Part shown: positions 1 to 64,000 of the stretch, one piece after another
How positions within the stretch are numbered: position 1 is the stretch's first letter
Layout of the letters: each line of letters starts with the position of its first letter
Sequence record: OL451225.1
Length of the DNA: 64,000 nucleotides
Origin: Escherichia phage P896
Direction: 5' to 3' (one strand)
Notes under the pieces: generated by a model
Databases searched by the model: none
Told to the model about the DNA's origin: nothing
The model's input: the letters and a program-made list of their open reading frames with translations, nothing else
Made by a program: the position numbers and the translations under genes

Positions 1-423
1 GCCGCCTGTTCGGAACCAGAAGCAGTATTGAAGAATTCCAGTGGGACGTCAAGCGCGATTTTGCGCATCGCATCATGGTAACAAAAAGCTTTGGTCTGAT
101 TCAATCTGACGATAGTCCTAGTCACATATTCCATTGCAGCAAAATCTCTGGCAATACCATAGTCTTCTGTAAAGGAGGTTATCCTTCCAAATTCAAAAGG
201 TTGCATTGATTCTTTTGCTTCATCTAACAAATCAATCTCTTGTTGGGTAACCCCGCGATACAAGACTGTATCGGGTATAGATAACCTTGACTTGATGATT
301 GAGTTAACGTTTGAATGCAAGGTCTTATCAACCTTTGATGTGCGGCATTCAAATAATGAAGCTATCTCCATTTCATTAAATTTTAACTGGTTGGGTTCGG
401 TATCAGATTTGATGATGTTCATA
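1..423 (-). CDS. Partial CDS (N-terminal ~141 codons; 3' end beyond window edge); possible R-S-E-type ADP-ribosyltransferase (ModA/ModB-like)
   Basis: Minus-strand ATG at 421-423, open to position 1; translation MNIIKSDTEPNQLKF... contains LYRGV and ITSFT motifs resembling ART Arg and STS motifs. Confidence 0.4.
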
Positions 424-478
424 ATGGCCTCTCTGTTGTAAGAAAGACCATTATGTCATTAGGAGGGGAGTAAGTAAA

Positions 479-712
479 CTACTTAAATACTCCAAGTGGG
501 ACGCCAAAGACTGCAATGTCTACGGCCATGCCAATCGGAGATTGATATGATGAGTAAGAACTTTTCGATTCTGGCGGTCGTTCGGCTTTAATTGTCTTGG
601 ATTCAGTCTTAATCCTTTGTAAGCGATTAATTTTTTGTTGCTCAATTTCCTTATGAGCATGTTTACGGTCGATATCCAGTGCCGATATGGGGATATTTGT
701 TAACCAGTTCAT
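479..712 (-). CDS. Hypothetical protein (~77 aa)
   Basis: ORF track 479..733; probable start at MNWL with ATGA overlap to upstream small ORF. Confidence 0.4.
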   Translation of the reverse strand: MNWLTNIPISALDIDRKHAHKEIEQQKINRLQRIKTESKTIKAERPPESKSSYSSYQSPIGMAVDIAVFGVPLGVFK

Positions 713-887
713 CGTTTCACCCATGGTGCCCATGGAGGTGGGTCGTCGTAATATGAGGCCAGGTCGCGCAGAACTTCCGTTGGGAGACTAAAACCATGCT
801 TCTGTATAATCGCATCAAGTTCGTCAACTAGGTCCACACGGGCTTCCGTATGAGCTTTAGGCTCTTCAAAAAGTTCAAATAAATCCA

Positions 888-1376
888 TTAGTAACCACCA
901 ATCGGACCGTAACCATACATACGAGCACGCATTTTAGTATCTTGAATAGCTTCTTCTGTTAAAGTAAAGCGTAAACCAATATCAAAGTGCTTCCAAATCT
1001 GACGTTCAACTTCAGCAAGGTCGTCGGTAGTGGAAATCAGATATGTGCGACCTTTAAGTCGTTCTTCCGAAATTCTATCGGTATCTTTATAGAAAATATC
1101 CGCAGTACCTTCTGCATACGGGTCCGGGTGGCGATAGCCTTTGATGTGTAGAGCTTCGGAAACAGTAAACGGACACCCTTCAGCCACATTAACGTTTTTG
1201 TTATGATATACCTTCAACATAATATTTTCTGGCATCGTCAGGTTCATTAATTTTGTTTCCAACTCAGTAACCGAATCCATGCCATTATATGCAAAGATAA
1301 GACAGGCTGTTGCATCGTAAGGCCGTGTTTGCCCAGCAGAATCACGGACATAGAATTCTAATTCATATACTTTCAT
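888..1376 (-). CDS. Hypothetical protein (162 aa)
   Basis: Long minus ORF, tightly coupled to neighbours (TAATG junction). Confidence 0.6.
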
Positions 1377-1518
1377 AATGTTTTCCTCTTACCAACTAAT
1401 GGACCATCAGGAACTTTATTTTCCTTGATGTACTTTTCATTTTCTTCCATCATTTTACTGCCAATTTTCAAAAGCAAATCCAGTGCTTCTTTTGCCTGAC
1501 GTTCAGCTTCTTCTTGTG

Positions 1519-1713
1519 TCATGATTTATCTCCGTAGATATCACGCATCAGTTTAAGCACAGCTCGTTCAGCCTTCTTTTCCTGCATGACTTTAAGCCCT
1601 GTAGCCGCCCATTCTTCCGCTTCGCGCTGCATTTCTTCCTCGGCTCTGGCCACCCAAGAATCATCAATCCCTGGAGTAACCAACCAATCTTTAAGCCAAC
1701 TTGTAATTCTCAT
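1519..1713 (-). CDS. Hypothetical protein (64 aa)
   Basis: ORF track; contiguous with neighbouring minus-strand genes. Confidence 0.4.
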
Positions 1714-2073
1714 TTAATCACACGAGCTGGAAGACGAATCGCAGCTTCCTGAATCATAGGAGGAATAAGACGAATCACCAGTCCACGAACTGACAGCGGC
1801 CGCAGTAACCACAATCGGAGTGGTATCTATAATCGGAGTAGTATCAACATGACTCGTAGAACGTCTTGAATCCAGATGCTCTTTTAACTTTTTCGAATTC
1901 AATGGCAATGCACCTGGTCCGACATTACCGGCTTTTTCTGGTCGGCGACGAACTTCTTCCATCATACCATCGCCCATGTAAACATATTCTCTTAGCTTGA
2001 CATCTGGTAGGCTAACAGGAACCACACCTTCATTCGGTTTAGTCTTGAATAAATTCTTGAGCCAACTAATCAT
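1714..2073 (-). CDS. Hypothetical protein (119 aa), Ser/Thr-rich C-terminus
   Basis: ORF track; no recognised domain. Confidence 0.5.
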   Translation of the reverse strand: MISWLKNLFKTKPNEGVVPVSLPDVKLREYVYMGDGMMEEVRRRPEKAGNVGPGALPLNSKKLKEHLDSRRSTSHVDTTPIIDTTPIVVTAAAVSSWTGDSSYSSYDSGSCDSSSSSCD

Positions 2074-2267
2074 AGGAAACCTCGTTTAAATTCAACTTTA
2101 CCATCATCACAACGGATTTCAATATTGAATTCTAAAGAATCATCATCGTGCATCATGAACGAGTGTACGACAACCTCATCAAACACACCCAGACCATACT
2201 TAAAATGTACATCATGGGCAATAACTTCGTCTAAAGTTTTGTTCGGTTTAATCCAACGGTTTAACAT
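2070..2267 (-). CDS. Hypothetical protein (65 aa)
   Basis: ORF track; 4-nt overlap with downstream gene. Confidence 0.5.
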   Translation of the reverse strand: MLNRWIKPNKTLDEVIAHDVHFKYGLGVFDEVVVHSFMMHDDDSLEFNIEIRCDDGKVEFKRGFL

Positions 2268-2310
2268 AGTATTCTCCTCTGTAGTTGAGATAATTATACC
2301 ATCTCTATTA

Positions 2311-2338
2311 AAAGCAAAAAGGGAACCCGAAGGTTCCC
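2311..2338 (-). terminator. Rho-independent terminator downstream of soc
   Basis: Hairpin GGGAACC-CGAA-GGTTCCC followed on minus strand by T-run. Confidence 0.7.
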
Positions 2339-2343
2339 TATAA

Positions 2344-2577
2344 TTAAACTACTGGGGTAGGCGTAAACATTGCCGCGTTCTTAGTTCGCCAATCGGCTGC
2401 ATCAGTCACTACAGTAGTATATGCTGCAACGGCCGAAGGGAAAGTCTGATAGTGCGCATCAGCAATACGGTGCTCGTTCGAATAGATTTCAAACGGAACT
2501 GATACTTCAACGCCTTTAACTTCTTTACCTTCACCAGCTGGATGCGTGAAGGTTTTGATATTAACGAAACCACCCAT
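2344..2577 (-). CDS. soc: Small outer capsid protein Soc
   Basis: 77 aa; GFVNIKTF...HYQTFPS matches recalled T4 Soc; late promoter upstream. Confidence 0.85.
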   Translation of the reverse strand: MGGFVNIKTFTHPAGEGKEVKGVEVSVPFEIYSNEHRIADAHYQTFPSAVAAYTTVVTDAADWRTKNAAMFTPTPVV

Positions 2578-2608
2578 AATAAACTCCTTTGTTGTTTAAT
2601 TACAGGTG

Positions 2609-2616
2609 TATTTATA
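2609..2616 (-). promoter_or_regulatory. T4-type late promoter (TATAAATA) for soc
   Basis: Plus-strand tatttata = minus TATAAATA, ~30 nt upstream of soc ATG. Confidence 0.6.
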
Positions 2617-2618
2617 AC

Positions 2619-2900
2619 TTACAATTTGGCGGCTTGGACTGCTTTATTGGCTTCAGTCATTTTAGCTAGATTTTCAGCAGTAGGATTGGCAATGTATTCG
2701 GCTGTAGCTTGAGCAAAAACATTATGAGTTTCGATTACATTTTTAGCATTTTCAGTATTCATATCAATTTCTTGTTTAGATAAATTTTTTAGTTGATTGG
2801 CTAAGAGTTCTACAAAGATTTCAACATTAGCGTTTTCAATTATAGCATTAATATGCTTCTTACGAGCTTTCTTAAGTTGACGTTTATTTAAACGAGCCAT
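2619..2900 (-). CDS. Hypothetical protein (93 aa)
   Basis: ORF track; Lys-rich N-terminus. Confidence 0.5.
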   Translation of the reverse strand: MARLNKRQLKKARKKHINAIIENANVEIFVELLANQLKNLSKQEIDMNTENAKNVIETHNVFAQATAEYIANPTAENLAKMTEANKAVQAAKL

Positions 2901-3418
2901 TAATAACCTCGGTCTTGGCGAGCAAAGTTCTCGGCATTTTTCAGGTAATACAGTTTAAAGATTTCTTCTGCTGTCAGACCAAGACCATGGAACATATTCA
3001 GAACAAAGTGCAGGATATCAATCATTTCGAATTTAATTTCGAGCTGGTCTTCAGGAGACAATTCATCAATACGACGATTACGGAATTCAGCATGTTGCGC
3101 TTTCCACGGCTTCCAGCAACTGGATGCGGCTTTCTCACCATTAGACATGCCACCGAGCGAAGTCAGAAGTTCACGGAATTCGTCGTCGACATAATCTTTC
3201 TGGTTACGAAGCCATGCAACAACATCGCCTGCGGTTGCCAATTCATCTGGATGTGTGTTATATTCTGGTTTTTCTGTAGCCAGACGAACCTGCAAAGATT
3301 TCTGCATATCAAGCATAATCTGCAGAGGGTCATCATTGCCTTTTAGGACATCATTATACGCATCTTGCGCTTTATCAACACCAGCAATCAGTTGAGAACA
3401 CTCGTTAAAATGAGCCAT
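2900..3418 (-). CDS. 56: dCTP pyrophosphatase gp56 (MazG-like dCTPase/dUTPase)
   Basis: MAHFNEC...DPLQIMLDMQ...ETAGDVV...SPEDQLEIKFE...LYYLKNAENFARQD matches recalled T4 gp56; start set at second Met. Confidence 0.9.
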   Translation of the reverse strand: MAHFNECSQLIAGVDKAQDAYNDVLKGNDDPLQIMLDMQKSLQVRLATEKPEYNTHPDELATAGDVVAWLRNQKDYVDDEFRELLTSLGGMSNGEKAASSCWKPWKAQHAEFRNRRIDELSPEDQLEIKFEMIDILHFVLNMFHGLGLTAEEIFKLYYLKNAENFARQDRGY

Positions 3419-3502
3419 TATATTTTTCCTTATCAATTCATATTGTTTGTATGTTAATTATATCATATTGGTTTAAAGCATAAATACAAGAAAGGAGGAT
3501 GT

Positions 3503-3700
3503 ATGCTCAAACTATCTAGTCTAATTCAAGCCATCAAAGGCAGTCGTAAGCGAACGATTCTGGTCCTTTCGATACTCTGTTTTGTTCTACTCTGGAATTT
3601 CATTGTTGTCCCTATTGCATTGGCACATGGTGTTATATTGCCAGTCGTCGCGCTCGAATCAGTTGTAGATGTTTCACTGGCATTAATCGGCCTTATATAA
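3503..3700 (+). CDS. Small hydrophobic protein (65 aa), plus strand
   Basis: Strong RBS AAGGAGG 7 nt upstream of ATG; two predicted TM segments; only plus-strand ORF with good start signals in this interval. Confidence 0.35.
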   Translation: MLKLSSLIQAIKGSRKRTILVLSILCFVLLWNFIVVPIALAHGVILPVVALESVVDVSLALIGLI

Positions 3701-3808
3701 ATGGAACTTACTGGTTGTGCCTATCGCTGCAACACAAGGGGTGCACTTACCCCAGGTCACAATAGAACATATTCATTCCATCATCGGTTACTTTACCGGA
3801 ATCCCTTC

Positions 3809-4837
3809 CTAAACTTTTGCGTACTTCGAAAGTCGCATTCTCGCCATCAATCCTTGAGCAACGTTATCGGCCATATATGATTCGATTTGTTCAGGGGTTG
3901 CCCCTTCTGATTTAACCATCTCATTTATGTCTTTCGTATGCCATGGTGCATTGTCCCAGAACATAACAGCTTCGCCAGCTTCAACGAGCTTCTTCATACG
4001 TTTAATCGTATCCGGATGTCTTGGCTCGTTGTCCATTACCCATACTCTTGTTTCAGCATAAGGAACAGCTTCCAATGCCAATGTGCCACCGGTTATCGCA
4101 ATGCTGTTAGGGATAAACAAACTATCAATTGGACCTTCCATTACCCATACGCGTTTACGCTCATCAATCTTGTCTACTCCATAGACTTTGGAAGCTTCTG
4201 GGTGAGCTTTGATTGTGATATATTTTTGTGGTGCATCTTTGCGAAGAGCTCGTCCTTGGAAAGATTCGATTTCTTTTTTGCCGTTGAAGATAGGAATAAC
4301 CAAGCGTGGTTCATTCGTTTCATTCTTATACGTCCCAGGATTGACGGAGTTAACTAATGCAGGCCATTTGTTTGTAAACCATAACCGGTTCCAAACATTG
4401 CTAGGAATACACCGACTTTTTACATACTTAATTATCGGATGTGCTTCTGGTAAAGTATCGAGTCTTTCACAAAAAGCAAGCTGCTCGATAACCGGAGTTT
4501 TTTCTGGTTCTTTCGGAGTTTCTGCAACTTCATTGCGCTGTCTGCCAAAGGCATTCTCCTTATACTTCTCAACCATATATTCCCGGTGTAAATCCGGCTC
4601 AAACTCTTTTATGTATTTGCTTATATGCGTGGAGTAGTCACAGTTAAAACATTTCACGTAAACCGCGCCATCAGACGGATTGGTATACGCCCAGAATCTG
4701 GCTTTATGTGAATCTTTCTGGGAGTCGCCACAAACTTTACATCTGCAGTTTGCCTTAAATGTGCTCCCGGTGACTTCTCTATAACGTGGTTGATACGATA
4801 AAGCTCTGATTGCAAATTCTCTATCAATATATGACAT
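3809..4837 (-). CDS. 61: DNA primase gp61
   Basis: 342 aa (same as T4 gp61); N-terminal Cys4 zinc ribbon (CRCKVCGD...CFNC), TOPRIM-like core. Confidence 0.93.
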   Translation of the reverse strand: MSYIDREFAIRALSYQPRYREVTGSTFKANCRCKVCGDSQKDSHKARFWAYTNPSDGAVYVKCFNCDYSTHISKYIKEFEPDLHREYMVEKYKENAFGRQRNEVAETPKEPEKTPVIEQLAFCERLDTLPEAHPIIKYVKSRCIPSNVWNRLWFTNKWPALVNSVNPGTYKNETNEPRLVIPIFNGKKEIESFQGRALRKDAPQKYITIKAHPEASKVYGVDKIDERKRVWVMEGPIDSLFIPNSIAITGGTLALEAVPYAETRVWVMDNEPRHPDTIKRMKKLVEAGEAVMFWDNAPWHTKDINEMVKSEGATPEQIESYMADNVAQGLMARMRLSKYAKV

Positions 4838-4869
4838 AGTTTCCTCATTTCAATGGCCCCGAAGGACCA

Positions 4870-5037
4870 TTATACTGTAGGTTTATCGTCTTTGTTCTTA
4901 CGCTTTTTTGATGGGATTTGTTCAGGGCCTTTATTGACAACTGCCCCGGAAGTGGTACCTGTTGTGATATTAGTTGGGTTTCCACCTGCATCACCTGCAA
5001 CCATATCTTCGTTGATAAAATCTTTGAATGTTTTCAT
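4870..5037 (-). CDS. Small protein (55 aa) with internal-protein-like N-terminus MKTFKDFINE
   Basis: Own translation; RBS GGGGG upstream; below the ORF-track length cutoff. Confidence 0.4.
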   Translation of the reverse strand: MKTFKDFINEDMVAGDAGGNPTNITTGTTSGAVVNKGPEQIPSKKRKNKDDKPTV

Positions 5038-5056
5038 AACACCCCCTTTCCGCTAT

Positions 5057-5248
5057 TTATACAACAAAGATAGCTTTATCACCATTTGCATCAGTCACTT
5101 CATAAGTGTCTTCATGATACAACGGAATAATCCAGGTAACACCATCATCAGCGATAACATGGATTGCTTCTTGGTCTTGCGACACGATTTCATATTCTTC
5201 AAAAAGCTGGAAGACCGAAATCTTAGAGCCCGTACACATTGCACTCAT
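5057..5248 (-). CDS. Hypothetical protein (63 aa)
   Basis: ORF track. Confidence 0.4.
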   Translation of the reverse strand: MSAMCTGSKISVFQLFEEYEIVSQDQEAIHVIADDGVTWIIPLYHEDTYEVTDANGDKAIFVV

Positions 5249-5444
5249 ATTGTTCCCTTCTTTTAATCAATTGACGATGTGCCTTTTTAAGTTTACGAAT
5301 CTGACGTTTAGTCGGTCGCGCAACGTAAGCTTGTGTAGTTACTCGTCCAAAAACACCATACTTAGGCGAAGGAGTATCAATAAAGACTTCCCACTGGCAA
5401 GAGTAACTATATATTGCTTTAGAGAATTGGGTCAAAACAAACAT
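5223..5444 (-). CDS. Hypothetical basic protein (73 aa)
   Basis: ORF track; start in TAATATG junction copied from the upstream paralog junction. Confidence 0.45.
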   Translation of the reverse strand: MFVLTQFSKAIYSYSCQWEVFIDTPSPKYGVFGRVTTQAYVARPTKRQIRKLKKAHRQLIKRREQYECNVYGL

Positions 5445-5445
5445 A

Positions 5446-5805
5446 TTAACCTCGCTTCATGAAGGCATTAAAAATCTGGTCATCAATATCAGTAGGCGGT
5501 TCTTGAGCTTTGACCCAAGCCCCTTCCAGAATGTCATTTGCTTCAGTAGATATCATGACCCCAATTTCAGGGTTTCCGGTTATCCAGGCTGCACAATCGC
5601 GGACATTCTTTTTATCAAATGGATAACCACGATTATCTTCACAAGGCCCATTCATTGTCATAAATGAACGAGCCTTTATGATAACATCATCTTTAACGAT
5701 AATATAACCAATCGCCTGATTAAACCGTGGCTCACGAAATTCATAATGGGCATTACCATCATTATTGCTCGCCAGTTCAAAATTCAGAAAATTATAATAA
5801 CTCAT
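5446..5805 (-). CDS. Hypothetical protein (119 aa), paralog family ending DDQIFNAFMKRG
   Basis: C-terminal 13 aa and ~45 nt junction near-identical to 5807..6241. Confidence 0.6.
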   Translation of the reverse strand: MSYYNFLNFELASNNDGNAHYEFREPRFNQAIGYIIVKDDVIIKARSFMTMNGPCEDNRGYPFDKKNVRDCAAWITGNPEIGVMISTEANDILEGAWVKAQEPPTDIDDQIFNAFMKRG

Positions 5806-5806
5806 A

Positions 5807-6241
5807 TTAATCTCGCTTCATGAAAGCATTAAAAATCTGGTCATCAACTGAATATACAGGGGTTTCCAGAAGTTTCAAAAGACTGTTTTTGATGTACTTA
5901 CCCGGGATACCCTTAACAATACTGTCATTCAACTCATTATCAGGGTTGATGTCTTTAAATTCAAACCCGTCAAACTCAACCTTGTCAGGAATACCGTCAG
6001 CGAAAAAATAAACCAATTGGTGCATTGTATTGCGCGAAAATAATTTAGACTTGACCGCAATAAGTTCTTGCCAATGGTTTAATTCTTTGTTAAGAAGTTT
6101 ATGAGCAAACGTAATTCTATTATCACTATCAACAAGAAAATAACCCAGGTATTGAATCTCGTCGCTCCAAAACACCCTGTATGCCTGCGCATTTGGATTT
6201 TTACAACGAAGTTTTTTGATAACCAAATTTCTGTTAATCAT
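5807..6241 (-). CDS. Hypothetical protein (144 aa), paralog family ending DDQIFNAFMKRD
   Basis: Start set at MINRNL (TAAAATG coupling to sp); shared C-terminus with 5446..5805. Confidence 0.55.
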   Translation of the reverse strand: MINRNLVIKKLRCKNPNAQAYRVFWSDEIQYLGYFLVDSDNRITFAHKLLNKELNHWQELIAVKSKLFSRNTMHQLVYFFADGIPDKVEFDGFEFKDINPDNELNDSIVKGIPGKYIKNSLLKLLETPVYSVDDQIFNAFMKRD

Positions 6242-6242
6242 T

Positions 6243-6536
6243 TTATTCACCTGTAACCCATTGAACAATTTTGCTATTGTCAAATGAAGCATCGCAATAC
6301 AGAATATAGTTATACTGCATAACGTCACCAGAAGACAATTGGTCAGATACTTCTTTAACCATATCAGGGCGGTCACGTTTGGTTATGTTCATGATATCAG
6401 CACGAATCTGGGTTTCAACTTCAGATTGCTCTGCTGTCATAGACCATTCACAAAGGTTTTTATCAAGCCCAGCAGTAACTGGAGCTGTACCACATGATGC
6501 TACGGTAAGAATTGCTGCAATAATTAACTTTTTCAT
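6243..6536 (-). CDS. sp: Spackle (Sp) periplasmic superinfection-exclusion protein
   Basis: 97 aa; signal peptide; LCEWSMTA...VETQI...DIMNI.KRDRP...MQYNY.LYCD matches recalled T4 Sp (61.3). Confidence 0.8.
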   Translation of the reverse strand: MKKLIIAAILTVASCGTAPVTAGLDKNLCEWSMTAEQSEVETQIRADIMNITKRDRPDMVKEVSDQLSSGDVMQYNYILYCDASFDNSKIVQWVTGE

Positions 6537-6600
6537 AATGTTCTCCTCAGTAGTTGATATGGATAATATACTGCATTATCCCTTTGATGTAAACTGTTAT
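6537..6600 (-). promoter_or_regulatory. T4-type early promoter + conserved leader (family A)
   Basis: Minus strand GTTTACA...TATATTATCC...ACTACTGAGGAGAA-ATG. Confidence 0.6.
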
Positions 6601-6800
6601 TTTTCGTTAGAACGATAATCACATTCAAAAACTTTATTGTCATTAACAAAGGCTTTAACCAGCGCATTATTCACTTCTGCATACTGCACTGTAACCCATT
6701 CAATCATATTTTTGTCACTGACATCCAGCGCGGTTTCTTTGGTAAACATATTACCATTTTCAAACCAACCAATAAACAATACGTTCTCTAATTTATACAT
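6597..6800 (-). CDS. dmd: Dmd antitoxin (discriminator of mRNA degradation, anti-RnlA/LsoA)
   Basis: 67 aa; GWFENGNMFTKE...QYAEVNNALVKAF.ND.KV.E.D matches recalled T4 Dmd (61.5). Confidence 0.8.
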   Translation of the reverse strand: MYKLENVLFIGWFENGNMFTKETALDVSDKNMIEWVTVQYAEVNNALVKAFVNDNKVFECDYRSNEK

Positions 6801-7118
6801 TTAGATTTCCTCACAAAACGCCCAGGCAGCGTGATAAACTGTTGCGCCTTTAGTATCATTTAAACAAACCACGTCAACAGGTGCAATCACACGATAAAGA
6901 CGGGGTTCTCCTCCATATGAGCGAGCTGCTCTTCCTGCATAGATACGCGCCAAACCAATATCTTCAGTAAAAAACACACGCCCTAAATTTTTCTTACGCC
7001 CAACTTCTGACAGAACACCAGTTGCATCAGGAGGACAAAGCATATTTTGGATTCCAGCATTAGAGCTTGACCCATGATAATAAACTTTGTATTCTGCCTT
7101 GCAATCAATGGTTTTCAT
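6801..7118 (-). CDS. Small protein (105 aa) with diphtheria-toxin/PARP-like NAD-binding motif (putative ADP-ribosyltransferase-fold)
   Basis: VYYHGSSS motif (cf. SYHGT of DT, GYHGT of exotoxin A) followed by aromatic-x9-Y (FFTEDIGLARIY); preceded by family A promoter. Confidence 0.45.
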   Translation of the reverse strand: MKTIDCKAEYKVYYHGSSSNAGIQNMLCPPDATGVLSEVGRKKNLGRVFFTEDIGLARIYAGRAARSYGGEPRLYRVIAPVDVVCLNDTKGATVYHAAWAFCEEI

Positions 7119-7186
7119 TTTATTCTCCAGTAGTTGATAGGGTCATTATAACATAAGAAAAAGGGGCTGTAAGCCCCTTTGTTCAC
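7119..7186 (-). promoter_or_regulatory. Terminator hairpin + early promoter/leader (family A variant)
   Basis: GGGGCT-GTAA-AGCCCC hairpin then CAGTAGTTGATAGGG leader. Confidence 0.5.
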
Positions 7187-7489
7187 TTACGCCAACTCAT
7201 AGTTGTGCATAGTCAGACAACGAATTTTCCCAGTAGTTGGGTGCATAACAGTCACACTAATTGTGTAATCATCGCACACGTTAACAAAAGGTTCAGCGAT
7301 AACATATACTGCCCCGCCTGCAAGCAGATACTCACGAAGAGAGCTGCGAACAGATGAAGGTTGAACATCGCTTTTGAGCTTTATTAATTTACCAGTTTGA
7401 ATGCCTGATGCGATAAGAGCAGCACAGTTTTCATCACGGCGAGCGAATTGTCCAAAATAGTAACGATTCATATCGGTTTGATTAAACAT
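7187..7489 (-). CDS. Hypothetical protein (100 aa)
   Basis: ORF track; family B promoter upstream. Confidence 0.55.
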   Translation of the reverse strand: MFNQTDMNRYYFGQFARRDENCAALIASGIQTGKLIKLKSDVQPSSVRSSLREYLLAGGAVYVIAEPFVNVCDDYTISVTVMHPTTGKIRCLTMHNYELA

Positions 7490-7567
7490 ATGGTTTTCCT
7501 TTTAACAGTTGGTTTATTGTGTAACTCAGTATGGAATCATTATGTCCTAAGACAAGGGGCTTGTACA
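7490..7567 (-). promoter_or_regulatory. T4-type early promoter + conserved leader (family B)
   Basis: Minus strand GTGTACA...CATAATGATTCCATACTGAGTTACAC...ATG. Confidence 0.6.
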
Positions 7568-7816
7568 CTATTTTAATTCATTAATTAAATGAAAATCTTG
7601 TGCATTGAAAGTAATGAAAAAATAATCATTCCCTTCAACTGAAGCATGACAGGCAACACTACACCAGCGCCTTGCTCTGTTCAAGGAGCAATCCAAAATT
7701 TTAAAAGGCTTCAGACCAACAATGGCAGCTGTTCTTTTATTATGCTCACAAATATCAGCATACTTTTGGAGAGCTTCTTCAGATTTGAACTGGTAATGCA
7801 CATTAACTAATAACAT
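7568..7816 (-). CDS. Hypothetical protein (82 aa), Cys-containing
   Basis: ORF track; family A promoter upstream. Confidence 0.55.
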   Translation of the reverse strand: MLLVNVHYQFKSEEALQKYADICEHNKRTAAIVGLKPFKILDCSLNRARRWCSVACHASVEGNDYFFITFNAQDFHLINELK

Positions 7817-7906
7817 TTTATTATCCTCATCAGTAGTTGATGGGATAATAGTACACCCTTTTTATGAGGATGTAAACCCCTAAATGAAAAAAGGTCCACC
7901 CGAAGG
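7817..7906 (-). promoter_or_regulatory. Terminator hairpin (after gene 41) + early promoter/leader (family A)
   Basis: AAAGGTCCACCCGAAGGGTCTTT hairpin; GTTTACATCCTCAT...TATTATCCCATCAACTACTGATGAGGA. Confidence 0.65.
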
Positions 7907-7910
7907 GTCT

Positions 7911-9350
7911 TTAGAATTTCATTTGAGCAGCAAGGTCGTCCAGGTCGCTCCTGTTGACCCTGGTTTGTCTATTCATTTCAGCCTGGCGATTCATCTCACC
8001 GGTGGCTTCTTTAACCGTAGGGCCTTGTTTAGGAGCTGAATCATCATCAACCTCGTACCAGCGCTGATTACCTTTCTTAACACCCATCTTGAATTTATTA
8101 TAGTAGTTCTTATCGCCATAACGAGACTTAAGCTGTTTGATTAACTGCAGACCCATTTGAGCGAATTCTTCAGTCTCAACAACACCCAACATAAAGTCGG
8201 CCGTGTGAGCAATACCAAAGGATTCTGCGATGTCAGCCATATCAATCTCAGCTGCAACGTTCGCGCCCCTGGTTGTCTGTGCTGCAGTCCACAGGACCAC
8301 ATTTTTCTCAACAGCCAGACCACGAAGTTCTTCTGCAACCATCTTAATCAGGCCGTAACTGTTTTCGGTAAACGTTTTCAGTCTTGAGCTTGCACAGATT
8401 GCCAGGTAGTCAACAATAATCACATCCGGCACAAACCCTTGCTTCAGTTTGTATTCATTCAATAATGCACGGAAGGTATCTGCATGAGCACCGCCAGTTG
8501 GATATTGTTTTATCTTCAGAGTCCCAAGAGTCCCTGATGCCCGCCATTTTTCCATCTTAGCTTTGTATTCTGCCCATGATATATGACCTTCATCAATATC
8601 ATCCAGAGACACATCCAGCAAGTTGGCATCAATACGTTTGGCACATACTTCTTCAGCCATTTCCATGCTTATATAAAGCACGTTATGACCAGTCTGAAGA
8701 TAGTCGGCCGCTAACGAACAAAGTCCCAGAGATTTCCCGACGTTGGTCCCGGCCAGTAAAACGTTCTCTGTGCCATACTCAACCCCACCCTTTGTGATTT
8801 TATTCAGGATGTTAATACGGAACGGAACCTTCTTCGATTTGTTCAGATAAGTCTGGAATCGAGCCTCGTAATCGTTTAACCAGTCATGGCCGAGGGCAGA
8901 ATCAAAACAGATGGACAATGCATCACGCATGATGTCAGGGATAGCACCGATATCCGGGATTCGTTTATCACGTTTATCTTTCGGAAGTTCGGCATTACTC
9001 TGGATTTCGATAATCCTGGATGTGGCATTGAACATCGCAGATTTCTGCACATACTTCTCGGTTTCTCTAACCAACCATTCTTGGTCTTCTGGAGTATCGG
9101 CCAGGACTCCTAAGAGTTTCTTTGTGCCTTCATATTCGACTTCAGAAAGGTCAGAACTGTCGAGCGCGATATCAAGTGCAGTCTTAGTTGGTACCGCTTG
9201 ATATTCTTTTACGTGTTCGTTAATCGTATTAAAAAGAGTCTTCGCGGGACCCTTTTCAAAATATGTGTTATTCAGATACGGCCAGACTTTAACAAAATAT
9301 TCCTTGTTAAAGAGTAGCTGGGATAAAATAGTTTCTACCACTTCCACCAC
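7911..9350 (-). CDS. 41: Replicative DNA helicase gp41 (DnaB-like)
   Basis: 479 aa; Walker A GTNVGKSLGL, RecA-like core; position between 61-region and 40/uvsX as in T4. Confidence 0.93.
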   Translation of the reverse strand: MVEVVETILSQLLFNKEYFVKVWPYLNNTYFEKGPAKTLFNTINEHVKEYQAVPTKTALDIALDSSDLSEVEYEGTKKLLGVLADTPEDQEWLVRETEKYVQKSAMFNATSRIIEIQSNAELPKDKRDKRIPDIGAIPDIMRDALSICFDSALGHDWLNDYEARFQTYLNKSKKVPFRINILNKITKGGVEYGTENVLLAGTNVGKSLGLCSLAADYLQTGHNVLYISMEMAEEVCAKRIDANLLDVSLDDIDEGHISWAEYKAKMEKWRASGTLGTLKIKQYPTGGAHADTFRALLNEYKLKQGFVPDVIIVDYLAICASSRLKTFTENSYGLIKMVAEELRGLAVEKNVVLWTAAQTTRGANVAAEIDMADIAESFGIAHTADFMLGVVETEEFAQMGLQLIKQLKSRYGDKNYYNKFKMGVKKGNQRWYEVDDDSAPKQGPTVKEATGEMNRQAEMNRQTRVNRSDLDDLAAQMKF

Positions 9351-9679
9351 CTCTTTTTCATTTTAATTTTATCAATTTCATCTTGTATTTGCATTGTAAC
9401 ACACTTTTCTACATGCACAGCAAGCTCCGCTTTGCGGTCTTCAGAAGGGGTGCCGAAATCAACTGAAACTTTTCCAGATGGTTCAATTTTAATTCCGGTT
9501 ACGTACACAATGTGACTGGACCCATCAGGGAGTGATAACAGAATTTCCTGCCGTACAGTTCCCATGGATTGCCGGATAATCTCCAAACTTTTTTCGTAGT
9601 AAGGTACAGAAGGAGCCTTAGCTCCCTCCGCATCTTTCTCGAAATTATCTAAATCAGATAAATCGATATCATTCATCAA
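9335..9679 (-). CDS. 40: gp40 head vertex assembly chaperone homolog
   Basis: 114 aa ORF between 41 and uvsX; call by synteny and size. Confidence 0.6.
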   Translation of the reverse strand: MMNDIDLSDLDNFEKDAEGAKAPSVPYYEKSLEIIRQSMGTVRQEILLSLPDGSSHIVYVTGIKIEPSGKVSVDFGTPSEDRKAELAVHVEKCVTMQIQDEIDKIKMKKRWWKW

Positions 9680-10847
9680 GGTCTTCCATCATATCTAAAT
9701 CGTTTTCGATATCTGCCGCAGACGGTTTTGTCTTACCTTCAGGAGCAGTGTATTTTTCAACCTTGGAGGCAATAAGCGCATCAACTTCGGCATCAACAAC
9801 AGCATTGCTATCGATTGCACCCAGTTGGTAATGGCGTTTGATTGCATCACGGAAAGGTTCGTGCTTGAACAGCGGGCCCCAGAATTCGGTGCAGTTAGTA
9901 TCTTTTGCGCGCCATGATTTTTCTTCGCGGACCATTTCACCGGTCTCAACATCAAGATATTCACGGTTATACCAACCAACTTTTGGTTTCACCACAAATC
10001 CGATTTCCATTGCCATATCAAGCAGGCCAGAATACGGGTCAATACCCCCATCGAATTTTACATCAATGAAGAATTTACTTTTCTCTTTGACCATACGAGA
10101 TTTTTCGGCGTTCAGAACAAATTGGAAGCCTTCAAGTTCTTTACCAGTTTCTTTAATCTGGCGTTTGCCGATAATGAATACGGTGTCCGCAGAATACATA
10201 ACACCTGTACCGCCGGTCATAACGGTTTTACTGTACATCTCAATCGTCTCGATTGTATGGTTAACCGCGACACAAGGAATATCCTTGATGCTAAAATACG
10301 GGGTAACAATACGGAACAGAGATTTCAGGGATTTGGCACGAGTCATATCACCAACGACTTTTTCGTTCATCGCATCTTCTGTTTCTTTTTTCGACGCCAT
10401 GTTACCGATTGAGTCAATAAAAATAATGACTTTTTCACCACGCTCAATTGCTTCAAGCTGGTTAACCATATCAACTTTCAATTGTTCAACCGACTGGATT
10501 GGTGTATGGATAACACGTTCCGGGTCAACTTTCATTGCACGAAGATATGCTTCTGTGATACCAAATTCTGAATCATAGAACAAACAGATTGCATCGGGGT
10601 ATTTGTTCATATATGCAGAGACCATCGTTAAACCCATATTGGATTTAAAGTGTTTTGACGGACCAGCAAAAATAGTCAAACCTGACTGCATACCACCATC
10701 TAGTGCACCGCTGATTGCAATGTTCAGCATCGGGATTTTTGTACGAACTACATCTTTACCATTAAAGAACTTGGACTTGGTAAGAGTCGCGGTCATTTTG
10801 GATGTAGAAGCTTTAATCAAACGGGATTTCAAATCTGCAATAGACAT
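9669..10847 (-). CDS. uvsX: UvsX recombinase (RecA-like)
   Basis: 392 aa; RecA-fold Walker A FAGPSKHFKS; synteny 40-uvsX. Confidence 0.93.
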   Translation of the reverse strand: MSIADLKSRLIKASTSKMTATLTKSKFFNGKDVVRTKIPMLNIAISGALDGGMQSGLTIFAGPSKHFKSNMGLTMVSAYMNKYPDAICLFYDSEFGITEAYLRAMKVDPERVIHTPIQSVEQLKVDMVNQLEAIERGEKVIIFIDSIGNMASKKETEDAMNEKVVGDMTRAKSLKSLFRIVTPYFSIKDIPCVAVNHTIETIEMYSKTVMTGGTGVMYSADTVFIIGKRQIKETGKELEGFQFVLNAEKSRMVKEKSKFFIDVKFDGGIDPYSGLLDMAMEIGFVVKPKVGWYNREYLDVETGEMVREEKSWRAKDTNCTEFWGPLFKHEPFRDAIKRHYQLGAIDSNAVVDAEVDALIASKVEKYTAPEGKTKPSAADIENDLDMMEDLDE

Positions 10848-10894
10848 TCATTTTTTCCATAGGCACCATCATATTTTTCTCACAGGTTTAAGAT

Positions 10895-10930
10895 ATGATA
10901 ATTATATCACTGTATTTTTAGAGCAATTAA
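10895..10930 (-). promoter_or_regulatory. Candidate middle-mode promoter (MotA-box-like + -10) upstream of uvsX
   Basis: Minus strand AATTGCTCTA ...~13 nt... TATAAT upstream of uvsX ATG. Confidence 0.4.
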
Positions 10931-10932
10931 TG

Positions 10933-11436
10933 TTAGTTAATACCTTGGCGTGCTTTCTCTTTAGCTACACATTTATTAATATAGCTCAGACGGTTTTGAG
11001 CAGAACGCTGATACATATCGCGGTACTCATTAGCTTTTGGAGAACCCGTCTCCGCTGCCTGATAAGCTTCTGCGCGCATGATGTTTATCTGCATATTGAT
11101 ATATGACATGCAGACCTGCGAAATCTGGTTAACAGTATCCAGGTCATTTTGTCGCTTGGTTTCTGCTTCCAGCTTGGCAATGATTTCGTCATGCTTCGCA
11201 GCTTGCTCGCGTTTGTACTCAATTTCTTGTTGAGCATATTTCGCGCAGTTGTTTCCACATTGATTGTTGTCGCGTTTGTAGATAAGTCCAGTACCACCTT
11301 TGAAATCAAAGGAACCATTATGCACCTGACGGTCTGCAGCAATTCGCGCTTTACCAATCTCGTTGGCATTAACAACATCACCCTGGTAAGCACAACCAGA
11401 TAGCAGCATAACAGCTGCGATAGCTAACTTTTTCAT
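10933..11436 (-). CDS. Putative lipoprotein (167 aa)
   Basis: MKKLAIAAVMLLSGC signal peptide + lipobox Cys; occupies the slot where T4 has beta-gt/42. Confidence 0.65.
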   Translation of the reverse strand: MKKLAIAAVMLLSGCAYQGDVVNANEIGKARIAADRQVHNGSFDFKGGTGLIYKRDNNQCGNNCAKYAQQEIEYKREQAAKHDEIIAKLEAETKRQNDLDTVNQISQVCMSYINMQINIMRAEAYQAAETGSPKANEYRDMYQRSAQNRLSYINKCVAKEKARQGIN

Positions 11437-11442
11437 TGTATT

Positions 11443-11586
11443 TTCCTCAATTAAAACATTCATAGCGGGCTTGGAGCCCCAAAAATACCCAACCCAAAAT
11501 TAAAGTTGGAATCATATGTGGAGTCATTATTGCCCAGTAGATTGACATACTAAAAAATGCAATCAGTACAATAATTGTAATTATCT
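11443..11586 (-). CDS. Small membrane protein (47 aa)
   Basis: Own translation MKIITIIVLIAFF...; single hydrophobic helix. Confidence 0.35.
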
Positions 11587-11829
11587 TCATTTTGCTTCCT
11601 TGATGATAATTACTTGTGCATTTGATTTACGTTCAGCAACGAGTGCCCAGATAAATGCAATAAACCATCCGACCATTGTCCAACCTAACAGGAGGTTAAC
11701 AAAGAAGATTCCGCAATTACTTTTGGTTCCACGCAGTAGCGCGATAATCCACGGCAGAAAATATACCAGTGCAGCCAGGAAGAAAGAACCAGCCCCAAGA
11801 ACAACAGTACCCGCAATTAATGCTTCCAT
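11587..11829 (-). CDS. Two-TM membrane protein (80 aa), Imm-like by position
   Basis: Start at MEALIAG (upstream extension in track is read-through of promoter leader); 2 TM helices; immediately upstream of gene 43 as T4 imm. Confidence 0.5.
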   Translation of the reverse strand: MEALIAGTVVLGAGSFFLAALVYFLPWIIALLRGTKSNCGIFFVNLLLGWTMVGWFIAFIWALVAERKSNAQVIIIKEAK

Positions 11830-11901
11830 TTTAATATCCTCAAGTTTGTAATCAGTAGTTGATGGAACAATCATACGGCAATCCTTTGCCGTTGTAAACA
11901 C
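11830..11901 (-). promoter_or_regulatory. T4-type early promoter + leader (family A variant)
   Basis: Minus GTTTACAACGG...CCATCAACTACTGATTACAAACTTGAGGATATTAAAATG. Confidence 0.5.
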
Positions 11902-14616
11902 TTAAAAATCAAACATATCAAAAAGAGTTGCTTTCTTTTCGTAATCAACCTTTGCAGCTTCGGAGAAACCTGTTAATGGCTTAACAAAAGTCTTCTGGAA
12001 CAGTGTGTTGTAGTCCATCCACTGCAGAACCTGGTCACGGATTTCAATCGGGAGTTCAATCCCAGATGGCCATGCAATCACGGTTTCACCAAACGGGTTG
12101 CCGACTTTGAGCGGAAGTACATACACCTTTTCCCCTTCCATGATTTGCGGAACAGTCTTCAGACCTTTAGTTGCACGCATATATGCAAGCACACCTTTGA
12201 TATGAGCCGGACACTTAAATCCAGGGAAACCGCCTTCATTATATTTCTGGATGTTGTTAACCGATGATACACCTGCGATGGTCATGTAGTTAAGCTCATT
12301 AAATTCCTTATTGAATTCCTTGAAGTATGTCTGCAGAGATTCTTCACCTTCTTGCAGCATACGGCGGATACATTCTTTCAGAGCTTTCTGACATGCCTTT
12401 GGAGTACTCGACTTTTGAGTTTCCAGACCCATGATTTTCAGTTTCGGAACAGCATATCGTGTGCCTTCCATATCGTACACGTTCAACGCATAACGCTTCT
12501 TCGCTGTCCAGAATCCACCAACACCCTTCGAACCCAGTGGAGGACATGCAATCGCCTCACGGTCCATAAACATAAGGTGCTGTTTGTTGTTCATGTATTC
12601 AGCCAGCTCACGGAAAGCTTTATCGATTGCCGGTTCCAGACGGTCTTTCGCAAACTTGTCCATGAAGTCAACCAGGTGGTTTGTATCGCGGAATTTAGAT
12701 TCACCACCAACCTTTTTAATCAGGTTATCGCACTGGATATAAATGGAGTCAGTGTCACCATAGAATACGTAGGTTTCGCCGCTTGTCCCACAGACACTAT
12801 CGAAGTATTCGTTAACTTTACGCTCAATCCACTGCAATGCAAGTTGTCCGAAAGATGTAATCGCGGTTGCATTTCGCAGGTCAAAGTAACGGAACCATAT
12901 ATTGCCCAGAGCGCCATAACAACTGTTGATAAGCAGTTTACGGTTAATCTGTGCGGTCATGCCTGCAACTTCTTCCATCTGCGCTTTGTACAGCATACCA
13001 TTTAGGACTGTTTGATTCAGACCATGCAGGGCCGTTTTCATATTGTCATCAAAGTCATGACGATAATCAACTTCAGGCTCGGTTGTACCAGTTCCTGGAT
13101 TACGCAGAGCTTCCTTAATCAGTTCACCATTACGTTGAGCCGCAAGCATATAGCCTTTGTGTTCTTTACGCTGATTAAACACCTTGGTGACTTCTGTCGG
13201 AATAATACCCGCAACATCTTTAAAATACATCATACCATTTGGAGCACAACTAAATGTATCAGATGGACGGTCAGCAGTTCCTGCAATGTATTCGTACATC
13301 GGCGCTGGCGCAAATGACCCGGCAATCGTTTCTGGACTGATGTTAATCTGTCGGATAATGCTTGGATACAGAGATGTTAAGTCACAGCTCATTACATATT
13401 TGTATGCGTTCGGAATCGGTTCCTTAACAAATGCACCAGGGAACGATTGGCGAACATGTGATTTGGTTTCCGGAATGACTTTGTTTTGAGTCTTCAGGCT
13501 GTTAAAGATAATCGCATCCCAAGTTTTGATTGGGCTGAATACAGACTGAATCTGCATTTTTGCATAATAACCCATTGACTGGCTCAGGTTAATAAACTGC
13601 CGCTTACGGTCAATCTGCACAACACGATAAACGTCGATGATGTTATAAGAAATATACCGCTGGTGATTTGATTCACGCAGTTTAGAAATCGGGCCATCAT
13701 ACGGGAGTTTACCAACACCCAGTTCAGATTCCGCAACATAATCCAACGAATAAGACGGTTGGTTTGTGAAGCTGAACTTTTTATACAGGTCCAGATAATC
13801 CAGAACAGAGATACCCAGAATCTGAATGATTTCTTGTTCTTCACCAAAGCCGTTGTTAATGACTTTAACTTTTGTACGACGATGTGGGCTCAGACGTTTT
13901 GCCGTAGCTTCACCAAATACATTTTTAAGGCGGTTGTAGATATATGGAATATCAAACTTCTCGATGTTCCAACCAGTTAACATAACCGGAGTTTTCTCGT
14001 TCCAGAATACCAAATACTGCTGGAGCATTTCTTCTTCTGAATCGAAAGCCATATAAACAATTTTTTCCAGGATTTCTTCCGGGACTTCATCACCACCATC
14101 TTCCTGCAGCTTAGCAGCAATATCAATAGACCATTGCTCCACAGTGGCGTATGGTGAGCCCAAAAGGTCAAAGACATAGAATTTATCGTCTACCGAATCA
14201 TAGTGCGTCAGGGCGTCAATAGGGTGACGTGCTTCAGACGGCTCAGGGAACCCATCAGGAGATGTCACCTCGATATCGAAGTTAGCCACACGGATTTTAC
14301 TTGAATCGTATTTGATTTCGTGCGGGTAACGGTCGGACAAGTATGCGAGTTTAAAGTCGTCCATGCCCATGGCTTCGAGGCCCATGTCATTCATTCGCTT
14401 CATCCACTGGGATGCATCACGCATGGAATCGAATTCTTTTTTCACACAACCTTTATTATAGATGTCTGTATACTTTGCAGCTTGGTCTTCACGGGCGTGC
14501 ATAAACAAGCATGGAGCATAAGGGATTTCACGAACACGTTCATGACCATTCTTGTCAATATATCGTTCGTGTAGGTTGTCACCGATTTGTTCGATAGTTA
14601 AATAAAATTCTTGCAT
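11902..14616 (-). CDS. 43: DNA polymerase gp43 (family B)
   Basis: 904 aa; exonuclease motifs (FDIE), polymerase motifs (DxxSLYPS, YGDTDS). Confidence 0.97.
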   Translation of the reverse strand: MQEFYLTIEQIGDNLHERYIDKNGHERVREIPYAPCLFMHAREDQAAKYTDIYNKGCVKKEFDSMRDASQWMKRMNDMGLEAMGMDDFKLAYLSDRYPHEIKYDSSKIRVANFDIEVTSPDGFPEPSEARHPIDALTHYDSVDDKFYVFDLLGSPYATVEQWSIDIAAKLQEDGGDEVPEEILEKIVYMAFDSEEEMLQQYLVFWNEKTPVMLTGWNIEKFDIPYIYNRLKNVFGEATAKRLSPHRRTKVKVINNGFGEEQEIIQILGISVLDYLDLYKKFSFTNQPSYSLDYVAESELGVGKLPYDGPISKLRESNHQRYISYNIIDVYRVVQIDRKRQFINLSQSMGYYAKMQIQSVFSPIKTWDAIIFNSLKTQNKVIPETKSHVRQSFPGAFVKEPIPNAYKYVMSCDLTSLYPSIIRQINISPETIAGSFAPAPMYEYIAGTADRPSDTFSCAPNGMMYFKDVAGIIPTEVTKVFNQRKEHKGYMLAAQRNGELIKEALRNPGTGTTEPEVDYRHDFDDNMKTALHGLNQTVLNGMLYKAQMEEVAGMTAQINRKLLINSCYGALGNIWFRYFDLRNATAITSFGQLALQWIERKVNEYFDSVCGTSGETYVFYGDTDSIYIQCDNLIKKVGGESKFRDTNHLVDFMDKFAKDRLEPAIDKAFRELAEYMNNKQHLMFMDREAIACPPLGSKGVGGFWTAKKRYALNVYDMEGTRYAVPKLKIMGLETQKSSTPKACQKALKECIRRMLQEGEESLQTYFKEFNKEFNELNYMTIAGVSSVNNIQKYNEGGFPGFKCPAHIKGVLAYMRATKGLKTVPQIMEGEKVYVLPLKVGNPFGETVIAWPSGIELPIEIRDQVLQWMDYNTLFQKTFVKPLTGFSEAAKVDYEKKATLFDMFDF

Positions 14617-14628
14617 TTGGTTTCCTTT

Positions 14629-14646
14629 ATAGTCGAGTGATTGACT
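14629..14646 (-). promoter_or_regulatory. Candidate gp43 translational operator hairpin (4-5 bp stem, 8-nt loop) just 5' of RBS
   Basis: Minus AGTC-AATCACTC-GACT at -17 to -32 from ATG, followed by AAGGAAA RBS. Confidence 0.4.
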
Positions 14647-14677
14647 TTTGTTTTATGACTTGACGCTATTATACTAC

Positions 14678-14698
14678 AAAAGGGACCGAAGTCCCTTT
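14678..14698 (-). terminator. Hairpin terminator/attenuator between regA and gene 43
   Basis: GGGAC-TTCG-GTCCC + TTTTG on minus strand; followed by TATAAT. Confidence 0.55.
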
Positions 14699-14706
14699 GC
14701 TTTAAA

Positions 14707-15075
14707 TCAATTACCAATTGTATATTTGGCTACGAGCTTCCAGTCGTCTTTTTGTTTGAAGGAGATAACACGGAAGTTATTTGTTACTGCGAACAATTCA
14801 TTATGCTCTTCTTCTTTGATAGCGATTAAGCCCCAGTCTTCAAGCAGTTGAGCAATGGAATCACGGCGCTGATAGTCTTCGCCATCAATATCCACCTGAC
14901 GACCATCCATGCGCAGCATTTCTTTGAAGTGAACAATATAATAACGACCTTGCTTTTGGAGGATGTGGCAGCTCTGGTACAGCACACGGTCTTTATTATT
15001 TGCGATGCCCATACGGGTCAGAGTTTCTTTAACTTTCAGGAAGTCTTCAGGTTGCTTTAATGTAATTTCAATCAT
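14707..15075 (-). CDS. regA: Translational repressor RegA
   Basis: 122 aa; matches recalled T4 RegA size and position (between 62 and 43). Confidence 0.9.
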   Translation of the reverse strand: MIEITLKQPEDFLKVKETLTRMGIANNKDRVLYQSCHILQKQGRYYIVHFKEMLRMDGRQVDIDGEDYQRRDSIAQLLEDWGLIAIKEEEHNELFAVTNNFRVISFKQKDDWKLVAKYTIGN

Positions 15076-15076
15076 T

Positions 15077-15655
15077 TTACCATTCCAATATTTGTTTTTT
15101 AATTTCTTTTTGTTCTTTCACATTACTGGTAACGGTCTTTAAGAATTCATCCGTTACCAGACCTTTTGTCTTTTTCAAAACATCTTTAAGACTACCTTTG
15201 ACTTTCAATGTTTCCATATACATCAAAGCATCATCTGCATTAATTGTATAATATTTCATTAAAAGCTTGAGCACAAGCTGAACGCTGACTACATCCGGTT
15301 CAGACTTGGCCCATTTGCCATAACGCTTGCCTTGCGGAACCGCATGCAGCAAATAATTATAATGCTGCTGGTCTGTTAACCCGGAACCGATTAAGTTCAT
15401 CACGTTCACCTGCATGATGCAATCAACATGTTGACTCAATGCGTTATCCAGCCAGAATTTATTGTAGTTTTCCGATTGAATCAGGTTCCGTGGTTTTTTG
15501 CTAACGGTTATGTCGTTAAGAATCGCGAACAATTCATTTTCTGCTTTCTCTTTGTATGAATCGGACAATTCCTGAATTTTGTTAAAGTCGCGTGATTTCC
15601 ACGCAACCTCATGTTCGTTTAATTGAACGTCATCATCAAAGAGACTTACAGCCAT
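15077..15655 (-). CDS. 62: Clamp loader subunit gp62
   Basis: 192 aa; 44/62 overlapping pair as in T4. Confidence 0.85.
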   Translation of the reverse strand: MAVSLFDDDVQLNEHEVAWKSRDFNKIQELSDSYKEKAENELFAILNDITVSKKPRNLIQSENYNKFWLDNALSQHVDCIMQVNVMNLIGSGLTDQQHYNYLLHAVPQGKRYGKWAKSEPDVVSVQLVLKLLMKYYTINADDALMYMETLKVKGSLKDVLKKTKGLVTDEFLKTVTSNVKEQKEIKKQILEW

Positions 15656-16605
15656 TTCATTTCCCCAGCCAGTTGAGCAAACAAATAAGTCAAGTGAACT
15701 TCGGTATTGGCCGCAATGCCATGGTACTGATTATTCTCACCTACAATCTCATACATGCGGATGATACTTGCACCAGTCAGTTTGCCATACATTTCATCAG
15801 CCAGCTTTGCGATGAAGCTTGAATAATCATTTGCATGCTTAGGAGCCAGGCCACGGAGAACTTTAAAGTTACGGTCCTTAAGGGCATCAATCACATCATC
15901 AATTGGTGTGCGATTGTTTGTCACGATACTCAGAATACCAGAATCGATAACACCCTTTGCCGAGTAACGGTCAAGCTCGTTAATTGTCTTACGCAGGTCC
16001 GGGAAGTTATGCTTAACCAGAGCAGCAACAACTTTCAGGTCTTCGATTTCAACGCCTTCATTTTTACATACCGCAACTGCACGATGAATCATCTCTTTCA
16101 TCATGGTAGTCTGGTCAGCCGGAGTTGCTTCACCGAACTTAATGACGCGACAACGAGACTGCAACGGAGTAATGATGCCATCAATATTGTTCGCGGTCAT
16201 AATGATTGAACAGTTGCTCGAATAAGCTTCCATAAAGCTACGGAGGTGCCGTTGTGATTCAGCCAGACCTGCACGGTCGAACTCATCGATAACGATTACC
16301 TTGCGGCGACCTTCGATTGATTTGGATGATGCAAAGCGAGTCAATTCATTACGCACAAAGTCAATTCGACAATCGGAGCCGTTAACAAACAGCATATCAG
16401 AATTCGTATCTGCGCACATAGCTTTTGCAACTGTTGTCTTACCAGTACCAGGGGAACTACTGACCAGAATCAAGTTAGGAATCAAACCTTTTTTAACAAT
16501 CGCCTCTAATGTTTCTTTATCATGAGCCGGGAGAATACACTCTGATAATGTACCTGGGCGGTATTTTTGTTCCCACATGAATTCTTTGTCATTAACCGTT
16601 AACAT
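15646..16605 (-). CDS. 44: Clamp loader ATPase gp44 (AAA+)
   Basis: 319 aa; Walker A SPGTGKTT, DEFD Walker B, SRC motif. Confidence 0.95.
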   Translation of the reverse strand: MLTVNDKEFMWEQKYRPGTLSECILPAHDKETLEAIVKKGLIPNLILVSSSPGTGKTTVAKAMCADTNSDMLFVNGSDCRIDFVRNELTRFASSKSIEGRRKVIVIDEFDRAGLAESQRHLRSFMEAYSSNCSIIMTANNIDGIITPLQSRCRVIKFGEATPADQTTMMKEMIHRAVAVCKNEGVEIEDLKVVAALVKHNFPDLRKTINELDRYSAKGVIDSGILSIVTNNRTPIDDVIDALKDRNFKVLRGLAPKHANDYSSFIAKLADEMYGKLTGASIIRMYEIVGENNQYHGIAANTEVHLTYLFAQLAGEMKWL

Positions 16606-16661
16606 ATATTTTCCTCATATTAGTTTCTACTTTGTACTCCATGGGGTCAAAGCCCCATTTA

Positions 16662-17357
16662 TTAATCTTGGAATTCGTGGCTAGAGCCTTGTTCCATTGC
16701 AATCACATAGCTTGCTTGTGTGCCTTCAAACTTCGTAGCAAATTTATCATCTTTCGCCCAAAGCATAACACGGTAATCAGCCGGAATCATTTTCATGTTC
16801 AGTTTGTTAATGATAAATTTGAACGCTGCATCGCCTTCATAATCACCACACACCAGGGAATACAATGGACGCGTTAATTCTTTATCTTCGAGCTGGTTAT
16901 AACCATGGATAACAATCTTACCGTCTTTGTTGGTGATTGCAAAAGTATCCAGAGACAAACCACCAGCCACACGCAGAAGCTGCTGCAGGTCACTACCTTT
17001 CAGGTCGAAGATAACCTTAGCTACCGGGAAAGGAATCTTCTTAGCAGGGAACACGATAGTGCTCGGGTCAGCTGCAGGCCAGTGAATCGTTGAACGTTGG
17101 TCTTTGATAATGATATTCGATGCATCTTCAGCCAGGGATACTTCAGCTTGGTCAGTTACCAGGCCCAGAATACTTAAGAAGCCGTTCAGGTCATAAATTG
17201 CAGCTTCAAAGTCAATTGTATCATTGATTTCAGATTCACCATATGACGCTCCAGTTACAGAACGAGTCAGGATGGTATTACCCGGCTTAAGCATAATGCC
17301 AGAGTAAATGGAAGTGAAGTTTTTCAGAACTGCGATAGTGTCTTTAGAGAATTTCAT
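16662..17357 (-). CDS. 45: Sliding clamp gp45
   Basis: 231 aa; strong similarity to recalled T4 gp45 (MKFSKDT...LKNF...SGIMLK). Confidence 0.93.
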   Translation of the reverse strand: MKFSKDTIAVLKNFTSIYSGIMLKPGNTILTRSVTGASYGESEINDTIDFEAAIYDLNGFLSILGLVTDQAEVSLAEDASNIIIKDQRSTIHWPAADPSTIVFPAKKIPFPVAKVIFDLKGSDLQQLLRVAGGLSLDTFAITNKDGKIVIHGYNQLEDKELTRPLYSLVCGDYEGDAAFKFIINKLNMKMIPADYRVMLWAKDDKFATKFEGTQASYVIAMEQGSSHEFQD

Positions 17358-17387
17358 TTAATTACCTTTTATTCAAATCAAAATTAA

Positions 17388-17819
17388 TTAAGCAACAACT
17401 GCCATTTGTTTGCGGATAGCTTCTGGAAGAGATTCAATATACTCTGGAAGTTGCGCAGCAATAATAGAACCAGCTTGCACCAGATGGTCGTCAGAGTTAA
17501 CACAATAATCATCTTCAAGACGTTCGGAACCGTCGCGGTCGATAACCAGTTTAGCACCAGCAGCCAGTGAATCGTTGTAGTGATTGCGCATCAGTTCAAT
17601 CCACTTATCAGATACATCAGTATCAATCACACCATACAACATGAATTTAACTTCTTGAGGAAGTGATTTCAAACGGGTGGCAGATGCTTCATCACATGCC
17701 AGGACCCAGGATTTGCGGACGCGGTTTTGGTTATGTGGGTTGGCGTCGGTGCGGATGGTTTTAACTTGGATATCTTTAGCAGTTACGTTGTTCATAATAT
17801 TCTCTCTATTCATTATCAA
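17388..17819 (-). CDS. rpbA: RNA polymerase binding protein RpbA-like
   Basis: 143 aa ORF between 45 and 46 as T4 rpbA; call by synteny. Confidence 0.5.
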   Translation of the reverse strand: MIMNRENIMNNVTAKDIQVKTIRTDANPHNQNRVRKSWVLACDEASATRLKSLPQEVKFMLYGVIDTDVSDKWIELMRNHYNDSLAAGAKLVIDRDGSERLEDDYCVNSDDHLVQAGSIIAAQLPEYIESLPEAIRKQMAVVA

Positions 17820-18071
17820 TTAATCAAAGTATTCATATGCAAACCAGGCTTTGTGTCTGTTCGCGATTATTTTAACATATTCTTCACCGAAAGCGTTTTG
17901 TAAGTCACGTTCAGTAACAAGGTGTTCATCTTTCGAAAAGGTATTAACTAACACATACCGTTTAATTTCAGGGACAGCCAGTAAATGCTGCCCGGTTAAG
18001 AAGTCAGCCATAATAGCCTCTATTATAACATCCTTGTTTAAAGCATTATTCCATAACAGTGAATCGACCAA
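17820..18071 (-). CDS. Hypothetical protein (45.2-like position)
   Basis: ORF track; overlaps 3' end of gene 46, start may be internal. Confidence 0.4.
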   Translation of the reverse strand: MVDSLLWNNALNKDVIIEAIMADFLTGQHLLAVPEIKRYVLVNTFSKDEHLVTERDLQNAFGEEYVKIIANRHKAWFAYEYFD

Positions 18072-19740
18072 CTTTTTTCATCTGGAGATGTTGCCCGTAT
18101 GCTTCCGGGTCATGGTCTCGGTGACTGATAATAAAGATGTTGGTGTCTTCCAATTTGTTCAGGATGGTAGCAATTGCTTTAACCCCCTCTACATCAGTAG
18201 CTGAATCGAAAACTTCGTCCAGAATCAAGGTGTTAATATTAACACCAGATACTTTCGCAGCAATATCACGCCATGTAAACAGCAATGCAATATCGATACG
18301 AGCTTTTTCACCTTGGCTAAATGATGCATAGCTGAAGTCTTCACGTCCACGAGATTTAATCGTTTCGTTGAACTCTTCATCTAACGTAAAACTATAATCA
18401 GCTTCCATAACTTTAAGGTAAGCGTTTATCTGCTTATTAAAGATAGGAATATATTTCTTAATAATAGCACCTTTGATACCGGAATCTTTCAACATATCCG
18501 TTAGGATACCACGTTGATATTTTTCCATCACAAGGTCGGATTTCTGTTTGACTATTTTATCAAGCTGGTCTTGAAGCATTTTAATGTCTGCCGCATGGTC
18601 AATGAATTCTGACTTAGCTTGCTCGATTAATGCTTTAACCTTTTTAGCTTTTTCGACAGTCTGGACTAAGGTTTGTTTCTTAGTTTGAATGTCTTGAGCT
18701 ATTGTACGTTGTTTTTGTCTTGCAGCAGAATACGCATCAAATTGCTCCTGAACAGCGTTCTGGCGAGCTTTATGGTTATCAGCTGATACATTACATTCTT
18801 CAATCTTTGACTCAATCCTGGCGACAATGGGGTCTCCTGGATGCAACTGACTGGCACAAGTCTGACAACAACCACCTTTCTCGTACAGACCAACAACCTT
18901 TCGGTAATCGTCTATCTTCGACTTAATCAGGAATGATTCCTGCTTTAACTTCGTGAGTTCATGCTCAGGGTCTTCTCCCAAGATTATCTCGGTCAGTCTT
19001 GTCGTTGCTTCTTCGATAGTCGTTTTGATTCCACGTGCTTCCGTAGCAAGTTCATCATACATCGTTTGTAGCCGCAACAGATTATCACCTGATAATTTTC
19101 TTTGACGGTCTTCGTTGTCCTGATAGATTTTAATCTGTTGAACAATACCATCATGCTGCACATCCATCACCTGGATTTGACTATTGACTTCGCGGATAAG
19201 AGATTTGTTCAGCTTATCCATATCGGCCAGTACAGAAACCTCTAAAAGGTCTTCGACAAGTTTTCTTCTTGCAGGAGTGGATAGGCCCATAAAAGGGGTA
19301 TATCCAGCTGTGCCGAGTACGACAATCTGTTTGAAGCTTGCATAGGACATTCCGATAAGCTGTTCAAATTCCGCTTGGAAGTCTTTACTGCTGGCAGATT
19401 CATCAAGACGTTTACCGCCACAAGAGATTTCAAAAACATTGGGTTTTTGCCCGCGTTTGATATAGTATTCTTTTCCATCATATTCCATCCACAATTCAAC
19501 GAGCATATCTTTTTTGTTGCTCGAGTTAATCAACTGGCCTTTCTTTACATCACGGAAAGGCTTACCGAACATAGCAAAGGTAACCGCTTCAAGGAACGTA
19601 GATTTACCCGCGCCATTCTTACCGGTGACCAGAGTTTTTTGGACTTTATCCAGTTCAACAGTAATCGGTTGAGCACCAACCGACATAATATTTTTATAGA
19701 TAACTTTCTTAAGCTTAAAAGTCTTCATCGTAATAAGCAT
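18046..19740 (-). CDS. 46: Recombination endonuclease subunit gp46 (Rad50/SbcC-like ATPase)
   Basis: 564 aa; Walker A GKNGAGKST, coiled coil with CxxC hook (GCCQTCAS), C-terminal ABC signature. Confidence 0.93.
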   Translation of the reverse strand: MLITMKTFKLKKVIYKNIMSVGAQPITVELDKVQKTLVTGKNGAGKSTFLEAVTFAMFGKPFRDVKKGQLINSSNKKDMLVELWMEYDGKEYYIKRGQKPNVFEISCGGKRLDESASSKDFQAEFEQLIGMSYASFKQIVVLGTAGYTPFMGLSTPARRKLVEDLLEVSVLADMDKLNKSLIREVNSQIQVMDVQHDGIVQQIKIYQDNEDRQRKLSGDNLLRLQTMYDELATEARGIKTTIEEATTRLTEIILGEDPEHELTKLKQESFLIKSKIDDYRKVVGLYEKGGCCQTCASQLHPGDPIVARIESKIEECNVSADNHKARQNAVQEQFDAYSAARQKQRTIAQDIQTKKQTLVQTVEKAKKVKALIEQAKSEFIDHAADIKMLQDQLDKIVKQKSDLVMEKYQRGILTDMLKDSGIKGAIIKKYIPIFNKQINAYLKVMEADYSFTLDEEFNETIKSRGREDFSYASFSQGEKARIDIALLFTWRDIAAKVSGVNINTLILDEVFDSATDVEGVKAIATILNKLEDTNIFIISHRDHDPEAYGQHLQMKKVGRFTVME

Positions 19741-19978
19741 CCTTGATACATGATTCAGCCATATGGATTAATGCCTCTGGAGTATCATCTTCCATTACAT
19801 TAAAGCTAAATTCCACGGCCCAATCGGTGACTACATAGACTTTGATAAGTTGACCAGTTTCCCGGTCAGTGATAGCTTCAAACCAATACTTAATAGTATT
19901 CGGTTGATTATCGTCGTCAACCACATCACATTCGCGGATATGCTCAAGTCCCGCTTCATTAAAATCATAAAGTCTCAT
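19715..19978 (-). CDS. Hypothetical protein (87 aa)
   Basis: ORF track; between 47 and 46. Confidence 0.5.
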   Translation of the reverse strand: MRLYDFNEAGLEHIRECDVVDDDNQPNTIKYWFEAITDRETGQLIKVYVVTDWAVEFSFNVMEDDTPEALIHMAESCIKDAYYDEDF

Positions 19979-20996
19979 TGTTGCACCTCAAGATATAATT
20001 TGTTGGCCAATGCTTTGAGAGCTTTTGATTCTTTCTCATTGGCGTCAGGTAATGCATCGATATATTCTGCCATCATATCTGTTAAGCGTTTTATGTCTAA
20101 CTCTTCATCAGAGTCTGACGTATCAACACTGTTATCAACCTTATTGACAACACGCAATTCATGCACACGCTTTTCTAATTCAGATTCGAACTTGGTCAGG
20201 TCTTTATCGACTTTTTCTACAATAACACGGACTGATAAGTCTTTGAAGTCGTCGTAGTTAATAGTTTCGTTTGGATAGAAAATCTTCCGATGCCAGGTGG
20301 TTTCATTCGGAATAAATTTCATCTCTTCGGTTTCGGTATCAAATTCCCAGAACCCGCGCGGGTCGTTCTCATCACCTGCTGTTAATGTCCATGGTGTCCC
20401 GATGTACTTAACGTTTGCGGCTTCTGAAATGGTATGAAAGTGACCAGACCAAACTTGCTTGTACTTCTTAAGGAAATCAGGCTCAAGTCCGTGGGATTTC
20501 AATCCTTTATAGAAATAAAACCCGGTTAATTCCCAGTGACCGATGCAATATTCAGCCCCAGAAGTTTTGATGTGTTGATGAATGTCAGTTGCGTTCTCGT
20601 CACACATCCATGGAATCATATCAATCTGATAACCGTCAAAATCAACAGTCGTTGGCTTATCGTAGATTTTAACATGGTCATACTTATTCAGGAGTTCAGT
20701 GATAGCATTGGGATGAATCTTATTCTTCAGATTCATGTCATGGTTCCCGACTATCGTGTGCATAGTAATTCCTGCTTCACGAAGGAGTTCCATAATCTCA
20801 CGGCTGAATTCCATCGTCTTATGCGTTACGGCCTTACGGACGTCAAAAATATCACCATATTGAATCCAGACTTTAATCCCATTCGCTTTGGAATATGCAA
20901 TCGCCTGTAAAATACCATCGCGTTGAATGTTTTGAGCCCATGGGTCGTCAGCTTTGACACCCAAGTGCCAATCACCTAAATTTAAAATTTTCATAA
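19975..20996 (-). CDS. 47: Recombination nuclease subunit gp47 (Mre11/SbcD-like)
   Basis: Start at MKILNLGDWHLG (phosphoesterase motif I); 340 aa. Confidence 0.93.
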
Positions 20997-21134
20997 GCCA
21001 AGCACCGTTATCGCAATGCAAAATAAAATTATTGAAATGAACCCGTCAGGAGTGGAAAAGAATCCTATCCAACAAGCTCGTGTGAATGTATAGAATGCCA
21101 TGAATAGCACGACATATCCTAAAAATAATTCCAT
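20993..21134 (-). CDS. Small membrane protein (47 aa)
   Basis: Own translation MELFLGYVVLFMAF...; ATGA overlap with gene 47 start. Confidence 0.35.
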
Positions 21135-21180
21135 ATGTTCTCCTCAGTTGGTTCATTTTATCATCCCGAATATAAAGCAA

Positions 21181-21205
21181 AAAGGAAGCACTAGGCTTCC
21201 TTTCC
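21181..21205 (-). terminator. Hairpin terminator
   Basis: GGAAGC-ACTA-GGCTTCC palindrome flanked by A/T runs. Confidence 0.45.
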
Positions 21206-21422
21206 AATTAATACACCATACAGAGGTTCATGAGAAGACCTGAACTTGATAGGCTTATAGGTAATAGTACCTTCATTTTCTGCTTTAATACGAGCGGCTT
21301 CAAATTGAAGTATCATCTCATTTTTGTCAGATTTAATCTTATCAAAATCCGTCGAATTCGTCATTCATATGACCTCTTAAACTTTTTCGTATTCGTCGTT
21401 CATTAGCCTGCTGTCCATGTTA

Positions 21423-21629
21423 TCATCGTTGCCACCATTTCTTAAGTTGATGTGAGTCTACCCAAACTTTGGATGTCGGCTCAATTTTAACAATACCTTT
21501 TGGAACACCATAAGGGCCAAGGAGCTTACATTCGGTTTCGGACTGCTTGATACAGATATTACCGTATGAGCGAAGTCTGAAAGCGGCTCCAATAAGAAGC
21601 CGTTTAAAAGGTTTATTTACTAATGCCAT
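21423..21629 (-). CDS. Hypothetical protein (68 aa)
   Basis: ORF track. Confidence 0.45.
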   Translation of the reverse strand: MALVNKPFKRLLIGAAFRLRSYGNICIKQSETECKLLGPYGVPKGIVKIEPTSKVWVDSHQLKKWWQR

Positions 21630-21924
21630 TTACGATTTCCCAAATTTGTTTGCGAGTAGAATCCCACATCAACTTAATCAGGTCTTCCGTAACGGGTTGG
21701 CGGTAAATCCCACGCAGTTTAACTAAAGCGTATTTGTATGCTTCAAAATTGTTTTCCAGCACTGCGCCTTGAGCATGCTTATTCAGTCGTGCAATTTCAC
21801 GAGCATTCTTTTTCAGAATCTTCGCTGCTTGGCTGGTTGCTTCAAGTGCGTTCGCTTCTTCGAGACGTTCCTGTGCTTCTTCAATCTGCTTATCGGTCAG
21901 TTGAGAAATATCTGGAGCTTGCAT
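21613..21924 (-). CDS. Hypothetical protein (103 aa)
   Basis: ORF track. Confidence 0.5.
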   Translation of the reverse strand: MQAPDISQLTDKQIEEAQERLEEANALEATSQAAKILKKNAREIARLNKHAQGAVLENNFEAYKYALVKLRGIYRQPVTEDLIKLMWDSTRKQIWEIVNGISK

Positions 21925-21925
21925 A

Positions 21926-22177
21926 TTAATCCTTGGGAGTTAACTCAATTGTAAAATATAGATTAGCATTATCCACATGATAACGGTAATCAACGTTATT
22001 ATCCGGTGAAGTAAATTCCAGATTCCGGACGTTTAAAGGGTCGATATCAATTGGAAGACCTTTTATGTCTCGCAGATAAAGTTTAATGAAATATGGGAGC
22101 GCCGTAAAGTCTTCCTCGATTTTATCTAAAAAATCGGTAATATCAAATTGATGTTCCATATAAAAAATCCAAATCAC
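21926..22177 (-). CDS. Hypothetical protein (83 aa)
   Basis: ORF track. Confidence 0.5.
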
Positions 22178-22700
22178 CCTCTTTATCTTTGGCGCTCTTA
22201 TCAGACCCTGGCGCTTTAACTAAGGAGGATTCGTACTGTGTCATTTTGTCGTAGATGTCCTGGATAAATGTTTCATCAGCCAGAGCCACCATATCGTCAT
22301 CACGTGAATCGTATACGTTATGGACGAAGTAGCTATATTTCTTTGCCATTTCTTTACGTTCTTTTTTGATACGCTGAACGAAAGCATTGAAGCAAGCCAT
22401 TGTTATGTAAGCATGTGGATTATCGTATTTTGTTTCGTCGAAGTTGTGAAGACCTTTTATTGCGGCCTCAATTCCGTCCGCTATCATTTCTTGCTTCCAG
22501 GATTGGGTATATCCGGAGAAGTTGAAACGTTTGCTAAGACCTTCGGCTATAAGCATAATCGCCAGACCAATAACATCGTTCTGGCGAATAATTTTGTTCG
22601 GGTCAGTGTTCGCATTCAGCTTCTGTTTCCACTCCGAAATAGCTTTCAAAAGCTCTTTATTATTTACATAGTTATTCTTGGTTAATTTAATTTCGTTCAT
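22143..22700 (-). CDS. 55: Late sigma factor gp55
   Basis: 185 aa as T4 gp55; sigma region-2-like segment; position upstream of 47. Confidence 0.88.
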
Positions 22701-22748
22701 ATCGCCTCACTTAGTATATGAATATTATATCATCCTTTATACAAAGCA

Positions 22749-23015
22749 TTAGCGAAGTAAACAGTAAGCCTGGAAGACCTTCTCCATAATTGCCTTAAAT
22801 TCATGGATGTCAATATAAGGGATAACCTCGGCATCACTAATGAATTCCATCAGACGGTCATGCTCGTTGCGGTATTGTCCTTCATTCAACATGCCGATAT
22901 GGGACTCCCACGAGCCATACCCTTCTACGTGTGGGAAGAATGTTATTTTCATGAATTCATCCACCCAAAACGTTCCCAGGTCCTGGATGGATATCATTGT
23001 ATGATTGATGTGCAT
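22749..23015 (-). CDS. Hypothetical protein (88 aa)
   Basis: ORF track (55.x region). Confidence 0.5.
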   Translation of the reverse strand: MHINHTMISIQDLGTFWVDEFMKITFFPHVEGYGSWESHIGMLNEGQYRNEHDRLMEFISDAEVIPYIDIHEFKAIMEKVFQAYCLLR

Positions 23016-23281
23016 CAGTACACCAATTGAGCAGCTTCTAAAACATCATCAAGCTTATCAAACTGGTCAATATAATCAATCCCACCAACTTCATCTTTAG
23101 CATACAACCAATATTGGTGGAATTCATATTCAATAATAAAGTGGTCACCTTCAATCTGGAGAACCCCATCACCATTAAATTGAACTGCATAACCCGTAAA
23201 GCGGACATCATTCAGGAGTTCTTCTTTCATAGTAATCATTTCCAAGTTTTTATCGTAATTAGAGAGTTTTATTTTAATCAT
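23015..23281 (-). CDS. Hypothetical protein (88 aa)
   Basis: ORF track. Confidence 0.5.
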   Translation of the reverse strand: MIKIKLSNYDKNLEMITMKEELLNDVRFTGYAVQFNGDGVLQIEGDHFIIEYEFHQYWLYAKDEVGGIDYIDQFDKLDDVLEAAQLVY

Positions 23282-23537
23282 TTAAGTAGTCCAGGAATTC
23301 GTCTAATGTCATGCCTTCCGCCCAAGCTTCCCAAGCATCGATTTTAGTGTACTTGGTTTTAGTACACATAGGATAGATTCTGAATTCATATCCCATTGCA
23401 ATGAAATAATTTAAAGTCCTTTGTAAATAGTATCCTTGGCTAATTTTATGAGCTCGGCGAATTCCATTAGCATACGTATGTTTGTAAGATACTATCACCG
23501 CAACACCTTCAGGTAATTCAATAGCAGGACACATCAT
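23274..23537 (-). CDS. Hypothetical protein (87 aa)
   Basis: ORF track. Confidence 0.5.
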   Translation of the reverse strand: MMCPAIELPEGVAVIVSYKHTYANGIRRAHKISQGYYLQRTLNYFIAMGYEFRIYPMCTKTKYTKIDAWEAWAEGMTLDEFLDYLND

Positions 23538-23860
23538 TTCGCACCCTTAATAATTTTCAGGTCAACAAAACCTTTCTTACGCTGGGAATTCATGCGCTTG
23601 ATGGCTTTGTCAGAAACTTCTTTGTTTTCACGTGGAAGCGGCAGACCAAACGCTACTACATCAAATTCATTCAGGATATACTGGACAAGGCTTTCACGAA
23701 TACGCGCTTTACCCATTGTCTGACCTTCTGCAATAATTAGCTTCTGTACATCGCCTTCCCACTGGTCCAGAATTTCAGGGGTAACGAAACCAGATTTCAT
23801 CAGAGTGTTGACTTTAGCAAACGCGAAATTAGCGATGGTGTTAGTGATAGATGCAGTCAT
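23534..23860 (-). CDS. Hypothetical protein (108 aa)
   Basis: ORF track. Confidence 0.5.
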   Translation of the reverse strand: MTASITNTIANFAFAKVNTLMKSGFVTPEILDQWEGDVQKLIIAEGQTMGKARIRESLVQYILNEFDVVAFGLPLPRENKEVSDKAIKRMNSQRKKGFVDLKIIKGAK

Positions 23861-23932
23861 GATATATTCCTCAGTCTCATTAAATTAAAATTTTATTATC
23901 CTGGGGTCATTATACCATGACCCCGTTGGTTT

Positions 23933-24130
23933 TTATTGCGCTTTAGCCGCTTTCCAGCCTTCATACATCATTGCGGCTGATATTAATATCGCTCCTGAAC
24001 AACTTGAATACTTGTGATTCCAAAACCAGTTTAGAAAAACTTCGTCATCGATACCTTGAGCTATCATATTTTCAAAGAACTGACGACGAGCTTCAGCAAT
24101 TCGCTGTGATAATTTAGATTCAGGGTTCAT
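23933..24130 (-). CDS. Hypothetical protein (65 aa)
   Basis: ORF track. Confidence 0.45.
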   Translation of the reverse strand: MNPESKLSQRIAEARRQFFENMIAQGIDDEVFLNWFWNHKYSSCSGAILISAAMMYEGWKAAKAQ

Positions 24131-24269
24131 TTAAATTTTCCAGTTACCGTTTTCATCAATAAATTCAATCCAGTCATTTACTGACCACTTGGTTGTATCG
24201 CCTTTTGGAGCAGAATTTAAAGCGTATAATCCTTGTTTAAAAAGCATTCGTTTGATATTCATGTTTTCC

Positions 24270-24563
24270 TCAGCTGTAACGATAGCACTCGTTTGATTTA
24301 CGTTTTGCAACACGGTGAGAAGTATTATAATCAAAATCATCCTCAACGTATACATCTTTTTTCAACTGACGAACTTCTTTACGCAGTTGACGATTCATCT
24401 CATTCTTGACTTCTGAATCAACGCCACGCATACGCTTCCATTTGTCTGAACGGAAGATATTTTCTTCAACTTGTTCCTGACTTACACCATCAGGCGCTCG
24501 GCGACGCCCTGAATAATAAAAATCTTTTACAGACAATTCTTTGCGACGAATAGTTTTACCCAT
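24270..24563 (-). CDS. Hypothetical basic protein (97 aa)
   Basis: ORF track. Confidence 0.5.
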   Translation of the reverse strand: MGKTIRRKELSVKDFYYSGRRRAPDGVSQEQVEENIFRSDKWKRMRGVDSEVKNEMNRQLRKEVRQLKKDVYVEDDFDYNTSHRVAKRKSNECYRYS

Positions 24564-24565
24564 AG

Positions 24566-24820
24566 TTACCTCAGCAGTTTGTATCCAATAAGCTTTTTAA
24601 TGTACTGGATATCTTTGACATCCAAATCCAACTTAAGGTCTTTCAGACGGTCGACCAGGGTCAAAAAGGTTACATGTTTCCAATTCTTCACTGGGCAACA
24701 ATAAGTCTTAGGACCATTTGCAATTTCAATATTTTTATCTGTGACGGTGATAAAAATCAAACGTTCATCATCAAGATTAAGGGTGGCGACATTTTTCATT
24801 GAATGTAATTTCAGGCTCAT
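24566..24820 (-). CDS. Hypothetical protein (84 aa)
   Basis: ORF track. Confidence 0.5.
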   Translation of the reverse strand: MSLKLHSMKNVATLNLDDERLIFITVTDKNIEIANGPKTYCCPVKNWKHVTFLTLVDRLKDLKLDLDVKDIQYIKKLIGYKLLR

Positions 24821-24999
24821 AATTTAGGTCCTTTTGCAACTGTATTGAACAAGCTACGGTCACACACCATCAACGGAGCATCAGGCCATTTCAAAGGACG
24901 ATACCATACATCTTGGTCCGTCACTTTGGTTACTTGCACAGGATAGCCATTTACTGAATAATACTGGTCGGCTTTAATTTCTTTATCTTCAATAACCAT
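24817..24999 (-). CDS. Hypothetical protein (60 aa)
   Basis: Start at MVIEDKEIK; upstream extension in track is read-through of family A leader. Confidence 0.5.
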   Translation of the reverse strand: MVIEDKEIKADQYYSVNGYPVQVTKVTDQDVWYRPLKWPDAPLMVCDRSLFNTVAKGPKL

Positions 25000-25066
25000 T
25001 TTGTTTTCCTCATCAGTAGTTGATGGGATAATGATACACCGTTCAAAGGGGCTTGTACACCCCTTT
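25000..25066 (-). promoter_or_regulatory. T4-type early promoter + leader (family A)
   Basis: Minus TTGTACA...TATCATTATCCCATCAACTACTGATGAGGAAAAC. Confidence 0.6.
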
Positions 25067-25384
25067 TTAATCTTCAATTAAGTCCTGGTCATACCCCAGG
25101 GATATCAGTTTTGTTTTAAAGGCAGGAATATTTGTCATTTTTTCATCATTGACAAAAATCACTGGGTAACGAATGTTAAGGGTAGGATATCCAGCACGCT
25201 TAGCCAAAGACACGATTAATGGCCTGTCATAAGCGATTTCAGAGCCTTGTTTGTTAAGGACTGAATAGAATGTATAAGGAAGGTTTAAGGAGCCCAGAAG
25301 GCTCCTGACGTGCATACAACCTGGGCATCGACCGACTTCTTCGGGGATACCATAGATTTCAATCTTAGTCGAGTTTTGGTCCAC
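25067..25384 (-). CDS. nrdH: Glutaredoxin-like protein NrdH
   Basis: 105 aa; CPGC redox motif; position next to nrdG/nrdD. Confidence 0.7.
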   Translation of the reverse strand: MDQNSTKIEIYGIPEEVGRCPGCMHVRSLLGSLNLPYTFYSVLNKQGSEIAYDRPLIVSLAKRAGYPTLNIRYPVIFVNDEKMTNIPAFKTKLISLGYDQDLIED

Positions 25385-25664
25385 AGGAAATCACTCCTTG
25401 GTAGTTCCAGGTTTTAATAACTTCTTCATCGCTGGCAGTTGCGTACGGGACATAAACCTGAATAAGGAAACCCGTGTCATCGAAAGAGAAATAAACCGTC
25501 GGTTTGATTCCATGAATCTCAGACAATGCATAGATGTCTTTAAGGTCTTCTTCCTTACCGACAAAGAATTCCGGGTCCAGGTCACAGTCGTGGAAGTACC
25601 ATTCATCACCGAACTTGTCCCATGCGGTCCAATTAGTAGCTACATATTCTTCAAAACGTTTCAT
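25365..25664 (-). CDS. Hypothetical protein (99 aa)
   Basis: ORF track. Confidence 0.5.
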   Translation of the reverse strand: MKRFEEYVATNWTAWDKFGDEWYFHDCDLDPEFFVGKEEDLKDIYALSEIHGIKPTVYFSFDDTGFLIQVYVPYATASDEEVIKTWNYQGVISCGPKLD

Positions 25665-25900
25665 TCTTTCACCTTCAGCATTTTTGCAATGGTACTATGA
25701 ATAGTCTGGATTCTTTTGTTGAATTCAGAGCTTTCGAGGCCAGGATTGGTGCTTAACCAACCGATAATAACAAACAGCAAACCAAACGGGATAGCCAGAA
25801 TAAGCAGACAAACGATGAACAAAACAAGCGTTATGTTTGCCAGAATATCTGCTGTAGCATTACGAAATTTATTCATATTTACCCTTAATTGATTAACCAA
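25661..25900 (-). CDS. Small membrane protein (79 aa)
   Basis: ORF track; two hydrophobic helices. Confidence 0.5.
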   Translation of the reverse strand: MVNQLRVNMNKFRNATADILANITLVLFIVCLLILAIPFGLLFVIIGWLSTNPGLESSEFNKRIQTIHSTIAKMLKVKE

Positions 25901-25990
25901 GCATTGATAAACACTAAACTATACTGCGAATAAAATTCTGGACCAAAACGAAAAATCATATCATTTATAGTATCCATAATGTAATTCAAT

Positions 25991-26461
25991 TTAATCATGT
26001 TTCCACACCCCATCGGTATTTGACCAAAGTCGCTGATTATCCGACCCTCGCCACAGTTTTTTGGTCGGAAGATTTTTCTCATACTTCCCATCAATAATAA
26101 CATCAACATATTTAAGCATTTCTAGTTGTTTAATATCTTCAAACTTATATCCTGTCCACATCCAAATGCTTTTATTGGGATAAAGATTTTTAATAGTTTG
26201 AACCACAGAGTGAATAACATCTCGGTTATCAGGATAGAGAGGGTCTCCTCCGGTTATAGTTAATCCTTCTATATAATCATTATTCAAACATTCAATTAAT
26301 TGTTCTAGTGTTTTACCAGTAAATGGAACACCATTTCTAGCATTCCATGTTGATTTATTATAACACCCTTCGCATTTATGCAAACAACCTGTAACGAAAA
26401 GAACGACCCTGCATCCAGGGCCATTCACAAAATCGCAAGGATAAAATCTATCATAATTCAT
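25991..26461 (-). CDS. nrdG: Anaerobic ribonucleotide reductase activase NrdG (radical SAM)
   Basis: 156 aa as T4 NrdG; CxxxCxxC-type cluster (GCLHKCEGCYN). Confidence 0.9.
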   Translation of the reverse strand: MNYDRFYPCDFVNGPGCRVVLFVTGCLHKCEGCYNKSTWNARNGVPFTGKTLEQLIECLNNDYIEGLTITGGDPLYPDNRDVIHSVVQTIKNLYPNKSIWMWTGYKFEDIKQLEMLKYVDVIIDGKYEKNLPTKKLWRGSDNQRLWSNTDGVWKHD

Positions 26462-28275
26462 TGGTGTTTAACCCTATGCATGATTTCTTTATTTTTGCCG
26501 AGATTAAATCCGCGTTCGTTCGGATTTCCCAAATAACCACAAGTTCTTCTTATTGTGTTCATCTTTTTAGGGTCAGTTTCTCCACAAATAGAACAAACAA
26601 ATCCGTTTTCAGTAGGAGTCATTTCATGGGTACTTCCACATGTAAAACATTTATCTACTGGCATATTAACACCAAAATAATCTAAATGTTGTGCAGCATA
26701 ATCCCACACAGCCTCAAGACCTTTTAGGTTATTTTTCATATCAGGAAGTTCAACATAAGAAATGTGACCGCCTGTCGCAATGAAATGATACGGTGCTTCG
26801 CGAGAAATCTTTTCAAACGGAGTAATATTTTCTTCTACTGAAACATGGAAACTATTAGTGTACCAGCCTTTATCAGTAACATCTTTTACACTTCCATATT
26901 TTTCAGTATCAAGTTTACAGAAGCGATAGCACAGGTTTTCAGCAGGAGTAGAATACAAGCTAAAAGCAAAACCGGTTCTTTCGGTCCACTGCTTAAGACG
27001 AGCATTCATTTTAGTTAAAATTTCTTGCCCAATATCACGACCGACAAGAATATTCAATTCGTGAATACCAATGTATCCCAAAGACACTGAACTTCTACCG
27101 TTTTTAAATAACTCAATTATATCATCATCGGGTTTAAGACGAACCCCGAATGCACCTTCTTGGTAAAGAATAGGAGCAACAGTCGCTTTAACTCCTTTTA
27201 AGGAATTAATTCTACACATCAAAGCTTCAAAACACAAATCCATTCGCTCATTGAACAATTCAGTAAATTTCTGTTCATTGAACTGTGTTCCAATATAAGA
27301 ATCTAACGCAATACGAGGAAGATTCAGTGTTACAACGCCAAGATTATTACGCCCATCAAGAATTTCATTACCAGCCGAATCTTTCCATACGCTCAAGAAA
27401 CTACGGCAACCCATCGGAGAAACAGGAACTGAAGAACCGGTAATAGCTTTATTATTCTTAACCGAAATAATGTCAGGATACATTCTTTTGCTTGCACACT
27501 CTAAAGCAAGCTGCTTAATATCATAGTTCGGGTCGTCTTTATAAAGATTAACACCTTCTTCAACGAACATAACAAGTTTAGGGAAAATAGGAGTTATCCC
27601 ATCACGACCAAGACCTTTAATACGATTTTTCAGAATTGCTTTCTGAATCATTCGTTCGGTCCAGTCAGTTCCGGTACCAAATGTAATTGTCACAAAAGGA
27701 GTCTGACCATTTGAGCTAAAGAGAGTATTTACTTCATATTCATAAGCTTGGAATGCGTCGTATACGTCTTTTTCTGTTTTAGATTGTGCATAATTCAACG
27801 CATCAGTGATTTGCCATTTTTCCGCGTCCTCAATATGTTTCGCATAGGTACGTTTAACATAAGGAGAAAGTACTTTATCTACATTCGCAAAAGTCGTTCC
27901 GCCATATTGATGGGAAGCAACCTGTGCAGTAATTTGTGCCATAATTGCAGTAGCAACACTGATTGATTTAGGAGTTTCAATCTGTGCATTACCGAGCTTA
28001 AACCCGTTCTCAAGCATTCCTTTTAAATCTACTAAACAGCAATTAGTAAATGGAAGAGCAGGGGAATAATCAATATCATGGAAATGAATAATTCCACTTT
28101 CATGTGCTTTCATAATAAAAGACGCGACCATATTTTTGGCAATGTGTTTAGATACAATACCAGCCATAAGGTCCCGTTGAGTTGGAAAAACACGAGAATC
28201 TTTATTAGCATTCTCGTTTAAAAGGTCTTTATTAGTTTTATGAATCAATCCTTCAATTTCGTTTTCAATTGTCAT
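26458..28275 (-). CDS. nrdD: Anaerobic ribonucleoside-triphosphate reductase NrdD
   Basis: 605 aa as T4 NrdD; C-terminal glycyl-radical motif RTCGYLG and Cys4 Zn site; contiguous ORF (no intron). Confidence 0.93.
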   Translation of the reverse strand: MTIENEIEGLIHKTNKDLLNENANKDSRVFPTQRDLMAGIVSKHIAKNMVASFIMKAHESGIIHFHDIDYSPALPFTNCCLVDLKGMLENGFKLGNAQIETPKSISVATAIMAQITAQVASHQYGGTTFANVDKVLSPYVKRTYAKHIEDAEKWQITDALNYAQSKTEKDVYDAFQAYEYEVNTLFSSNGQTPFVTITFGTGTDWTERMIQKAILKNRIKGLGRDGITPIFPKLVMFVEEGVNLYKDDPNYDIKQLALECASKRMYPDIISVKNNKAITGSSVPVSPMGCRSFLSVWKDSAGNEILDGRNNLGVVTLNLPRIALDSYIGTQFNEQKFTELFNERMDLCFEALMCRINSLKGVKATVAPILYQEGAFGVRLKPDDDIIELFKNGRSSVSLGYIGIHELNILVGRDIGQEILTKMNARLKQWTERTGFAFSLYSTPAENLCYRFCKLDTEKYGSVKDVTDKGWYTNSFHVSVEENITPFEKISREAPYHFIATGGHISYVELPDMKNNLKGLEAVWDYAAQHLDYFGVNMPVDKCFTCGSTHEMTPTENGFVCSICGETDPKKMNTIRRTCGYLGNPNERGFNLGKNKEIMHRVKHQ

Positions 28276-28745
28276 TTTAAACTCTTTCTAAGCTGCTTCT
28301 TAAATGAAGCCATTAATTGTGTTTTTGTGTCAGATTCATTATAATTCATACCGTTCAAAAGCATTTCCCGAATCATTTCTTCTTTCCCCAGGCGACCGAA
28401 CTCTTTGGCTTTGTCTGCCACAAAATTAGGGTGAATATTGTTTTCGGTATAATCAGATTTCAGATAGACAAGCAAACTCTCTAACCATTCCAGGTAGTCA
28501 ACATCGCGACCTTTTAGACCCGAACGGCTGAACTTATGCTTCATTTGTCCTTCTGTTCCATTGCACAGATTGCATAGTAACCCGCGAACCTTACCGGCTT
28601 TTGGTCCGTTCAATTCGTGGTCATGGTCAAGATGGTTGGCCTGAACATCAGAGTCCAAATCACGGTGGCAAATTGGACACTTACCAGCTTGTGCATCATA
28701 AAGTTTTTGTTTTTCTTCTTTGTATAATTTGCCAGTCAACAACAT
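28272..28745 (-). CDS. 49: Endonuclease VII (Holliday junction resolvase) gp49
   Basis: 157 aa; near-identical to recalled T4 gp49 (MLLTGKLYKEEKQK...HLDHDHELNGPKAGKVRGLLCNLCN). Confidence 0.95.
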   Translation of the reverse strand: MLLTGKLYKEEKQKLYDAQAGKCPICHRDLDSDVQANHLDHDHELNGPKAGKVRGLLCNLCNGTEGQMKHKFSRSGLKGRDVDYLEWLESLLVYLKSDYTENNIHPNFVADKAKEFGRLGKEEMIREMLLNGMNYNESDTKTQLMASFKKQLRKSLK

Positions 28746-28780
28746 AATAAACCCTTACCATTATTAGATAAGGGTATTTA

Positions 28781-28966
28781 TTATTTTTCAAATGTGCTAT
28801 AGAACGAACGATGCAACCGTTTAAATTGACGAATCATCTTTTTGGTAGGACGAGTATACAATCCTACACAGGTGGCCATAAACTGGTCAGTAGGACTTCC
28901 TTTGATAAGAAGTTTCCAGACCTTGTCACCGTTTAACTTTTCGGTATAGACTAATTTAGTTTTCAT
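28781..28966 (-). CDS. Hypothetical protein (61 aa)
   Basis: ORF track. Confidence 0.45.
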   Translation of the reverse strand: MKTKLVYTEKLNGDKVWKLLIKGSPTDQFMATCVGLYTRPTKKMIRQFKRLHRSFYSTFEK

Positions 28967-29235
28967 TAAACAATCCTAAAACAAGGATAATGGCAGTCAA
29001 CGTTACCATTATCAATTATCATATACTCAGTGATACAGGTCCATGACCCTTCAATTTCTATGGTATCAAAAAGGTATTCATCTGTTTCAACAACGTCCCA
29101 AACATTACATTCAACGTCAGGGTCAAAACGTTGTCTTAACGCATGGATAACATCACCATTTTTAAATCCTGCGTCTTGAAGCTCTTTCATAAAACCTGAT
29201 TGAGCAGCATGAATATTAACAATTTCTAAAAACAT
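28966..29235 (-). CDS. Hypothetical protein (89 aa)
   Basis: ORF track. Confidence 0.5.
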   Translation of the reverse strand: MFLEIVNIHAAQSGFMKELQDAGFKNGDVIHALRQRFDPDVECNVWDVVETDEYLFDTIEIEGSWTCITEYMIIDNGNVDCHYPCFRIV

Positions 29236-29525
29236 TAAAAGACCTCATCAGAAAAGCGGAGTTGAGCTTCAAGCCAATGAATGTAGTCAGCTGCAGCAAA
29301 AATTAAAGCAGATTCTTCATCAGGTAACTTACGGGAATCCGACAATTCGTAAAGTGAATGTTCAATCAGACGGCCTTTATGACGGCCAACTTCAATTTTG
29401 GTACTCATATCCAAACTCCATATCGATTAAATCATTGTTTGAAGGTTCATTATAATCTATTTCGGAATCGTTGTAAACCGGTTCCTCTGGCTCGACGGTT
29501 TCCCATCGAGCGGTATACCATGGTT

Positions 29526-29846
29526 TTATAGCGTAATCCATTCTCGGATAGTTTGGGTTACGACACGTTCTTGGAGCTTAACCAGTTCAACAGTCGGGAC
29601 CATATGGTCCCAGTCGGTATGATAAGAGCCGGTACGAGTTTCGTTTACAGCCACATGCACATTATGTTTTTTGCTGAAATAAATTGCCTGGCGATATTGG
29701 TATTTGCCGGTTTGTGTCCATTCGCCTAATTCAACCGGAACCAGGTAGTCCGAAAATTCAAACTCGTATGATTCAGTAAACGCATCATGGTCTTCAATGA
29801 TTTCGCTTAAAACAGCATCAACATCTAATTCATTTTCAATAGTCAT
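29526..29846 (-). CDS. Hypothetical acidic protein (106 aa)
   Basis: ORF track. Confidence 0.5.
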   Translation of the reverse strand: MTIENELDVDAVLSEIIEDHDAFTESYEFEFSDYLVPVELGEWTQTGKYQYRQAIYFSKKHNVHVAVNETRTGSYHTDWDHMVPTVELVKLQERVVTQTIREWITL

Positions 29847-30151
29847 TGGTCACTCCAATAGCTTGATACTTCAAAATCAGGCTCGCCGTTTTCCCAGTAC
29901 CAAGGACCAACCGGATGCCAATCGCCATGCTTATCTTCTTCATATTCTTCAGATTCAAGCCCAACGTATTGCCATTGGACTTCATAAGCAGTGCCGCCGA
30001 TTACAACAGTGTTCTCACCATACGGGTGAGCCACAGCAAAGTCAATACCTTCTGCTTTAGCCAACCAAACCATATATTCGTATAGTTTATATTCCAGGTC
30101 ATCTTCGGTACCATCACCTAGAAAAATGGTTTGTTCGTTTAATTCAATCAT
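29843..30151 (-). CDS. Hypothetical acidic protein (102 aa)
   Basis: ORF track. Confidence 0.5.
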   Translation of the reverse strand: MIELNEQTIFLGDGTEDDLEYKLYEYMVWLAKAEGIDFAVAHPYGENTVVIGGTAYEVQWQYVGLESEEYEEDKHGDWHPVGPWYWENGEPDFEVSSYWSDQ

Positions 30152-30336
30152 AATTCCACCATAAATTCAAATAGCTGGTCACGTACACAAGTATCAGTCC
30201 AACCCCATTCGTTGGCTTCTTCTTTTAACCAATCCGGGAGATTTGCCAATACGGTTTCTTTACTAGGCGCGGGAGTATCAAACTCTCTCGTCAACTCTCT
30301 TGCGCAGGTTTTATAGGCCATATCAAATTCAGTCAT
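30148..30336 (-). CDS. Hypothetical protein (62 aa)
   Basis: ORF track. Confidence 0.45.
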   Translation of the reverse strand: MTEFDMAYKTCARELTREFDTPAPSKETVLANLPDWLKEEANEWGWTDTCVRDQLFEFMVEL

Positions 30337-30490
30337 TTAAAGTTCCAGAATGAAGCACCAACCAGAAATAAAGGCCAACAAATCATAGACGTCAGCCACC
30401 AACAAAAGTCACCTGAATCATCTAATTTAGCTAGGGTCTTAGCATAACCAATACCGATGATAAGATACAAAACAACCAACATTAATTCAA

Positions 30491-30754
30491 TCATTTGAAA
30501 TACGCTCGCAGTTGGTCAAAGCCACCAATATGACTTCCATCAGGGGCAAATACCTGTGGCAAGGTCAAACCAATTTGAGATTCACGACCAAGTGCCGCCA
30601 GGAGTTGAGCAATCTTCTCATCATCAAACACACCTTTTTCTGGCATAACGTTGATGAACTCGTAAGGTTGTTTTTTAACATCCAAAAAACGTTTTGCATT
30701 ATCGCAGAATACACAGCGATGAATAGATGAATCATAACCATATACTTTAAACAT
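30491..30754 (-). CDS. nrdC: Glutaredoxin/thioredoxin NrdC
   Basis: 87 aa; MFKVYGYDS.IH.CV.CDNAKR...QVFAPDGSHIGGFDQLR.YFK near-identical to recalled T4 NrdC. Confidence 0.93.
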   Translation of the reverse strand: MFKVYGYDSSIHRCVFCDNAKRFLDVKKQPYEFINVMPEKGVFDDEKIAQLLAALGRESQIGLTLPQVFAPDGSHIGGFDQLRAYFK

Positions 30755-30755
30755 A

Positions 30756-31013
30756 TTATTCCTTAATTCCTAATACTTGTTTGAAGGTCTCAGTATAATC
30801 GGGGTATTGACCGGTTTGTTCTTTATGTTTGACCATAATACCATAAACTTCTGAACGCATATTATTATATGAACGAGTTAAAGCAGATTTCAATACTGAA
30901 TAACTATCCGGAAGTTTACCGTGTTCTTTATAATAGGCCAGAGTTAATTCACGGACCGCCTTATCAGCAGTCTCAAGATATTCTTTACGCTTTGCCATTT
31001 TCTTCTCGCTCAA
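30756..31013 (-). CDS. Hypothetical protein (85 aa)
   Basis: ORF track. Confidence 0.5.
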
Positions 31014-31278
31014 ATTTGTGTTTGCAATGTCTGCATTTATAACGAAGATTACTAGTCTGCCAATGGACTAACTGGACCTGTTCAGTTCCACATTCTGGAC
31101 AGTTTGGAACGCTCTTAGAAGCACGTTCCCGGCGGCGAACCATAGCCATTACCATATCCCAATCAGGAACCTGACTATAATCATCAGTCCAGTTTATAAG
31201 ACCTTTATTAACCCCCGCTGCGGGGGTCCATTCTGGAAATGCAGTTTCTGCAATATCTTCAGCTAAACGTTGTTTCAT
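30985..31278 (-). CDS. Zinc-ribbon protein (97 aa)
   Basis: CPECG...CRHCKH Cys4 motif. Confidence 0.5.
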
Positions 31279-32264
31279 TTCAGCAGCTCCAGAGCTTGTT
31301 CCAGTTTATCCAGACGATTGGTTGATTCTTCCCAAAGTCGCTTGGCTTTAGTATAGTCTTCAGTTGCCTTTTTATTAACAGCAAGAGCTTTATTATACGC
31401 CATTTCCAGAGCAATAATTTCAGGCGCTTTTTGTTTCACTGGCTCATTGTTCAGATTATCAATCAGGTCTTCAAGGGTGGTTTCTTGTGGTGCATTCATA
31501 ATTTCCTCACTTTTCTTTTTATGGATTTCTGTAACAGTTGGTTGCTTTGCACATTTAACTTCGCGTAATGTCACCACAATTTTCCAACCTTTCCAACCAT
31601 GAGTACTGGTGATAGGGTCTACTTTAATTTTTTCAACAGTGCGCATATAGTTAAGGGCACACACCAGCTGATGAGTAAGCGTACAGGCAACATCAAGATA
31701 CTTTTTGACATTTTCTGGAGTAGCCACCGGCGTAAAGAACTCATGCTTAACTGTAATAATTACCTGGTTTTCACCAGACTCTTTAACCTTTATCATGTGC
31801 TCAGCCAAATGGGAGATAGTGCGAAAATCACCGCCCATCAATTTTGTCGCTGATTTTATGATAGACATTTTATTATCTCTGAATTCACGAGCCCAGCAAT
31901 GTGCGAATTCAGAAACAGTATAGCCTTGTTTATCAAGGTAGTATTTTTCAACATCGCCAAACCAATGATACCCAATTGTACCTTTACCGCGGTTGGATTC
32001 AACACCAAACTTATGAAGAAGGTCTTTATTAACCAGGTACGCCAGGACTCTGGAACCTTTAAAAGTTTTCTTGATATCATCATTACCGGCACGACTCGCA
32101 ATAGTTGCAATGTCTTTCTTGAAGCGACCAGATGCAACAATCGTCGAATCAATCTGATTTAACCAATAATTGATAATTAAAAGGATAGCCGATTCGCCTG
32201 TCAATGGTTTTACTTTTGTGTCGATAGTTGCGTTAAAGGCCTGGATATATTCGTTACGTGTCAT
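31275..32264 (-). CDS. Hypothetical protein (329 aa)
   Basis: Long ORF, no motif recognised. Confidence 0.65.
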   Translation of the reverse strand: MTRNEYIQAFNATIDTKVKPLTGESAILLIINYWLNQIDSTIVASGRFKKDIATIASRAGNDDIKKTFKGSRVLAYLVNKDLLHKFGVESNRGKGTIGYHWFGDVEKYYLDKQGYTVSEFAHCWAREFRDNKMSIIKSATKLMGGDFRTISHLAEHMIKVKESGENQVIITVKHEFFTPVATPENVKKYLDVACTLTHQLVCALNYMRTVEKIKVDPITSTHGWKGWKIVVTLREVKCAKQPTVTEIHKKKSEEIMNAPQETTLEDLIDNLNNEPVKQKAPEIIALEMAYNKALAVNKKATEDYTKAKRLWEESTNRLDKLEQALELLK

Positions 32265-32322
32265 AGTGTTCTCCTCATAAAGTAGGAATTCATTATACTC
32301 CCTCCATCCTTGGAAGTAAACA

Positions 32323-33228
32323 TTATTTTAATGCTAAAATCGCCGCCTGCAATTTATTGCGTTGTGTTTCCATGTTCTTGATGCGATTCAGAACATCCTG
32401 GATACCCTTTTTCTCATCTTCAATCAGACCATTTAAGCGGTTGACTGATTCCTGGATAGCATCAGCATGATGTTTCTCAATAGGCTTCATTGATGGGTTA
32501 AAGATTCCAAGAGAGCTAGCCGGTTTGACTTTCCATTGGTACATATTTTTAACGTCCAGCGGTGAAATAGGCTGTGTTTTATATTGACCTGCAAATGCTG
32601 GACCATATGATGCGGATGATGCGATAGGGGTACGTTCTGTCATTTCTGGTTCCTTTTTCTCCTGATAAGGAGCGTAAGACAAAAGATATTCTTTAGTCAA
32701 TTTAATATCAATGGTTATAGTTTTAAGGAATTTTTCCGTTTGGTGGATATAATTTGTATCTTCTTCAAACGTGTATGCTTCAACAGCATGGCGCATATAA
32801 AACAGCGCAATACCCATAACCTCTTTAAAGGTATCACAAAGAGCAACATCACCCTTGGTGGTTGGCTTGAACTTAATCTGCACACCATCATTCTTGATAT
32901 TGATAATCAAGTTACTGGAGGTAAAATTATAGTTCTTGATGTTAACTGGAGCTTTACGAATACGAAGTCCAGCTGCCAGGATTTCCTTGATACTCTTACG
33001 AACTGTGACACCAAACAAAAACGCAGGGCGGCGGCAGTAATCATTCAGAGAGTTAATTCTTACAATACGTTGACCATACCCCTGGGTGGCAGAACCAGAT
33101 TTGATTTTGCCAAAGTTAACCAGAGAATTCATCGCAATAAGACGGGTTGCACGTCCTTCACGCTGTTCAAATCGAGAATATTCTTTACGTGTTTTAATGT
33201 TCATATCAGAGTCCAAATAATTTTTCAT
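32323..33228 (-). CDS. Hypothetical protein (301 aa)
   Basis: Long ORF, no motif recognised. Confidence 0.65.
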   Translation of the reverse strand: MKNYLDSDMNIKTRKEYSRFEQREGRATRLIAMNSLVNFGKIKSGSATQGYGQRIVRINSLNDYCRRPAFLFGVTVRKSIKEILAAGLRIRKAPVNIKNYNFTSSNLIINIKNDGVQIKFKPTTKGDVALCDTFKEVMGIALFYMRHAVEAYTFEEDTNYIHQTEKFLKTITIDIKLTKEYLLSYAPYQEKKEPEMTERTPIASSASYGPAFAGQYKTQPISPLDVKNMYQWKVKPASSLGIFNPSMKPIEKHHADAIQESVNRLNGLIEDEKKGIQDVLNRIKNMETQRNKLQAAILALK

Positions 33229-33421
33229 AGAGTTTAGCGATAGGCCACAGAATTAGCATACATAACCAGGCAAAGCAAAATACTGGCCATACAAATGTAA
33301 TGAATACCGCATCATAGCTTGATTCAATTTTAACCGGGTTCCATGCGCCTGTTTTATGCGCAATCAAAGCAGTAATAAATCCTATCACAAGATAAGCAAG
33401 AATAAAACCAATAATTTCCAT
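33206..33421 (-). CDS. Small membrane protein (71 aa)
   Basis: Two hydrophobic helices. Confidence 0.5.
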   Translation of the reverse strand: MEIIGFILAYLVIGFITALIAHKTGAWNPVKIESSYDAVFITFVWPVFCFAWLCMLILWPIAKLYEKLFGL

Positions 33422-33423
33422 AA

Positions 33424-34269
33424 TTAATCCTTAAGAAGATTTAGGATATCGATATATTTCTGACGTTCAGCCTTGGCTTTAGCATTCAGACCGGAGAGTC
33501 GGAAAATCTCATCATCTTGTTGTTGAATTGTAACATTCAAGCAAGTAAGCAAATTGCTAAAATACTCAATCTGGGCTTGATGCTTCTCATTGCTTCGCAC
33601 TGGAACAGGTTCCATTTTAGGAGCTTGTTCTGAAGAGTCTTCAGCCAGGTCTTTAATTTTATAAAGTTTAATACGCTGACCTGCTCCAGTTTCGGCATCA
33701 CCAAAACTAAGAACACCATGCTGTTCTAATTCAGACAAGGCCAATCGGAGATGGAACTTCCAGTTGTCATATTGACAACCACTGTAATGGGAAATGGTAT
33801 ACTCATTTTCATTTCTGGGGTGGTTAACAATACTAAAGATAATCCAATCACCCGAACCATTGGTTTTAAAGGTCATTTGTTTATCTTGACCTTTTGCAAG
33901 GCGAGCACCTAGTGCTAGTAAACGTCGTTGGTTGGCATGAAGGTCTTTAACCACTTCATCAAACGTCATGGTGTTAATCGCACGACCATAAAGGTCGTAG
34001 CCTTTGTTATATTTTTTAAGAATAATTTTGGCATTAGCACGAGACAACATACCTGTTTTACGAAGAGTTTTCATGACTCGGTCTTCTAACGTAAACGAAC
34101 CTTTAGTCTTGTCAAAGATTTTAGTGAAGTCATTTTTAACAGTACAAACATTGAACTTGTCCCACATCATATATAGAACCTTTTCAACCACTTCTTTAGA
34201 ACTCGGGATACGACCAAATTTAATAACTTTTTTAACTTCAGAACGAATTTCATTAATTGCTTGTGACAT
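33424..34269 (-). CDS. Hypothetical protein (281 aa)
   Basis: Long ORF, no motif recognised. Confidence 0.65.
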   Translation of the reverse strand: MSQAINEIRSEVKKVIKFGRIPSSKEVVEKVLYMMWDKFNVCTVKNDFTKIFDKTKGSFTLEDRVMKTLRKTGMLSRANAKIILKKYNKGYDLYGRAINTMTFDEVVKDLHANQRRLLALGARLAKGQDKQMTFKTNGSGDWIIFSIVNHPRNENEYTISHYSGCQYDNWKFHLRLALSELEQHGVLSFGDAETGAGQRIKLYKIKDLAEDSSEQAPKMEPVPVRSNEKHQAQIEYFSNLLTCLNVTIQQQDDEIFRLSGLNAKAKAERQKYIDILNLLKD

Positions 34270-34332
34270 AATAATTTCCTCAATAGATTAATCAAAGGTC
34301 AGAACCATTATACCATCCTTGGTATAAAGCGT

Positions 34333-34857
34333 TTATGCGAGAACCGTCTTTAAACGCTCTTCAAACTTCTGAAGGAGTACCTGGCGCTCTGCTCTTTGTT
34401 TGGTATAGGTTTCAATACGCTCTGAAGTGAGATTGTATTGTTCATTAACTGATTCCCTCATGAATTCAGGAATCTCTTTACACGCCTTGATTTCATTGAA
34501 CTTATCAAGCACCGCTTGTTGTTCAGCAATCAGACCATCATAATATTGGATATCTGATTTGATGTTTTGTACATCAGATTCAGTAGGCATATTTTTCTTC
34601 GCTCTTGTCGCTTGATATTCTGCATTAGTCTCTCTTGACCAGAACAAAGAGCGGTTTTTGTTGGTGTTTTTATACACATCAACAATACCAACTGAATCAA
34701 CAGTCACAATCCAGTTCCAGGCGTTTTTATAAGTCTGACCACCTGATACTGTAATCTCACCTGCACAAGCAACATCATTAAAGAACTTGCTTTGCGCTTC
34801 TGATTTAAAATTACCATTATTGTAATTAATCAGATTAAAGATTGATTTTGCGTCCAT
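34333..34857 (-). CDS. Hypothetical protein (174 aa)
   Basis: ORF track; family B promoter upstream. Confidence 0.6.
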   Translation of the reverse strand: MDAKSIFNLINYNNGNFKSEAQSKFFNDVACAGEITVSGGQTYKNAWNWIVTVDSVGIVDVYKNTNKNRSLFWSRETNAEYQATRAKKNMPTESDVQNIKSDIQYYDGLIAEQQAVLDKFNEIKACKEIPEFMRESVNEQYNLTSERIETYTKQRAERQVLLQKFEERLKTVLA

Positions 34858-34925
34858 TTTATTCTCCAGTATTTGGTAACTCAGTATGGGAACATTATAC
34901 GTCTATCCCCATACTATGTACACAT
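34858..34925 (-). promoter_or_regulatory. T4-type early promoter + leader (family B)
   Basis: Minus ...TGTACATAGTATGGGGATAGACGTATAATGTTCCCATACTGAGTTACCAAATACTGGAGAAT. Confidence 0.6.
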
Positions 34926-35228
34926 TTAATTAAAAGTTCTTTCAGTATTTTCACCACTGAACCAGACGCTCTTAACGGCTTGCTGGGCACGATGAAGCTG
35001 CTCTGCCATATAAACACCAAGGGCCTCGGCTTTACGTGTCCTGTGAGCTTCTGCGGCGACCATTTGCAGCTTATCCATCATGATAAGAGCTTTACATTTC
35101 TCCTTCAGAGCATATCGCTTCTTCTCTTCTGGAGTTTTGACCATTCCTCTTAACTTGTGCATTTTCAGCTTAAAATGGTCAGCAGATTTCAGACATGCAT
35201 CAATCATGTCAAGTTCATACTTCTTCAT
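34926..35228 (-). CDS. Hypothetical protein (100 aa)
   Basis: ORF track. Confidence 0.5.
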   Translation of the reverse strand: MKKYELDMIDACLKSADHFKLKMHKLRGMVKTPEEKKRYALKEKCKALIMMDKLQMVAAEAHRTRKAEALGVYMAEQLHRAQQAVKSVWFSGENTERTFN

Positions 35229-35234
35229 AATTCC

Positions 35235-35441
35235 TCACTTGCGACGACGTTTTGGTAATGGTTTAGGGAAGAACATTGCTTTACCTGCAGGGGTCAAAGT
35301 CACACGCAAAGCATTACCAATACCAAGGGATGCTTTAACCAGACCTTTGGCTTTTAACTCACCAAATGCTTGACGTTGTTCAGGGTCACGAGTGTTAACC
35401 ATCAGACCTTTTTCACCAGCAGCTTTGATTAATTCTAACAT
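35235..35441 (-). CDS. Hypothetical basic protein (68 aa)
   Basis: ORF track. Confidence 0.5.
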   Translation of the reverse strand: MLELIKAAGEKGLMVNTRDPEQRQAFGELKAKGLVKASLGIGNALRVTLTPAGKAMFFPKPLPKRRRK

Positions 35442-35550
35442 TTTATTCTCCGTTTGTTTATTTGGTAACTCAGTATGGAATCATTATGCCTCATGACCAT
35501 CTGGTTGTACATTACTTTTTAAAATAAAAAAGGACCCCGAAGGGTCCTTA
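35442..35550 (-). promoter_or_regulatory. Terminator hairpin + early promoter/leader (family B)
   Basis: AGGACC-CCGAAG-GGTCCT hairpin (35525-35545) then TGTACA...CATAATGATTCCATACTGAGTTACC. Confidence 0.6.
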
Positions 35551-35554
35551 GAAT

Positions 35555-36565
35555 TTAACGATAATAGGAATTATGGTTGTCAAGATATACCTCTTCAACA
35601 AACTTGTCCCAGAACTTCATGTCCACCTTCGCAGGCATACCGTTCTTAGCAGCCTGAATGGCCAGGACTTCAACTTCATCGACGGTATTTTCCAACAGGC
35701 CTTGGACTACTTTAAAAGGCATATCACCAGCTTTTATTGCTTTAATAACAGAAGCATTTTTAAGCGGATAAACCAAATCGCCGGTTTGATAGATTTCCTT
35801 CAACTGGTATCCAGCACGATAAGCATGGCTCAGAGCTTTCCAGTCAATACCTTCATTGGCTTCTGCCTTACGAGCACGTTCACCATATTCGGCATCGAGC
35901 TTATTCAGAGATTGCTTGAGCTCGATTAAAGACAGGGTGGTTTGGTACTTACGTCCAAGAACAGTATAGAACGTTTGAGGACCTGTTTTCTCGTGGTTAT
36001 GGAATACCCATTCACAGAACTCATTTTCAGGGAGTCTGTGTTTGATATCTTCTACCTTAGTGCGACGTTGCTTAGTCGAACCGTCTTCTTGATAATCGAC
36101 CCACTGTTCAGGAATCTGGTTAACGATTGTCAGTACACCACGCAGTGCAGCCAATCGAGAACCTTTAACACCATATTTGGAAGCTTGCTTACGGACATAC
36201 CCCAAATAGGCTTTCATGTTAGTTGTATAGAACCGCGAACGGTTATCCTGAATAAACTTCCATACATCTGGTAAATCGGATTTGACAACCAGGTCAGCCG
36301 GTGTGTGAATCATGTCCAGGGCAACGGTTTCGCCATCGGCTGCCAGTTTAAAGAAATATTTCAGACTATAAAGTTCATGGTCAACATCATCTTTTGTATT
36401 TTTGGTAGCCGTGTTATTCGTGTTCAGGTTTGTATGGTTCATCGCGGTTCCGAGCAGGATATCTCGCGGATGAGGAACGAAGATTTCTTTAAAATCAACA
36501 TCAGATTCCGGAGTACTTGTTCCATAAAGGTGGGAGCCAAAATATCCCTTCATAACAGTTCTCAT
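35555..36565 (-). CDS. Pol-beta-superfamily nucleotidyltransferase-fold protein (336 aa)
   Basis: N-terminal GYFGSHLYGTSTPESDVDF = G[SG]-x9-13-DxD NTase signature; ATGA-coupled to upstream multi-TM gene. Confidence 0.6.
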   Translation of the reverse strand: MRTVMKGYFGSHLYGTSTPESDVDFKEIFVPHPRDILLGTAMNHTNLNTNNTATKNTKDDVDHELYSLKYFFKLAADGETVALDMIHTPADLVVKSDLPDVWKFIQDNRSRFYTTNMKAYLGYVRKQASKYGVKGSRLAALRGVLTIVNQIPEQWVDYQEDGSTKQRRTKVEDIKHRLPENEFCEWVFHNHEKTGPQTFYTVLGRKYQTTLSLIELKQSLNKLDAEYGERARKAEANEGIDWKALSHAYRAGYQLKEIYQTGDLVYPLKNASVIKAIKAGDMPFKVVQGLLENTVDEVEVLAIQAAKNGMPAKVDMKFWDKFVEEVYLDNHNSYYR

Positions 36566-37014
36566 TTTTTGTCCTCGAAGTGGATTACCGGACAGACCTT
36601 AGATTTACGAGCTTTAATGTACTGGATAACAATGTTTTCTTTAATTTCCTTTCCTTCACGTTTAGCTTTAATTAGTTGCCATTCCTTTTCTTCTTTACGT
36701 AAATCATACCAGGCCCATAAACTCATTATACAATACACAATACCAACGGCTACCGCTAGAATAAGGGCCAGTGTAACCAGTCCTAAAATAAAACCTAAAC
36801 TTAAACCAACAGGAGTACTCAATACAAAGAAATGCTCTAATACACCAGCACCTGCAACAGTTAAGCCGAAAATAGTACTACCTGCAAGCACAGAACACAT
36901 AAAGCACGCCCAAACCATTTTCCAGAAGTATGCGCATAATGAGCGCGGACGCGAATAACTGGCATAAAAACGGTCGTGTAGTTTAACGTGCCAAGAGTTT
37001 GTATTGATAATCAT
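36562..37014 (-). CDS. Multi-pass membrane protein (150 aa)
   Basis: Three or more hydrophobic helices, basic C-terminal tail. Confidence 0.6.
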   Translation of the reverse strand: MIINTNSWHVKLHDRFYASYSRPRSLCAYFWKMVWACFMCSVLAGSTIFGLTVAGAGVLEHFFVLSTPVGLSLGFILGLVTLALILAVAVGIVYCIMSLWAWYDLRKEEKEWQLIKAKREGKEIKENIVIQYIKARKSKVCPVIHFEDKK

Positions 37015-37024
37015 AATATTTTCC

Positions 37025-37585
37025 TTAAGAGTTCATAGTTGGGATAACAGAGTTCAGATAAGAGACTAAAACTTTTAGCTCGTCTTTAGTAAATACAACT
37101 TCACTTTCACCGTCATGTCTTTGGACAATGGACAACAAGTCACGGCCGTTATGTTGATGCACAGTCAGTTCAGTATTATAATCTAATTCCTCTTCATCGC
37201 CTTCAAACGTTTCGCTAGAGCGAATCAGTGCGTCTTGACCAGGGACTTTCCATTCAACTTCTGGCTTGCATTCTTCCTGGAACAGTTTGAAAATACAATC
37301 AAAGAATTTATCAGAATCGCTGATGCTCAGACATTCAATACCATTTTCTAAATTAAACCCGTTTTCGTTTTTATAGATATAGGCATACATATCATCATTG
37401 ATATCAACAGGAGCACTAGCACGACCATTAAGATAATCGTGTCTATCCAAAACCATTAAATCATAAAGCGGTTTAATATCAGCGATAGTCAGTACGATTT
37501 TATCGTCTTCTTGACAAAGCTCAATTGCGTTATTAACTACTTCAGCGGTCAGTTCGCCAAACAATTCAGTTGTTTCAATAATCAT
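37025..37585 (-). CDS. Hypothetical acidic protein (186 aa)
   Basis: ORF track. Confidence 0.55.
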   Translation of the reverse strand: MIIETTELFGELTAEVVNNAIELCQEDDKIVLTIADIKPLYDLMVLDRHDYLNGRASAPVDINDDMYAYIYKNENGFNLENGIECLSISDSDKFFDCIFKLFQEECKPEVEWKVPGQDALIRSSETFEGDEEELDYNTELTVHQHNGRDLLSIVQRHDGESEVVFTKDELKVLVSYLNSVIPTMNS

Positions 37586-37595
37586 TTTCTGTTCC

Positions 37596-37886
37596 TCAAC
37601 GGTTATGTTTTAAAATACTATAAAGAGCTTCTACTTGGCTTGCATCCAGGTAAATAACATCATCATCTTGCTCAATGGAAATCCCACCAGTATTACCTTT
37701 AACAAAATTACATTCGCACACTTCAACTGGACGGTATACGTCACCAACTGGATGCTCAGGCTCCAGAACAATCACACCATTTTCAGAATTACCACTTGGG
37801 TCATATAACATTACAGTTTCCTCGCTAACCATGAAAAGAATAAACCAATTAAAACAGGCCCTACAGCCATTGTTAACCAAGCCCAA
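37596..37886 (-). CDS. Hypothetical protein (96 aa)
   Basis: ORF track. Confidence 0.5.
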   Translation of the reverse strand: MGLVNNGCRACFNWFILFMVSEETVMLYDPSGNSENGVIVLEPEHPVGDVYRPVEVCECNFVKGNTGGISIEQDDDVIYLDASQVEALYSILKHNR

Positions 37887-37902
37887 GGTTCAAGATAGTA
37901 AA

Positions 37903-38160
37903 TCATCTCATGCTCCTATGCCAACAGTTTCTTGGCTCACGTTTAAAAATTTCATCATGCATTGATTGACAACCAACACAATATATCACGCCTTTAATCG
38001 CTTGTCTCCGCGCTTCAGGAATTTTTTCGTCGCAGTCAAAACAGAATTCAGCAGACTCCCTTTCAACTGCAACTTGTGCTCTCGCATGGGTGATAGCGGC
38101 CTGTACAACCGCTTCCATCTCTAACTGTTCAGCACCATCTTTTGCAAATCCAACAGCCAT
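37903..38160 (-). CDS. DksA/TraR-family C4 zinc-finger protein (85 aa)
   Basis: CFDCDEKIPEARRQAIKGVIYCVGC motif. Confidence 0.55.
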   Translation of the reverse strand: MAVGFAKDGAEQLEMEAVVQAAITHARAQVAVERESAEFCFDCDEKIPEARRQAIKGVIYCVGCQSMHDEIFKREPRNCWHRSMR

Positions 38161-38342
38161 TATTCTTTCAACCCATTCAGATAAGCAATTAATTCTTCTT
38201 TAGAGCTCTTTAAATCGCGCTCACATACTTCTACCCCAGAATATGAATAACCTTCGCAATGTTCAACAGCTAGTTCATAAGAGTTGATTTCAACATCACG
38301 AGCAAGTTTAAGGATTTTTTCAATCTGTTCAATAGTTAACAT
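38160..38342 (-). CDS. Hypothetical protein (60 aa)
   Basis: ORF track. Confidence 0.45.
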   Translation of the reverse strand: MLTIEQIEKILKLARDVEINSYELAVEHCEGYSYSGVEVCERDLKSSKEELIAYLNGLKE

Positions 38343-38346
38343 AATG

Positions 38347-38583
38347 TCACCAGTATTTGTTAATGTTAGAAATCAATTCTTGGACTTGTGTGTTTTTCAG
38401 CTTGCACCCGCAACTTTTTAATGTTTCTTTAAAAAGCTCAACATCTTTAAGTTGTTCCTTTTCTAGGCGGATTCTATATCCTCTGTAATCAGCAAATATG
38501 CTTCTGTCATCAAATATCTTAATTTCAAGAATATGATTATTGGTTTCATATTCCAATGAAACCATGGTATTTGTAAGTTTCAT
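38347..38583 (-). CDS. Hypothetical protein (78 aa)
   Basis: ORF track. Confidence 0.5.
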   Translation of the reverse strand: MKLTNTMVSLEYETNNHILEIKIFDDRSIFADYRGYRIRLEKEQLKDVELFKETLKSCGCKLKNTQVQELISNINKYW

Positions 38584-38786
38584 TATTCCACCACATATGA
38601 TAATGAGAAAATTGCTGATGAAAGATGGGTAGCATCTTCTTCACACAGTTCAAATGGAGCTTTCTGTAAGAGTTCAACCACTTCTTCATCAGTGACACTG
38701 TCCATAAAGATTGCATAATCATTAAGATAGATAACAACCTCATCACCAGTATTAACTGCATCAATCTTGATATTTTTAATTCTCAT
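38583..38786 (-). CDS. Hypothetical protein (67 aa)
   Basis: ORF track; family A promoter upstream. Confidence 0.5.
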   Translation of the reverse strand: MRIKNIKIDAVNTGDEVVIYLNDYAIFMDSVTDEEVVELLQKAPFELCEEDATHLSSAIFSLSYVVE

Positions 38787-38885
38787 TGTGTTCTCCTCAG
38801 TAGTTGATGGGATAATAGTACACCCTTTTTATGGTGATGTAAACCCCTAAATGAAAAAAGGTCCACCCGAAGGCAGACCTTTTGA
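38787..38885 (-). promoter_or_regulatory. Terminator hairpin + early promoter/leader (family A)
   Basis: AAAAGGTC-[12 nt]-GACCTTTT hairpin; GTTTACATCACCAT...TATTATCCCATCAACTACTGAGGAGAA. Confidence 0.65.
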
Positions 38886-38886
38886 A

Positions 38887-39270
38887 TTACTCTAGTGTTA
38901 ACAGATACTTAGTCTGAAAGAAAACTCCAACGATATCGTCCAGAGTCGATTGAATAGCCTTGGGTACAACTTTATAGACTCTTTCCGAGCTTTTAATCAT
39001 TTCATCTAAAAACAAAATTGTATCTTTCGGCAAGTCCGAGGCGGACGGTAATGCAGCTTTGTATTGTTTCCCGCTGTAACCTAACCATTGCTCACTGAAC
39101 TGGTCGAGTGGACCTTGGATTTCTGTGAAGTAGAAATCATAAGCTTTATGGCGGGCGTAACTTTTGGTTTCAAGATGGGCGGACTTAAAATAAGCCAAAG
39201 AGACTAACAACCACCCAATATATGAATCCACCTCAGACCCACGACCCGTTACGAAATCATCAAATTTCAT
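38887..39270 (-). CDS. Hypothetical protein (127 aa), rI.-1 position
   Basis: ORF track; adjacent to rI. Confidence 0.5.
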   Translation of the reverse strand: MKFDDFVTGRGSEVDSYIGWLLVSLAYFKSAHLETKSYARHKAYDFYFTEIQGPLDQFSEQWLGYSGKQYKAALPSASDLPKDTILFLDEMIKSSERVYKVVPKAIQSTLDDIVGVFFQTKYLLTLE

Positions 39271-39553
39271 CTTCCAATTTTACCTTCATTAATTTAGCGT
39301 ACTCTCTCGCCGCAGCTTTACCATCGCTTTTGCAGGTAATTTCAGTTTCGCATTGGCTTTTGTTGTTCCATTCAGTCTTGATAAACGCCCAGAACTGTTC
39401 GGATTGGTGCACGCTTGGTTCTTTGAATTGCGAATAAATCTTCATCGCACTATCTGCATATTGGGTAAACTTCCCCTCTGTTGCAGAGGACAGATTTGGG
39501 CCTAAACAACCCAGGAGTATTAGACTTAATGAAAGTCCTCGAATAAGGTCCAT
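39260..39553 (-). CDS. rI: Lysis-inhibition protein RI
   Basis: 97 aa; signal-anchor then SEQFW.F.KT....C.....C...AA.EYAKLM.VKLE resembling recalled T4 RI; upstream of tk. Confidence 0.7.
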   Translation of the reverse strand: MDLIRGLSLSLILLGCLGPNLSSATEGKFTQYADSAMKIYSQFKEPSVHQSEQFWAFIKTEWNNKSQCETEITCKSDGKAAAREYAKLMKVKLEDEI

Positions 39554-39625
39554 AAGGACTCCTATTGTTGGTCATGATTACGCTTTGCAGCCTTAACATA
39601 GCGGAATACTAGTTAGTAACTGTAT

Positions 39626-39901
39626 TTATAGACGTTTAAAATTAAAGCAATACTCTGAAAATAAACTTGCAAAATTACGTTCAACCCAGACCCGTTGTTT
39701 TGGACTGGTAATCGTTGACAAATAGTATGCTTGTTGCAGGCTTATTCCGTTTTTATTGGGGCACTCTTTGTTGAACGAGTGATAGGTACTTGCAACGATT
39801 TCGACTTCGCGCTCATACCTTTCCTGGTCCTGTTGCATAGGAACAAAAACCAAAACCAGGAATATCAAAATAGAGATATACGTCCAAACCTTGTATACCA
39901 T
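39626..39901 (-). CDS. Membrane-anchored protein (91 aa), rI.1 position
   Basis: N-terminal TM helix; between rI and tk. Confidence 0.5.
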   Translation of the reverse strand: MVYKVWTYISILIFLVLVFVPMQQDQERYEREVEIVASTYHSFNKECPNKNGISLQQAYYLSTITSPKQRVWVERNFASLFSEYCFNFKRL

Positions 39902-39908
39902 GCGAACC

Positions 39909-40481
39909 TCAGCTTGTTAATTCGAGCCAATGTTTTCTGCACAAAGATACGTACGATTCATTCCCACCGACCAATACTTGCTCGCCGTCCTTTACAGCAG
40001 CACCGTCGATTACTCGAGCGGTCATGGTTGCTTTCCGGCCGCAATGACAGACGCCCTTTAATTCAACCAGTTTATCCGAAATAGCCAGAAGTCTGGCCGA
40101 ACCGGGAAATAATTGACCCCGAAAATCTGTTCTTAACCCGTAACACATAACGGGGATATTGTAATTATCAACCACTTGAGCTAACTGGTCAATTTGCTCT
40201 GGTAACAAAAATTGAGCTTCATCGACCAGGACACAATGGATATCCTTTTGAGACTCGGCCCATTTATAGAATTCAAACAGGTTCATGTCGGCCGTTACCA
40301 GGTTTGCTTCCTGGCTAATACCAATGCGTGATTTAATTTCAGATTCCGAGTCCCGATTATCAATAACAGGTTTTAGCAAAAGCACACTCATTCCACGCTC
40401 TTTATAGGAATAAGCTGCAGTCAGCAATGAAGCTGTTTTGCCTGCATTCATTGCTGCGTAATGATAAATTAAACTCGCCAT
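39909..40481 (-). CDS. tk: Thymidine kinase
   Basis: 190 aa; MASLIY.YAAMNAGKTASLL (P-loop), CHCGRKA zinc motif; matches recalled T4 Tk. Confidence 0.93.
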   Translation of the reverse strand: MASLIYHYAAMNAGKTASLLTAAYSYKERGMSVLLLKPVIDNRDSESEIKSRIGISQEANLVTADMNLFEFYKWAESQKDIHCVLVDEAQFLLPEQIDQLAQVVDNYNIPVMCYGLRTDFRGQLFPGSARLLAISDKLVELKGVCHCGRKATMTARVIDGAAVKDGEQVLVGGNESYVSLCRKHWLELTS

Positions 40482-40490
40482 GTCACCTTC

Positions 40491-40676
40491 TTATTCTGTA
40501 ATACTTTCCAGATAATTTTCTAAATCGTCTGAAGCCTTATTAAGGGCTTCTAGCGCTTTATAATAGTCTTCACGGGAGTAATATTCTGTATGAAGTTCTT
40601 CGTCGTATTCGCTTTTAGCATCAACAACAGTTTCAATCATATCCAGAATTTTATTTTTCTGTTCTTTAGTAATCAT
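40491..40676 (-). CDS. Hypothetical acidic protein (61 aa)
   Basis: ORF track. Confidence 0.45.
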   Translation of the reverse strand: MITKEQKNKILDMIETVVDAKSEYDEELHTEYYSREDYYKALEALNKASDDLENYLESITE

Positions 40677-40684
40677 AATATACC

Positions 40685-40870
40685 TTAAAGAGTATTCACA
40701 TAAGCAATTAATTCGTTTTCTTTCTCATCAAACCGATTAGCAAATTCTTCCAGATGTTCGGCATCTATCGGGCCGTATTCATCATAAAAGGCGTTTGCTT
40801 CTGTATGCTCATCCAAAAGCTCATGGATAAGCTCAAATAATCTACTTTTCTGACTAATGCTTAAACTCAT
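40685..40870 (-). CDS. Hypothetical acidic protein (61 aa)
   Basis: ORF track. Confidence 0.45.
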   Translation of the reverse strand: MSLSISQKSRLFELIHELLDEHTEANAFYDEYGPIDAEHLEEFANRFDEKENELIAYVNTL

Positions 40871-41094
40871 TTCGGTTCCCCATATCGTACAAATTTAGGA
40901 TGTTCGCAATCACCAGAATGAAAACCTTCACCCTTATGATTAGAACATCCTTTATTAGAACAGTACCACCAGTAATCATATTCGCAATTCATTTCATCGT
41001 TGCATAAAGCTGCGATTACTGGCCATTCACATTTTTCACATTTGGCCGTTTTAAGAATTCGGGCTTGGCTCATAACCATTGCACCTTTAAGCAA
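40867..41094 (-). CDS. Cys-rich small protein (75 aa)
   Basis: CEKCEW...CNDEMNCEY...CSNKGCSNH...GDCEH; likely metal-binding. Confidence 0.5.
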   Translation of the reverse strand: MLKGAMVMSQARILKTAKCEKCEWPVIAALCNDEMNCEYDYWWYCSNKGCSNHKGEGFHSGDCEHPKFVRYGEPK

Positions 41095-41282
41095 TATTCT
41101 TCTACGTGCTGTTTACGTTTATTTTTATCTATAAAAGTATATTCAACATATTCACCGATATACCATTTATCAGTGTTGTGCTGACTTTTTATAGGACATT
41201 TGGTTACTCGAGTTTCGGTCCAGCGTCGAATAATTTCCGCTTTGTTTTTAGGGTCAAACGGATGTGGGTAATGTGCTTTCAT
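41070..41282 (-). CDS. Hypothetical protein (70 aa)
   Basis: ORF track. Confidence 0.45.
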   Translation of the reverse strand: MKAHYPHPFDPKNKAEIIRRWTETRVTKCPIKSQHNTDKWYIGEYVEYTFIDKNKRKQHVEEYCLKVQWL

Positions 41283-41733
41283 AATCCACCACTATTAAAT
41301 CAATGTCAGGAGTAAACATATCAATTAATTGAGATACCTTATCCCAATCACCACCAGCAATACCACAACCAATACGAGGAATATAAATTACCGGTTTAAA
41401 CAAAAGGGTTTCTGCTTGTAGATTTAATTCTATCATACAATTTACTAAAGCGCCATAATCAAGATTAGGGCCTGGCTCGTATTGCGTATACAAGTTATAG
41501 CACATGCCAAAACCTGTCGGCTTATGTTTAAAAACAATAGACATATCGCCTAATTTATCGCGAGAACCATATTCAGTAGTGGTTTTATCTATTTCTAAAA
41601 CTTTTGGATAAGCCTTCGCCAACTGTCCAGCTACGCCAGAACCCATTGTGTGAAAGCAGTTACAACCATGTGCAATAATATTGCCTTGAAGAAAGAGGGC
41701 GACGATATCGCCCTTAATATACTGGGTAATCAT
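41254..41733 (-). CDS. Macro-domain protein (putative ADP-ribose binding/hydrolase), 159 aa
   Basis: GDIVAL...GNIIAHGCNCFHTMGSGVAGQLAKAYP resembles macrodomain N-terminal Gly-rich ADP-ribose pocket; later IGCGIAGG. Confidence 0.6.
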   Translation of the reverse strand: MITQYIKGDIVALFLQGNIIAHGCNCFHTMGSGVAGQLAKAYPKVLEIDKTTTEYGSRDKLGDMSIVFKHKPTGFGMCYNLYTQYEPGPNLDYGALVNCMIELNLQAETLLFKPVIYIPRIGCGIAGGDWDKVSQLIDMFTPDIDLIVVDYESTLPTSV

Positions 41734-42089
41734 TTAGAGTTCAATCCTCTATTATATGAATCCACTAACCTGTCAACCATACTGGTGCAGGCCGCCTTAT
41801 ATTTTGCACTTGACAGAATGCAATCCATTTCAAATAATTTCTTTTCATATTTGTTGGATAATACATTCTTTTTCAAAAGCGTATGTTCAACATCATTTTG
41901 ACCATCTTTATAGGCTGCGGTGAGCTTGGCACTGAACCGGATTACACAATCCACATTGCTTGATGCGCAATAATCTTTAGCCGTCCTCGTTGCATATTCT
42001 ACGATGCTGTTGTTGTCGTCGCTCTGTACTGAAGCTATTCCTCCCGTGCTGAATACTAACCCTATGGCTAAAGTGATAACTCTTACCAT
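41730..42089 (-). CDS. Secreted protein (119 aa)
   Basis: N-terminal signal peptide MVRVITLAIGLVFSTGGIASVQS. Confidence 0.55.
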   Translation of the reverse strand: MVRVITLAIGLVFSTGGIASVQSDDNNSIVEYATRTAKDYCASSNVDCVIRFSAKLTAAYKDGQNDVEHTLLKKNVLSNKYEKKLFEMDCILSSAKYKAACTSMVDRLVDSYNRGLNSK

Positions 42090-42091
42090 TT

Positions 42092-42634
42092 TTAATCCAC
42101 CGTTTTTAATAGGCCTCGTGATTTTAAGTAGTTAGCTTTTTCTAGGACCTGTGAAGCATACTTATTACCAGCTTTCACATTCCACCCTGCGTTATATGAT
42201 GATAGTGTTTTCCTTATATCCCCCTTATGAATATTTAACCAATATGAAAGCTCAATATAAGCCCAGCGTGCACTGTTCTCTCTCTTGCTTATCATCTTGA
42301 TTATTTCTTTATCTGTCATTGTCCACCCAACCTGTTTCACGCGTTCGCGCACGGTTGGAAGATAATTTTGGAATATACCATATGCATGATGCTTATCTTT
42401 ATTTAATCCAGTATTAACCCCAGCAGAACTTTCCTGCCAGGTTAAACCAGCCATGATATATCCCAAACCATTATGTTGGTGCGGATTTTCTTTGTACTTG
42501 CCATTTTTCTGGAACTGTTCTCCAAACGCATAAGCATATTGGAGGTTCTCCATTTGTTCATTACTGAAAGTAGGCTCTACGCTATGGGCAGACATACTAA
42601 CTGTCAATAGTAAGGTGGCGATTACTTTTTTCAT
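42092..42634 (-). CDS. Secreted lytic-transglycosylase-like protein (180 aa)
   Basis: Signal peptide; E-S...AYGIFQ pattern reminiscent of SLT/lysozyme-like domain. Confidence 0.5.
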   Translation of the reverse strand: MKKVIATLLLTVSMSAHSVEPTFSNEQMENLQYAYAFGEQFQKNGKYKENPHQHNGLGYIMAGLTWQESSAGVNTGLNKDKHHAYGIFQNYLPTVRERVKQVGWTMTDKEIIKMISKRENSARWAYIELSYWLNIHKGDIRKTLSSYNAGWNVKAGNKYASQVLEKANYLKSRGLLKTVD

Positions 42635-42644
42635 GAATTCCCCA

Positions 42645-43103
42645 TTAGATATAAATCACTTTTGTGCTAATTTTTCCTTCCAGACGATTAGAGTTAACAA
42701 ACGCCATACGACAACACATGGTCGGAGACTTCCCAGGAAGAGCTGGGTTAACTGTCATTCCTAACCATAGGTTCTTGTCTGTGATTTCCAGACGAAGTGG
42801 ACGATAGTTCACATTCGGGTCAATTTGTGCTTCAACTTCCGGGAGTGGTTTCATCTCCAGGAATTCAACGATTTCTTTTACATGTGGTGTGATTTTTCCA
42901 AACAAATCAAAAACATATTGTTCATCAATTTCACGTTGGATTGCACGGTCCAACAGGTGTGGACTGTACTTAATGAAGAATGCCTCAAGGCCTGCTTCTT
43001 TACAAGCCTTGTTGATAGCATTATTAATTTTGAGGAACTCCGTTTCAAAAATGCGACGAAGTTTATTGCGGCGAATGTAAACACTTGAATCGATAGTAGT
43101 CAT
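42645..43103 (-). CDS. regB: Endoribonuclease RegB
   Basis: Start at MTTIDSS; IRRNKLRR.FE.EF...HLLDRAIQREIDE...YRP.RLEITD.NLWLG matches recalled T4 RegB. Confidence 0.88.
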   Translation of the reverse strand: MTTIDSSVYIRRNKLRRIFETEFLKINNAINKACKEAGLEAFFIKYSPHLLDRAIQREIDEQYVFDLFGKITPHVKEIVEFLEMKPLPEVEAQIDPNVNYRPLRLEITDKNLWLGMTVNPALPGKSPTMCCRMAFVNSNRLEGKISTKVIYI

Positions 43104-43159
43104 GATTATCTCCTTTTGTTTGATGGGATAATCATAACTCATTTCAATCTGCTTGTACA

Positions 43160-43160
<1 letters not shown>
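43104..43160 (-). promoter_or_regulatory. T4-type early promoter + leader (family A variant) for regB
   Basis: Minus GTAGTGTACAAGCAG...TATGATTATCCCATCAAACAAAAGGAGATAATCATG. Confidence 0.55.
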
Positions 43161-43739
<579 letters not shown>

Positions 43740-43743
<4 letters not shown>

Positions 43744-43973
43744 TTCACTTCCTCGCCAGTTGCGATATCATATTCTACTAAACGAAGGCCTTCAGTCCAA
43801 CCTTGCACGGAGATATAGGTAGACGGGTAAATCATTTCTTTACCATTCCACCGACCGCCATCCCAGACTTCCAGAAAGTCTTGTTCACCTGGTCCATTAA
43901 ACCATTCAACAAATCTTTTCAGAGCTTCATCAGAGCCTTCAATTGTCAATTTAGACATATTTTTTCCAATCAC
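43740..43973 (-). CDS. Hypothetical protein (77 aa)
   Basis: ORF track. Confidence 0.5.
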
Positions 43974-44250
43974 TAATTAATCGCACATCCTGGTCATAGG
44001 TCAGGAGGCTACGAGTGATAATACCCTTACACGGTCCAGAAATAAATTCCAGAGTAAAGTAAGGAACCAACTTCATCAAGCGAATACTCGGAGCAGTGCA
44101 ACGAAATCTGGACCCAATAAAAGGCCCAGACAAAAACACATACTCAAAGAAATTTGCTTTATTAAAGATTTCAAAATTCTTTACGAAATCTTCTGACCTA
44201 ACCTTTGGAATAAAATAGATTTGGTCAAAAAGCTCTTCATGGGTCATCAT
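43951..44250 (-). CDS. Hypothetical protein (99 aa)
   Basis: ORF track. Confidence 0.5.
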   Translation of the reverse strand: MMTHEELFDQIYFIPKVRSEDFVKNFEIFNKANFFEYVFLSGPFIGSRFRCTAPSIRLMKLVPYFTLEFISGPCKGIITRSLLTYDQDVRLISDWKKYV

Positions 44251-44774
44251 TGCATTCCTATCACAAAGAACAGTGGCAAAGGCTTATCACCTTGACACAT
44301 AAATTTATTCATCATTACCTGATAAGCTTCATAGAACTTATCCATTGCAGGGAGGCGAATAGGTTCTTCAATAATGATTAAAAGACGCGTAAAACGCAAT
44401 CCACGGTACTTATGGAAATTATCTTCATCAAGGAAACTGCGTACAGTATCATAGACAACGAATCCAGGTCGTTCAACATTAAGATGTGGTTGGGCCTTAG
44501 AAACCTGTTTTATTACATTACAAATTTCTCGTGAGCGATGTGAAGAACTCGACATAACAATCACATCATTACCTTTAGAAACCCAATCAGCTGCGAACTG
44601 TGCAATGGCACTTGTTTTACCTGTTTGTCTTCCACCGTCAAGTCTCAGAGTGCCAAACTCTTGCATTCTTGAAGCGGGTTCATACCAGGTGTATTGGTCT
44701 GAATCTAATCGTTCAATGGCGCGTTCAGCGAAGGCGTGCATTAAGGTTAGATAAATGGGAGTTAAAAATTTCAT
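44247..44774 (-). CDS. P-loop NTPase-like protein (175 aa)
   Basis: Walker A-like GGRQTGKTSA. Confidence 0.55.
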   Translation of the reverse strand: MKFLTPIYLTLMHAFAERAIERLDSDQYTWYEPASRMQEFGTLRLDGGRQTGKTSAIAQFAADWVSKGNDVIVMSSSSHRSREICNVIKQVSKAQPHLNVERPGFVVYDTVRSFLDEDNFHKYRGLRFTRLLIIIEEPIRLPAMDKFYEAYQVMMNKFMCQGDKPLPLFFVIGMQ

Positions 44775-44934
44775 AATTGTCTCTTAGTTGTGGGGCCATT
44801 CCTTGGCACATAATTCGTCCATGTATCCGTATGTAAACCCTTTACCGCACTTGGGCTCGACCTTATTACAGGTAGGGAAAGGCCCATCACTCAGAGGACA
44901 CGAAGTTCATGAGGAGAGGGTCGGCTTGCCTTTA

Positions 44935-45234
44935 TTAGAAAGAACCAGAACCTTTAATTGTGTTCTGGCGACCTTTATTTTCCAATTCAGAATGGTCAAT
45001 TTCATATGCTTGTGCCACGCCAAAAGCCTTTTTAACTTTAGCTAAAGAACCTTTAGATGTAACAATATTAAAAGTATTACCTTTGGTAAAATCAACCAAA
45101 TCCACTTGTACACCTTGTTTACCGAGGCTTGCGACAATAGCATCAACATATTGTTGGTCTAAATTGCCCTGGACTCCAATTTGGAATGCTTTAGGAGCTT
45201 TGGCTTCAGTAATAAATTCTTGATAAGTTTTCAT
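44935..45234 (-). CDS. Internal head protein (capsid-targeting sequence), 99 aa
   Basis: N-terminus MKTYQEFITEA = T4 internal-protein CTS. Confidence 0.7.
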   Translation of the reverse strand: MKTYQEFITEAKAPKAFQIGVQGNLDQQYVDAIVASLGKQGVQVDLVDFTKGNTFNIVTSKGSLAKVKKAFGVAQAYEIDHSELENKGRQNTIKGSGSF

Positions 45235-45291
45235 TTTATTCTCTCTAAGTTGATGGGATAATTATGCACTATCCCATCAAAAAGTAAACAG
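45235..45291 (-). promoter_or_regulatory. T4-type early promoter + leader (family A variant)
   Basis: Minus GTTTACTTTTTGATGGGATAGTGCATAATTATCCCATCAACTTAGAGAGAATAAAATG. Confidence 0.55.
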
Positions 45292-45555
45292 TTATGCTTT
45301 ACCGCCAGAAACAATACCAAAGGTCTCAAAGTCCCATTCAATATCGTCAACATCAACTTTCTTACCAGCAACCACGAATGCGATTTCGCGACGTTTTGCA
45401 TAGGTGACAATTTCTTTACCATCGCCGCCAAAGAAAGAATAACCATTGCGCTTCATGGTGCCAAAGTCTTCAGCATCACCAGCGAATGCGCGGACTTTAA
45501 AGGAACCAGCAGGAGCTTTGGCAGATTCAGTAATAAATTCTTGATAAGTTTTCAT
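45292..45555 (-). CDS. Internal head protein (CTS), ~87 aa
   Basis: Start at MKTYQEFITES; shares DAEDF..KRNGYSF motif with 59552..59851. Confidence 0.65.
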   Translation of the reverse strand: MKTYQEFITESAKAPAGSFKVRAFAGDAEDFGTMKRNGYSFFGGDGKEIVTYAKRREIAFVVAGKKVDVDDIEWDFETFGIVSGGKA

Positions 45556-45603
45556 TTTATATTCCATTGTTTGGTTGATAAAATCATTATACAACCTTTT
45601 TAG

Positions 45604-46020
45604 TTAAGCGTACACAGCTTTCCCATAGTATTTGTACCAGGTAGGCTTTTGAGAAATTTTCTCATTCAGTCTGGCTTGACTGATTTCAATTGACCAGATT
45701 GATGGTTGATAATCATTCTTCCATTCATCAGGAATATCATTTAAATCTTGGGTAGAAATATCTTTTATGTTAAACCCTCGCTTTAAACATTCCGCAATAA
45801 GTTCTTGATGACGGTTTTTAAGGAACAAAAGCTTATCATAAAAGAAGGTGACATGACCAGTCCCTAAAAGAAAAGATGATGGGATTTTAAAGTCAGAAAC
45901 CTTTTTACCATTTTGCACATGCTTACGAACAGCACCAAACACGCGAGGAAGTTCACGATATTCGGCCATAAGATGTTGGTCAGCAAGTTCAGATACCAGG
46001 GTCAAATTAATGCGAGTCAT
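45604..46020 (-). CDS. denV: Endonuclease V (pyrimidine dimer DNA glycosylase) DenV
   Basis: Start at [35 protein letters not shown]; near-identical to recalled T4 DenV. Confidence 0.93.
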
Positions 46021-46079
46021 GTTTGTTCTCCTATGTTTGTAGGAGAACATTATATCACACGTATCGTGGAAGTAAACTG

Positions 46080-46382
46080 TTATTTACCTTTAATTGCTTT
46101 AGCTGCTTCGATAGCCGCTTGCTGAAGGTCATCCATAGACATGCCGAACTTAGAAGCAAAGTTATCAATTTTCTTTTCGACAGAATTCAAAGGCTTGGCC
46201 TGTTTACCTTCGTTAGCGCCAGGGAGAGCTAGAATACGCTCTTTGTCAATATAAAGGCTTACAAGTTTCTTACGGTCTTTATCTGGTAAATCATGAAATG
46301 AATGGGCCTTTTTATTTACAGCGGCTTCTAATTTACCTGCACTTACGCGCGCTTCGGTGATAAATTCTTTATACGTTTTCAT
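46080..46382 (-). CDS. ipII: Internal protein II-like (CTS-bearing), 100 aa
   Basis: [23 protein letters not shown] with gp21-type L-x-E cleavage site; between denV and e. Confidence 0.7.
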
Positions 46383-46390
46383 ATTTTACC

Positions 46391-46882
46391 TTATTTGTAT
46401 GCGCTAAAAGTTCCGGTACGGAACGTTTCTATAACTCGTTTGGCTCGGTTCGGAGTCTGGACTTTATACCATCTCGAGTCGGCCAGTTCTTTGGCGGCGG
46501 CTTCCCACGATTTGGCCTTCAACAATCGCATACCCTTAGGAAAACCAGCAACACCAGCAACACCCATCTGGAATACCATATTAATGAGTGCACAACGACG
46601 AACTTCATCTAGCACATCATAAACAGGTTTTAAGACAGGGTGTCTCAAGATTCCGGCTTTAGCTTTTTCGACCGAACGGTTAAACAATGTTTCAGCTTCG
46701 TGCTGGGTTATGCGACCATTACAGACGCGACCCATGAGCTTGTCGAGCTCGGCACGAGCAACATCTTTTGATGGGTTCTTAGTTATCAGTTGCCCGATAC
46801 CAATGGTCCAAAAGCCTTCGGTATCTTTATACAAATCCAACTTACAACCTTCATCTATGCGTAACATTTCGAATATATTCAT
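46391..46882 (-). CDS. e: Lysozyme (endolysin) gpe
   Basis: 163 aa; [12 protein letters not shown]...YKDTEG..TIGIG...[18 protein letters not shown]...[19 protein letters not shown] matches T4 lysozyme. Confidence 0.95.
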
Positions 46883-46908
46883 AATACCCCCTTATATAGG
46901 GGTATTTA

Positions 46909-47361
46909 TTATCCGAAAATTTGAGTCATTACCTTGTACATCGATTTACCCATCACGTATTGCCATTGGCTCGGTTTAATCAGAGCAAATGCATCAAACT
47001 CTGGGACTGTACTGCCATCCGGAAAGGTATGATAGGCAGAGCATTTACTGTGTCTGAATTGTTCATGCTCGACAGGAACCGTATACAAAAACAGGTGAAG
47101 GTTTTTGTTATCTGAATAACGGAACTCACCGAGGTCTTTTAAGAATGCCGGGTCGTATTGGGTAAACCCAGTTTCTTCTTCGGTTTCACGAATAGCCGCT
47201 TCAATTGGGGATTCATCAGCTTCAACATGACCCTTAGGGATGTCCCATTTGTGTGCAGGCATACCTGGTTTACGAGAACCGGTCACACGACCCATGAATA
47301 ACTCTTTATCTTCGGTCATGAAAATAATGCCAGCAGATAATTCCTTCACTTTCTTACTCAT
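46909..47361 (-). CDS. nudE: Nudix hydrolase NudE
   Basis: Nudix box GHVEADESPIEAAIRETEEETGF; position next to e as T4 e.1/nudE; start set at MSKKVKEL. Confidence 0.85.
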   Translation of the reverse strand: MSKKVKELSAGIIFMTEDKELFMGRVTGSRKPGMPAHKWDIPKGHVEADESPIEAAIRETEEETGFTQYDPAFLKDLGEFRYSDNKNLHLFLYTVPVEHEQFRHSKCSAYHTFPDGSTVPEFDAFALIKPSQWQYVMGKSMYKVMTQIFG

Positions 47362-47590
47362 CGTCACGTTCCCAAGATTTTTTAAAGATTTCGGCCATAA
47401 TAATTTCAACGCGTGTTTCTGTTGATGGGCTTTCACTATCAGTTATTTGCACCATATAGTCAGAAATCGGGCAGAACATATCCAAGTCAGTTTCTAAATC
47501 ATCTTTGATTTTCTCTTCTGATGTACCTGTATCATAGGAATACAGATAAGAATCACATGACTCGGATTTAATATAAATTGCAATACTCAT
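47354..47590 (-). CDS. Hypothetical acidic protein (78 aa)
   Basis: ORF track. Confidence 0.5.
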   Translation of the reverse strand: MSIAIYIKSESCDSYLYSYDTGTSEEKIKDDLETDLDMFCPISDYMVQITDSESPSTETRVEIIMAEIFKKSWERDDE

Positions 47591-48171
47591 TTACGGCATT
47601 CCTCAATAAAAGAGTTTAATGTATTTTTCTTGGCGATATCATCATATACCTTTTTAACTTTAGAAATACGAAAAGGTACTTCAATAGCCATAGTCCATAA
47701 AAATGATGCAATAAGTCCAACAGCAGCAGAAGAAATGCACGCGCCCATTACAGCCACAGGTGCTTCATTTTTACCCGTCAAGAAAAACCACAGGATTGGT
47801 AAAAATAAGATTCCAGCCCAGGCATAAAACCTGGAACAAATTAACTTATCAAATTCATCTTTCCAGGTACGAAATCCATATTTCTTGCTATAAGAAATTA
47901 ATGGGTCGGGTGTCTGTTCTTTGAGTGGTTCCGGTTGATACCCATTAACAATATATCCCATTTTATATTCCTTAATTAAAAGCTCTTTCACATGACGATT
48001 GCATCGCGACCAATCAACATTTTCCACCTTGATTCCTTCATCACCATCGTCAAGGTTCGCCCAATATTTTTTGGTAATCATAAATTCATCTCTTGATACA
48101 ATTATACCTGCATTTTCTGCCCGACGGATGAAGTTTACATCAACACCCATACAACCAGGTTCATACAGCAT
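47587..48171 (-). CDS. Membrane protein (194 aa) with C-terminal FIEECRK tail
   Basis: C-terminal TM helices; shares terminal FI.EC[RK] motif with 52421/52761/53095 ORFs. Confidence 0.55.
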   Translation of the reverse strand: MLYEPGCMGVDVNFIRRAENAGIIVSRDEFMITKKYWANLDDGDEGIKVENVDWSRCNRHVKELLIKEYKMGYIVNGYQPEPLKEQTPDPLISYSKKYGFRTWKDEFDKLICSRFYAWAGILFLPILWFFLTGKNEAPVAVMGACISSAAVGLIASFLWTMAIEVPFRISKVKKVYDDIAKKNTLNSFIEECRK

Positions 48172-48857
48172 TACCAGCCCTCCATAGGAAATTCCAGATA
48201 TACTTGAGCATTAACGCGGATTTCATTGGTGATTTTATTAACGCGGTCAGTTTTACGAGATACGCGACCAAACCAGCGCCAACCATTACCAACCGTTTTT
48301 GTTCCAGTATGCCAGGTCTGCCAGTTGAATTCACACAACGTGCGGTCAGGAGCTTCTTGAACTAAAAGTTCACCCGCCTTGATTTTTTCCAGAACTTCCT
48401 GATGCCACTGGCGATAGATAAGTTCGCCATCAGGAATCTGACTGAATTCTGAAGTTCCCAGAGCAAAATGAGTAGGGCAAACAGAAGCGTTAACCAGACC
48501 CAGGATGTGTTCAGAATGGTAACGAGGGTTATCATAATCAGGTTGTCCTGCTGTAATAAAATGTTGTCCTGCTGGAATATCTGGACGTGGTACATCATCA
48601 TGGTGATACCCAGGGATAGCAGGATACCAACCAGGCATCAACATATGGACGCGAGAGTCAAATACAACCTGGTCAGTGTTCCAATCATCCGGCAGGTTCA
48701 TGATGAAGCTGCGAGTAATAGGACCGCCATTATCAAAAGCGAAGGCTAACGAGCTGTTGAAGAACATAGTTTCGTTTTTGATTTTATCGTTAGAAATTTT
48801 ACCAGCAAATTGACCAACTTCACGCATTTGACTATTAAAAGTTTTTGAGCTATTCAT
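48171..48857 (-). CDS. Hypothetical protein (~228 aa)
   Basis: Start set at MNSSKTFNS with GAGGAAA RBS; His/Asp-rich segment GYHHDD. Confidence 0.55.
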   Translation of the reverse strand: MNSSKTFNSQMREVGQFAGKISNDKIKNETMFFNSSLAFAFDNGGPITRSFIMNLPDDWNTDQVVFDSRVHMLMPGWYPAIPGYHHDDVPRPDIPAGQHFITAGQPDYDNPRYHSEHILGLVNASVCPTHFALGTSEFSQIPDGELIYRQWHQEVLEKIKAGELLVQEAPDRTLCEFNWQTWHTGTKTVGNGWRWFGRVSRKTDRVNKITNEIRVNAQVYLEFPMEGW

Positions 48858-48867
48858 GATATTTTCC

Positions 48868-49104
48868 TCAGTATTCTTCATCATATTCAAAGTCTTCATC
48901 AAACTCGGGTTCCAGAGAAATTTCTTCTTCCGGGTGGAATTCACAAGGGAAGTATTCCACTTCACCACAATCGGCGTCATAGGACTGGAAATCAATTTGG
49001 ATTACGGTTTCGGATACAACAATAACTTCAGCAACCAAGTCACCTGCAATTTCCATTCCAACTTTAACATCTTTAGCTTTGATAGTATTCATTTTATTCT
49101 CCAA
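48868..49104 (-). CDS. Hypothetical acidic protein (78 aa)
   Basis: ORF track; family B promoter upstream. Confidence 0.5.
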   Translation of the reverse strand: MENKMNTIKAKDVKVGMEIAGDLVAEVIVVSETVIQIDFQSYDADCGEVEYFPCEFHPEEEISLEPEFDEDFEYDEEY

Positions 49105-49158
49105 TTTGGTAACTCAGTATGGAATCATTATGCACTGACTCCATACTGATGTACACAC
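49105..49158 (-). promoter_or_regulatory. T4-type early promoter + leader (family B)
   Basis: Minus GTGTACATCAGTATGGAGTCAGTGCATAATGATTCCATACTGAGTTACCAAATTGGAGAAT. Confidence 0.6.
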
Positions 49159-50118
49159 TTATTTTGTGAAAGGACGAATTAAATGTTGGTTAGCCTTAAA
49201 GCGTTTAACATAGTCTTCGCGACCCAGGGTGTTGTACATATTAACCACTTCCTGGTAATGTTCCCAGGCATACTCGCGGAACCATCCAGAAGTAATGGAG
49301 GTACAGACTTTTTCCAGCGCAATATGGAAGCTCACAGATGGAGAGATATTGAACTCATTAGGAACCTGCGAACGCTCCAGAGCGAGCACACATGCTTCTT
49401 CATAAACCCCTGCCAGTTTAATAATCTCAGGGAGTGCTTCAAATTTTTCACGCGAGGTCATGACTTCTGAATCATCCTTCATATAAAACTTATATGCAGG
49501 CTTATCAGCAAGCGCCACAGCCTCGTGGATGGAGTCATGGTCAAGGGTGTAGATTGTATCATTAAAGAAAGTTTTCTTGCCCACGTCTAGTTTAGGGTGA
49601 CTGTATGACAGTGTTTCTGCCTGACGCTGCAGCATGATTTTCTGCAGTTCATCATTAAGAACAATACCCTTATTGCGAAGGTAATTAATATGACTCATGG
49701 TCTTCAGGAAGAATGGATTGTTCTTCAGGTAACGATGAGACAATTTAATCGCCAGACAAATATCAGGCGTCGCCCAATAGAAACCTGTAAGACGGTCTTT
49801 CTTAATATGATTTTCAGCGTATTTCAAGAGACGATAACTTGAGGTGAAATCTTCGTCTTGAAGCTCACCAGTAATTTCTCGTACGTTGGTCAGGGCACGG
49901 ACAATATAAGCTTCAAAATAGGTTTCTTTGCCATTGTACATACATTTAAAAGCTTGGACATCAGGGTTATCCACAGGAACATGAGCACCGAACATACGTG
50001 CTTTAAAGTGGTTCCAAGAACCCTGGTCAGCGATAAAGTCCCAATCAGAGTTTTCAATTTTCTGACTTTCAATCAGACCAGCGTTATGTAATGCACGAGA
50101 ACCAATAACTAACATCAT
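49159..50118 (-). CDS. Hypothetical protein (319 aa)
   Basis: Long ORF, no motif recognised. Confidence 0.65.
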   Translation of the reverse strand: MMLVIGSRALHNAGLIESQKIENSDWDFIADQGSWNHFKARMFGAHVPVDNPDVQAFKCMYNGKETYFEAYIVRALTNVREITGELQDEDFTSSYRLLKYAENHIKKDRLTGFYWATPDICLAIKLSHRYLKNNPFFLKTMSHINYLRNKGIVLNDELQKIMLQRQAETLSYSHPKLDVGKKTFFNDTIYTLDHDSIHEAVALADKPAYKFYMKDDSEVMTSREKFEALPEIIKLAGVYEEACVLALERSQVPNEFNISPSVSFHIALEKVCTSITSGWFREYAWEHYQEVVNMYNTLGREDYVKRFKANQHLIRPFTK

Positions 50119-50309
50119 AATATTTTCCTCATTAGTAAAGACGAGTTACTTCATATTTTCCAAGTGCCGATTTTTTCGCTTCAATTCGTGAGGCAGCAAG
50201 ATTGGCGGCCTCTAGTGAAGAAAATTGAACCACTTGAGAAGTATTCTGTCTTACTCCACCTTGCGGGTGAGTGACAAAAACAATAAGAACATTATACATA
50301 ATATTTTCC

Positions 50310-50510
50310 TCAAATAATACCGTATGCGTAAATATCTCTTTTAATGCAGGAAACTACTTCTTCCAGAGAATCACAAACACGTTCTGTGACGCCTGCGTAA
50401 TCACCACTGATGGTTACTTTAATGCCATCAGAAACTTCCTGGAGATTAACCTCCAGTTGGTTGACTTTGGCTTCGTTCAGAACTTTGATTAATTCGTTTG
50501 CGATAGACAT
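50310..50510 (-). CDS. Hypothetical protein (66 aa)
   Basis: ORF track. Confidence 0.45.
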   Translation of the reverse strand: MSIANELIKVLNEAKVNQLEVNLQEVSDGIKVTISGDYAGVTERVCDSLEEVVSCIKRDIYAYGII

Positions 50511-50574
50511 TTTTATTCTCCTGTTCTGATAACGTGATTGTCATCAGTTGATAGGAGTATAGTAACACAGTTTT

Positions 50575-50919
50575 TTAGACTTGTATACTGCTTCTACAAT
50601 ATTCTAAAAATAATTTATCGTTGTCTACCGTATCCCAACGACGCCAAGATGGATTCCAGACCAGAGCGTTGTCACCGCAATCATTGAGCTTAAAATGGTC
50701 GTAGTACATAGCTATATGTCTGGTTTCGTCACCAGAGAACCCCAGTATAGGCTCACCGTGAGTATGATACATATGATGATGCATTGAGAGGTCGCATTTG
50801 TAAAACATCTCACGTTTACCACGAACGAACAAGAAGGCTTGCCCATTCATATAGAATTCTTTATCTGTTTTCAAAAGATATTTGAATACCGAATCTTTAT
50901 GCATAATTCCTCCTACCAC
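50575..50919 (-). CDS. His-rich protein (114 aa), possible metal-binding
   Basis: HHHMYHTHGEPILGFSGD cluster. Confidence 0.5.
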   Translation of the reverse strand: MVGGIMHKDSVFKYLLKTDKEFYMNGQAFLFVRGKREMFYKCDLSMHHHMYHTHGEPILGFSGDETRHIAMYYDHFKLNDCGDNALVWNPSWRRWDTVDNDKLFLEYCRSSIQV

Positions 50920-50934
50920 ATCCTTGTGATTAAA

Positions 50935-51162
50935 TTATTTTCCTAACGAAATGCGAGTAGGTTTTTTACCGAAATATTCTTCATAGGAACCATCTAAACG
51001 ACCCGCTTTAGACCGACAATACGAATCATACTTTTTGTAATAAGCCAACTCGGTATTGTAACGTGGATGTCTATCAGCCATAATAATACTTAACGGCCAA
51101 CCTTTGGCGTAATCACGAAGACCATTTATTTTACGAATATATCTTTTCTTTAATTTTAACAT
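50935..51162 (-). CDS. Hypothetical basic protein (75 aa)
   Basis: ORF track. Confidence 0.45.
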   Translation of the reverse strand: MLKLKKRYIRKINGLRDYAKGWPLSIIMADRHPRYNTELAYYKKYDSYCRSKAGRLDGSYEEYFGKKPTRISLGK

Positions 51163-51389
51163 GAACTTGGGTACCAGATTTTACCATCGGCACTAGCAAC
51201 GAAGGTGCGACCAGCTTCTTCCCCATAACAAGAGCTGTTCAACCAGTCTTCAAGACGGACTTCGCCGTCATAATCATCAAGCTCAACACCAAAATCTTGA
51301 GCAGAAGCCATATCTTTTACTTTCTTATACAGTGCAGCCAGTTCAAGGGCGGCTTTTTCTAATTCAGCACGTTCAACAGCAGTAGTCAT
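51156..51389 (-). CDS. Hypothetical protein (77 aa)
   Basis: ORF track. Confidence 0.45.
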   Translation of the reverse strand: MTTAVERAELEKAALELAALYKKVKDMASAQDFGVELDDYDGEVRLEDWLNSSCYGEEAGRTFVASADGKIWYPSSC

Positions 51390-51398
51390 TTTATCACC

Positions 51399-51626
51399 TT
51401 AGCAAGACATAGAGGAGTTAAACCAGAAACCTTTACCATCTGGGATACCGTAATCACCACGAATCCAGTCATACTCTTCGTATTCTGGACAACCCGCAGG
51501 AATATATCGTTGAAGACTGTCAGCATACACATGAAAGTATTCACCAGTTTTATCGGCCAGTTGTTCACCTTCACAGATTAGTGCACGGATTTGGTCTTCA
51601 ATTTCTTTAACAGTTTTAGCAGTCAT
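51399..51626 (-). CDS. Small protein, W-x-S-S-x-x-C C-terminal family member 1 (75 aa)
   Basis: C-terminus GFWFNSSMSC. Confidence 0.55.
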   Translation of the reverse strand: MTAKTVKEIEDQIRALICEGEQLADKTGEYFHVYADSLQRYIPAGCPEYEEYDWIRGDYGIPDGKGFWFNSSMSC

Positions 51627-51635
51627 TTTATTTCC

Positions 51636-51833
51636 TTAGCATTCATAAGAGGAGGACACCCAGGAGCCACCCGTAATTGTAATACAGCCATTGTAAATCG
51701 TGATATGACGGTCCAGATGGTTTTCACCTTCGATATAGATATCAGCTTCTTCACGCTCTTCTTTACAAATCTGGATAACGTTTTCAATAGCTGCCGCGGC
51801 AGTACGGATTGCACAATCTAGTTCACGAGACAT
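51636..51833 (-). CDS. Small protein, W-V-S-S-S-x-x-C family member 2 (65 aa)
   Basis: C-terminus GGSWVSSSYEC. Confidence 0.55.
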   Translation of the reverse strand: MSRELDCAIRTAAAAIENVIQICKEEREEADIYIEGENHLDRHITIYNGCITITGGSWVSSSYEC

Positions 51834-51842
51834 AATAATTCC

Positions 51843-52124
51843 TTAACATTCAGCAGAAGAGGACACCCAACCACCATTTTCCAGGTCAGTTGTATAGTCA
51901 TGAGTATTAACAATAGCCCATTCAGGATGACCATGTTCTTCCCAATGAGCAAGGTCAGCTTTCAGGGCACCAGGAGAATAATAGTCACCGCCCATACCGC
52001 GAGCAGGGTATATATTAAAATGAGTCTCATATTTGTCTGCAATTTCCTCGGCACGACGAATAGCTTTATGGATGTCATTTACTGCGTTAGCCAGTTCTTT
52101 ATTTTTACGGTAATCATTCATCAT
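51843..52124 (-). CDS. Small protein, W-V-S-S-S-x-x-C family member 3 (93 aa)
   Basis: C-terminus NGGWVSSSAEC. Confidence 0.55.
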   Translation of the reverse strand: MMNDYRKNKELANAVNDIHKAIRRAEEIADKYETHFNIYPARGMGGDYYSPGALKADLAHWEEHGHPEWAIVNTHDYTTDLENGGWVSSSAEC

Positions 52125-52133
52125 AACGTTTCC

Positions 52134-52424
52134 TTAGCACATTGCCGAAGAGGAGACCCAAGCACCAACTGTAACGACACCGTTTTCAACTTCACCGCCG
52201 TTGTTTTCAATTTCATTTTTAAACCACTGGGAGCATTCATAACCGACAGGATAATATGTACGGCCCGAACCATAATCACCGGTACCAAATTGGATACCAT
52301 ATTCATCTGCGATTTCTTCACAGTGTTTTTCAATTTCAGAGGTCTTATTTAGAAGAGAATAGATAGCTTTTTCTGCAGATTTCTCATCATAATACTTGGG
52401 GATAGCAATTTCAATTTTATTCAT
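52134..52424 (-). CDS. Small protein, W-V-S-S-S-x-x-C family member 4 (96 aa)
   Basis: C-terminus VGAWVSSSAMC. Confidence 0.55.
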   Translation of the reverse strand: MNKIEIAIPKYYDEKSAEKAIYSLLNKTSEIEKHCEEIADEYGIQFGTGDYGSGRTYYPVGYECSQWFKNEIENNGGEVENGVVTVGAWVSSSAMC

Positions 52425-52774
52425 GATTTACATTCCTTAATAAAGGTTTCAAGTTCATTGCGTTTTGTTTTGTCTAGGAACTTATTATACTCAGCCATTG
52501 CTGAAGCATATCTCTTCCGACTAGGAGCATTCACGGCATTTGTGTGACAGATATCATACACAACAGGGATAAAATAAGACACAACAGCCGGAGCGATTAT
52601 CATAAAGAAGCCCATCTCAATAGGCATCACTCCCTCGATTGCAGCCATAACCGTGGTCATTACCAGGCCAACCAGGCCGCCAAGCATGGCGGTGACAATC
52701 CCTAATAATAAATTGGCACCAATATCATATTCAGCCAATTGATAAACATGTGATGCAAGACTAGGCCGTTCCAT
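52421..52774 (-). CDS. Membrane protein (~117 aa) with C-terminal ETFIKECKS
   Basis: Start at MERPSL with AGGAGG RBS; TM helices. Confidence 0.55.
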   Translation of the reverse strand: MERPSLASHVYQLAEYDIGANLLLGIVTAMLGGLVGLVMTTVMAAIEGVMPIEMGFFMIIAPAVVSYFIPVVYDICHTNAVNAPSRKRYASAMAEYNKFLDKTKRNELETFIKECKS

Positions 52775-53120
52775 TACGAACCTCCTTAATAAATTCTTCG
52801 GCGCATTTAATTTTGTGCTCTTCTTGTAGGGAAACACATTTTTGTTCCCACTCTTTAACTCGTCCACGATATCCTTTATTCATATGATTTTGATGCCACA
52901 CATTTATCAATACCATACACAGGACTGTAATAAAAGGAGCTGCAATTACTAGCGTCCAGGCGACTCCAACACTAATGATATTCATATCCCCACAAAGCAC
53001 CATCATTATAACCCCAACGATGCACATGGACAAAGCTCCAAATGGAGGCATAAGGTCTTTATCAATCTTGTCTGCGTATACAAATTTTTCTGGTTTACTT
53101 GGCAGATATAACGTTCGCAT
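52761..53120 (-). CDS. Membrane protein (~119 aa) with C-terminal EEFIKEVRNG
   Basis: Start at MRTLYL with AAGGGG RBS; TM helices. Confidence 0.55.
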   Translation of the reverse strand: MRTLYLPSKPEKFVYADKIDKDLMPPFGALSMCIVGVIMMVLCGDMNIISVGVAWTLVIAAPFITVLCMVLINVWHQNHMNKGYRGRVKEWEQKCVSLQEEHKIKCAEEFIKEVRNGTA

Positions 53121-53667
53121 TTTTAACCCCTTTAGCATATTCACGACATTCAGCAATAAAACGATTAAGCTTACGTTTCCGTTTACGACTCTCTAATGTG
53201 TACTCAGCCGCCAAATCAAGAAGCTCATCTTTATCATAATTTTTAATATCAGTATAAGTTGGGCGGCGGTCAACCATTCCAAAGTGGTCACCATTTTCCA
53301 ACATCAAATAACACACCAAATGGTCATCATCGTTCGCATTAATAAGTTGCCTATAATCATCTGGGTCATTTAACGCATACACGGAATAACTCAGCCCACC
53401 GAATTCCACTCGTTGAATACCTAGATTTACATCAATAATTTCCAAGGCATCTGCAAAAGAAAGGTCTTCAGCTAAAGCAAAAATAAAAGGCAATTTTGTA
53501 GTATCACCGCGGCTAGTTGTTCTTCTTAAGAAATCATTGGAATAACCCAAGTCACCGCGGATTCTATAAAGAACTGTGTTAGTTTCAGTGGCAAGACCAC
53601 TACCGCCAAACCAGTCTACATTTGATAGAAGGTCAGTATATAAGCTCATAATTTTCTCCTCTCCCAA
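53095..53667 (-). CDS. Hypothetical protein (190 aa) with C-terminal RFIAECREY
   Basis: ORF track; GGGGC-AAAG-CCCCC hairpin upstream. Confidence 0.55.
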   Translation of the reverse strand: MGEEKIMSLYTDLLSNVDWFGGSGLATETNTVLYRIRGDLGYSNDFLRRTTSRGDTTKLPFIFALAEDLSFADALEIIDVNLGIQRVEFGGLSYSVYALNDPDDYRQLINANDDDHLVCYLMLENGDHFGMVDRRPTYTDIKNYDKDELLDLAAEYTLESRKRKRKLNRFIAECREYAKGVKNANVISAK

Positions 53668-53692
53668 TTAGGGGGCAAAGCCCCCTTTTATC

Positions 53693-54286
53693 TTACTTAA
53701 GTGAATTGATGTATTCTTCAATGTCAGCGGACGTGGTATCCACACCAACCTGTGGACCTTTGAAGGTTTCAACACGCATCAGAGTGTCTTCAATATCAAT
53801 CTTGGTCAATGCAGCGATTTCAACAACATCATCTGCGGTTGCAATACCTAGGGCAGACACCTTACGGGTTTCGCGGATGTATTCCAGTTTAACAGCTAGT
53901 TCCTGACGAGAGTCATCCAGCTCTTTAACTTTCAATTTAATTTCATTACGCATTTCAACATAATCATCTGCCTTCTTACGAAGTTGTTTAGCAGTGCGAC
54001 GATACAGGAGACCCAGTTTAGCATGGACCTGGACATCAGCACCATCAGCAATCAGTTTTCGGATTTCACGCTCTTTTGAAGCGGCAAGCTGGTCTTTTTC
54101 ATTCGCTAACTCGCGGATGCGTTTTTCTTCATTAACAGACTTAACATGGGCAGTCTGGAGCTCAGTAATCTTATCAATCAGGGTAGAAGCTGCTTTAGTA
54201 TACTGGTCTTCAATAGACAGGTTTTGCGCCATTGCAGTACCCAGTTTGGAGCGGATGAATTCAACAATTTTCTTTAAAGTATTCAT
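53693..54286 (-). CDS. Coiled-coil protein (197 aa), PspA/IM30-like in composition
   Basis: Long amphipathic helical heptad-rich sequence; assignment tentative. Confidence 0.45.
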
Positions 54287-54361
54287 GGTATTTCCTTCAG
54301 ATGGTTAAAGTTTTATTATCCAGGGAACATACTATCATGTTCCCAGAGGTATGTAAACATT

Positions 54362-54790
54362 TTATTTCATTTTTGCGAGGCAGATTTCATTGGCTTCCCA
54401 TTGAGCTTGCTTAATAATAGCTTTGGATACAGGAACCTTTTGACCATAAGTTTTTGACGTTGAGAGAACAATATATTTGTTTGCCTCATTATGCCAACCC
54501 CATGATTTTTCACCATGAGTACCTTTAACTACAGCTGACACCTCAACAGAACAACCATCAGCGCCAATCTTGGTATCAACAATCCATTCATTTCGCTTAA
54601 TTGCTTCTTCCAATGCTGCCGCTTCCGCCATCCAGTGCGTTTCAGGGTCTATTTGTTCAATCTCACGAGTTAACGCAGCTCCCAGGTCTTTTGCATATTT
54701 TTGTTGCTCTGGGGTTAATGAGTCATATAACTTTTTCATTTCTTTATCTTCAATATTCATAATATTTTCCTCAGGGGGCTTTCGCCCCAA
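54362..54790 (-). CDS. Hypothetical protein (142 aa)
   Basis: ORF track. Confidence 0.5.
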   Translation of the reverse strand: MGRKPPEENIMNIEDKEMKKLYDSLTPEQQKYAKDLGAALTREIEQIDPETHWMAEAAALEEAIKRNEWIVDTKIGADGCSVEVSAVVKGTHGEKSWGWHNEANKYIVLSTSKTYGQKVPVSKAIIKQAQWEANEICLAKMK

Positions 54791-54794
54791 TCAT

Positions 54795-55100
54795 TTAGAT
54801 TTTGTTTTCCTGCACACCATAATAAAGTTCATCAGACACAATATCCAGGATGCGGCGAACATATTCATCATGGTATTGGCAGTCAAAATCAAATGCAACA
54901 GTAGTTTCCGCTTCACGAGTGAATTTAACTTGCACATTCAGGTGATTAACAACGTTAGTTAATTTATCAGTAAAGAACTCTTTTGCTACCGCCTGTTGGA
55001 CTTGCACTTTGAACTTGGTGTTACGAATCATATTTTCAGCAGATGCGAAATTACCAGTTTTATCAAAGTCAACAAGCGCCAGGTTGATGATGAATTTCAT
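54795..55100 (-). CDS. Hypothetical protein (101 aa)
   Basis: ORF track; family B promoter upstream. Confidence 0.5.
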   Translation of the reverse strand: MKFIINLALVDFDKTGNFASAENMIRNTKFKVQVQQAVAKEFFTDKLTNVVNHLNVQVKFTREAETTVAFDFDCQYHDEYVRRILDIVSDELYYGVQENKI

Positions 55101-55181
55101 TTTATTCTCCAGTGTTTTATTTGGTAACTCAGTATGGAATCATTATGCCTTAAAGCAGGGGGCTTGTATACCCCTTTTTAA
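55101..55181 (-). promoter_or_regulatory. T4-type early promoter + leader (family B)
   Basis: Minus GGTATACAAGCCCCCTGCTTTAAGGCATAATGATTCCATACTGAGTTACCAAATAAAACACTGGAGAAT. Confidence 0.6.
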
Positions 55182-55625
55182 TTAAATTTCAAATTCTTTG
55201 CGGAAGTTGGAAGCATAAGACTGAACTGATGCTTTGTTGAATCCAAACTCACGCACAATCATATCAATAACAGCTCTGCGAGCAGCACCATTAGACATAT
55301 TAACAGTTTTGAACATATCATAGCATAAATCTTTGTTGCTCATACCGGAGCGTTTAGGTGCCTTACGTTCAGCTTTTGGTTCAGCTTTAGGAGTAGGTTT
55401 AACTTCTGGTTTAACCTGTCCATCATTCAGACCTTTAAAAATTTTACCTGCCAGAGTTGCCAGTTTAGCAGCTTCGCCACGAGTGATACCAAATACTGCC
55501 GGGTTAAATGAAATACCTTCAGCTGTCAGACGTTTGAAGAACATACGTGCTGCGGATTGTGCTTCAGCTTCAGAAGAGTTGTTTAATGCCAGTTTAACAT
55601 ACTTAACCAGTTTTGAAGTTTTCAT
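55182..55625 (-). CDS. Hypothetical protein (147 aa), shared C-terminal domain with 56078..56503
   Basis: C-terminus NGAARRAVIDMIVREFGFNKASVQSYASNFRKEFEI. Confidence 0.55.
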   Translation of the reverse strand: MKTSKLVKYVKLALNNSSEAEAQSAARMFFKRLTAEGISFNPAVFGITRGEAAKLATLAGKIFKGLNDGQVKPEVKPTPKAEPKAERKAPKRSGMSNKDLCYDMFKTVNMSNGAARRAVIDMIVREFGFNKASVQSYASNFRKEFEI

Positions 55626-55698
55626 TTTATTATCCCGTTTGTTTATTTGTTAACTCAGTATGGAATCATTATGCCTTAGTTAAATTCCAAAGTACATA
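55626..55698 (-). promoter_or_regulatory. T4-type early promoter + leader (family B)
   Basis: Minus ...CATAATGATTCCATACTGAGTTAACAAATAAACAAACGGGAT. Confidence 0.55.
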
Positions 55699-55995
55699 TT
55701 AATTTTCAGAAGTTGGGAAATAAACTTCAAAGTCATACATGTTTACTACTGCAGACGCGATTGCTTGGTACTGCATACCCAAGAAAGTTTTCTTGTTCTT
55801 ACGCCACAAGTTAACCATTTCTGTTTTGATGCATGCCAGGGAGTAGTTGGATGCAGGATACTGTTTGATGATTGCAACAACTTCTTCAGAAGCAGTTTCG
55901 CACAATTCATTCAGTTGAGCTTCAATTTTAGCAGAAATGATTGCTTTGTTTTCTTCTTGAGCTTGGGTAGCGTGCCATGCAGGTGCGTTGAACAT
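55699..55995 (-). CDS. Hypothetical protein (98 aa)
   Basis: ORF track. Confidence 0.5.
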   Translation of the reverse strand: MFNAPAWHATQAQEENKAIISAKIEAQLNELCETASEEVVAIIKQYPASNYSLACIKTEMVNLWRKNKKTFLGMQYQAIASAVVNMYDFEVYFPTSEN

Positions 55996-56077
55996 TTTAT
56001 TCTCCAGTGTTTTATTTGTTAACTCAGTATGGGATAATTATACACTATCCCACCTGGAAGTAAAACACTTTTCTCAA
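55996..56077 (-). promoter_or_regulatory. T4-type early promoter + leader (family B/A hybrid)
   Basis: Minus GTGTTTTACTTCCAGGTGGGATAGTGTATAATTATCCCATACTGAGTTAACAAATAAAACACTGGAGAAT. Confidence 0.55.
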
Positions 56078-56503
56078 TTATTTTTGAGCTTTGCGGAAGT
56101 TGGATGCATATGACTGAACAACAGTCTTTTTGATATCATGGGTGGTAACCAGAACATCAATCAGAGCGCGACGAGCTGCATTATCATTCATATCAATTTC
56201 TGCAAATGCCTGGAAGCAAATGTCACGAGCGTTACCAGATTTGGACTGGATTTTTTCTTCTTTAACTTCTTCAATTGGGAATTCAATCATTTCAGCTTGG
56301 ATTAATTCAATGATAGATTCTTTTGACTGTTTGGTGTTTACCTTCAGTTCAGAATTAAGGGACTTGGCGATGGCAACAATCTGGGTTGAAGTCAGATGAA
56401 TAAGTGCATCTTCACGAATGCAGATTTCACATACTTCGTCAGCAACCATTTTGTTAGTGATGCGGGTAACAGAGAATGCAGAGGTCAGGGTCAGGAAGTT
56501 CAT
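56078..56503 (-). CDS. Hypothetical protein (141 aa), shared C-terminal domain with 55182..55625
   Basis: C-terminus NDNAARRALIDVLVTTHDIKKTVVQSYASNFRKAQK. Confidence 0.55.
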   Translation of the reverse strand: MNFLTLTSAFSVTRITNKMVADEVCEICIREDALIHLTSTQIVAIAKSLNSELKVNTKQSKESIIELIQAEMIEFPIEEVKEEKIQSKSGNARDICFQAFAEIDMNDNAARRALIDVLVTTHDIKKTVVQSYASNFRKAQK

Positions 56504-56600
56504 TTTATTTCTCCAAAGTTTTGTTTTGATTCAGTGTGTAACTCAGTATGGAATCATTATGCACCCGGTCAATCCGGATGTACACTACTTTTTGAAGAAA
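56504..56600 (-). promoter_or_regulatory. T4-type early promoter + leader (family B)
   Basis: Minus GTAGTGTACATCCGGATTGACCGGGTGCATAATGATTCCATACTGAGTTACACACTGAATC. Confidence 0.6.
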
Positions 56601-56623
56601 ATTTCAAATTTATTCGGGGTATA

Positions 56624-56660
56624 AAAAAACCCCAACCTTTCGGAAGGGGCCATACCTTGT
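56624..56660 (-). terminator. Rho-independent terminator
   Basis: Minus GGCCCCTTCCGAAAGGTTGGGGTTTTTTT (interrupted stem + T7 run). Confidence 0.6.
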
Positions 56661-56688
56661 CGGGGTTCCACCTGCAAGGCAAGTGTTC

Positions 56689-57072
56689 TTATCCGCGAGC
56701 AAAGGCCATTGCAGCGCGTTCGTTGGCACGGTCAGTGATGTTCAAGAATTTATCACGAGCGATTTCGATTGGAGCACCAACCCAGTCAGCGGCACCATTA
56801 CCTGGAGACTGTTTAGGACGAACCATATAAGTTGAAACTTTGGAACCAGCTAGTTTAGCACCAGGTGCTGCTGCGTTTTTAACATCTTTAGCTTTGATGC
56901 CAAACCCAGTTACGATACCCCAAGAAACGCCATTAACTGGTTTCTTGAACATAACACGGTCACCAATTGAAACACCGGCTTTTTCTGGAGCCACTAAAGA
57001 AAATTTGCCAGCTTCAGTCAGTACGGATTCGGTGATGGTATTGCGATTTAAAAATTCTGCATATGTAAGCAT
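56689..57072 (-). CDS. Internal-protein-like late protein with variant CTS (127 aa)
   Basis: N-terminus MLTYAEFLNRN resembles MKTYQEFI CTS; TATAAATA late promoter ~35 nt upstream. Confidence 0.55.
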   Translation of the reverse strand: MLTYAEFLNRNTITESVLTEAGKFSLVAPEKAGVSIGDRVMFKKPVNGVSWGIVTGFGIKAKDVKNAAAPGAKLAGSKVSTYMVRPKQSPGNGAADWVGAPIEIARDKFLNITDRANERAAMAFARG

Positions 57073-57103
57073 TTTGTTTTTCCATTATTAGGGTTGTTGT
57101 TAA

Positions 57104-57111
57104 TATTTATA
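57104..57111 (-). promoter_or_regulatory. T4-type late promoter (TATAAATA)
   Basis: Plus tatttata = minus TATAAATA upstream of 56689..57072. Confidence 0.55.
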
Positions 57112-57114
57112 TTC

Positions 57115-57300
57115 CATAGTACCGGATGCACCATCCGCTCGGATTTCTCATACTACCGGACGCACCGTCCGCTCTGGAAAAACTCCGTAAAAGGGTGCGC
57201 CGTTTCTGCTGTGATATAAGGGGACATCAACAAATCGTAAAGATTTATTAATGCCAGTCCTTAAACAGGGAACATCAGTCCGACGACTTACCGGTAGCGA
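57115..57300 (-). ncRNA. Candidate structured small RNA region downstream of tRNA-Arg (cf. T4 stable RNA species C/D)
   Basis: Non-coding; tandem near-identical hairpins CGGATG-CAC-CATCCG (57123-57137) and CGGACG-CAC-CGTCCG (57157-57171). Confidence 0.3.
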
Positions 57301-57309
57301 CCCGGTTTC

Positions 57310-57549
57310 TCATTCAATTGTAATAGCTAATTTGACTTTAACAACCTTATAATTGGAATCAAGGTCATTGAATTCCATAAAATTTGTTGCTAATCTGCGA
57401 GTCGGGAAACTTAGATATTTATTATGCTCAGGTGGAGCAGTTAATGCAAACCATGGGACTTGTTTATCATTTTCATCAAACTCATCAAAGCTATAAACCA
57501 GCTCGTTGCTGGTTATATCCATAACTGCATATGATTCACTAATAACCAT
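57310..57549 (-). CDS. Hypothetical acidic protein (~79 aa)
   Basis: Start set at MVISESYAVMD so as not to overlap tRNA-Arg. Confidence 0.45.
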   Translation of the reverse strand: MVISESYAVMDITSNELVYSFDEFDENDKQVPWFALTAPPEHNKYLSFPTRRLATNFMEFNDLDSNYKVVKVKLAITIE

Positions 57550-57564
57550 AATATCCTCAGTAAT

Positions 57565-57641
57565 TGGTCGGGGTGGTGGGATTCTAACCCACAACCTACG
57601 GTTTAGAAGACCGTTGCTCTATACAATTAAGCTACACCCCG
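57565..57641 (-). tRNA. tRNA-Arg (anticodon TCT), CCA encoded
   Basis: Cloverleaf read by eye: acceptor CGGGGTG/CACCCCG, anticodon arm ACGGT-CTTCTAA-ACCGT, T arm GTGGG-TTAGAAT-CCCAC. Confidence 0.7.
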
Positions 57642-57643
57642 GG

Positions 57644-57717
57644 TGGCCCCATCCGGACTTGAACCGGAAACCTGCCAGTTATGAGCCGGATGCTCTAACC
57701 AATTGAGCTACAGGGCC
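57644..57717 (-). tRNA. tRNA with CAT anticodon (Ile-lysidine type as in T4, or Met)
   Basis: Acceptor GGCCCTG/TGGGGCC, D arm GCTC-AATTGGTTA-GAGC, anticodon loop CTCATAA, T arm TCCGG-TTCAAGT-CCGGA; directly abuts tRNA-Arg. Confidence 0.8.
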
Positions 57718-57722
57718 TAAAA

Positions 57723-57998
57723 TTAAATTACAAATCCAGCGGGAGCATTATCATCTTTAGCCATATGCTGAATTGTATGATAAGTCATTTCTTCTGGTGC
57801 AACCAGATAAGCCGCCGTATTAACCAACGGGATTAATTTGACTTTATTGAATGTTGAACAACCAATTGACATAAAGGTTTCGCCTGTTGGATGCTGAATT
57901 TCGCCAAATTGACACTCATACGAAATAGAGCAACGTTTGGTAGTGGTTGTCTTTGTTTTAGGGTCATAAAAAGCTAATTTTAATACTAACATAAACAC
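57723..57998 (-). CDS. Hypothetical protein (91 aa)
   Basis: ORF track; immediately upstream of tRNAs. Confidence 0.45.
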   Translation of the reverse strand: MFMLVLKLAFYDPKTKTTTTKRCSISYECQFGEIQHPTGETFMSIGCSTFNKVKLIPLVNTAAYLVAPEEMTYHTIQHMAKDDNAPAGFVI

Positions 57999-58113
57999 CT
58001 CAAGTAAAATTAAGTAAAGTAAGTTTGATTAATAGCACATGCTATTATGAAAGGTTCTTTGAGGGAAGAACCTTTGGTAATAGAGGGTACTTATTAATAA
58101 TAACGCGTTTTTG

Positions 58114-58590
58114 TTAAAGCATATCAAGCGCTTTAACAGATGGGATTCGGATTTCTTCTTCGATTATATATAGCTTAACATAAGAAATTACACGCATGAA
58201 ATCGCCATCATATTCGCAAGCCATACCAAGGAGCTCAGTAAGGGATTCATTCAGGTAGTATGCTTCTTCATCATCATTCAGCAATGCATCTAAATCTTCT
58301 ACACCCAGAACCTTACTTAAAAATTCATGGGTTAACTGGCCAGATTTTACGCCAGATGCAATGTGGGCAATAACCAAGTGTTTAACCACATCCCATTCTG
58401 AATTACCACATTTATTGCGGTTGTTACAATGTGAACCATGGAAAAGTTCCAGGATATATTTGTACTGTTGGATTTCTTGTTCTTCTACGCCAAATACCGT
58501 TTGGGTTTTATAGTTGTCACCATCATTTTCCCAGGTTTCAATTTCAATCACATAACCTTTAGGGATGGTCTGACCAAATTTAATATTCAT
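58114..58590 (-). CDS. Hypothetical protein (158 aa)
   Basis: ORF track. Confidence 0.55.
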   Translation of the reverse strand: MNIKFGQTIPKGYVIEIETWENDGDNYKTQTVFGVEEQEIQQYKYILELFHGSHCNNRNKCGNSEWDVVKHLVIAHIASGVKSGQLTHEFLSKVLGVEDLDALLNDDEEAYYLNESLTELLGMACEYDGDFMRVISYVKLYIIEEEIRIPSVKALDML

Positions 58591-58592
58591 AA

Positions 58593-59021
58593 TCAGCCCT
58601 CATCAACAATAGTATGTGTATTGGCATTAACAATCTGCCACCAGTCAAAACGGTTGGAACCATAACAAGACTTCTTCTCGTTTTCTTTAATGATATCACG
58701 CAGTTCATCTTCAGTCGCAGCTTTTGCAATTAAGTCAGCATAACCGCCACGAGGATAATAGTTATCACCAGCAAAGAGCAAAAAGTTTGTTTTGATATTC
58801 TTGAATTCTTCAAGAGTAATAACTGTTCCACCAGGTTGAACAATATCTACATAACTATACCCTAATTTTTGAGCTTCATCTACCGCTTCAAGCAGGGTGT
58901 CATGTGCCCACCCAATTTGACAATCTGGTTTTTCAGATGGATTTGCCTGATAATCCGCATACACTTTATACATTTTACTCACCTTTAGAGATTTTATCCA
59001 TAACGAAAGAGATTGAACCAA
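58593..59021 (-). CDS. Hypothetical protein (142 aa or shorter from MYKVYADY)
   Basis: ORF track. Confidence 0.5.
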   Translation of the reverse strand: MVQSLSLWIKSLKVSKMYKVYADYQANPSEKPDCQIGWAHDTLLEAVDEAQKLGYSYVDIVQPGGTVITLEEFKNIKTNFLLFAGDNYYPRGGYADLIAKAATEDELRDIIKENEKKSCYGSNRFDWWQIVNANTHTIVDEG

Positions 59022-59160
59022 TTAAAAATGCAACTACTAAAGAGATTATATTCTCAGAAGTTGAAAGCATATTCAACATAAAGCCAGCAAACATGCTAAA
59101 ACCAAAAGCGGTAACAGCAACAAAGGCAGTAACATTTCTAATTAATTCGCAACGTTTCAT
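58975..59160 (-). CDS. Small membrane protein (61 aa)
   Basis: Start at MKRCELI; upstream track extension is promoter-leader read-through; two TM helices. Confidence 0.5.
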   Translation of the reverse strand: MKRCELIRNVTAFVAVTAFGFSMFAGFMLNMLSTSENIISLVVAFLIGSISFVMDKISKGE

Positions 59161-59217
59161 TTTATTCTCCTCAGTAGTTGATGGGATAATCATACTACAG
59201 TTATCCCATCACGTACA
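59161..59217 (-). promoter_or_regulatory. T4-type early promoter + leader (family A)
   Basis: Minus GTGTACGTGATGGGATAACTGTAGTATGATTATCCCATCAACTACTGAGGAGAATAAAATG. Confidence 0.6.
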
Positions 59218-59496
59218 CTAAATTTTTGTATATTGTCCAGCTTTAACTTTTTTCAGTTCACGAGGGCTTACCGCGTAAGTGAATGGAGCATTCCAGGAAG
59301 AACTGACTTTGTAACCTTTAGTCAACATCATTGCTGAAACTTTCTTGTTATCAGGACCGTTTTCGCCTTTAACAAGAAACAACTCAAATGCGCCCCCATC
59401 AACCGGTTTGGCCTTAACCATCAGATGTCCTTTCAGGTCTTCCAGCATATCCGGGTGACTAATTGATTCGTTAATAAATTCTTGATAAGTTTTCAT
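59218..59496 (-). CDS. Internal head protein (CTS), 92 aa
   Basis: N-terminus MKTYQEFINES. Confidence 0.65.
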   Translation of the reverse strand: MKTYQEFINESISHPDMLEDLKGHLMVKAKPVDGGAFELFLVKGENGPDNKKVSAMMLTKGYKVSSSWNAPFTYAVSPRELKKVKAGQYTKI

Positions 59497-59551
59497 TAGT
59501 AGCTCCAGTAGTTGATGGGATAATTATACTGCAACTATCCCATCGTGTACA
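59497..59551 (-). promoter_or_regulatory. T4-type early promoter + leader (family A)
   Basis: Minus ATGTACACGATGGGATAGTTGCAGTATAATTATCCCATCAACTACTGGAGCTACTAATG. Confidence 0.6.
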
Positions 59552-59851
59552 TTACATTTTTGAACCACGAATTACACCATAAGCGGCGAAGTCGTCAGAA
59601 ATATCTTTAGGTGAGTTCTTACCAGTTTCAATGAAGGCAATGCTTGACTTCTGACTAAAAGAGGTAATTTTGTTATAGTTGGAGTCAAGGAAGGTATAAC
59701 CATTTTTGCGTAGCTGGTCAAAGTCTTCAGCGTCGCCTTTGCCTTTGAAGTCAACCCATTTGTAGGTGTTTTTCTTCTGAAGACCCAGAGGCCAGGTTTT
59801 TGCTTCTGCCAGGTAATTGTTTTCTACCAAAAATTCATGAAAAGTTTGCAT
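59552..59851 (-). CDS. Internal-protein-like (variant CTS MQTFHEFLVEN), 99 aa
   Basis: Shares DAEDFDQLRKNGYTF motif with 45292..45555. Confidence 0.55.
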   Translation of the reverse strand: MQTFHEFLVENNYLAEAKTWPLGLQKKNTYKWVDFKGKGDAEDFDQLRKNGYTFLDSNYNKITSFSQKSSIAFIETGKNSPKDISDDFAAYGVIRGSKM

Positions 59852-59859
59852 TTGAAATC

Positions 59860-60132
59860 CTATTTTAGATAAATTGCATATTTTTTATAACCAGCTGTCT
59901 CATGACGGAGACCCTTGTCATTGGCAAAACGCTCAATGTTATTAATTTGGTTCTGGTCAAGTTCTGAAATGTCAAACGCGAAAAAGTTGCGTTTGTTACC
60001 AATTGTTATATGGTCAGTCAAGTCAATGCTATACAGGTGATTGATATTGTCAATCATAGCTTTGACTGCTTTACTAATTTTTACTTCTTCATTCAGTTGG
60101 GACTCGTTGAAAAGTTCATTGAAAGTTTTCAT
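59860..60132 (-). CDS. Internal-protein-like (CTS MKTFNELFNES), 90 aa
   Basis: CTS-like N-terminus. Confidence 0.55.
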   Translation of the reverse strand: MKTFNELFNESQLNEEVKISKAVKAMIDNINHLYSIDLTDHITIGNKRNFFAFDISELDQNQINNIERFANDKGLRHETAGYKKYAIYLK

Positions 60133-60140
60133 AAGAAACC

Positions 60141-60473
60141 TTATTTATATAGTTTTGCCAGTTCTTTACGTCCGCGAGCAGACATAATAAATTGTTCATC
60201 GCCAATTTTAAAATAAGCCATACCACCGTCAACAGCGATACCAATTTCTTTAGTACCTTCTTTGCCTTTCCACTTGCCACCAGATTTCAGAACAGCTTCA
60301 ACTGCAGCTTTGGAATATTTGGACGTTTGAAAACGTTCATTACCAATCTGAAAGAAAACACCATCTGCATTTTTGGTTAAACCAAATTTCAGAGAGCCTT
60401 CACTATCATCAATTGATTTGGTCTCATTGATGGCGGATTCGGCTAAAAACTCGTTGTAAGTTTTGATGTTCAT
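60141..60473 (-). CDS. Internal protein I-like (CTS MNIKTYNEFLAES), ~110 aa
   Basis: CTS-like N-terminus; adjacent to 57B as T4 ipI. Confidence 0.6.
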   Translation of the reverse strand: MNIKTYNEFLAESAINETKSIDDSEGSLKFGLTKNADGVFFQIGNERFQTSKYSKAAVEAVLKSGGKWKGKEGTKEIGIAVDGGMAYFKIGDEQFIMSARGRKELAKLYK

Positions 60474-60533
60474 ATTAACTCCGTTTGTTCGTTGGTGTAG
60501 GAACATAATACTGCGCCTACACTCATTTGTACA
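60474..60533 (-). promoter_or_regulatory. T4-type early promoter + leader (variant)
   Basis: Minus GTAGTGTACAAATGAGTGTAGGCGCAGTATTATGTTCCTACACC. Confidence 0.45.
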
Positions 60534-61218
<685 letters not shown>

Positions 61219-61219
<1 letters not shown>

Positions 61220-61896
61220 TATATTACCTTATTAATTTTATCAAAAAGTTCATCGAGTGTGCCATCGTTTTTAATAACAATGTCACTAGCTAGTGGTGGA
61301 AGTCCAGCTTCCGTAATGTGTGTATCAGTAGAATGATTTGCTTCATCGCGTTCTACAAAGATTATTGTAGCACCCATCGCCCGAAGCGAATCAAGTTCGT
61401 TCTTTTGGCGAACATCTGGGACAACGTAATATTTATATCCAGAATAGAGGTTGTCAAGATAGTCGCATGCAAAAGTTTTAATCCAAAACATGCTGTCGAA
61501 CTCTGTACAAACGATGTCAGTTCCAAGGGTCTGCATGAAACGTCTAACTGTCCAGGGCTCAACATTATTTAGTGTGTGAAATTCAATAATTTTACGAACC
61601 ATATCTGGATTCGGAAGGTCAAGATTATATTGTTGTTTCAACCATTCAAGAGCATCAACCAGAAGAATATAAGCTTCGGTGTTGTTCATTATCAAGGTTT
61701 TTTCACGGTCATAACCTTGCCCGTCAAAATTTTCCAGGGTCAAATTGTGTGGCAGGTCTTGACGAATCCACGCTTTATAAAGCGCTTCTTTAATCGGACC
61801 AGCAAGCTGCCACTTTGTTCCATTTTGACTAATAACATAATCAGCAGTCGTATCTTTACCGCTGCGTTTTTTACCCACAATCGCAATTAATTTCAT
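61219..61896 (-). CDS. 1: Deoxynucleoside monophosphate kinase gp1
   Basis: 225 aa; P-loop GKKRSGKDTTAD as T4 gp1. Confidence 0.9.
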
Positions 61897-62492
61897 ACGT
61901 TTCTCATAGATGGATGCATTGACTTAGACCTGATTTCCTGTTGCATTGCTGCATTACTATCAATCTGTGGTCTACCTTCTATTATTATACCATCAATTTC
62001 TACAGCAAAAGACTTAAAGTTAAAAGTTGCTGTTGCATTGATAGCCGGGTCAGAATCTTCTTTATACGAATACTGAATCTCTGACAGGTCGGACGGCCAT
62101 GCTCCATAGTAATGGATTGACATGACAATTTTGTCCTTGTTGTTATCTAAGATATGAAGCGTGACCGCTTCGGGACGACCCTTCGGATGCCATGCTTTTG
62201 ATTCGTGTGTGATGTAGTTGTTGAGCGAGAGCATCCATTTATAGATGTCAAGCCATGCTCTTAGGTCTTTGTCACACAGAAAGTTAACAATCAGGGGGTC
62301 GAATTCTATTGTACTACCAGGAAGACTGGAGCGATTTATACCTTGTGTTCCCCCAGGGACATCCGTTACAGGAATGTGAACTCCAGGGAGGGTAACGTCT
62401 TGAACGTTTAGTTTAAAGGTCTGTGTGAGGTTTGAATCGCTTACCTCTAATATAAAGTTAGTCGTGTTAGTTTGATTATATAAACCTGACAT
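61893..62492 (-). CDS. 3: Tail completion/sheath stabiliser gp3
   Basis: Start at MSGLYNQTN; synteny 1-3-2-4. Confidence 0.75.
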   Translation of the reverse strand: MSGLYNQTNTTNFILEVSDSNLTQTFKLNVQDVTLPGVHIPVTDVPGGTQGINRSSLPGSTIEFDPLIVNFLCDKDLRAWLDIYKWMLSLNNYITHESKAWHPKGRPEAVTLHILDNNKDKIVMSIHYYGAWPSDLSEIQYSYKEDSDPAINATATFNFKSFAVEIDGIIIEGRPQIDSNAAMQQEIRSKSMHPSMRNV

Positions 62493-62577
62493 AATGCACC
62501 TTGTTTGCTTTAAAACAATCAGTGTTATAATGGTTCTAGACCTTTTGTCCTTACAAATAACACTGACCGATAATAGA

Positions 62578-63402
62578 TTATGAATTTCTCCATACTTTCT
62601 GGGAAGAGAATCTTTTGCCTTTCGACATAAATTGTTGCAATGGAAGCATAACAACGTTTGCCCAGTCGCTGGGCTTGATTTCAGTAATAGTACCTTTTAT
62701 ATTGCCAGGTATATATGCTTTAATCATCTGGTCAGCCCCTTTAAATCCCTTCACCTTTGACCAATCAATTTTCAGATGAGTCTTGTTCGTAATCGTAGGA
62801 GTATTAGCATATTGCTTAAGAAGTTCCTCAAGGAATTCTTGACGTGCCTTTGGTGGAATATAGTGCAAGTTCAAACCATACATCAAATTGTGCTTACCTA
62901 GTCCAAGATAAATGATTAACGGGTATTTGTCCCAGTACGGAAGAGTATCCTTATGCTTTGCATCATAGATATAAGCATAAATCTTACCTGGTTGAGGTTT
63001 AGCCGTTACGTGGCCACGAACTGATTTCTTAATTGTCTCGGCGAACCATCTGGCAGATTTGGTGTTGCTTGCAGCACCTTCGTTAGCAATCTTATCTCTT
63101 ATGCTCTTCCTAAAACTATTCACCATTATCAGCTGGCGTTCAGCCTTCGTAAGTTTACCAGCAGGTTTCTTTTTGAGCTTGGATACTTTATAAGCAGTCT
63201 GAATTCTCGAATGGTATCTTGACATGCTTTTGGTAAAGGTCGAATAGTTGATTCCTTTCTCTTCAGCAAACTTCTTCGAGGTCATTCCCTTTTCTTTTGC
63301 TGTATAAAATTCAACCCCTATCTCAACCCATTGTTGTTCGGATTTACTGGGTTTCGGACCCGGTTTATCTGCAGATTCATTGATAAATGTAAAAATACTC
63401 AT
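62578..63402 (-). CDS. 2: DNA end-protector protein gp2
   Basis: 274 aa from MSIFTF (same length as T4 gp2); ATGA overlap with gene 4 stop. Confidence 0.85.
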
Positions 63403-63848
63403 CCTTTCCATCCTAATTTTTTCAGTGAGTTTTCAGTGATTATCCTGAACGTTATACCCATCTTATCAGCTGTAGCTTGCGCAGCTTTCCATTTGTCAGA
63501 GTTAACGCTCCAGGTGTACATCTCATTAATAAATCTCTTTTTACTCGCAGTGGTATTATTGGCCGGTTTGGTTGGGGGTCTTGTTTCTTTTAATGGCTTA
63601 ACTTCGAAAAAGAACTGTTGCCCCGTATCGAACTTAACCCAGAAATCCATATAATATCTGCGTTTTTTCCCTTCAGCGTTGCAGAAGTATGGAATAATCA
63701 CAGTCTCAGAACCCCATTGAACAACGTTCGGATGGTTGTCGAGCCATCTCATCAGCCACGCCTCCCAGCTTGACCGGTATTGTATTTTCTTCCAGTCGCC
63801 CTTATATTTTTCTATATTAGTGGGCTTGAATTTCCCGGAGTATGCCAT
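63399..63848 (-). CDS. 4: Head completion protein gp4
   Basis: 149 aa; synteny; GGAGG RBS. Confidence 0.88.
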
Positions 63849-63876
63849 ATAGCCTCCTAATAAATATTGATATACT

Positions 63877-63884
63877 TATTTATA
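63877..63884 (-). promoter_or_regulatory. T4-type late promoter (TATAAATA) for gene 4 in divergent 4/53 intergenic region
   Basis: Plus tatttata = minus TATAAATA ~29 nt upstream of gp4 ATG. Confidence 0.5.
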
Positions 63885-63896
63885 AATGGAGGCTTT

Positions 63897-64000
63897 ATGC
63901 TTTTTTCATTTTTTAACCCAATTGATTATGATGCGAAAACAATCAGAAAAAACTCGGCATCATTGACGAAAGAAGACGTCTTAAGCATTCCAATGACTGA
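63897..64000 (+). CDS. 53: Baseplate wedge protein gp53, N-terminal fragment (continues beyond window)
   Basis: Plus-strand ATG at 63897 with GGAGG RBS; MLFSFFNPIDYDAKT... resembles recalled T4 gp53 N-terminus; divergent from gene 4. Confidence 0.7.
   Translation, partial: MLFSFFNPIDYDAKTIRKNSASLTKEDVLSIPMT

Follow-up and report, generated by a model that had tools for sequence, protein, structure and literature searches.

Internal protein genes in the window

The window, which is the whole 64-kb stretch of DNA that was analysed, shares 92–96% DNA identity with VR7 and SP18, and its source is a VR7/SP18-type (Gaprivervirus) T4-like coliphage. Nine ORFs, termed A–I and all located on the minus strand, begin with a capsid-targeting sequence (CTS) of the type found in T4 internal proteins (Ips). 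A–G are split over the two classical Ip loci, A–C at vs.8-denV-e and D–G at tRNA.4-57B, and H lies elsewhere. The single positions assigned to A–I in an earlier note are their low, stop-codon ends.

44935 to 45234, minus strand: A, Ip7-type internal protein gene, 99 aa, leader MKTYQEFITE
45292 to 45555, minus strand: B, RB69ORF125c-type internal protein gene, 87 aa, leader MKTYQEFITE
46080 to 46382, minus strand: C, ipII orthologue, 100 aa, canonical leader
59218 to 59496, minus strand: D, CTS-led ORF, 92 aa, leader MKTYQEFINE
59552 to 59851, minus strand: E, second RB69ORF125c-type gene, 99 aa, variant leader MQTFHEFLVE
59860 to 60132, minus strand: F, Ip9, 90 aa, leader MKTFNELFNE followed by SQLNE
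60141 to 60473, minus strand: G, CTS-led ORF, 110 aa, leader MNIKTYNEFLAE, a CTS shifted by two residues
56689 to 57072, minus strand: H, candidate internal protein, 127 aa, long leader MLTYAEFLNRNTITE followed by SVLTE
4870 to 5037, minus strand: I, gp61.1 homologue, 55 aa, MKTFKDFINE followed by DMVAGD...

At the vs.8-denV-e locus, A is 97% identical to Ip7 of VR7, has a predicted mature part of 89 aa (pI 9.3) and matches phrog_2667, "internal head protein", at 8e-43 with the leader and 6e-34 without it; its homologues are found in 283 phage records, T2 among them. B, the true start of which is the ATG at 45555 rather than the TTG at 45594, is 100% identical to VR7ORF127c and is recorded in 207 phages, every one T4-like. 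Between C and T4 IpII, 6 of the 100 residues differ (94% identity); C matches phrog_7857 at 1e-54 and, as in T4, sits between e and denV.

At the tRNA.4-57B locus, D is 100% identical to VR7ORF153c and matches phrog_15565 (unknown function); it is present in just 17 phage records, each at least 97.8% identical and "hypothetical", and is nowhere called an Ip. E is 94% identical to VR7ORF154c, and F is 100% identical to VR7 Ip9, matching phrog_7673 at 3e-56. G, with a GGAG 6 nt upstream of its ATG at 60473, is 99% identical to VR7ORF156c and matches phrog_3966 (unknown function), and in the Edwardsiella phages PEi20 and PEi26 it goes under the name ipI. The product of the neighbouring gene, 57B, is Acb1, which counteracts CBASS (Pfam E = 1.5e-59).

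H is an unannotated orphan with near-identical copies only and a GC3 of 0.31, which is typical of this phage. It is flanked by two transcription signals, the promoter 39 nt upstream being perfect and the terminator strong.

57104 to 57111, minus strand: late promoter of H, T4-type TATAAATA
56625 to 56688, minus strand: intrinsic terminator after H, GC-rich hairpins with a T run behind them, -25 kcal/mol

The same map position is occupied by the CTS-bearing RB69ORF149c and JS98 orf135, and the leader of the latter aligns with that of H (64% over 22 aa). The proposal of the earlier note that this ORF is a variant-CTS candidate is plausible and has been strengthened by the leader score (15.9 bits, E = 9e-4), the late promoter, the terminator and the RB69/JS98 position. 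H is probably an internal-protein gene at a third locus.

Capsid-targeting leaders and processing sites

When a 10-residue leader HMM was scored against all 1,658 ATG/GTG/TTG N-termini in the window, A–I scored 15.9–26.4 bits and the runner-up 10.2 bits; a T4-type CTS followed by a prohead-protease site is present at these nine N-termini and no others. A relaxed CTS motif gives 9 matches among 778 Met-start ORFs and 0 in 100 shuffles, and a chance origin of the nine leaders is excluded. Coordinates, leaders, and the HMM and shuffle scans agree in bearing out the earlier claim of at least seven ORFs with the CTS or close variants.

The experimentally defined determinants of the CTS are residues 4 and 7 for targeting and residues 8 and 10 for processing, with propeptides of 10–19 aa (PMC9026906). 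Canonical leaders are found in A–D, and E–H carry variants. Position 4 is Tyr or Phe and position 7 is Phe in A–E, H, and I; F has Leu at position 7, and the leader of G comes into register only after a two-residue shift. An [I/L/F]-x-E site, sought as a check that could have counted against the CTS assignment, is present in all nine leaders: ITE or INE at positions 8–10 in A–D and I, LVE in E, LAE at positions 10–12 in G, FNE and then LNE in F, and ITE at 13–15 and LTE at 18–20 in H, which compare with ITE at 17–19 in T4 IPI. The leaders of A–I satisfy these determinants, with three deviating from the tested T4 IPIII leader: F has F-N-E rather than I/L-x-E, G has two extra N-terminal residues, and H is without Glu at position 10. 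For both E and G, other phages have a canonical leader on the same cargo where the window has a variant one, with MKTYQEFINE or MKTYQEFLTE preceding the same mature domain in E orthologues (P0024–P0026) and MKTYKEFL(A/T)E in G homologues (P0027, P0028).

Mature cargo domains

In an all-against-all comparison of the mature cargos, B and E are the sole related pair (E = 4e-15); the comparison of A with the B/E profile gives a probability of 0.7%. The DAEDF...(K/R)NGY(S/T)F motif that had been noticed in two members is real and belongs to these paralogues. PHROG families 2667, 7857, and 7673 are of the "internal head/virion protein" class and are still matched after removal of the leader, and searches of Pfam, NCBIfam, and the PDB with the cargos returned no match. 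The AF2 model of E (pLDDT 71.7) is a small alpha/beta sandwich, and the one usable cargo structure model matches generic folds only. Homologues of an experimentally tested Ip are absent for six of the eight cargos (A, B/E, D, F, G, and H).

Residues 19–90 of F are 51% identical (E = 2e-29) to a leaderless 72-aa protein of Kagunavirus, a siphovirus. Because the Ip9 cargo is a free-standing leaderless gene there, it would not need a T4 head in order to work, in keeping with a role directed at the host.

Promoters, hairpins, and proposed cassette exchange

Seven perfect T4-type late promoter octamers are present in the 64-kb window, all on the minus strand; among A–H, only F and H have one, and early-type promoters precede most of the genes. 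Several of these early-type promoters lie within stem-loops resembling the PeSLs of mobile cassettes.

60142 to 60149, minus strand: late promoter, T4-type TATAAATA, 17 nt upstream of F, serving F and then E and D downstream
45243 to 45294, minus strand: PeSL upstream of A, early promoter inside the hairpin GATGGGATA...TATCCCATC, -18.1 kcal/mol, z = -5.8
59505 to 59556, minus strand: PeSL upstream of D, TGTACA-N17-TATAAT in a hairpin, -17.3 kcal/mol, z = -3.3
59171 to 59222, minus strand: PeSL downstream of D, at the site that holds the ip6 cassette in VR7
60493 to 60540, minus strand: promoter hairpin resembling a PeSL, upstream of G, TGTACA-N17-TATTAT, -13.8 kcal/mol, z = -2.7

Similar to the published mobile cassettes (Arbiol 2010; Comeau 2014), in which a sigma-70-like -35/N17/-10 promoter lies in a stem-loop among the variable ORFs of hyperplastic regions, these elements lie between variable ORFs and enclose a -35/N17/-10 promoter in a stem-loop that folds stably (z = -2.7 to -5.8). 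They differ in the stem GATGGGATA/TATCCCATC and the -35 box TGTACA/TTTACT, which are lineage-specific here. Exact GGGATA...TATCCC hairpins number 4, compared with 0.01 expected. Shuffling mediated by PeSLs has been published (PMC4122927). In VR7, ip6 is bracketed by two PeSLs; in the window, a single PeSL and no ip6 are found between D and the tRNA.4-like gene. This PeSL-to-PeSL cassette difference from VR7 accounts for the absence of ip6, the McrBC inhibitor gene, from the window.

The DNA that encodes the CTS is itself a nucleotide repeat family (35 nt, 69–89% identity). This repetition, together with the early promoter-hairpins ahead of A, D, and G and the small number of perfect late promoters, would suit an explanation in which the shared 5' end is retained as a cassette for recombination and the initiation of translation and some products, especially those of E, F, G, and H, are unpackaged, cytoplasmic early accessory proteins; IPIII without its CTS still functions if supplied in the cell (PMC9391042). 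We consider this explanation improbable. The leader DNA of E, F, and G has diverged (69–74%), yet the targeting and cleavage residues have been kept at the protein level, and the T4 ip genes have an equal promoter-hairpin layout and their products are packaged. In addition, just ten CTS residues load foreign proteins into T4 heads (PMC9026906).

Comparison with T4 and its relatives

The loci and gene order of the window agree with those of T4, VR7, RB69, and JS98. As in T4, the Ips of the window combine a common leader logic, two loci, small non-homologous cargos, and an upstream promoter in a hairpin; unlike in T4, there are seven to eight genes rather than three, several leaders are variant, and the only T4 orthologue is C (IPII), IPI and IPIII having none. 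The set had been described as unusually large, which is true only in relation to T4: a uniform scan of the vs.8-to-gene-1 region counts 3 CTS genes in T4, 5 in JS98, 5 in fPSFA, about 7 in RB69, 8 in VR7, and 8 in the window. Each of the seven core genes, A–G, has a counterpart of 94–100% identity in VR7 or T4, and several of their homologues are annotated as internal head proteins in VR7 and RB69. Repoila and colleagues are said to have described, in 1994, the polymorphic ip loci of T-even phages, with Ip4–Ip10 and later. T4 relatives are known to encode many more Ips than T4 (PMC12373910; PMC3012670). Close relatives have already been shown to carry such sets, and that of the window is a known one.

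In terms of the ip loci of VR7, RB69, JS98, and RB32, A is Ip7, F is Ip9, B and E are of the RB69ORF125c type, and D and G are VR7ORF153c and VR7ORF156c, which carry no annotation beyond "hypothetical". The ipI locus of VR7 has the same gene order as the window except for ip6. Overall, the combination in the window is mosaic: the window has ipII and H, which VR7 lacks, and VR7 has ip10 and ip6, which the window lacks. Genes 21 (protease) and 22 (scaffold) lie outside the 64-kb window and are probably present in the phage, judging from T4-like gene order and identity to VR7/SP18.

ORF I and the gp23 maturation site

I is 86% identical to T4 gp61.1 (MKTFKEFIKE) and has homologues in 808 phage records; gp61.1 is positioned in the dmd/tifA/adfA anti-toxin island. 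Residues 2–38 of I align without gaps to residues 57–93 of T4 gp23 (49% identity, 38.5 bits), a segment that spans the gp23 maturation site. I was considered as an extra Ip relative to T4 and rejected, since T4 itself has gp61.1, a copy of the gp23 cleavage-site region. Its leader is related to the CTS, and the ORF, which the earlier note had listed as an additional variant-CTS candidate, falls outside the variable Ip set. We regard as rather unlikely the wider proposal that T4-like phages use the head-delivery tag beyond the two Ip loci, with H, RB69ORF149c, and JS98 orf135 representing a third Ip locus beside tRNA genes and gp61.1 being a protease substrate that has escaped notice and is modelled on the major capsid protein, of which it copies the maturation site and the N-terminal arm. 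Under this proposal, gp61.1 might be packaged as a peptide, or it might act as a decoy, either for the protease or for immunity that senses capsids.

Proposed function

GmrSD and McrBC are type IV restriction enzymes, which target DNA with modified cytosine. Ip2 inhibits GmrSD-ECOR21 (PMC12373910), and Ip1 and Ip3 inhibit other GmrSD enzymes, each Ip a different one (PMC12373910; PMC9391042). Bas37_0260, identified by our comparison as an Ip6 type, inhibits McrBC (10.1101/2025.11.20.689424); it is CTS-led and is located at the ipI locus, adjoining 57B. An anti-restriction role for Ips is now a mainstream idea. In the window, orthology to a proven inhibitor is limited to C, with no homologue of Ip1, Ip3, or Ip6 (Bas37_0260).

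It is likely that A–G are Ip genes at the two classical loci, with H one at a third, that their products are injected and each block a specific host nuclease, and that the genes are exchanged as cassettes. Seven, probably eight, products carry the head-loading tag and are probably host-restriction inhibitors. Each product would be composed of two parts. The N-terminal CTS of 10–15 residues, in which residue 4 is aromatic, residue 7 is Phe or Leu, and [I/L/F]-x-E follows, would dock the protein onto the scaffolding core while the prohead assembles, and a gp21-type protease would then cut after Glu. The unrelated cargo (77–112 aa, mostly basic) would remain among the head DNA, be injected along with it, and in the cell most likely bind and block one specific first-line host nuclease. 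The repertoire would vary by cassette exchange, with the CTS-coding DNA and the PeSL repeats between genes as recombination sites. We infer both the packaging of A–H and the target of each, C being a partial exception because it is the Ip2 orthologue; a literature search found no virion proteomics for the A–H proteins or their orthologues. The earlier suggestion that the Ips are injected anti-restriction candidates remains the best current reading, given the 94% identity of C to Ip2 and the known inhibitors Ip1, Ip2, Ip3, and Ip6.

Packaging could serve a less specific purpose. Six of the eight predicted mature parts are basic (pI 9.1–10.1), and lysines of T4 internal proteins contact DNA phosphates by solid-state NMR (PMC3012670), as expected if Ips are packaged as generic basic counter-ions or as aids to DNA packing or ejection and their diversity is neutral drift. 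This seems improbable to us: B and F are near neutral (pI 6.2 and 6.8), the cargo folds are unrelated rather than just alike in composition, every tested Ip (Ip1, Ip2, Ip3, and Ip6) has a specific nuclease target, and the leaderless Ip9 cargo is kept in siphoviruses that have no T4-type head.

It is possible, if doubtful, that several of the injected factors are aimed beyond type IV restriction, for example at other first-response nucleases or sensors. Targets are known for only four Ip types, all four acting on type IV enzymes, and the two ip loci have been argued to specialise in variants of one defence family (Silas et al., PMC12373910). On the other side, the locus adjoins Acb1, and nothing matching T4 gp42, alpha-gt, or beta-gt occurs within the 64-kb window, where a dCTPase-like gene (dUTPase_2 family) is found at the gp56 position; with T4-type glucosyltransferases absent from the window, the phage may face different modification-dependent enzymes. 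Other injected anti-restriction proteins, including the Dar proteins of phage P1, are likewise head-packaged and delivered with the DNA against restriction (PMC12810830); Dar proteins are unrelated in sequence to the window Ips, large, packaged by another route, and active against type I systems.

Implications

New here are the flanking promoter-hairpin cassettes, the explanation for ip6, the leaderless Ip9 cargo, H, and the likeness of gp61.1 to gp23. ip6 provides a clear case of cassette gain or loss, and F provides evidence that the Ip9 cargo circulates untagged in unrelated phages. Because the Ip set of the window was already known, its value is practical, and it supplies six cargos for anti-defence screens: A, B/E, D, F, G, and H. 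Ips are the first responders of the phage, entering with the DNA ahead of any phage gene expression, and the Ip repertoire helps to predict which restriction-armed strains can be infected, which is useful in the choice of therapeutic phages.

CTS-led Genes and Their Leaders

The seven core internal protein (Ip) genes of the window, A-G, and the Ip concept itself are already known; D, G, and the variant-leader candidate H are unannotated members of this known kind, with packaging, processing, and targets that are putative. Together with a second variant-leader candidate, I, these ORFs open with a leader of the T4 capsid-targeting sequence (CTS) type:

A, 44935-45234, minus strand, leader MKTYQEFITE; 97% identity to VR7 Ip7
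B, 45292-45555, minus strand, leader MKTYQEFITE; 100% identity to VR7ORF127c (RB69ORF125c type)
C, 46080-46382, minus strand, T4-type CTS leader; 94% identity to T4 IpII
D, 59218-59496, minus strand, leader MKTYQEFINE; 100% identity to VR7ORF153c
E, 59552-59851, minus strand, leader MQTFHEFLVE; 94% identity to VR7ORF154c
F, 59860-60132, minus strand, leader MKTFNELFNE; 100% identity to VR7 Ip9
G, 60141-60473, minus strand, leader MNIKTYNEFLAE; 99% identity to VR7ORF156c
H, 56689-57072, minus strand, leader MLTYAEFLNRNTITE
I, 4870-5037, minus strand, leader MKTFKDFINE

A relaxed CTS motif retrieves the same nine ORFs among 778 Met-start ORFs and none in 100 shuffles. When a leader HMM built from 23 known ten-residue leaders was used to score all 1,658 possible N-termini in the window, the nine ORFs received 15.9-26.4 bits and the runner-up, an internal TTG, 10.2 bits. 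This gap indicates that the window holds exactly nine CTS N-termini, with none overlooked, and the CTS-type N-termini described in the earlier note are thus borne out. At the nucleotide level, the CTS-coding stretches make up a family of direct repeats.

By experiment, targeting to the core depends on CTS residues 4 and 7 and cleavage on residues 8 and 10; propeptides span 10-19 residues, and ten CTS residues are enough to load foreign proteins (PMC9026906). The leaders of A-E satisfy all of the targeting, cleavage, and propeptide rules. F deviates in that residue 7 is Leu and L-N-E comes after an F-N-E, and G comes into register after a two-residue shift. Similar to T4 IPI (MKTFKEFTSTTTPVSTITE), H carries I-T-E at residues 13-15. 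Literature searches returned no virion mass spectrometry of VR7/JS98-type Ips.

Families and Loci of the Core Genes

Genes A-C occupy the vs.8-e interval and D-G the interval from a tRNA.4-like gene to 57B, the two classical Ip loci. Whether or not the leader is included, the proteins match PHROG families 2667, 7857, and 7673, annotated as "internal head/virion protein", as well as 15565 and 3966, both of unknown function; Pfam and NCBIfam scans of A-I gave no match above threshold. E and G orthologues in other phages combine the same cargo (the mature part) with canonical MKTYQEFINE or MKTYKEFLAE, so the odd leaders of E and G in the window have diverged from canonical ones. D is restricted to 17 near-identical records, "hypothetical" in all. 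G is present in 55 T4-like records, and the name ipI is applied to it solely in two Edwardsiella phages; an exhaustive search with G gave two true homologues and two repeat proteins, apparently spurious.

The DAEDF...NGY(S/T)F motif noted previously in two members belongs to B and E, and its sharing reflects paralogy of the two mature parts (E = 4e-15, and alignment). Apart from this pair, the cargos are mutually unrelated in an all-against-all comparison. PHROGs groups A with B and E, but direct profile comparison gave no support for homology (0.7%), and the paralogue label is therefore limited to B and E.

Promoter Hairpins

Upstream of A, D, G, and the gene that follows D lie hairpins enclosing a sigma-70-like promoter (TGTACA or TTTACT, N16-17, TATAAT). 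These are promoters embedded in stem-loops (PeSLs) as described for hyperplastic regions of T4-like phages (PMC4122927), and the ip genes of T4 show the same arrangement. A fixed-spacing pattern gave no matches, and the hairpins reported here were retrieved with a variable-gap pattern; exact GGGATA...TATCCC hairpins were observed four times, with 0.01 expected, and the fold z ranges from -2.7 to -5.8. In VR7, ip6 sits between two PeSLs (11719-12065 of VR7 locus L001); at the corresponding junction the window carries just one PeSL, at 59171-59222, and lacks ip6, so that a cassette has been cleanly gained or lost. Perfect late promoters (TATAAATA) are found upstream of F, H, and I only.

Candidates H and I

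H, located between the e.x ORFs and tRNA-Arg, has a significant leader HMM score (E = 9e-4), its own late promoter, a strong terminator, and a third-position G+C typical of this phage. The same map position is occupied in RB69 by ORF149c (MKTYAEFLTE) and in JS98 by orf135 (MKTYNEFLNESVLNEAG), the leader of which aligns with that of H. H is an orphan whose known copies, in 15 phage records plus a single metagenomic cluster, all show 98% identity or more; it belongs to no family, a PDB sequence search gave no match, and its AF2 model is unusable (pLDDT 35). An Ip at a third locus is a credible but unproven reading of H. Upstream of H, ~230 nt of non-coding sequence (57073-57309, minus strand) includes a tandem pair of hairpins (GGACGGTGCGTCC and GGATGGTGCATCC); the T4 counterpart of this region encodes the small stable RNAs rnaC and rnaD, and Rfam gave no match at 57073-57309.

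Candidate I, previously proposed as an additional Ip, is instead gp61.1, a 54-55-residue ORF found across T4-like phages, including T4 (MKTFKEFIKE; T4 locus L004 1467-1631), and present in 808 phage records. Residues 2-38 of I align without gaps to residues 57-93 of T4 gp23 (49% identity, 38.5 bits), placing FINE/D opposite FLTE/A of gp23, which is the gp21 maturation site, where the first 65 residues of gp23 are removed. Homologues of gp61.1 retain the leader and [I/L/V]-x-E or L-N-E ahead of [D/E]MVAGD, and some are named "major capsid domain-containing protein" by NCBI. The gp23 alignment and the conserved cleavage residues make I a conserved capsid cleavage-site mimic outside the variable Ip set; literature searches turned up no paper on gp61.1, as a head protein or otherwise. 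The protein ends in a Lys-rich tail, and AdfA-like ORFs adjoin; T4 gp61.1 lies in the dmd/tifA/adfA island (PMC9391042). Two adjacent minus-strand ORFs, 5446-5805 and 5807-6376, both end in DDQIFNAFMKR(G/D), comparable to the C terminus of T4 61.2 (AdfA), and a weak, sub-threshold Pfam AdfA match (E = 3e-4) is seen for ORF 5446-5805 alone.

Genomic Context and Set Size

The window is 64 kb long with a G+C content of 39.7%, and its minus strand follows the gene order of T4: gp56-like dCTPase, 61, 61.1, 41, uvsX, 43, 45, 47, 55, 49, tk, vs.8, denV, e, nudE, tRNA-Met/Arg, 57B, 57A, and gene 1. Megablast groups it with coliphages of the VR7, SP18, and VR20 kind (Gaprivervirus); identity is 92-97% in patchy, mosaic matches, with no record spanning 80% of the 18 kb region. 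An Rfam scan of 44-62 kb returned two tRNAs and nothing else. A dUTPase_2-family gene occupies the gp56 (dCTPase) position (2900-3436, minus strand). T4 gp42, alpha-gt, and beta-gt have no match anywhere in the window, and the uvsX-to-imm gap is just ~750 bp (region 9672-11829), which together indicate that the cytosine-modification genes are elsewhere or of another type.

At 51156-52424 on the minus strand, five tandem ORFs of 65-96 residues form a paralogous array, all ending W-x-(x)-S-S-x-x-C (WYPSSC, WFNSSMSC, WVSSSYEC, WVSSSAEC, and WVSSSAMC), with repeated gene junctions (repeat family D5). The neighbouring minus-strand ORFs 55182-55625 and 56078-56503 have a common C-terminal block, ...AARRA(V/L)ID..V....VQSYASNFRK, and a shared 31-nt DNA repeat (D17); Pfam gave no matches for either.

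When the homologous region was scanned with a single loose pattern, the counts were three CTS ORFs in T4, five in JS98 (one unannotated), five in fPSFA, and eight each in VR7 and the window; RB69 has four by pattern and ~7 on inspection (ORFs 123c, 124c, 125c, 127c, 149c, ipI, and 156c). The unannotated JS98 ORF (RefSeq ~20250-20554, minus strand; 97 residues, canonical leader MKTYQEFIKE) sits in a 650-nt gap between trna.4 and 57B. The canonical 30-nt CTS DNA was located 2,354 times across 1,124 phage records, with 1-5 copies per record among 60 sampled and four both in close relatives and in the window. Relatives of T4 are reported to have far larger Ip repertoires than T4 itself, with "at least 10" encoded (PMC12373910). 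The Ip interpretation of the earlier note is right in kind but mistaken on rarity, as its "unusually large" set is large relative to T4 alone.

Anti-restriction Function

Three Ips of T4, Ip1, Ip2, and Ip3, inhibit separate GmrSD enzymes without cross-protection (PMC12373910), and the evidence for Ip3 and GmrSD includes genetics (PMC9391042). C is the sole protein to which a target can be assigned by orthology, putatively that of Ip2, GmrSD-ECOR21; for the remaining proteins, the anti-type IV role suggested previously would follow by family analogy. McrBC is blocked by Bas37_0260 (preprint 10.1101/2025.11.20.689424), an Ip6-type protein of phage KarlGJung (Bas37, MZ501089) that is 78% identical to VR7 Ip6, and no homologue of it was found in the window.

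The cargo of F (residues 19-90) matches a complete 72-residue Kagunavirus siphovirus protein (51% identity, E = 2e-29) that has no leader and is the first gene product of an early-looking operon. Leaderless Ip9 homologues (~50% identity) are present in 44-kb siphoviruses, and in Kagunavirus JSSK01 (L009 2507-2725) the gene heads a small-ORF operon adjoining an HTH gene. These leaderless homologues indicate that the cargo acts independently of a T4 head. In addition, gene 57B (60534-60989, minus strand), directly upstream of the ipI-locus cassettes, strongly matches the anti-CBASS nuclease Acb1 (PF23474, E = 1.5e-59). The leaderless Ip9 relatives and the adjacent Acb1 provide new, circumstantial support for an anti-defence role.

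Follow-up and report, generated by a model that had tools for sequence, protein, structure and literature searches.

Genes and features at the locus

The window analysed in our study is the whole stretch of 64,000 nucleotides from Escherichia phage P896 (OL451225.1). A preliminary description, made from the letters alone, had claimed that four of its open reading frames end in a shared peptide of the F-I-x-E-C-[RK] type; all four exist, lie on the minus strand and have the ends given there, and they are referred to here as ORFs A to D. The genes, their tail motifs and a neighbouring hairpin are as follows.

47587..48171, minus strand: ORF A, assigned as the T4 e.2 orthologue, 194 aa, ending ...NSFIEECRK
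47593..47610, minus strand: tail motif of A, F-I-E-E-C-R; the codons GAG GAA are also the Shine–Dalgarno (SD) sequence of the next gene
52421..52774, minus strand: ORF B, assigned as the T4 e.3 orthologue, 117 aa, ending ...ETFIKECKS
52427..52444, minus strand: tail motif of B, F-I-K-E-C-K; AAGGA at 52434-52438 is the SD of the next gene
52761..53120, minus strand: ORF C, assigned as the T4 e.4 orthologue, 119 aa, ending ...EEFIKEVRNGTA
52776..52793, minus strand: tail motif of C, F-I-K-E-V-R; a weak member with no Cys
53095..53649, minus strand: ORF D, 184 aa, soluble, in the e.5 slot, ending ...RFIAECREYAKGVKNANVISAK
53143..53160, minus strand: tail motif of D, F-I-A-E-C-R, followed by EYAK; no SD within the motif
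53670..53686, no strand assigned: G+C-rich hairpin between e.6 and D

Sequence and gene order clearly mark A, B and C as the orthologues of e.2, e.3 and e.4, and the gene identities are backed by BLASTP, by PHROGs and by synteny and annotation in SP18, JS98, PhAPEC2 and T4. ORF A matched the T4 e.2 family profile phrog_2203 (E=1e-67, profile positions 1-166 of 166), gave BLASTP matches to e.2 of JS98, QL01, fPS-90, PhAPEC2 and Q7622, and lies between an RB69ORF132c-like gene and the ORF130c/nudE/e genes, which is the gene order of SP18, JS98 and PhAPEC2. ORF B matched the e.3 family profile phrog_2330 (E=8e-46) and, by BLASTP, e.3 of T4 (5e-8 over 117 aa) and of fPS-90 (3e-11), and it sits immediately downstream of the e.4 gene. 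ORF C matched the e.4 family profile phrog_2604 (E=1.6e-45, with a cross-match to phrog_2330 at 1.1e-3) and T4 e.4 by BLASTP (2e-14), and is flanked by the e.5-slot gene and the e.3 gene. The known identity of these genes as T4 e.2 to e.5 had been overlooked in the preliminary description. The PHROGs for T4 e.2-e.5 are 2203/35263, 2330, 2604 and 2607/8788, and PF26896 and PF26873 are precomputed Pfam labels on e.2- and e.4-type proteins.

Three of the four carriers had been described as predicted membrane proteins, and hydropathy agrees: there are two hydrophobic helices in each of A, B and C and none in D (maximum 19-residue Kyte–Doolittle mean of 1.27). A is predicted to have a cytoplasmic N-terminal domain and transmembrane (TM) helices at ~47773-47835 and 47677-47766, and to end in a basic helix; its AF2 model places helices at residues 104-132 and 138-193 (mean pLDDT 59). 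B has TM helices at ~52637-52711 and 52544-52612 followed by a basic tail of 40 residues, and C has TM helices at ~52989-53042 and 52893-52979, plus the tail.

The start of ORF D, previously placed at a TTG at 53667, is most likely the ATG at 53649, which has the SD GGGAG, gives 184 aa and agrees with the SP18 annotation. D matched phrog_8788 strongly (E=1.6e-109) and phrog_2607, the T4 e.5 family, weakly (E=0.015, residues 81-112). There was no BLASTP match between D and T4 e.5, the divergence being too great for BLASTP; hhalign aligned D to e.5 over 27 mid-protein columns (P=9e-5, 59%). D keeps the e.5 gene slot and the e.5 tail F[IV]xECREY[AV]K, and is a candidate for a very divergent e.5 relative. 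At its 5' end, the closely spaced run of genes D-C-B-... is bounded by the hairpin at 53670..53686.

Occurrence and conservation of the C-terminal tail

The pattern FI.E[CV][RK] was found 4 times in ~347,000 codon positions of a six-frame translation of the window and the rest of the genome of SP18, the nearest genome (96% identical). All four matches fall within ORFs A-D, 1-15 residues before the stop. When the C-terminal 30 residues of each of 133 predicted proteins were compared by Smith–Waterman alignment (8778 pairs), A-B ranked 4th, A-D 5th and B-D 16th, with scores of 47, 44 and 34 against a null of internal segments with a 99.9th percentile of 33 and a 99.99th percentile of 38. The shared ends are thus significant under alignment statistics for A-B and A-D, although pairs involving C were unexceptional (scores 20-26). 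By itself, the C tail is statistically inseparable from a ribosome-binding-site artefact, and C was counted as a member because of its full-length, collinear similarity to B (BLASTP, 84 residues, E=7e-6). Profile–profile comparison placed the best match at the C-termini, in register, for every family pair (P from 1.5e-6 to 2e-3) bar D versus T4 e.5, for which it was a mid-protein stretch.

Across five genera of T-even-like phages the tail is kept in the same four gene families, e.2-e.5, around a hydrophobic-x-x-F-[IV]-x-x-C-R core, given for the peptide of the four ORFs as hydrophobic(-3)-x-x-F-[IV]-x-[E/D]-C-[R/K]; a comparison with related phages, which the preliminary description had proposed, found the motif in orthologues of all five genera. 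This cross-genus conservation had itself been overlooked there. The e.5 tails read ..KFVKECREYVK in T4, ..QFIMECREYVK in PhAPEC2 and ..RFIAECREYAK in JS98, and related loci have ..EFVIDCRKIK and ..NFIKECRK in e.3, ..NFITECRKLK in e.2 and ..KFVKESRCKS in e.4. At least three further families of the same region carry the tail, as ..NFIKECRGK in PhAPEC2 (9473-9778) and as ..SFIQMCRG.., ..DFVKGCRNGRN and ..DFVDQCRAN.. in Q7622. A chance resemblance or compositional artefact could draw on the post hoc definition of the motif and on the C tail scoring inside the null range. However, the absence of any match outside the four ORFs, the two tail scores above the 99.99th percentile of the null and the retention of the motif by orthologues led us to reject this reading, to which we give a negligible likelihood.

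A comparison of the shared ends at the nucleotide and protein levels, also proposed previously, came out in favour of protein-level conservation: each conserved residue is encoded by freely varying synonymous codons, and the best DNA match between tails was 23 nt at 83%. Over 34 tail DNA contexts, collected with a loose pattern and including 3 false matches with an in-frame stop, Arg was encoded by CGT (9), AGA (8), AGG (4), CGA (4) and CGC (2), Cys by TGT (13) and TGC (12), and Phe by TTT (28) and TTC (6). In 29 homologues of e.2 only six columns are invariant (M71, I163, P166, F188, C192 and R193). The use of five codons for Arg and of both for Cys, with F, C and R of the tail among the six invariant e.2 columns, argues for selection on the protein. 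On these comparisons the tail is best described as an old, homologous C-terminal peptide held by amino-acid selection.

The acidic residue at +3 was present in 29 of 29 distinct tails from nine loci in four genera. In the Kanagawavirus Q7622 it is gone from 5/5 tails, with G, G, Q, M and N in its place. Since the replacements vary and affect all Q7622 tails, the requirement at +3 was relaxed in every paralogue at once, and gene conversion was not the cause; this joint loss is seen in one genome plus metagenomic relatives of uncertain lineage. One e.3/e.4-like subfamily has V or L in place of Cys, so the thiol is not essential in every case.

Translational coupling, recombination and paralogy

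The tail genes overlap or abut, and the ribosome-binding site of the next gene therefore falls on the motif, in three registers. In A, the SD GAGGA (47600-47604) precedes the ATG of the next gene at 47590-47588, with an ATGA overlap. The gene after B is the first WVSSS-family ORF (ATG 52424-52422), again with an ATGA overlap. In C, the SD of B is AAGGAGG (52781-52787), and the ATG of B (52774-52772) lies inside the N-G codons, whereas the SD of C (AAAGGGG, 53127-53133) lies nine codons past the D motif, before the ATG at 53120. Among 31 tails the SD was in codons +2/+3 in 16 and at or just past the R codon in nine; in the remaining six it was far downstream of the motif or not found, and in 0/31 was it on the F, I/V or C codons.

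This raises the possibility that translational coupling alone produces the shared end, in that an A/U-rich leader, SD and next start such as TTTATT-AAGGA-ATG.. are read as F-I-K-E-C. The four motifs end 2-22 nt before the next start codon, and the x-E codons of A, B and C (GAGGAA, AAGGAA and AAGGAG) stand 8-9 nt ahead of the next ATG. The e.4 tail of T4 and PhAPEC2, FVKE[SI]RC, owes its Cys to cgATGc, the R-C codons that contain the e.3 start, and the K-G of Q7622 is AAAGGA, an SD retained despite the loss of Glu. However, D, T4-type e.2 and e.3 and PhAPEC2 e.5 have no SD at +2/+3 (GCT GAA, ACT GAA, ATT GAT and ATG GAA) and still retain F, I/V, E/D, C and R. Moreover, the SD takes three different registers relative to the motif and in every case leaves out the F, I/V and C codons, Arg survives changes from CGN to AGR, as Cys and Phe survive synonymous changes, and the similarity of the tails reaches 10-60 residues upstream of the motif. 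Coupling as the sole cause was largely rejected, as F, I/V, C and R are conserved without an SD in the motif, and we regard it as unlikely. SD overlap accounts for the K-E/E-E codons (AAGGAA, GAGGAA) and for most of the degenerate version in C, but not for F, I/V, C and R. That the K-E/E-E part doubles as the SD of the next gene had been overlooked in the preliminary description.

A second explanation of the shared ends is that they are DNA-level recombination scars or cassette boundaries that drive modular shuffling, in the manner of promoter-early stem-loops (PeSLs). The region is hyperplastic, with ~4.2 kb of extra genes between e.3 and e.2 compared with T4; e.4 is missing in JS98, QL01 and ABTNLsp5, with a junction inside a pair of RBS/start regions that resemble each other (..K[GE]V[KQR]N..), and e.3 is missing in 348Ecol. 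Hybrids are known (P0047 and P0007), and TTTGTTAAGGAAT...ATGnnAAAGCCA is common to the T4 junctions e.5|e.4 and e.4|e.3. Against this, the window tails contain no long or exact DNA repeat, amino acids are conserved over genera despite different codons, and where paralogues do now and then recombine, they do so as a result of their similarity, which recombination did not create. With identity of ≤83% over 23 nt and differing codons, tails as DNA repeats or recombination scars were rejected, and we consider this origin very unlikely.

By hhalign, the match between e.2 and e.3 spans 70 columns and takes in TM2, the tail and the juxtamembrane stretch between them (90% probability, E=1.5e-6), and that between e.3 and e.4 spans 54 columns (P=6e-5); the direct profile comparison of e.2 and e.4 was weak. 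P0047 is a natural hybrid in which an e.4 N-terminus is fused in register to an e.2 hairpin. Profile homology through the second membrane helix and the tail (54-70 columns) shows e.2, e.3 and e.4 to be tandem paralogues, and A, B and C are diverged members of one superfamily, 'TM hairpin + FIxxCR tail'. The D tail aligned with e.2 over 25 columns (E=7e-6) and with e.3 over 18 columns (E=2.5e-4), and only the last 18-25 residues of D are in common with A and B. The earlier suggestion of neighbouring accessory genes sharing 3' ends alone thus stands for D, and the tag is confined to such neighbours, but it does not stand for A, B and C, which share more. The module that e.2, e.3 and e.4 have in common is a two-helix membrane hairpin with a basic juxtamembrane stretch and the tail. 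The tail alone is present in e.5/D and in some other proteins of related phages, which are soluble or small; e.5 probably acquired it when it was fused to what had been a paralogue's 3' end and junction.

Neither the e.2-e.4 paralogy nor the cross-family tail is annotated in any of the searched libraries, where these are filed as separate families. A TM-plus-tail profile found only 21 clusters among 1.84 billion representatives, 19 of which resemble these phage families. The finding provides a handle on the e.2-e.5 genes, which are conserved T4 genes: e.2, e.3 and e.4 are a single duplicated module, and conservation is highest in the tail of 10-12 residues, not in the bodies of the proteins; soluble proteins have this tail too, and it supplies a defined peptide with a small set of key residues (F, C and R). 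The case also illustrates that a protein motif can be imitated or strengthened by a ribosome-binding site that overlaps it, and control for such overlap is necessary in 'shared tag' scans of compact phage genomes. The general picture is unaltered by the tail finding.

Proposed role and comparison with known systems

AF2 secondary structure gave a continuous C-terminal helix for A and D at low confidence (pLDDT 59 and 43), and the tails are predicted to be helical. On a helical wheel, a single hydrophobic stripe made up of L/M(-3), F(0), I/V(+1) and C(+4) spans no more than 100 degrees, with R(+5) at its flank. The positive-inside rule and the lack of a signal peptide in D suggest that the tails are cytoplasmic. 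Such a putative amphipathic helix would most likely be a docking or assembly element through which dissimilar proteins come together on the cytoplasmic side of the membrane, either with one another or with a partner that they share. Taken together, the evidence makes it reasonably probable that these are Gaprivervirus e.2-e.4 and a divergent e.5, with a homologous tail under amino-acid selection, the SD as a second constraint and a putative docking helix. Knock-downs of e.2-e.6 in T4 had no fitness effect under laboratory conditions (PMC11879866, supplementary file 15), and e.2 is truncated in T4 itself, so any function is conditional or redundant.

Of the known systems, PeSLs are likewise short sequences repeated at gene boundaries in the same type of region and tied to gene gain, loss and replacement. 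They are, however, intergenic DNA/RNA signals of T4-like hyperplastic regions, conserved in nucleotides (PMC2839356, PMC4122927), whereas the tail motif is coding and conserved in amino acids, and at the tails, within the ORFs, no promoter or hairpin was found. Overlapping-gene coupling is similar in its ATGA overlaps (A and B with their next genes), its overlaps of 14 nt (C|B) and 26 nt (D|C) and its SD in the upstream tail, but it explains only the +2/+3 codons, or the R codon in T4-type genes, and not F, I/V, C or the upstream similarity. The tail profile also matched P0132 (E-value of 1.5e-4 over four repeats), whose four repeats end ..RK-AFITECR after AAEW and are similar to the C-terminal 25 residues of B and D. 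P0132 differs in that it is secreted and its repeats have two cysteines, its own PsiF (PF07769) match was below threshold (E=0.025), and A-D gave no match to the PsiF repeat at E≤1; the resemblance is probably convergent.

A further comparison is with the capsid targeting sequence (CTS), the only conserved portion of otherwise diverse internal proteins (PMC3012670). The tail could be a C-terminal version of this sequence (MKTYQEFI[AT]E), serving as a prohead-targeting or gp21 cleavage mark: internal-protein genes of the window begin MKTYQEFITE, MKTYQEFINE or MKTFKDFINE, CTS-bearing genes lie on both flanks of the e cluster, and hydrophobic-x-x-F-I-x-E is present in both. The overlap amounts to four residues only, however; C and R, the most conserved in the tail, are unmatched in the CTS, and the would-be cleavage Glu is missing from all five Q7622 tails while the CTS of Q7622 is still MKTYNEFIAE or MKTYQEFLTE. 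The terminus is also wrong, 1-15 residues from the C-terminus and not after the N-terminal Met, and three carriers are integral membrane proteins. A CTS function for the tail is highly improbable.

The F-[IV]-x-x-C-R tail might nevertheless, as a tentative proposal, be a portable C-terminal address tag, a cytoplasmic/membrane counterpart of the CTS that brings changing, unrelated accessory proteins to one inner-membrane receptor. As part of the same proposal, its cargo would include the membrane proteins e.2/e.3/e.4, the soluble e.5, ORF133c-like proteins and others, with recruits gained as further genes became fused to the 3' end and junction that are conserved. The CTS stands at the N-terminus, is cut by the prohead protease gp21 after an invariant Glu (I/L-x-E) and takes soluble cargo into the prohead, whereas the tail is C-terminal, is most conserved at C-R, can dispense with Glu in one genus and is carried mostly by membrane proteins. 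In common, both are short terminal peptides that include F-I-x-E, on unrelated, fast-evolving accessory proteins of the same hyperplastic region, and the CTS is an address tag to a common destination.

Carriers and conservation of the shared tail

Our analysis bore out the preliminary description's second C-terminal tag family, with ends of the form F-I-x-E-C-[RK], through motif counts, tail-pair scores and orthologue tails in other phages, and the four ends it quoted were correct on checking. Annotation, gene order and BLASTP identified the four ORFs with known T4 genes, in a region that shares 96 % identity with Shigella phage SP18 (Gaprivervirus, Tevenvirinae) and whose genes all lie on the minus strand.

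Tail-bearing ORFs and an adjacent hairpin
ORF A: 47587-48171, minus strand, T4 e.2
ORF B: 52421-52774, minus strand, T4 e.3
ORF C: 52761-53120, minus strand, T4 e.4
ORF D: minus strand, occupies the e.5 slot; JS98 gp131
G+C-rich hairpin (AGGGGGCAAAGCCCCCT): 53670-53686, between e.6 and D

ORF D had been started at TTG 53667; ATG 53649, with a GGGAG Shine–Dalgarno (SD) sequence and the hairpin upstream, is most likely the correct start. Read on the gene strand, the hairpin has no T-run after it. The genes e.2 to e.5 are contiguous in T4; in the window, about 4.2 kb of additional small genes lie between e.3 and e.2. As described, three of the ORFs are predicted membrane proteins: hydropathy predicts a pair of hydrophobic helices in each of A, B and C, whose C-terminal stretches are basic, and no such helix in D. 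Scans of A–D and e.6 against Pfam, NCBIfam and PADLOC gave no match above noise. An impression from the sequence that e.6 was a PspA-like partner was dropped, as it had no Pfam match and no PDB sequence match.

When the window and the other 106 kb of the SP18 genome were translated in all six frames (~347 000 codon positions), the pattern FI.E[CV][RK] matched exactly four times; every match lay in one of A–D, 1–15 residues before the stop. When C-terminal 30-residue segments of the predicted window proteins were compared in 8778 pairs, A–B, A–D and B–D ranked 4th, 5th and 16th, with scores of 47, 44 and 34 (null 99.9th and 99.99th percentiles, 33 and 38). The tail of C scored unexceptionally on its own in this comparison, and C is counted as a member because it aligns collinearly with B over 84 residues (E=7e-6).

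Comparison of the region in nine other phages (SP18, JS98, QL01, ABTNLsp5, T4, fPS-90, PhAPEC2, 348Ecol098PP and Kanagawavirus Q7622) found the orthologues ending in the same tail everywhere, and further families carrying it.

Tails of orthologues and extra carriers
e.2: ..NFITECRKLK; ..RFITECRNLR; ..[SE]FIEECRK
e.3: ..EFVIDCRKIK; ..NFIKECRK; ..TFIKECKS
e.4: ..KFVKESRCKS..; ..EFVKEIRCKS..; ..EFIKEVRNGTA
e.5: ..KFVKECREYVK.. (T4); ..QFIMECREYVK.. (Mosigvirus); ..RFI[AT]ECREYAK.. (Dhaka-/Gaprivervirus)
RB69ORF133c-like 101-aa protein: ..NLENFIKECRGK
Q7622 92-aa protein: ..SLESFIQMCRG..
Q7622 106-aa membrane protein directly after e.2: ..TDFVKGCRNGRN
Q7622 234-aa protein in the e.5 slot: ..DFVDQCRAN..

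Taken together, these tails give a general core of hydrophobic-x-x-F-[IV]-x-x-C-R. When 29 e.2 homologues (26–55 % identity to A) were aligned, the tail F, C and R made up three of the six invariant columns. Phage records matching e.2 number about 670, and those for e.3, 284. With F numbered 0, each of the 29 distinct tails representing four genera has E or D at position +3; in Q7622 the acidic residue is gone from all five tails, replaced by G, G, Q, M and N. A profile of the membrane hairpin plus tail retrieved only 21 clusters from 1.84 billion representative proteins, 19 of them resembling the phage families described here, and a tail-only profile searched against 5.8 billion proteins returned only fragments of the same families. 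The e.2–e.5 genes were already known; the cross-family tail appears to be unannotated in the libraries and papers searched.

Other shared ends were also present on the minus strand of the window. The adjacent ORFs 5446-5805 and 5807-6292, ending ..DDQIFNAFMKR[GD], formed its top tail pair (score 65–66), and similar C-termini joined two distant pairs, 45292-45567 with 59552-59851 (score 54) and 5223-5444 with 28781-28966 (score 49; PTKRQIRKLKKAHRQL and PTKKMIRQFKRLHRSF). The VQSYASNFRK pair (55182-55625 and 56078-56503), thought to share only an end, has a 73-residue C-terminal domain in common (42 % identity, E=2e-17). The WVSSSxxC ‘quartet’ consists of five tandem small paralogues (51156-52424), which have an N-terminal helix (..EEIADxY..) in common as well as the end W-x-x-S-S-x-x-C; their gene junctions carry DNA-level repeats (46–51 nt, 71–76 % identity), and homologues occur in JS98, PhAPEC2 and Q7622. 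At least five window genes begin with the capsid targeting sequence (CTS) of internal proteins, MKT[YF][QK][ED]FI[TN]E, including at least 45292-45567 of the score-54 pair (MKTYQEFITE), and CTS-starting genes flank the e cluster in every related phage examined.

CTS sites in the window (approximate)
45205-45567, minus strand
46353-46364, minus strand
59467-59478, minus strand
5008-5019, minus strand

Peptide conservation and the overlapping ribosome-binding site

Nucleotide and protein alignment of the shared ends located the conservation on the peptide. Codons were counted in 34 tail DNA contexts selected by a loose pattern, three of which, with a stop codon in frame, were false matches. Arg was encoded by CGT (9), AGA (8), AGG (4), CGA (4) and CGC (2), Cys by TGT (13) and TGC (12), and Phe by TTT (28) and TTC (6), while ATT, ATC, GTT, GTA and GTG were all used for Ile/Val. 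The varied synonymous codons, the retention of Arg although a change from CGN to AGR requires two substitutions, and a best DNA match between window tails, that of A and D, of only 83 % over 23 nt all argue that the peptide is conserved. Neither codon usage nor the window DNA matches gave any sign of recent DNA exchange between tails.

The tail might alternatively have arisen from overlap with the ribosome-binding site (RBS) of the following gene, as A–D each overlap or abut their neighbour (ATGA after A and B; 14 nt between C and B; 26 nt between D and C). The K-E/E-E codons at +2/+3 of A, B and C (GAG GAA, AAG GAA and AAG GAG, respectively) double as the SD of the downstream gene, 8–9 nt ahead of its ATG. 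Across 31 tails the SD fell on the +2/+3 codons in 16, at or just past the Arg codon (AGG AAA, CGA GGA) in nine, and well downstream of the motif or nowhere detectable in six; in none did it cover the F, I/V or C codons. The displaced Cys in the FVKE[SI]RC tail of T4 and PhAPEC2 e.4 is cgATGc, which contains the start codon of e.3. The RBS is a real second constraint, and accounts for the frequency of K-E/E-E and for most of the weak motif of C. It cannot explain D, where codons +2/+3 are GCT GAA and the SD lies nine codons later, nor the T4-type e.2 and e.3 tails, nor the conservation of F, I/V, C and R.

Paralogy, duplication and hybrid genes

The tag family is real and reflects paralogy and protein-level selection with an RBS overlay, rather than recombination scars or sharing confined to 3′ ends. 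End-only sharing holds for D, whose similarity to e.3 and e.2 is limited to its last 18–25 residues (E=2.5e-4 and 7e-6), but not for the other genes. Profiles of e.2 and e.3 from enlarged alignments matched over 70 columns (90 % probability, E=1.5e-6), running from the end of the first transmembrane helix (TM1) through the loop, TM2 and a P-x-R juxtamembrane segment to the tail, and e.3 and e.4 matched over 54. PHROG cross-matches were also found (B to phrog_2203, 4.9e-4; C to phrog_2330, 1.1e-3), and e.3 and e.4 both have an N-terminal M-x-K-P-x-L. The body of D appears to be very distantly related to T4 e.5 (hhalign, 27 columns, P=9e-5), and a match to phrog_2607 (E=0.015) covers the same residues.

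The membrane module is thus tandemly duplicated, alongside soluble proteins with the tail alone, which probably gained it by being fused to the 3′ end of a former copy. DNA-level likeness between the T4 junctions e.5|e.4 and e.4|e.3 (TTTGTTAAGGAAT...ATGnnAAAGCCA) suggests a single duplicated unit comprising tail, RBS and start. Hybrids and gene losses indicate that such rearrangements occur. A protein of phage vB_EcoM-UFV05 (P0047) has the e.4 N-terminus and TM1 fused in register to e.2 TM1-TM2-tail, and one of phage OLB35 (P0007) joins an e.3 fragment to an e.4 tail. JS98 (locus L002, 6472-7354), QL01 and ABTNLsp5 lack e.4, which is missing between two similar junctions, and in JS98-type phages the D tail continues into the start of e.3 with the ending ..EVQNGTA*; 348Ecol098PP has no e.3. 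T4 e.2 (locus L006, 2153-2461) is shortened to 102 aa, with TM2 and the tail lost, and the close T4 relative fPS-90 has a full e.2 of 162 aa. In Q7622 (locus L007, 8001-8811), the 106-aa membrane protein and e.2 both end FVKGCRNGR[NS] and have the same junction with the gene that follows, and the former looks like a local duplicate of the e.2 hairpin-plus-tail module.

Candidate role and comparison with known systems

Full-text literature searches found no functional study of e.2–e.5. The only data found were calls in the supplement to a T4 knock-down screen (PMC11879866), where e.2–e.6 are listed as ‘Not Fit’, with no fitness effect in the laboratory, and any role is therefore accessory or host-specific. 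The quality of the predicted structures of A and D (pLDDT 59 and 43) ruled out fold searches, and only their secondary structure was used; with low confidence in both, the tail helix extends TM2 in A and is a long helix at the end of D. A helical-wheel plot puts L/M(-3), F(0), I/V(+1) and C(+4) inside 100 degrees, with R(+5) adjacent. Basic C-termini behind a two-helix hairpin, and the lack of a signal peptide in D, would place these predicted helical tails on the cytoplasmic side. The requirement for the +3 acid seems to have been lifted together in the five Q7622 paralogues, without gene conversion, which suggests that the tails have a partner in common or contact one another. We favour the tail as a common docking or assembly helix.

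Other roles were considered. A metal site to which four tails each contribute one Cys was rejected because Cys-bearing tails vary from 2 to 4–5 per genome and Cys is swapped for V or L in one subfamily, and a C-terminal arrest peptide because the motif-to-stop spacing varies from 1 to 15 residues. The D tail is unlikely to be a membrane-targeting amphipathic helix, as it contains several acidic residues.

The CTS resembles the tail in being a short tag at one end of diverse proteins encoded in this region, and both contain F-I-x-E. However, it lies at the other terminus, its Glu belongs to a cleavage site and it has no match to the C-R core. The analogy was largely rejected, as the tail Glu is not kept in Q7622 and does not covary with the CTS of that phage, which is unchanged despite the +3 loss. 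Promoter-early stem-loop (PeSL) cassettes are known DNA-level boundary elements of such regions (PMC2839356, PMC4122927), but the tails are not PeSLs. The only non-phage-like matches of the hairpin-plus-tail profile were P0127, probably a spurious repeat ORF, and P0132 (E=1.5e-4), a 350-aa metagenomic protein with a signal peptide and four repeats of the form C-AAEW-x13-RK-AFITECR. A relationship of the tails to the PsiF repeat was supported neither by the Pfam scan of A–D nor by the weak match of P0132 to PsiF_repeat (E=0.025). The likeness of this secreted bacterial repeat protein to the tail is probably convergent.

Follow-up and report, generated by a model that had tools for sequence, protein, structure and literature searches.

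Small Acidic Proteins with a Conserved C-Terminal Tail Are Linked to a Predicted MenT-Like Nucleotidyltransferase in Escherichia Phage P896 and Other Phages

A run of five small genes in Escherichia phage P896 encodes one family of acidic proteins that carry a conserved C-terminal tail under selection, and in phage after phage this family is found next to a gene for a predicted nucleotidyltransferase (NTase). The small family and the NTase together are a phage module, and both families are phage-restricted. The window, by which we mean the whole stretch of 64,000 nucleotides that was analyzed (sequence record OL451225.1), contains both components on the same strand (Table 1). A functional partnership between the small proteins and the NTase is, in our judgment, quite probable. 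The explanation that we favor, and consider evenly balanced between right and wrong, is that the array encodes cognate partner proteins of the downstream NTase, antitoxin-like regulation being the most likely form. The narrower proposal, that the small proteins are specifically non-covalent regulators or inhibitors of the NTase, is one that we hold tentatively.

Table 1 Positions of the array genes, their signals, and neighboring genes in the window
Feature	Coordinates	Strand	Description
Candidate T4-type middle promoter	52484..52510	-	MotA box TATGCTTCA, 12 nt, TATAAT
Paralog A	52134..52424	-	96 aa, pI 4.5, tail GAWVSSSAMC; first gene of the array
A/B junction	52125..52133	-	9 nt from stop to next ATG
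Paralog B	51843..52124	-	93 aa, pI 5.2, tail GGWVSSSAEC
Paralog C	51636..51833	-	65 aa, pI 4.5, tail GSWVSSSYEC
Paralog D	51399..51626	-	75 aa, pI 4.4, tail GFWFNSSMSC
Paralog E	51156..51389	-	77 aa, pI 4.3; directly downstream of paralog D
Four small ORFs, array to NTase gene	50132..51162	-	Separate PHROGs without known function
Intervening ORF	50935-51162	-	75 aa, basic
Intervening ORF	50575-50919	-	114 aa
Intervening ORF	50310-50510	-	66 aa
Intervening ORF	50132-50299	-	55 aa
Predicted Pol-beta-superfamily NTase	49159..50118	-	319 aa; Pfam DUF7277 + DUF7275; phrog_2141
RlaP homolog	35558-36565		Counterpart of T4 NrdC.11

RESULTS

The array consists of five paralogs

The first-pass annotation described four tandem minus-strand ORFs, paralogs A to D, and all four are present exactly as claimed, each ending in G-x-W-[VF]-[SN]-S-S-x-x-C with a TAA codon directly after the tail. 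The four are real paralogs, but the count is five, because paralog E had been missed. Paralog E contains two motif copies, DWLNSSC internally and IWYPSSC at the terminus, an architecture also seen in phage ukendt, in Thanatos-2, and in 4 representative clusters. The 64-kb window contains 705 stop-to-stop segments with a length of 40 aa or more, of which just five end in W..SS.{0,2}C, and these are the five array ORFs; about 0.006 are expected per window from residue frequencies, and 100 shuffles yielded zero. No further family members were found elsewhere in the window.

A family HMM matches all five ORFs at E values of 3e-11 or lower (A, 2e-30; C, 9e-17; D, 1e-25; E, 3e-11). Matches to phrog_899 were obtained with paralogs A (E = 5e-23), B (E = 2e-20), D (E = 3.5e-15), and E (E = 7e-10). 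Paralog C falls in the sister cluster phrog_4882 (E = 3e-36) and matches phrog_899 weakly (E = 0.055). The ORFs are also found in the unannotated pVOG clusters VOG2412-2415 and VOG3790. All five proteins are acidic, with pI values of 4.3 to 5.2 and net charges of -7 to -8.5, and they have in common a helix and a GG-x-YYP core. Their N-terminal bodies had been described as divergent, which is correct to the extent that pairwise identity is just 21 to 36%, but the bodies are not unrelated, given their common phrog_899/phrog_4882 homology and conserved core.

The 2.3-kb segment from 50900 to 53200 shares 99.2% identity with Shigella phage SP18, a T-even phage of the JS98-like genus Gaprivervirus, in which the array ORFs are SP18gp137-141 and are annotated as hypothetical throughout. 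Orthologs of paralog A occur in 359 phage records. The array is located in an accessory block flanked by lysozyme e, nudE, and e.2 on one side and by e.4, e.6, and tRNA genes on the other.

The whole protein is conserved, and the tail most strictly

When 1.84 billion representative proteins were searched exhaustively with a profile, 138 small-family clusters (at 50% identity) were obtained. All are stand-alone proteins of 65 to 136 aa, and in nearly all of them the match extends to the C-terminal end of the protein. Their consensus sequence is ..EAE.[IL]ADE.G..F..GG.YYP..W..G.W.SSS..C, in which body positions A41, D42, F48, G52, and Y55 are conserved at 83 to 93%. An exact W-x-x-S-S-x-x-C end is present in 121 of the 138 clusters, and both serines are invariant; 9 clusters have one additional residue past the cysteine, and 4 have two copies of the motif. 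Acidity is likewise a family property (median pI 4.5; 93% of clusters below 5.5). The tail cysteine is the only cysteine in 77 of the 138 clusters and also in the 93-aa paralog B, and an intraprotein structural disulfide or metal site was rejected on these grounds.

The AF2 model of paralog B is confident (pLDDT, 85.5; pTM, 0.73) and predicts a long N-terminal helix followed by a small sheet, of which G-G-W-V-S would form the last strand. The remaining Ser-Ser and x-x-C would lie past this strand, and model confidence is low at the last 3 residues. Comparison of the model with the PDB gave no significant structural match, and sequence searches of Pfam, NCBIfam, PADLOC, and the PDB with the small proteins likewise gave nothing significant. 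Of the checks proposed with the first-pass annotation, alignment shows one paralog family with a common core running through the tail, and the family search recovered members across T4-like genera; structure prediction delivered a confident model but no PDB match by which to identify the fold. The picture of a variable body carrying a tag does not survive, inasmuch as the entire domain of approximately 90 aa is homologous and predicted to fold.

Gene junctions and expression signals

The junction between paralogs A and B reads TAAGGA, the TAA stop codon (52134-52136, within the paralog A coordinates) running straight into GGA. An identical 9-nt layout occurs at 51834-51842, 51627-51635, and 51390-51398, and this overlap of stop codon and Shine-Dalgarno sequence suggests that translation of successive genes may be coupled. 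In distant phages that retain the peptide motif, the TAAGGA layout is lost, and several have overlapping stop and start codons instead. No stable RNA structure was found at the junctions (z scores against shuffles of +0.66 to +1.6), and Rfam gave no match there. The candidate middle promoter precedes the paralog A ATG by 59 nt, and its chance expectation is about 0.06 per 14 kb; IME08 and dhaeg have it at the same distance, and three Gaprivervirus relatives do not have it. A scan for sigma-70 promoters and terminators gave nothing above chance, and no late promoter was found near the array.

The tail is maintained by selection on protein

Codon usage was examined in the tails of 49 members, drawn from 13 phages. 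Serine is encoded there by TCC (35 times), TCT (67), TCG (3), TCA (14), AGC (13), and AGT (8), so that AGY codons make up 21 of 140. Even orthologs of paralog A differ, with TCC-TCT-TCG in the window, TCA-TCT-AGC in Marfa, and AGT-TCC-TCT in an Aeromonas phage, and the tail Gly and Cys codons are likewise variable. Between close relatives, the Nei-Gojobori method gave a pS of 0.225 and a pN of 0.023 for the tail (ratio, 0.10), against 0.327 and 0.084 for the body (ratio, 0.26). Between genera, synonymous sites in the tail are saturated (pS, 0.79) and pN is still low. There is next to no doubt that the small proteins are a real, selected protein family.

The same data bear on the proposal that tail similarity reflects a DNA or RNA element, such as serine codons (TCCTC) that sequester the Shine-Dalgarno sequence, or a regulatory site at each junction. 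The TCC-TCT codons of the window could indeed form base pairs with TAAGGA, the stop/Shine-Dalgarno sequence that serves the next gene. Serine codons nevertheless alternate between TCN and AGY, Gly and Cys codons differ, synonymous sites in the tail diverge while pN stays low, the peptide motif persists where the TAAGGA junction does not, and the RNAs across the junctions are without stable structure. These data refute an explanation by a DNA or RNA element, and we give it essentially no weight. The conserved tail is due to protein selection, for synonymous sites vary freely, serine codons switch between TCN and AGY, and the tail is more constrained than the body. The refuting condition named in the first-pass annotation, equal conservation at synonymous sites, was thus checked and came out on the side of protein.

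Dhakavirus, Marfavirus, and Kanagawavirus have orthologs of all five subtypes, A to E, and Mosigvirus has orthologs of four. Since the five have orthologs across genera in the same order, the array paralogs are old. The word "diversified" that had been applied to the array does not hold in an arms-race sense, with the bodies under purifying selection and cross-genus orthologs for every subtype; recent tandem duplication with diversifying selection is ruled out by the same two observations.

The neighboring gene encodes a predicted nucleotidyltransferase

The 319-aa protein matched only DUF7277 and DUF7275 in Pfam at an E value of 1 or lower. Its predicted structure (pLDDT, 92.1; pTM, 0.86) has an N-terminal alpha/beta domain and a C-terminal all-helical domain. 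Matches were to the MenT1 toxin (score, 10.1), ANT(2'') (8.7), TglT/Rv1045 (8.6), TM1012 (7.6), MenT4 (7.5), JHP933 (7.4), and LnuA (7.2), all of them Pol-beta-superfamily nucleotidyltransferases, and we accordingly describe the protein as a predicted NTase with a MenT-like fold. The pattern of a MenT-like NTase, G-[GS] followed by D-x-[DE] and then by a downstream carboxylate and Lys, is present. Indeed, G6-S7, D25-x-D27, E69, K125, and R129 are invariant and are kept in essentially all full-length homologs. Because this catalytic signature of G-S, D-x-D, E, K, and R is as expected, we infer from the sequence that the enzyme is active.

Assignment to a described family by sequence was negative. 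The 319-aa protein showed no DUF1814/AbiEii match in Pfam at an E value of 1 or lower, PADLOC reported nothing relevant, a sequence-profile search of the PDB retrieved no MenT, and there was no match to PF10127 (RlaP). The phage has a separate RlaP homolog elsewhere in the window. The pattern of conserved H and D residues in DUF7275 suggested an HD phosphohydrolase, a reading that was dropped for want of any sequence or fold support. The NTase gene of the window has no RNA ligase gene nearby; only in Ralstonia RSP15 and Streptomyces Annadreamy is an RNA ligase gene adjacent to the DUF7275 gene. The NTase family is broader than the small family, comprising 731 phage records and, in a word-indexed search with clusters defined at 90% identity, over 2,000 clusters.

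The two families are linked across phages

In the window, the NTase gene lies approximately 1 kb downstream of the array, with four unrelated small ORFs between. Its conserved linkage to the small family, which the first-pass annotation had missed, is the principal clue to function. In most other lineages the small family directly abuts the NTase gene, and an NTase homolog adjoins the small-family members in every lineage examined. Among T4-like phages, this adjacency is found in SP18 and the window, IME08, RB69, Entb_43, Marfa, PEi20, Serratia X20, and one Aeromonas phage, thus covering seven genera beyond that of the window; in the Aeromonas phage the block lies between nrdD and nrdC and not in the e.x region. 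The same pairing occurs in unrelated phages, namely, Pseudomonas phage phiPsa374 (Otagovirus), Escherichia phage ukendt (Phapecoctavirus), Shewanella phage Thanatos-2, and Acinetobacter phage Apostate. It is also seen in Ralstonia RSP15 and in Xanthomonas X1, where the candidate partners are downstream of the NTase gene. On metagenomic contigs reached from distant representatives of the small family, the NTase adjacency recurs, and in MAG contigs the two families are adjacent in four of five. On one metagenomic contig, a small-family member overlaps the gene for a different NTase, RlaP.

The linkage was counted in 80 IMG/VR loci centered on the NTase gene, a member being scored at an E value of 1e-3 or lower, within 3 kb and on the same strand. 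At least one small-family member is present in 67 of these loci. The polarity is strict, with 162 members upstream of the NTase gene and 0 downstream. Single members occur at 24 loci, two at 21, three at 5, four at 2, and five at 15. Upstream ORFs with the tail motif are nonetheless present in 6 of the 13 loci scored as empty, and partnerless full-length NTase loci amount to about 8 to 10% within the 3-kb range. No partner was detectable for the two most divergent short NTase homologs examined, those of Streptomyces Annadreamy and Vibrio K408.

A scan of the whole T4 genome found neither family; the best match was nrdC.1 (E = 0.3), which does not have the tail. Both nrdC.1 and nrdC.3, which is unrelated, were dismissed as T4 counterparts. 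Bacteria and archaea, represented by 185,579 species genomes, essentially lack the NTase family; all 5 hits are MAG contigs that either have a small partner or are cut short. A bacterial toxin-antitoxin cassette was rejected on the basis of this absence.

DISCUSSION

A working model

In the favored explanation, the array genes would be cotranscribed in the early or middle period, with coupled translation. The acidic body would dock on the NTase, plausibly in its nucleic-acid-binding groove and possibly as a nucleic-acid mimic, and the W-x-S-S-S-x-x-C tail would serve as an interaction element, the tryptophan anchoring the last beta-strand and the Ser-Ser and lone cysteine sitting on a flexible end that could reach the enzyme. 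The NTase would thereby be inhibited or regulated in an antitoxin-like manner, comparable to the action of MenA1 on MenT1, a tRNA-3'-end NTase toxin. An antitoxin-like role is favored because gene order and protein size parallel those of short-antitoxin/NTase-toxin pairs. RNA or a tRNA 3' end is a plausible substrate in light of those of MenT and RlaP, the ligase adjacency, and the small member that overlaps RlaP, and by this analogy the enzyme probably acts on such ends. The inhibitor family with a conserved recognition tail proposed in the first-pass annotation is compatible with selection on the tail and with the NTase linkage; its function, like the physical interaction, the role of the tail, and the direction of regulation, is something that we infer.

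Several features of the loci run against a partner model. The array and the NTase gene are separated by unrelated ORFs in the window, some NTase loci have no partner, those of X1 are downstream, and one member overlaps RlaP. The NTase has no DUF1814/AbiEii sequence match, and the small proteins have no homology to known antitoxins. Beyond this, each of the five subtypes is conserved across genera, which argues for nonredundant roles when a single inhibitor should suffice, and RNA ligase adjacency in two lineages hints that the NTase serves in repair and is not a toxin, in which case an "antitoxin" would be unnecessary.

Other explanations for the array

An unlikely alternative is that the small proteins are covalent acceptors, the NTase nucleotidylylating or phosphorylating the invariant Ser-Ser of the tail, which would then be a pseudo-substrate replacing the RNA 3'-OH, or a protein primer or carrier. 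MNT-type NTases are known to AMPylate proteins, as in HepT/MntA. The linkage to the NTase would be explained equally well by such a scheme, which is also consistent with two invariant hydroxyl residues on what is predicted to be an exposed, flexible end and with the duplicated motif of type E, reminiscent of a modular acceptor site. MenT-type NTases, moreover, can phosphorylate a Thr or Ser of the active site (PMC11375011). Weighing the other way, the tryptophan and first serine are within a beta-strand of the model, and O-nucleotidylylation leaves the invariant cysteine unexplained. A version of this scheme in which the lone tail cysteine pairs with the conserved Cys272 of the NTase is likewise improbable. 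If covalent modification did occur, the pair would make up a phage-specific system of enzyme and acceptor protein without described precedent, which could set the time at which the enzyme attacks or repairs tRNA 3' ends or could act as a decoy for host NTase-based immunity. We attach a similarly low probability to the idea that the proteins are specificity adaptors, the common tail docking on the NTase and the divergent body selecting a tRNA, RNA, or protein target. In favor of adaptors are bodies that vary more than the conserved tail, a complement of one to five paralogs in each phage, and the persistence of five subtypes across genera, with its implication of nonredundancy. The small bodies, however, have most of their conserved positions in common, leaving little surface for distinct targets, and 24 of the 80 loci have a single member. 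A median pI of 4.5 is unfavorable to RNA recognition; such acidity is more in keeping with a protein that binds another protein or mimics nucleic acid than with an adaptor that binds RNA.

The remaining explanations dispense with the NTase. The array might encode independent effectors of host takeover or anti-defense, placed near the NTase gene merely because both belong to a common accessory block. The e.x/tRNA-proximal region of T-even-type genomes is plastic and rich in small early genes, copy number varies, and four unrelated ORFs intervene in the window. Yet the pairing is kept in unrelated phage families with different genomic neighborhoods, its polarity is strict and the genes are usually directly adjacent, and T4 is without both genes, all of which makes coincidental placement quite doubtful. 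The further idea that these are RiPP-like precursors, in which a peptide-maturation enzyme recognizes or modifies the tail, draws on the short tandem ORFs and their conserved Ser- and Cys-containing end. We regard it as very improbable, given a confident fold prediction over the whole length, conservation at the C-terminus rather than in a leader, and acidic proteins without secretion signals. None of the radical-SAM, YcaO, lanthipeptide, or protease families was found among 13 neighboring ORFs, and the "precursor-like peptides" of the first-pass annotation find no support in view of the predicted folded domain and the absence of a RiPP maturation enzyme nearby.

Significance

Both families have been annotated solely as hypothetical proteins or DUFs, and the entries for phrog_899, phrog_4882, and the pVOGs carry no function, no description of the motif, and no stated link to an NTase. 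In the library searched, no papers were found for DUF7275, DUF7277, the PHROG identifiers, and the RB69 ORF names, or for a phage MenT-like module. No earlier description appears to exist of the tail motif, the MenT-like nature of the neighbor, the polar linkage, or the fifth paralog. Both families are widespread and occur in T4-like, rV5-like, jumbo, and many uncultivated phages, and joining these two orphans gives one testable module, a phage MenT-like NTase with its own small tailed partners. A phage NTase with built-in regulators could be a weapon for the takeover of host translation, a device for counter-defense or tRNA repair, or a mimic serving to disarm the NTase toxins of the host. 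For mutagenesis and mass spectrometry, a direct handle is offered by the invariant W-x-S-S-S-x-x-C tail.

Comparison with known nucleotidyltransferase systems

MenT and AbiEii NTases are bacterial toxins or abortive-infection effectors that block tRNA charging. The MenT toxins extend tRNA 3' ends and block aminoacylation, and MenT1 is neutralized by MenA1, a short protein that lays its N-terminal helix across two toxin protomers and induces autophosphorylation at the active site (PMC10435456, PMC11375011). The module described here is like MenA1-MenT1 of Mycobacterium tuberculosis in having a short protein with a prominent N-terminal helix and an NTase in which the catalytic G-S and D-x-D are conserved. 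It differs in that the phage NTase belongs to DUF7277/DUF7275 and not to DUF1814, with approximately 150 additional, highly conserved C-terminal residues, and in that the small protein shows no detectable sequence or fold relation to MenA1. The invariant tail is unique to the phage proteins, which are present as one to five paralogs rather than one, and the phage module is found in virulent phages, not in bacterial chromosomes. AbiEi-AbiEii offers a similar parallel, namely, an NTase of the same broad fold class with a putative partner gene upstream. However, AbiEi is a larger winged-helix regulator unrelated to the small phage proteins, the PADLOC models match neither phage component, and AbiE is a host defense, whereas the present module is phage-borne. 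The small partner had no homology to MenA1, MenA3, or AbiEi.

The RlaP enzymes (PF10127; T4 NrdC.11) resemble the window NTase as phage-encoded Pol-beta NTases of similar size (PMC12776372, PMC7824862), and they add one or two nucleotides to damaged RNA ends in repair (PMC12776372). Further points of contact are the RNA ligase genes that adjoin the DUF7275 gene in RSP15 and Annadreamy and the small-family member that overlaps an RlaP gene. The window NTase differs in having no PF10127 match, and the RlaP homolog of this phage is a separate gene. To our knowledge, a small-protein partner for RlaP has not been described. Judged by sequence, the module belongs neither with MenAT/AbiE nor with RlaP, and what it resembles is a small-partner/NTase pair.

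Neighbors of the small-protein array and relatives in other phages

Directly upstream of the array of five small paralogs are two overlapping genes for predicted membrane proteins, and each of them matches the profile of the other; they therefore form a second tandem paralog pair. The hairpin located farther upstream, perfect and GC rich, has a terminator-like score on the + strand, and the genes there are on the - strand. Two tRNA genes were also detected upstream of the array, at a site where the annotation of Shigella phage SP18 lists Arg, Asn, and Met. In the Shewanella phage Thanatos-2, tRNA-Arg and tRNA-Met directly follow the nucleotidyltransferase (NTase) gene.

Coordinates of the features discussed (loci with the prefix L are numbered in their own coordinates)
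Feature	Location	Strand	Detail
nrdC.1,.2,.4,.5 homologs	window ~30.7-33.2 kb
T4 NrdC.11 homolog	window 35558-36565	-	82% identity over 336 aa
e.3/e.4-like membrane-protein genes	window 52421-52867, 52761-53156	-	phrog_2330, phrog_2604
Hairpin AGGGGGCAAAGCCCCCT	window 53670-53686		between e.5-like gene and e.6
Two tRNA genes	window 57568-57717	-	Rfam gathering score; ~5 kb upstream of array
RB69 type-A paralog	L003 3489-3795		ORF139c (71 aa), ORF138c (33 aa annotated)
UPEC07 type-E paralog	L011 555-788		GenBank 'major capsid protein'
UPEC07 type-B paralog region	L011 1244-1699		GenBank 'tail completion protein'
Gene directly upstream of small-family member	L022 206-706		weak Pfam SspB match
Small-family member overlapping NTase stop codon	L026 614-1941		ENA forest-soil contig; tail GYWHTSSMSC; 328-aa RlaP (PF10127) NTase
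Annotated RNA ligase, Ralstonia RSP15	L030 3395-4417		directly downstream of DUF7275 homolog
Annotated RNA ligase, Streptomyces Annadreamy	L031 564-1223		two genes upstream of DUF7275 homolog

In phage RB69, the paralog of type A, which carries the tail WVSSPALC, is annotated as two open reading frames, the product of one matching the N-terminal part of the small family and that of the other the C-terminal part. The gene therefore shows a frameshift, because it is a pseudogene or because the sequence contains an error. The structural-protein names given in GenBank to two paralogs of phage UPEC07, and the name 'prohead assembly scaffold protein' given to the NTase homolog of vB_KpnM-VAC36, are evidently annotation errors. 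On one metagenomic contig, the gene preceding a small-family member weakly resembles SspB, the ClpXP adaptor.

Probable pairing of the small proteins with nucleotidyltransferases

BIG, the predicted Pol-beta NTase encoded downstream of the array, has a cysteine, Cys272, within the motif EKVC-TSITSGWF. This residue is kept in all but two of the 102 NTase homologs aligned there (one further homolog ends at a contig edge), and a small partner or an ORF with the motif tail is found near 94 of the same 102. The two replacements, KKTITS and EKTITS, occur in short homologs that have no detectable partner, those of Annadreamy and K408. Cys272 and the lone cysteine of the partner might thus work jointly, but with two cases and a phylogenetic confound, the alignment gives only a hint of this.

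The partner NTase may not always be a DUF7275 protein. On one contig from forest soil, the gene that a small-family member overlaps at the stop codon encodes an RlaP enzyme rather than a DUF7275 protein, which suggests that more than one NTase family can serve as the pairing mate; the edge of this contig, ~1.4 kb upstream, carries a C-terminal DUF7275 fragment. The window itself encodes a homolog of T4 NrdC.11, a protein placed in the RlaP RNA-repair NTase family by a 2025 preprint, and the phage therefore has two different Pol-beta NTases. Homologs of several other nrdC-numbered genes are also present. RNA ligase genes are annotated near the DUF7275 homologs of Ralstonia phage RSP15, which has a phosphatase gene nearby as well, and Streptomyces phage Annadreamy, hinting that the NTase may belong to an RNA-repair context.
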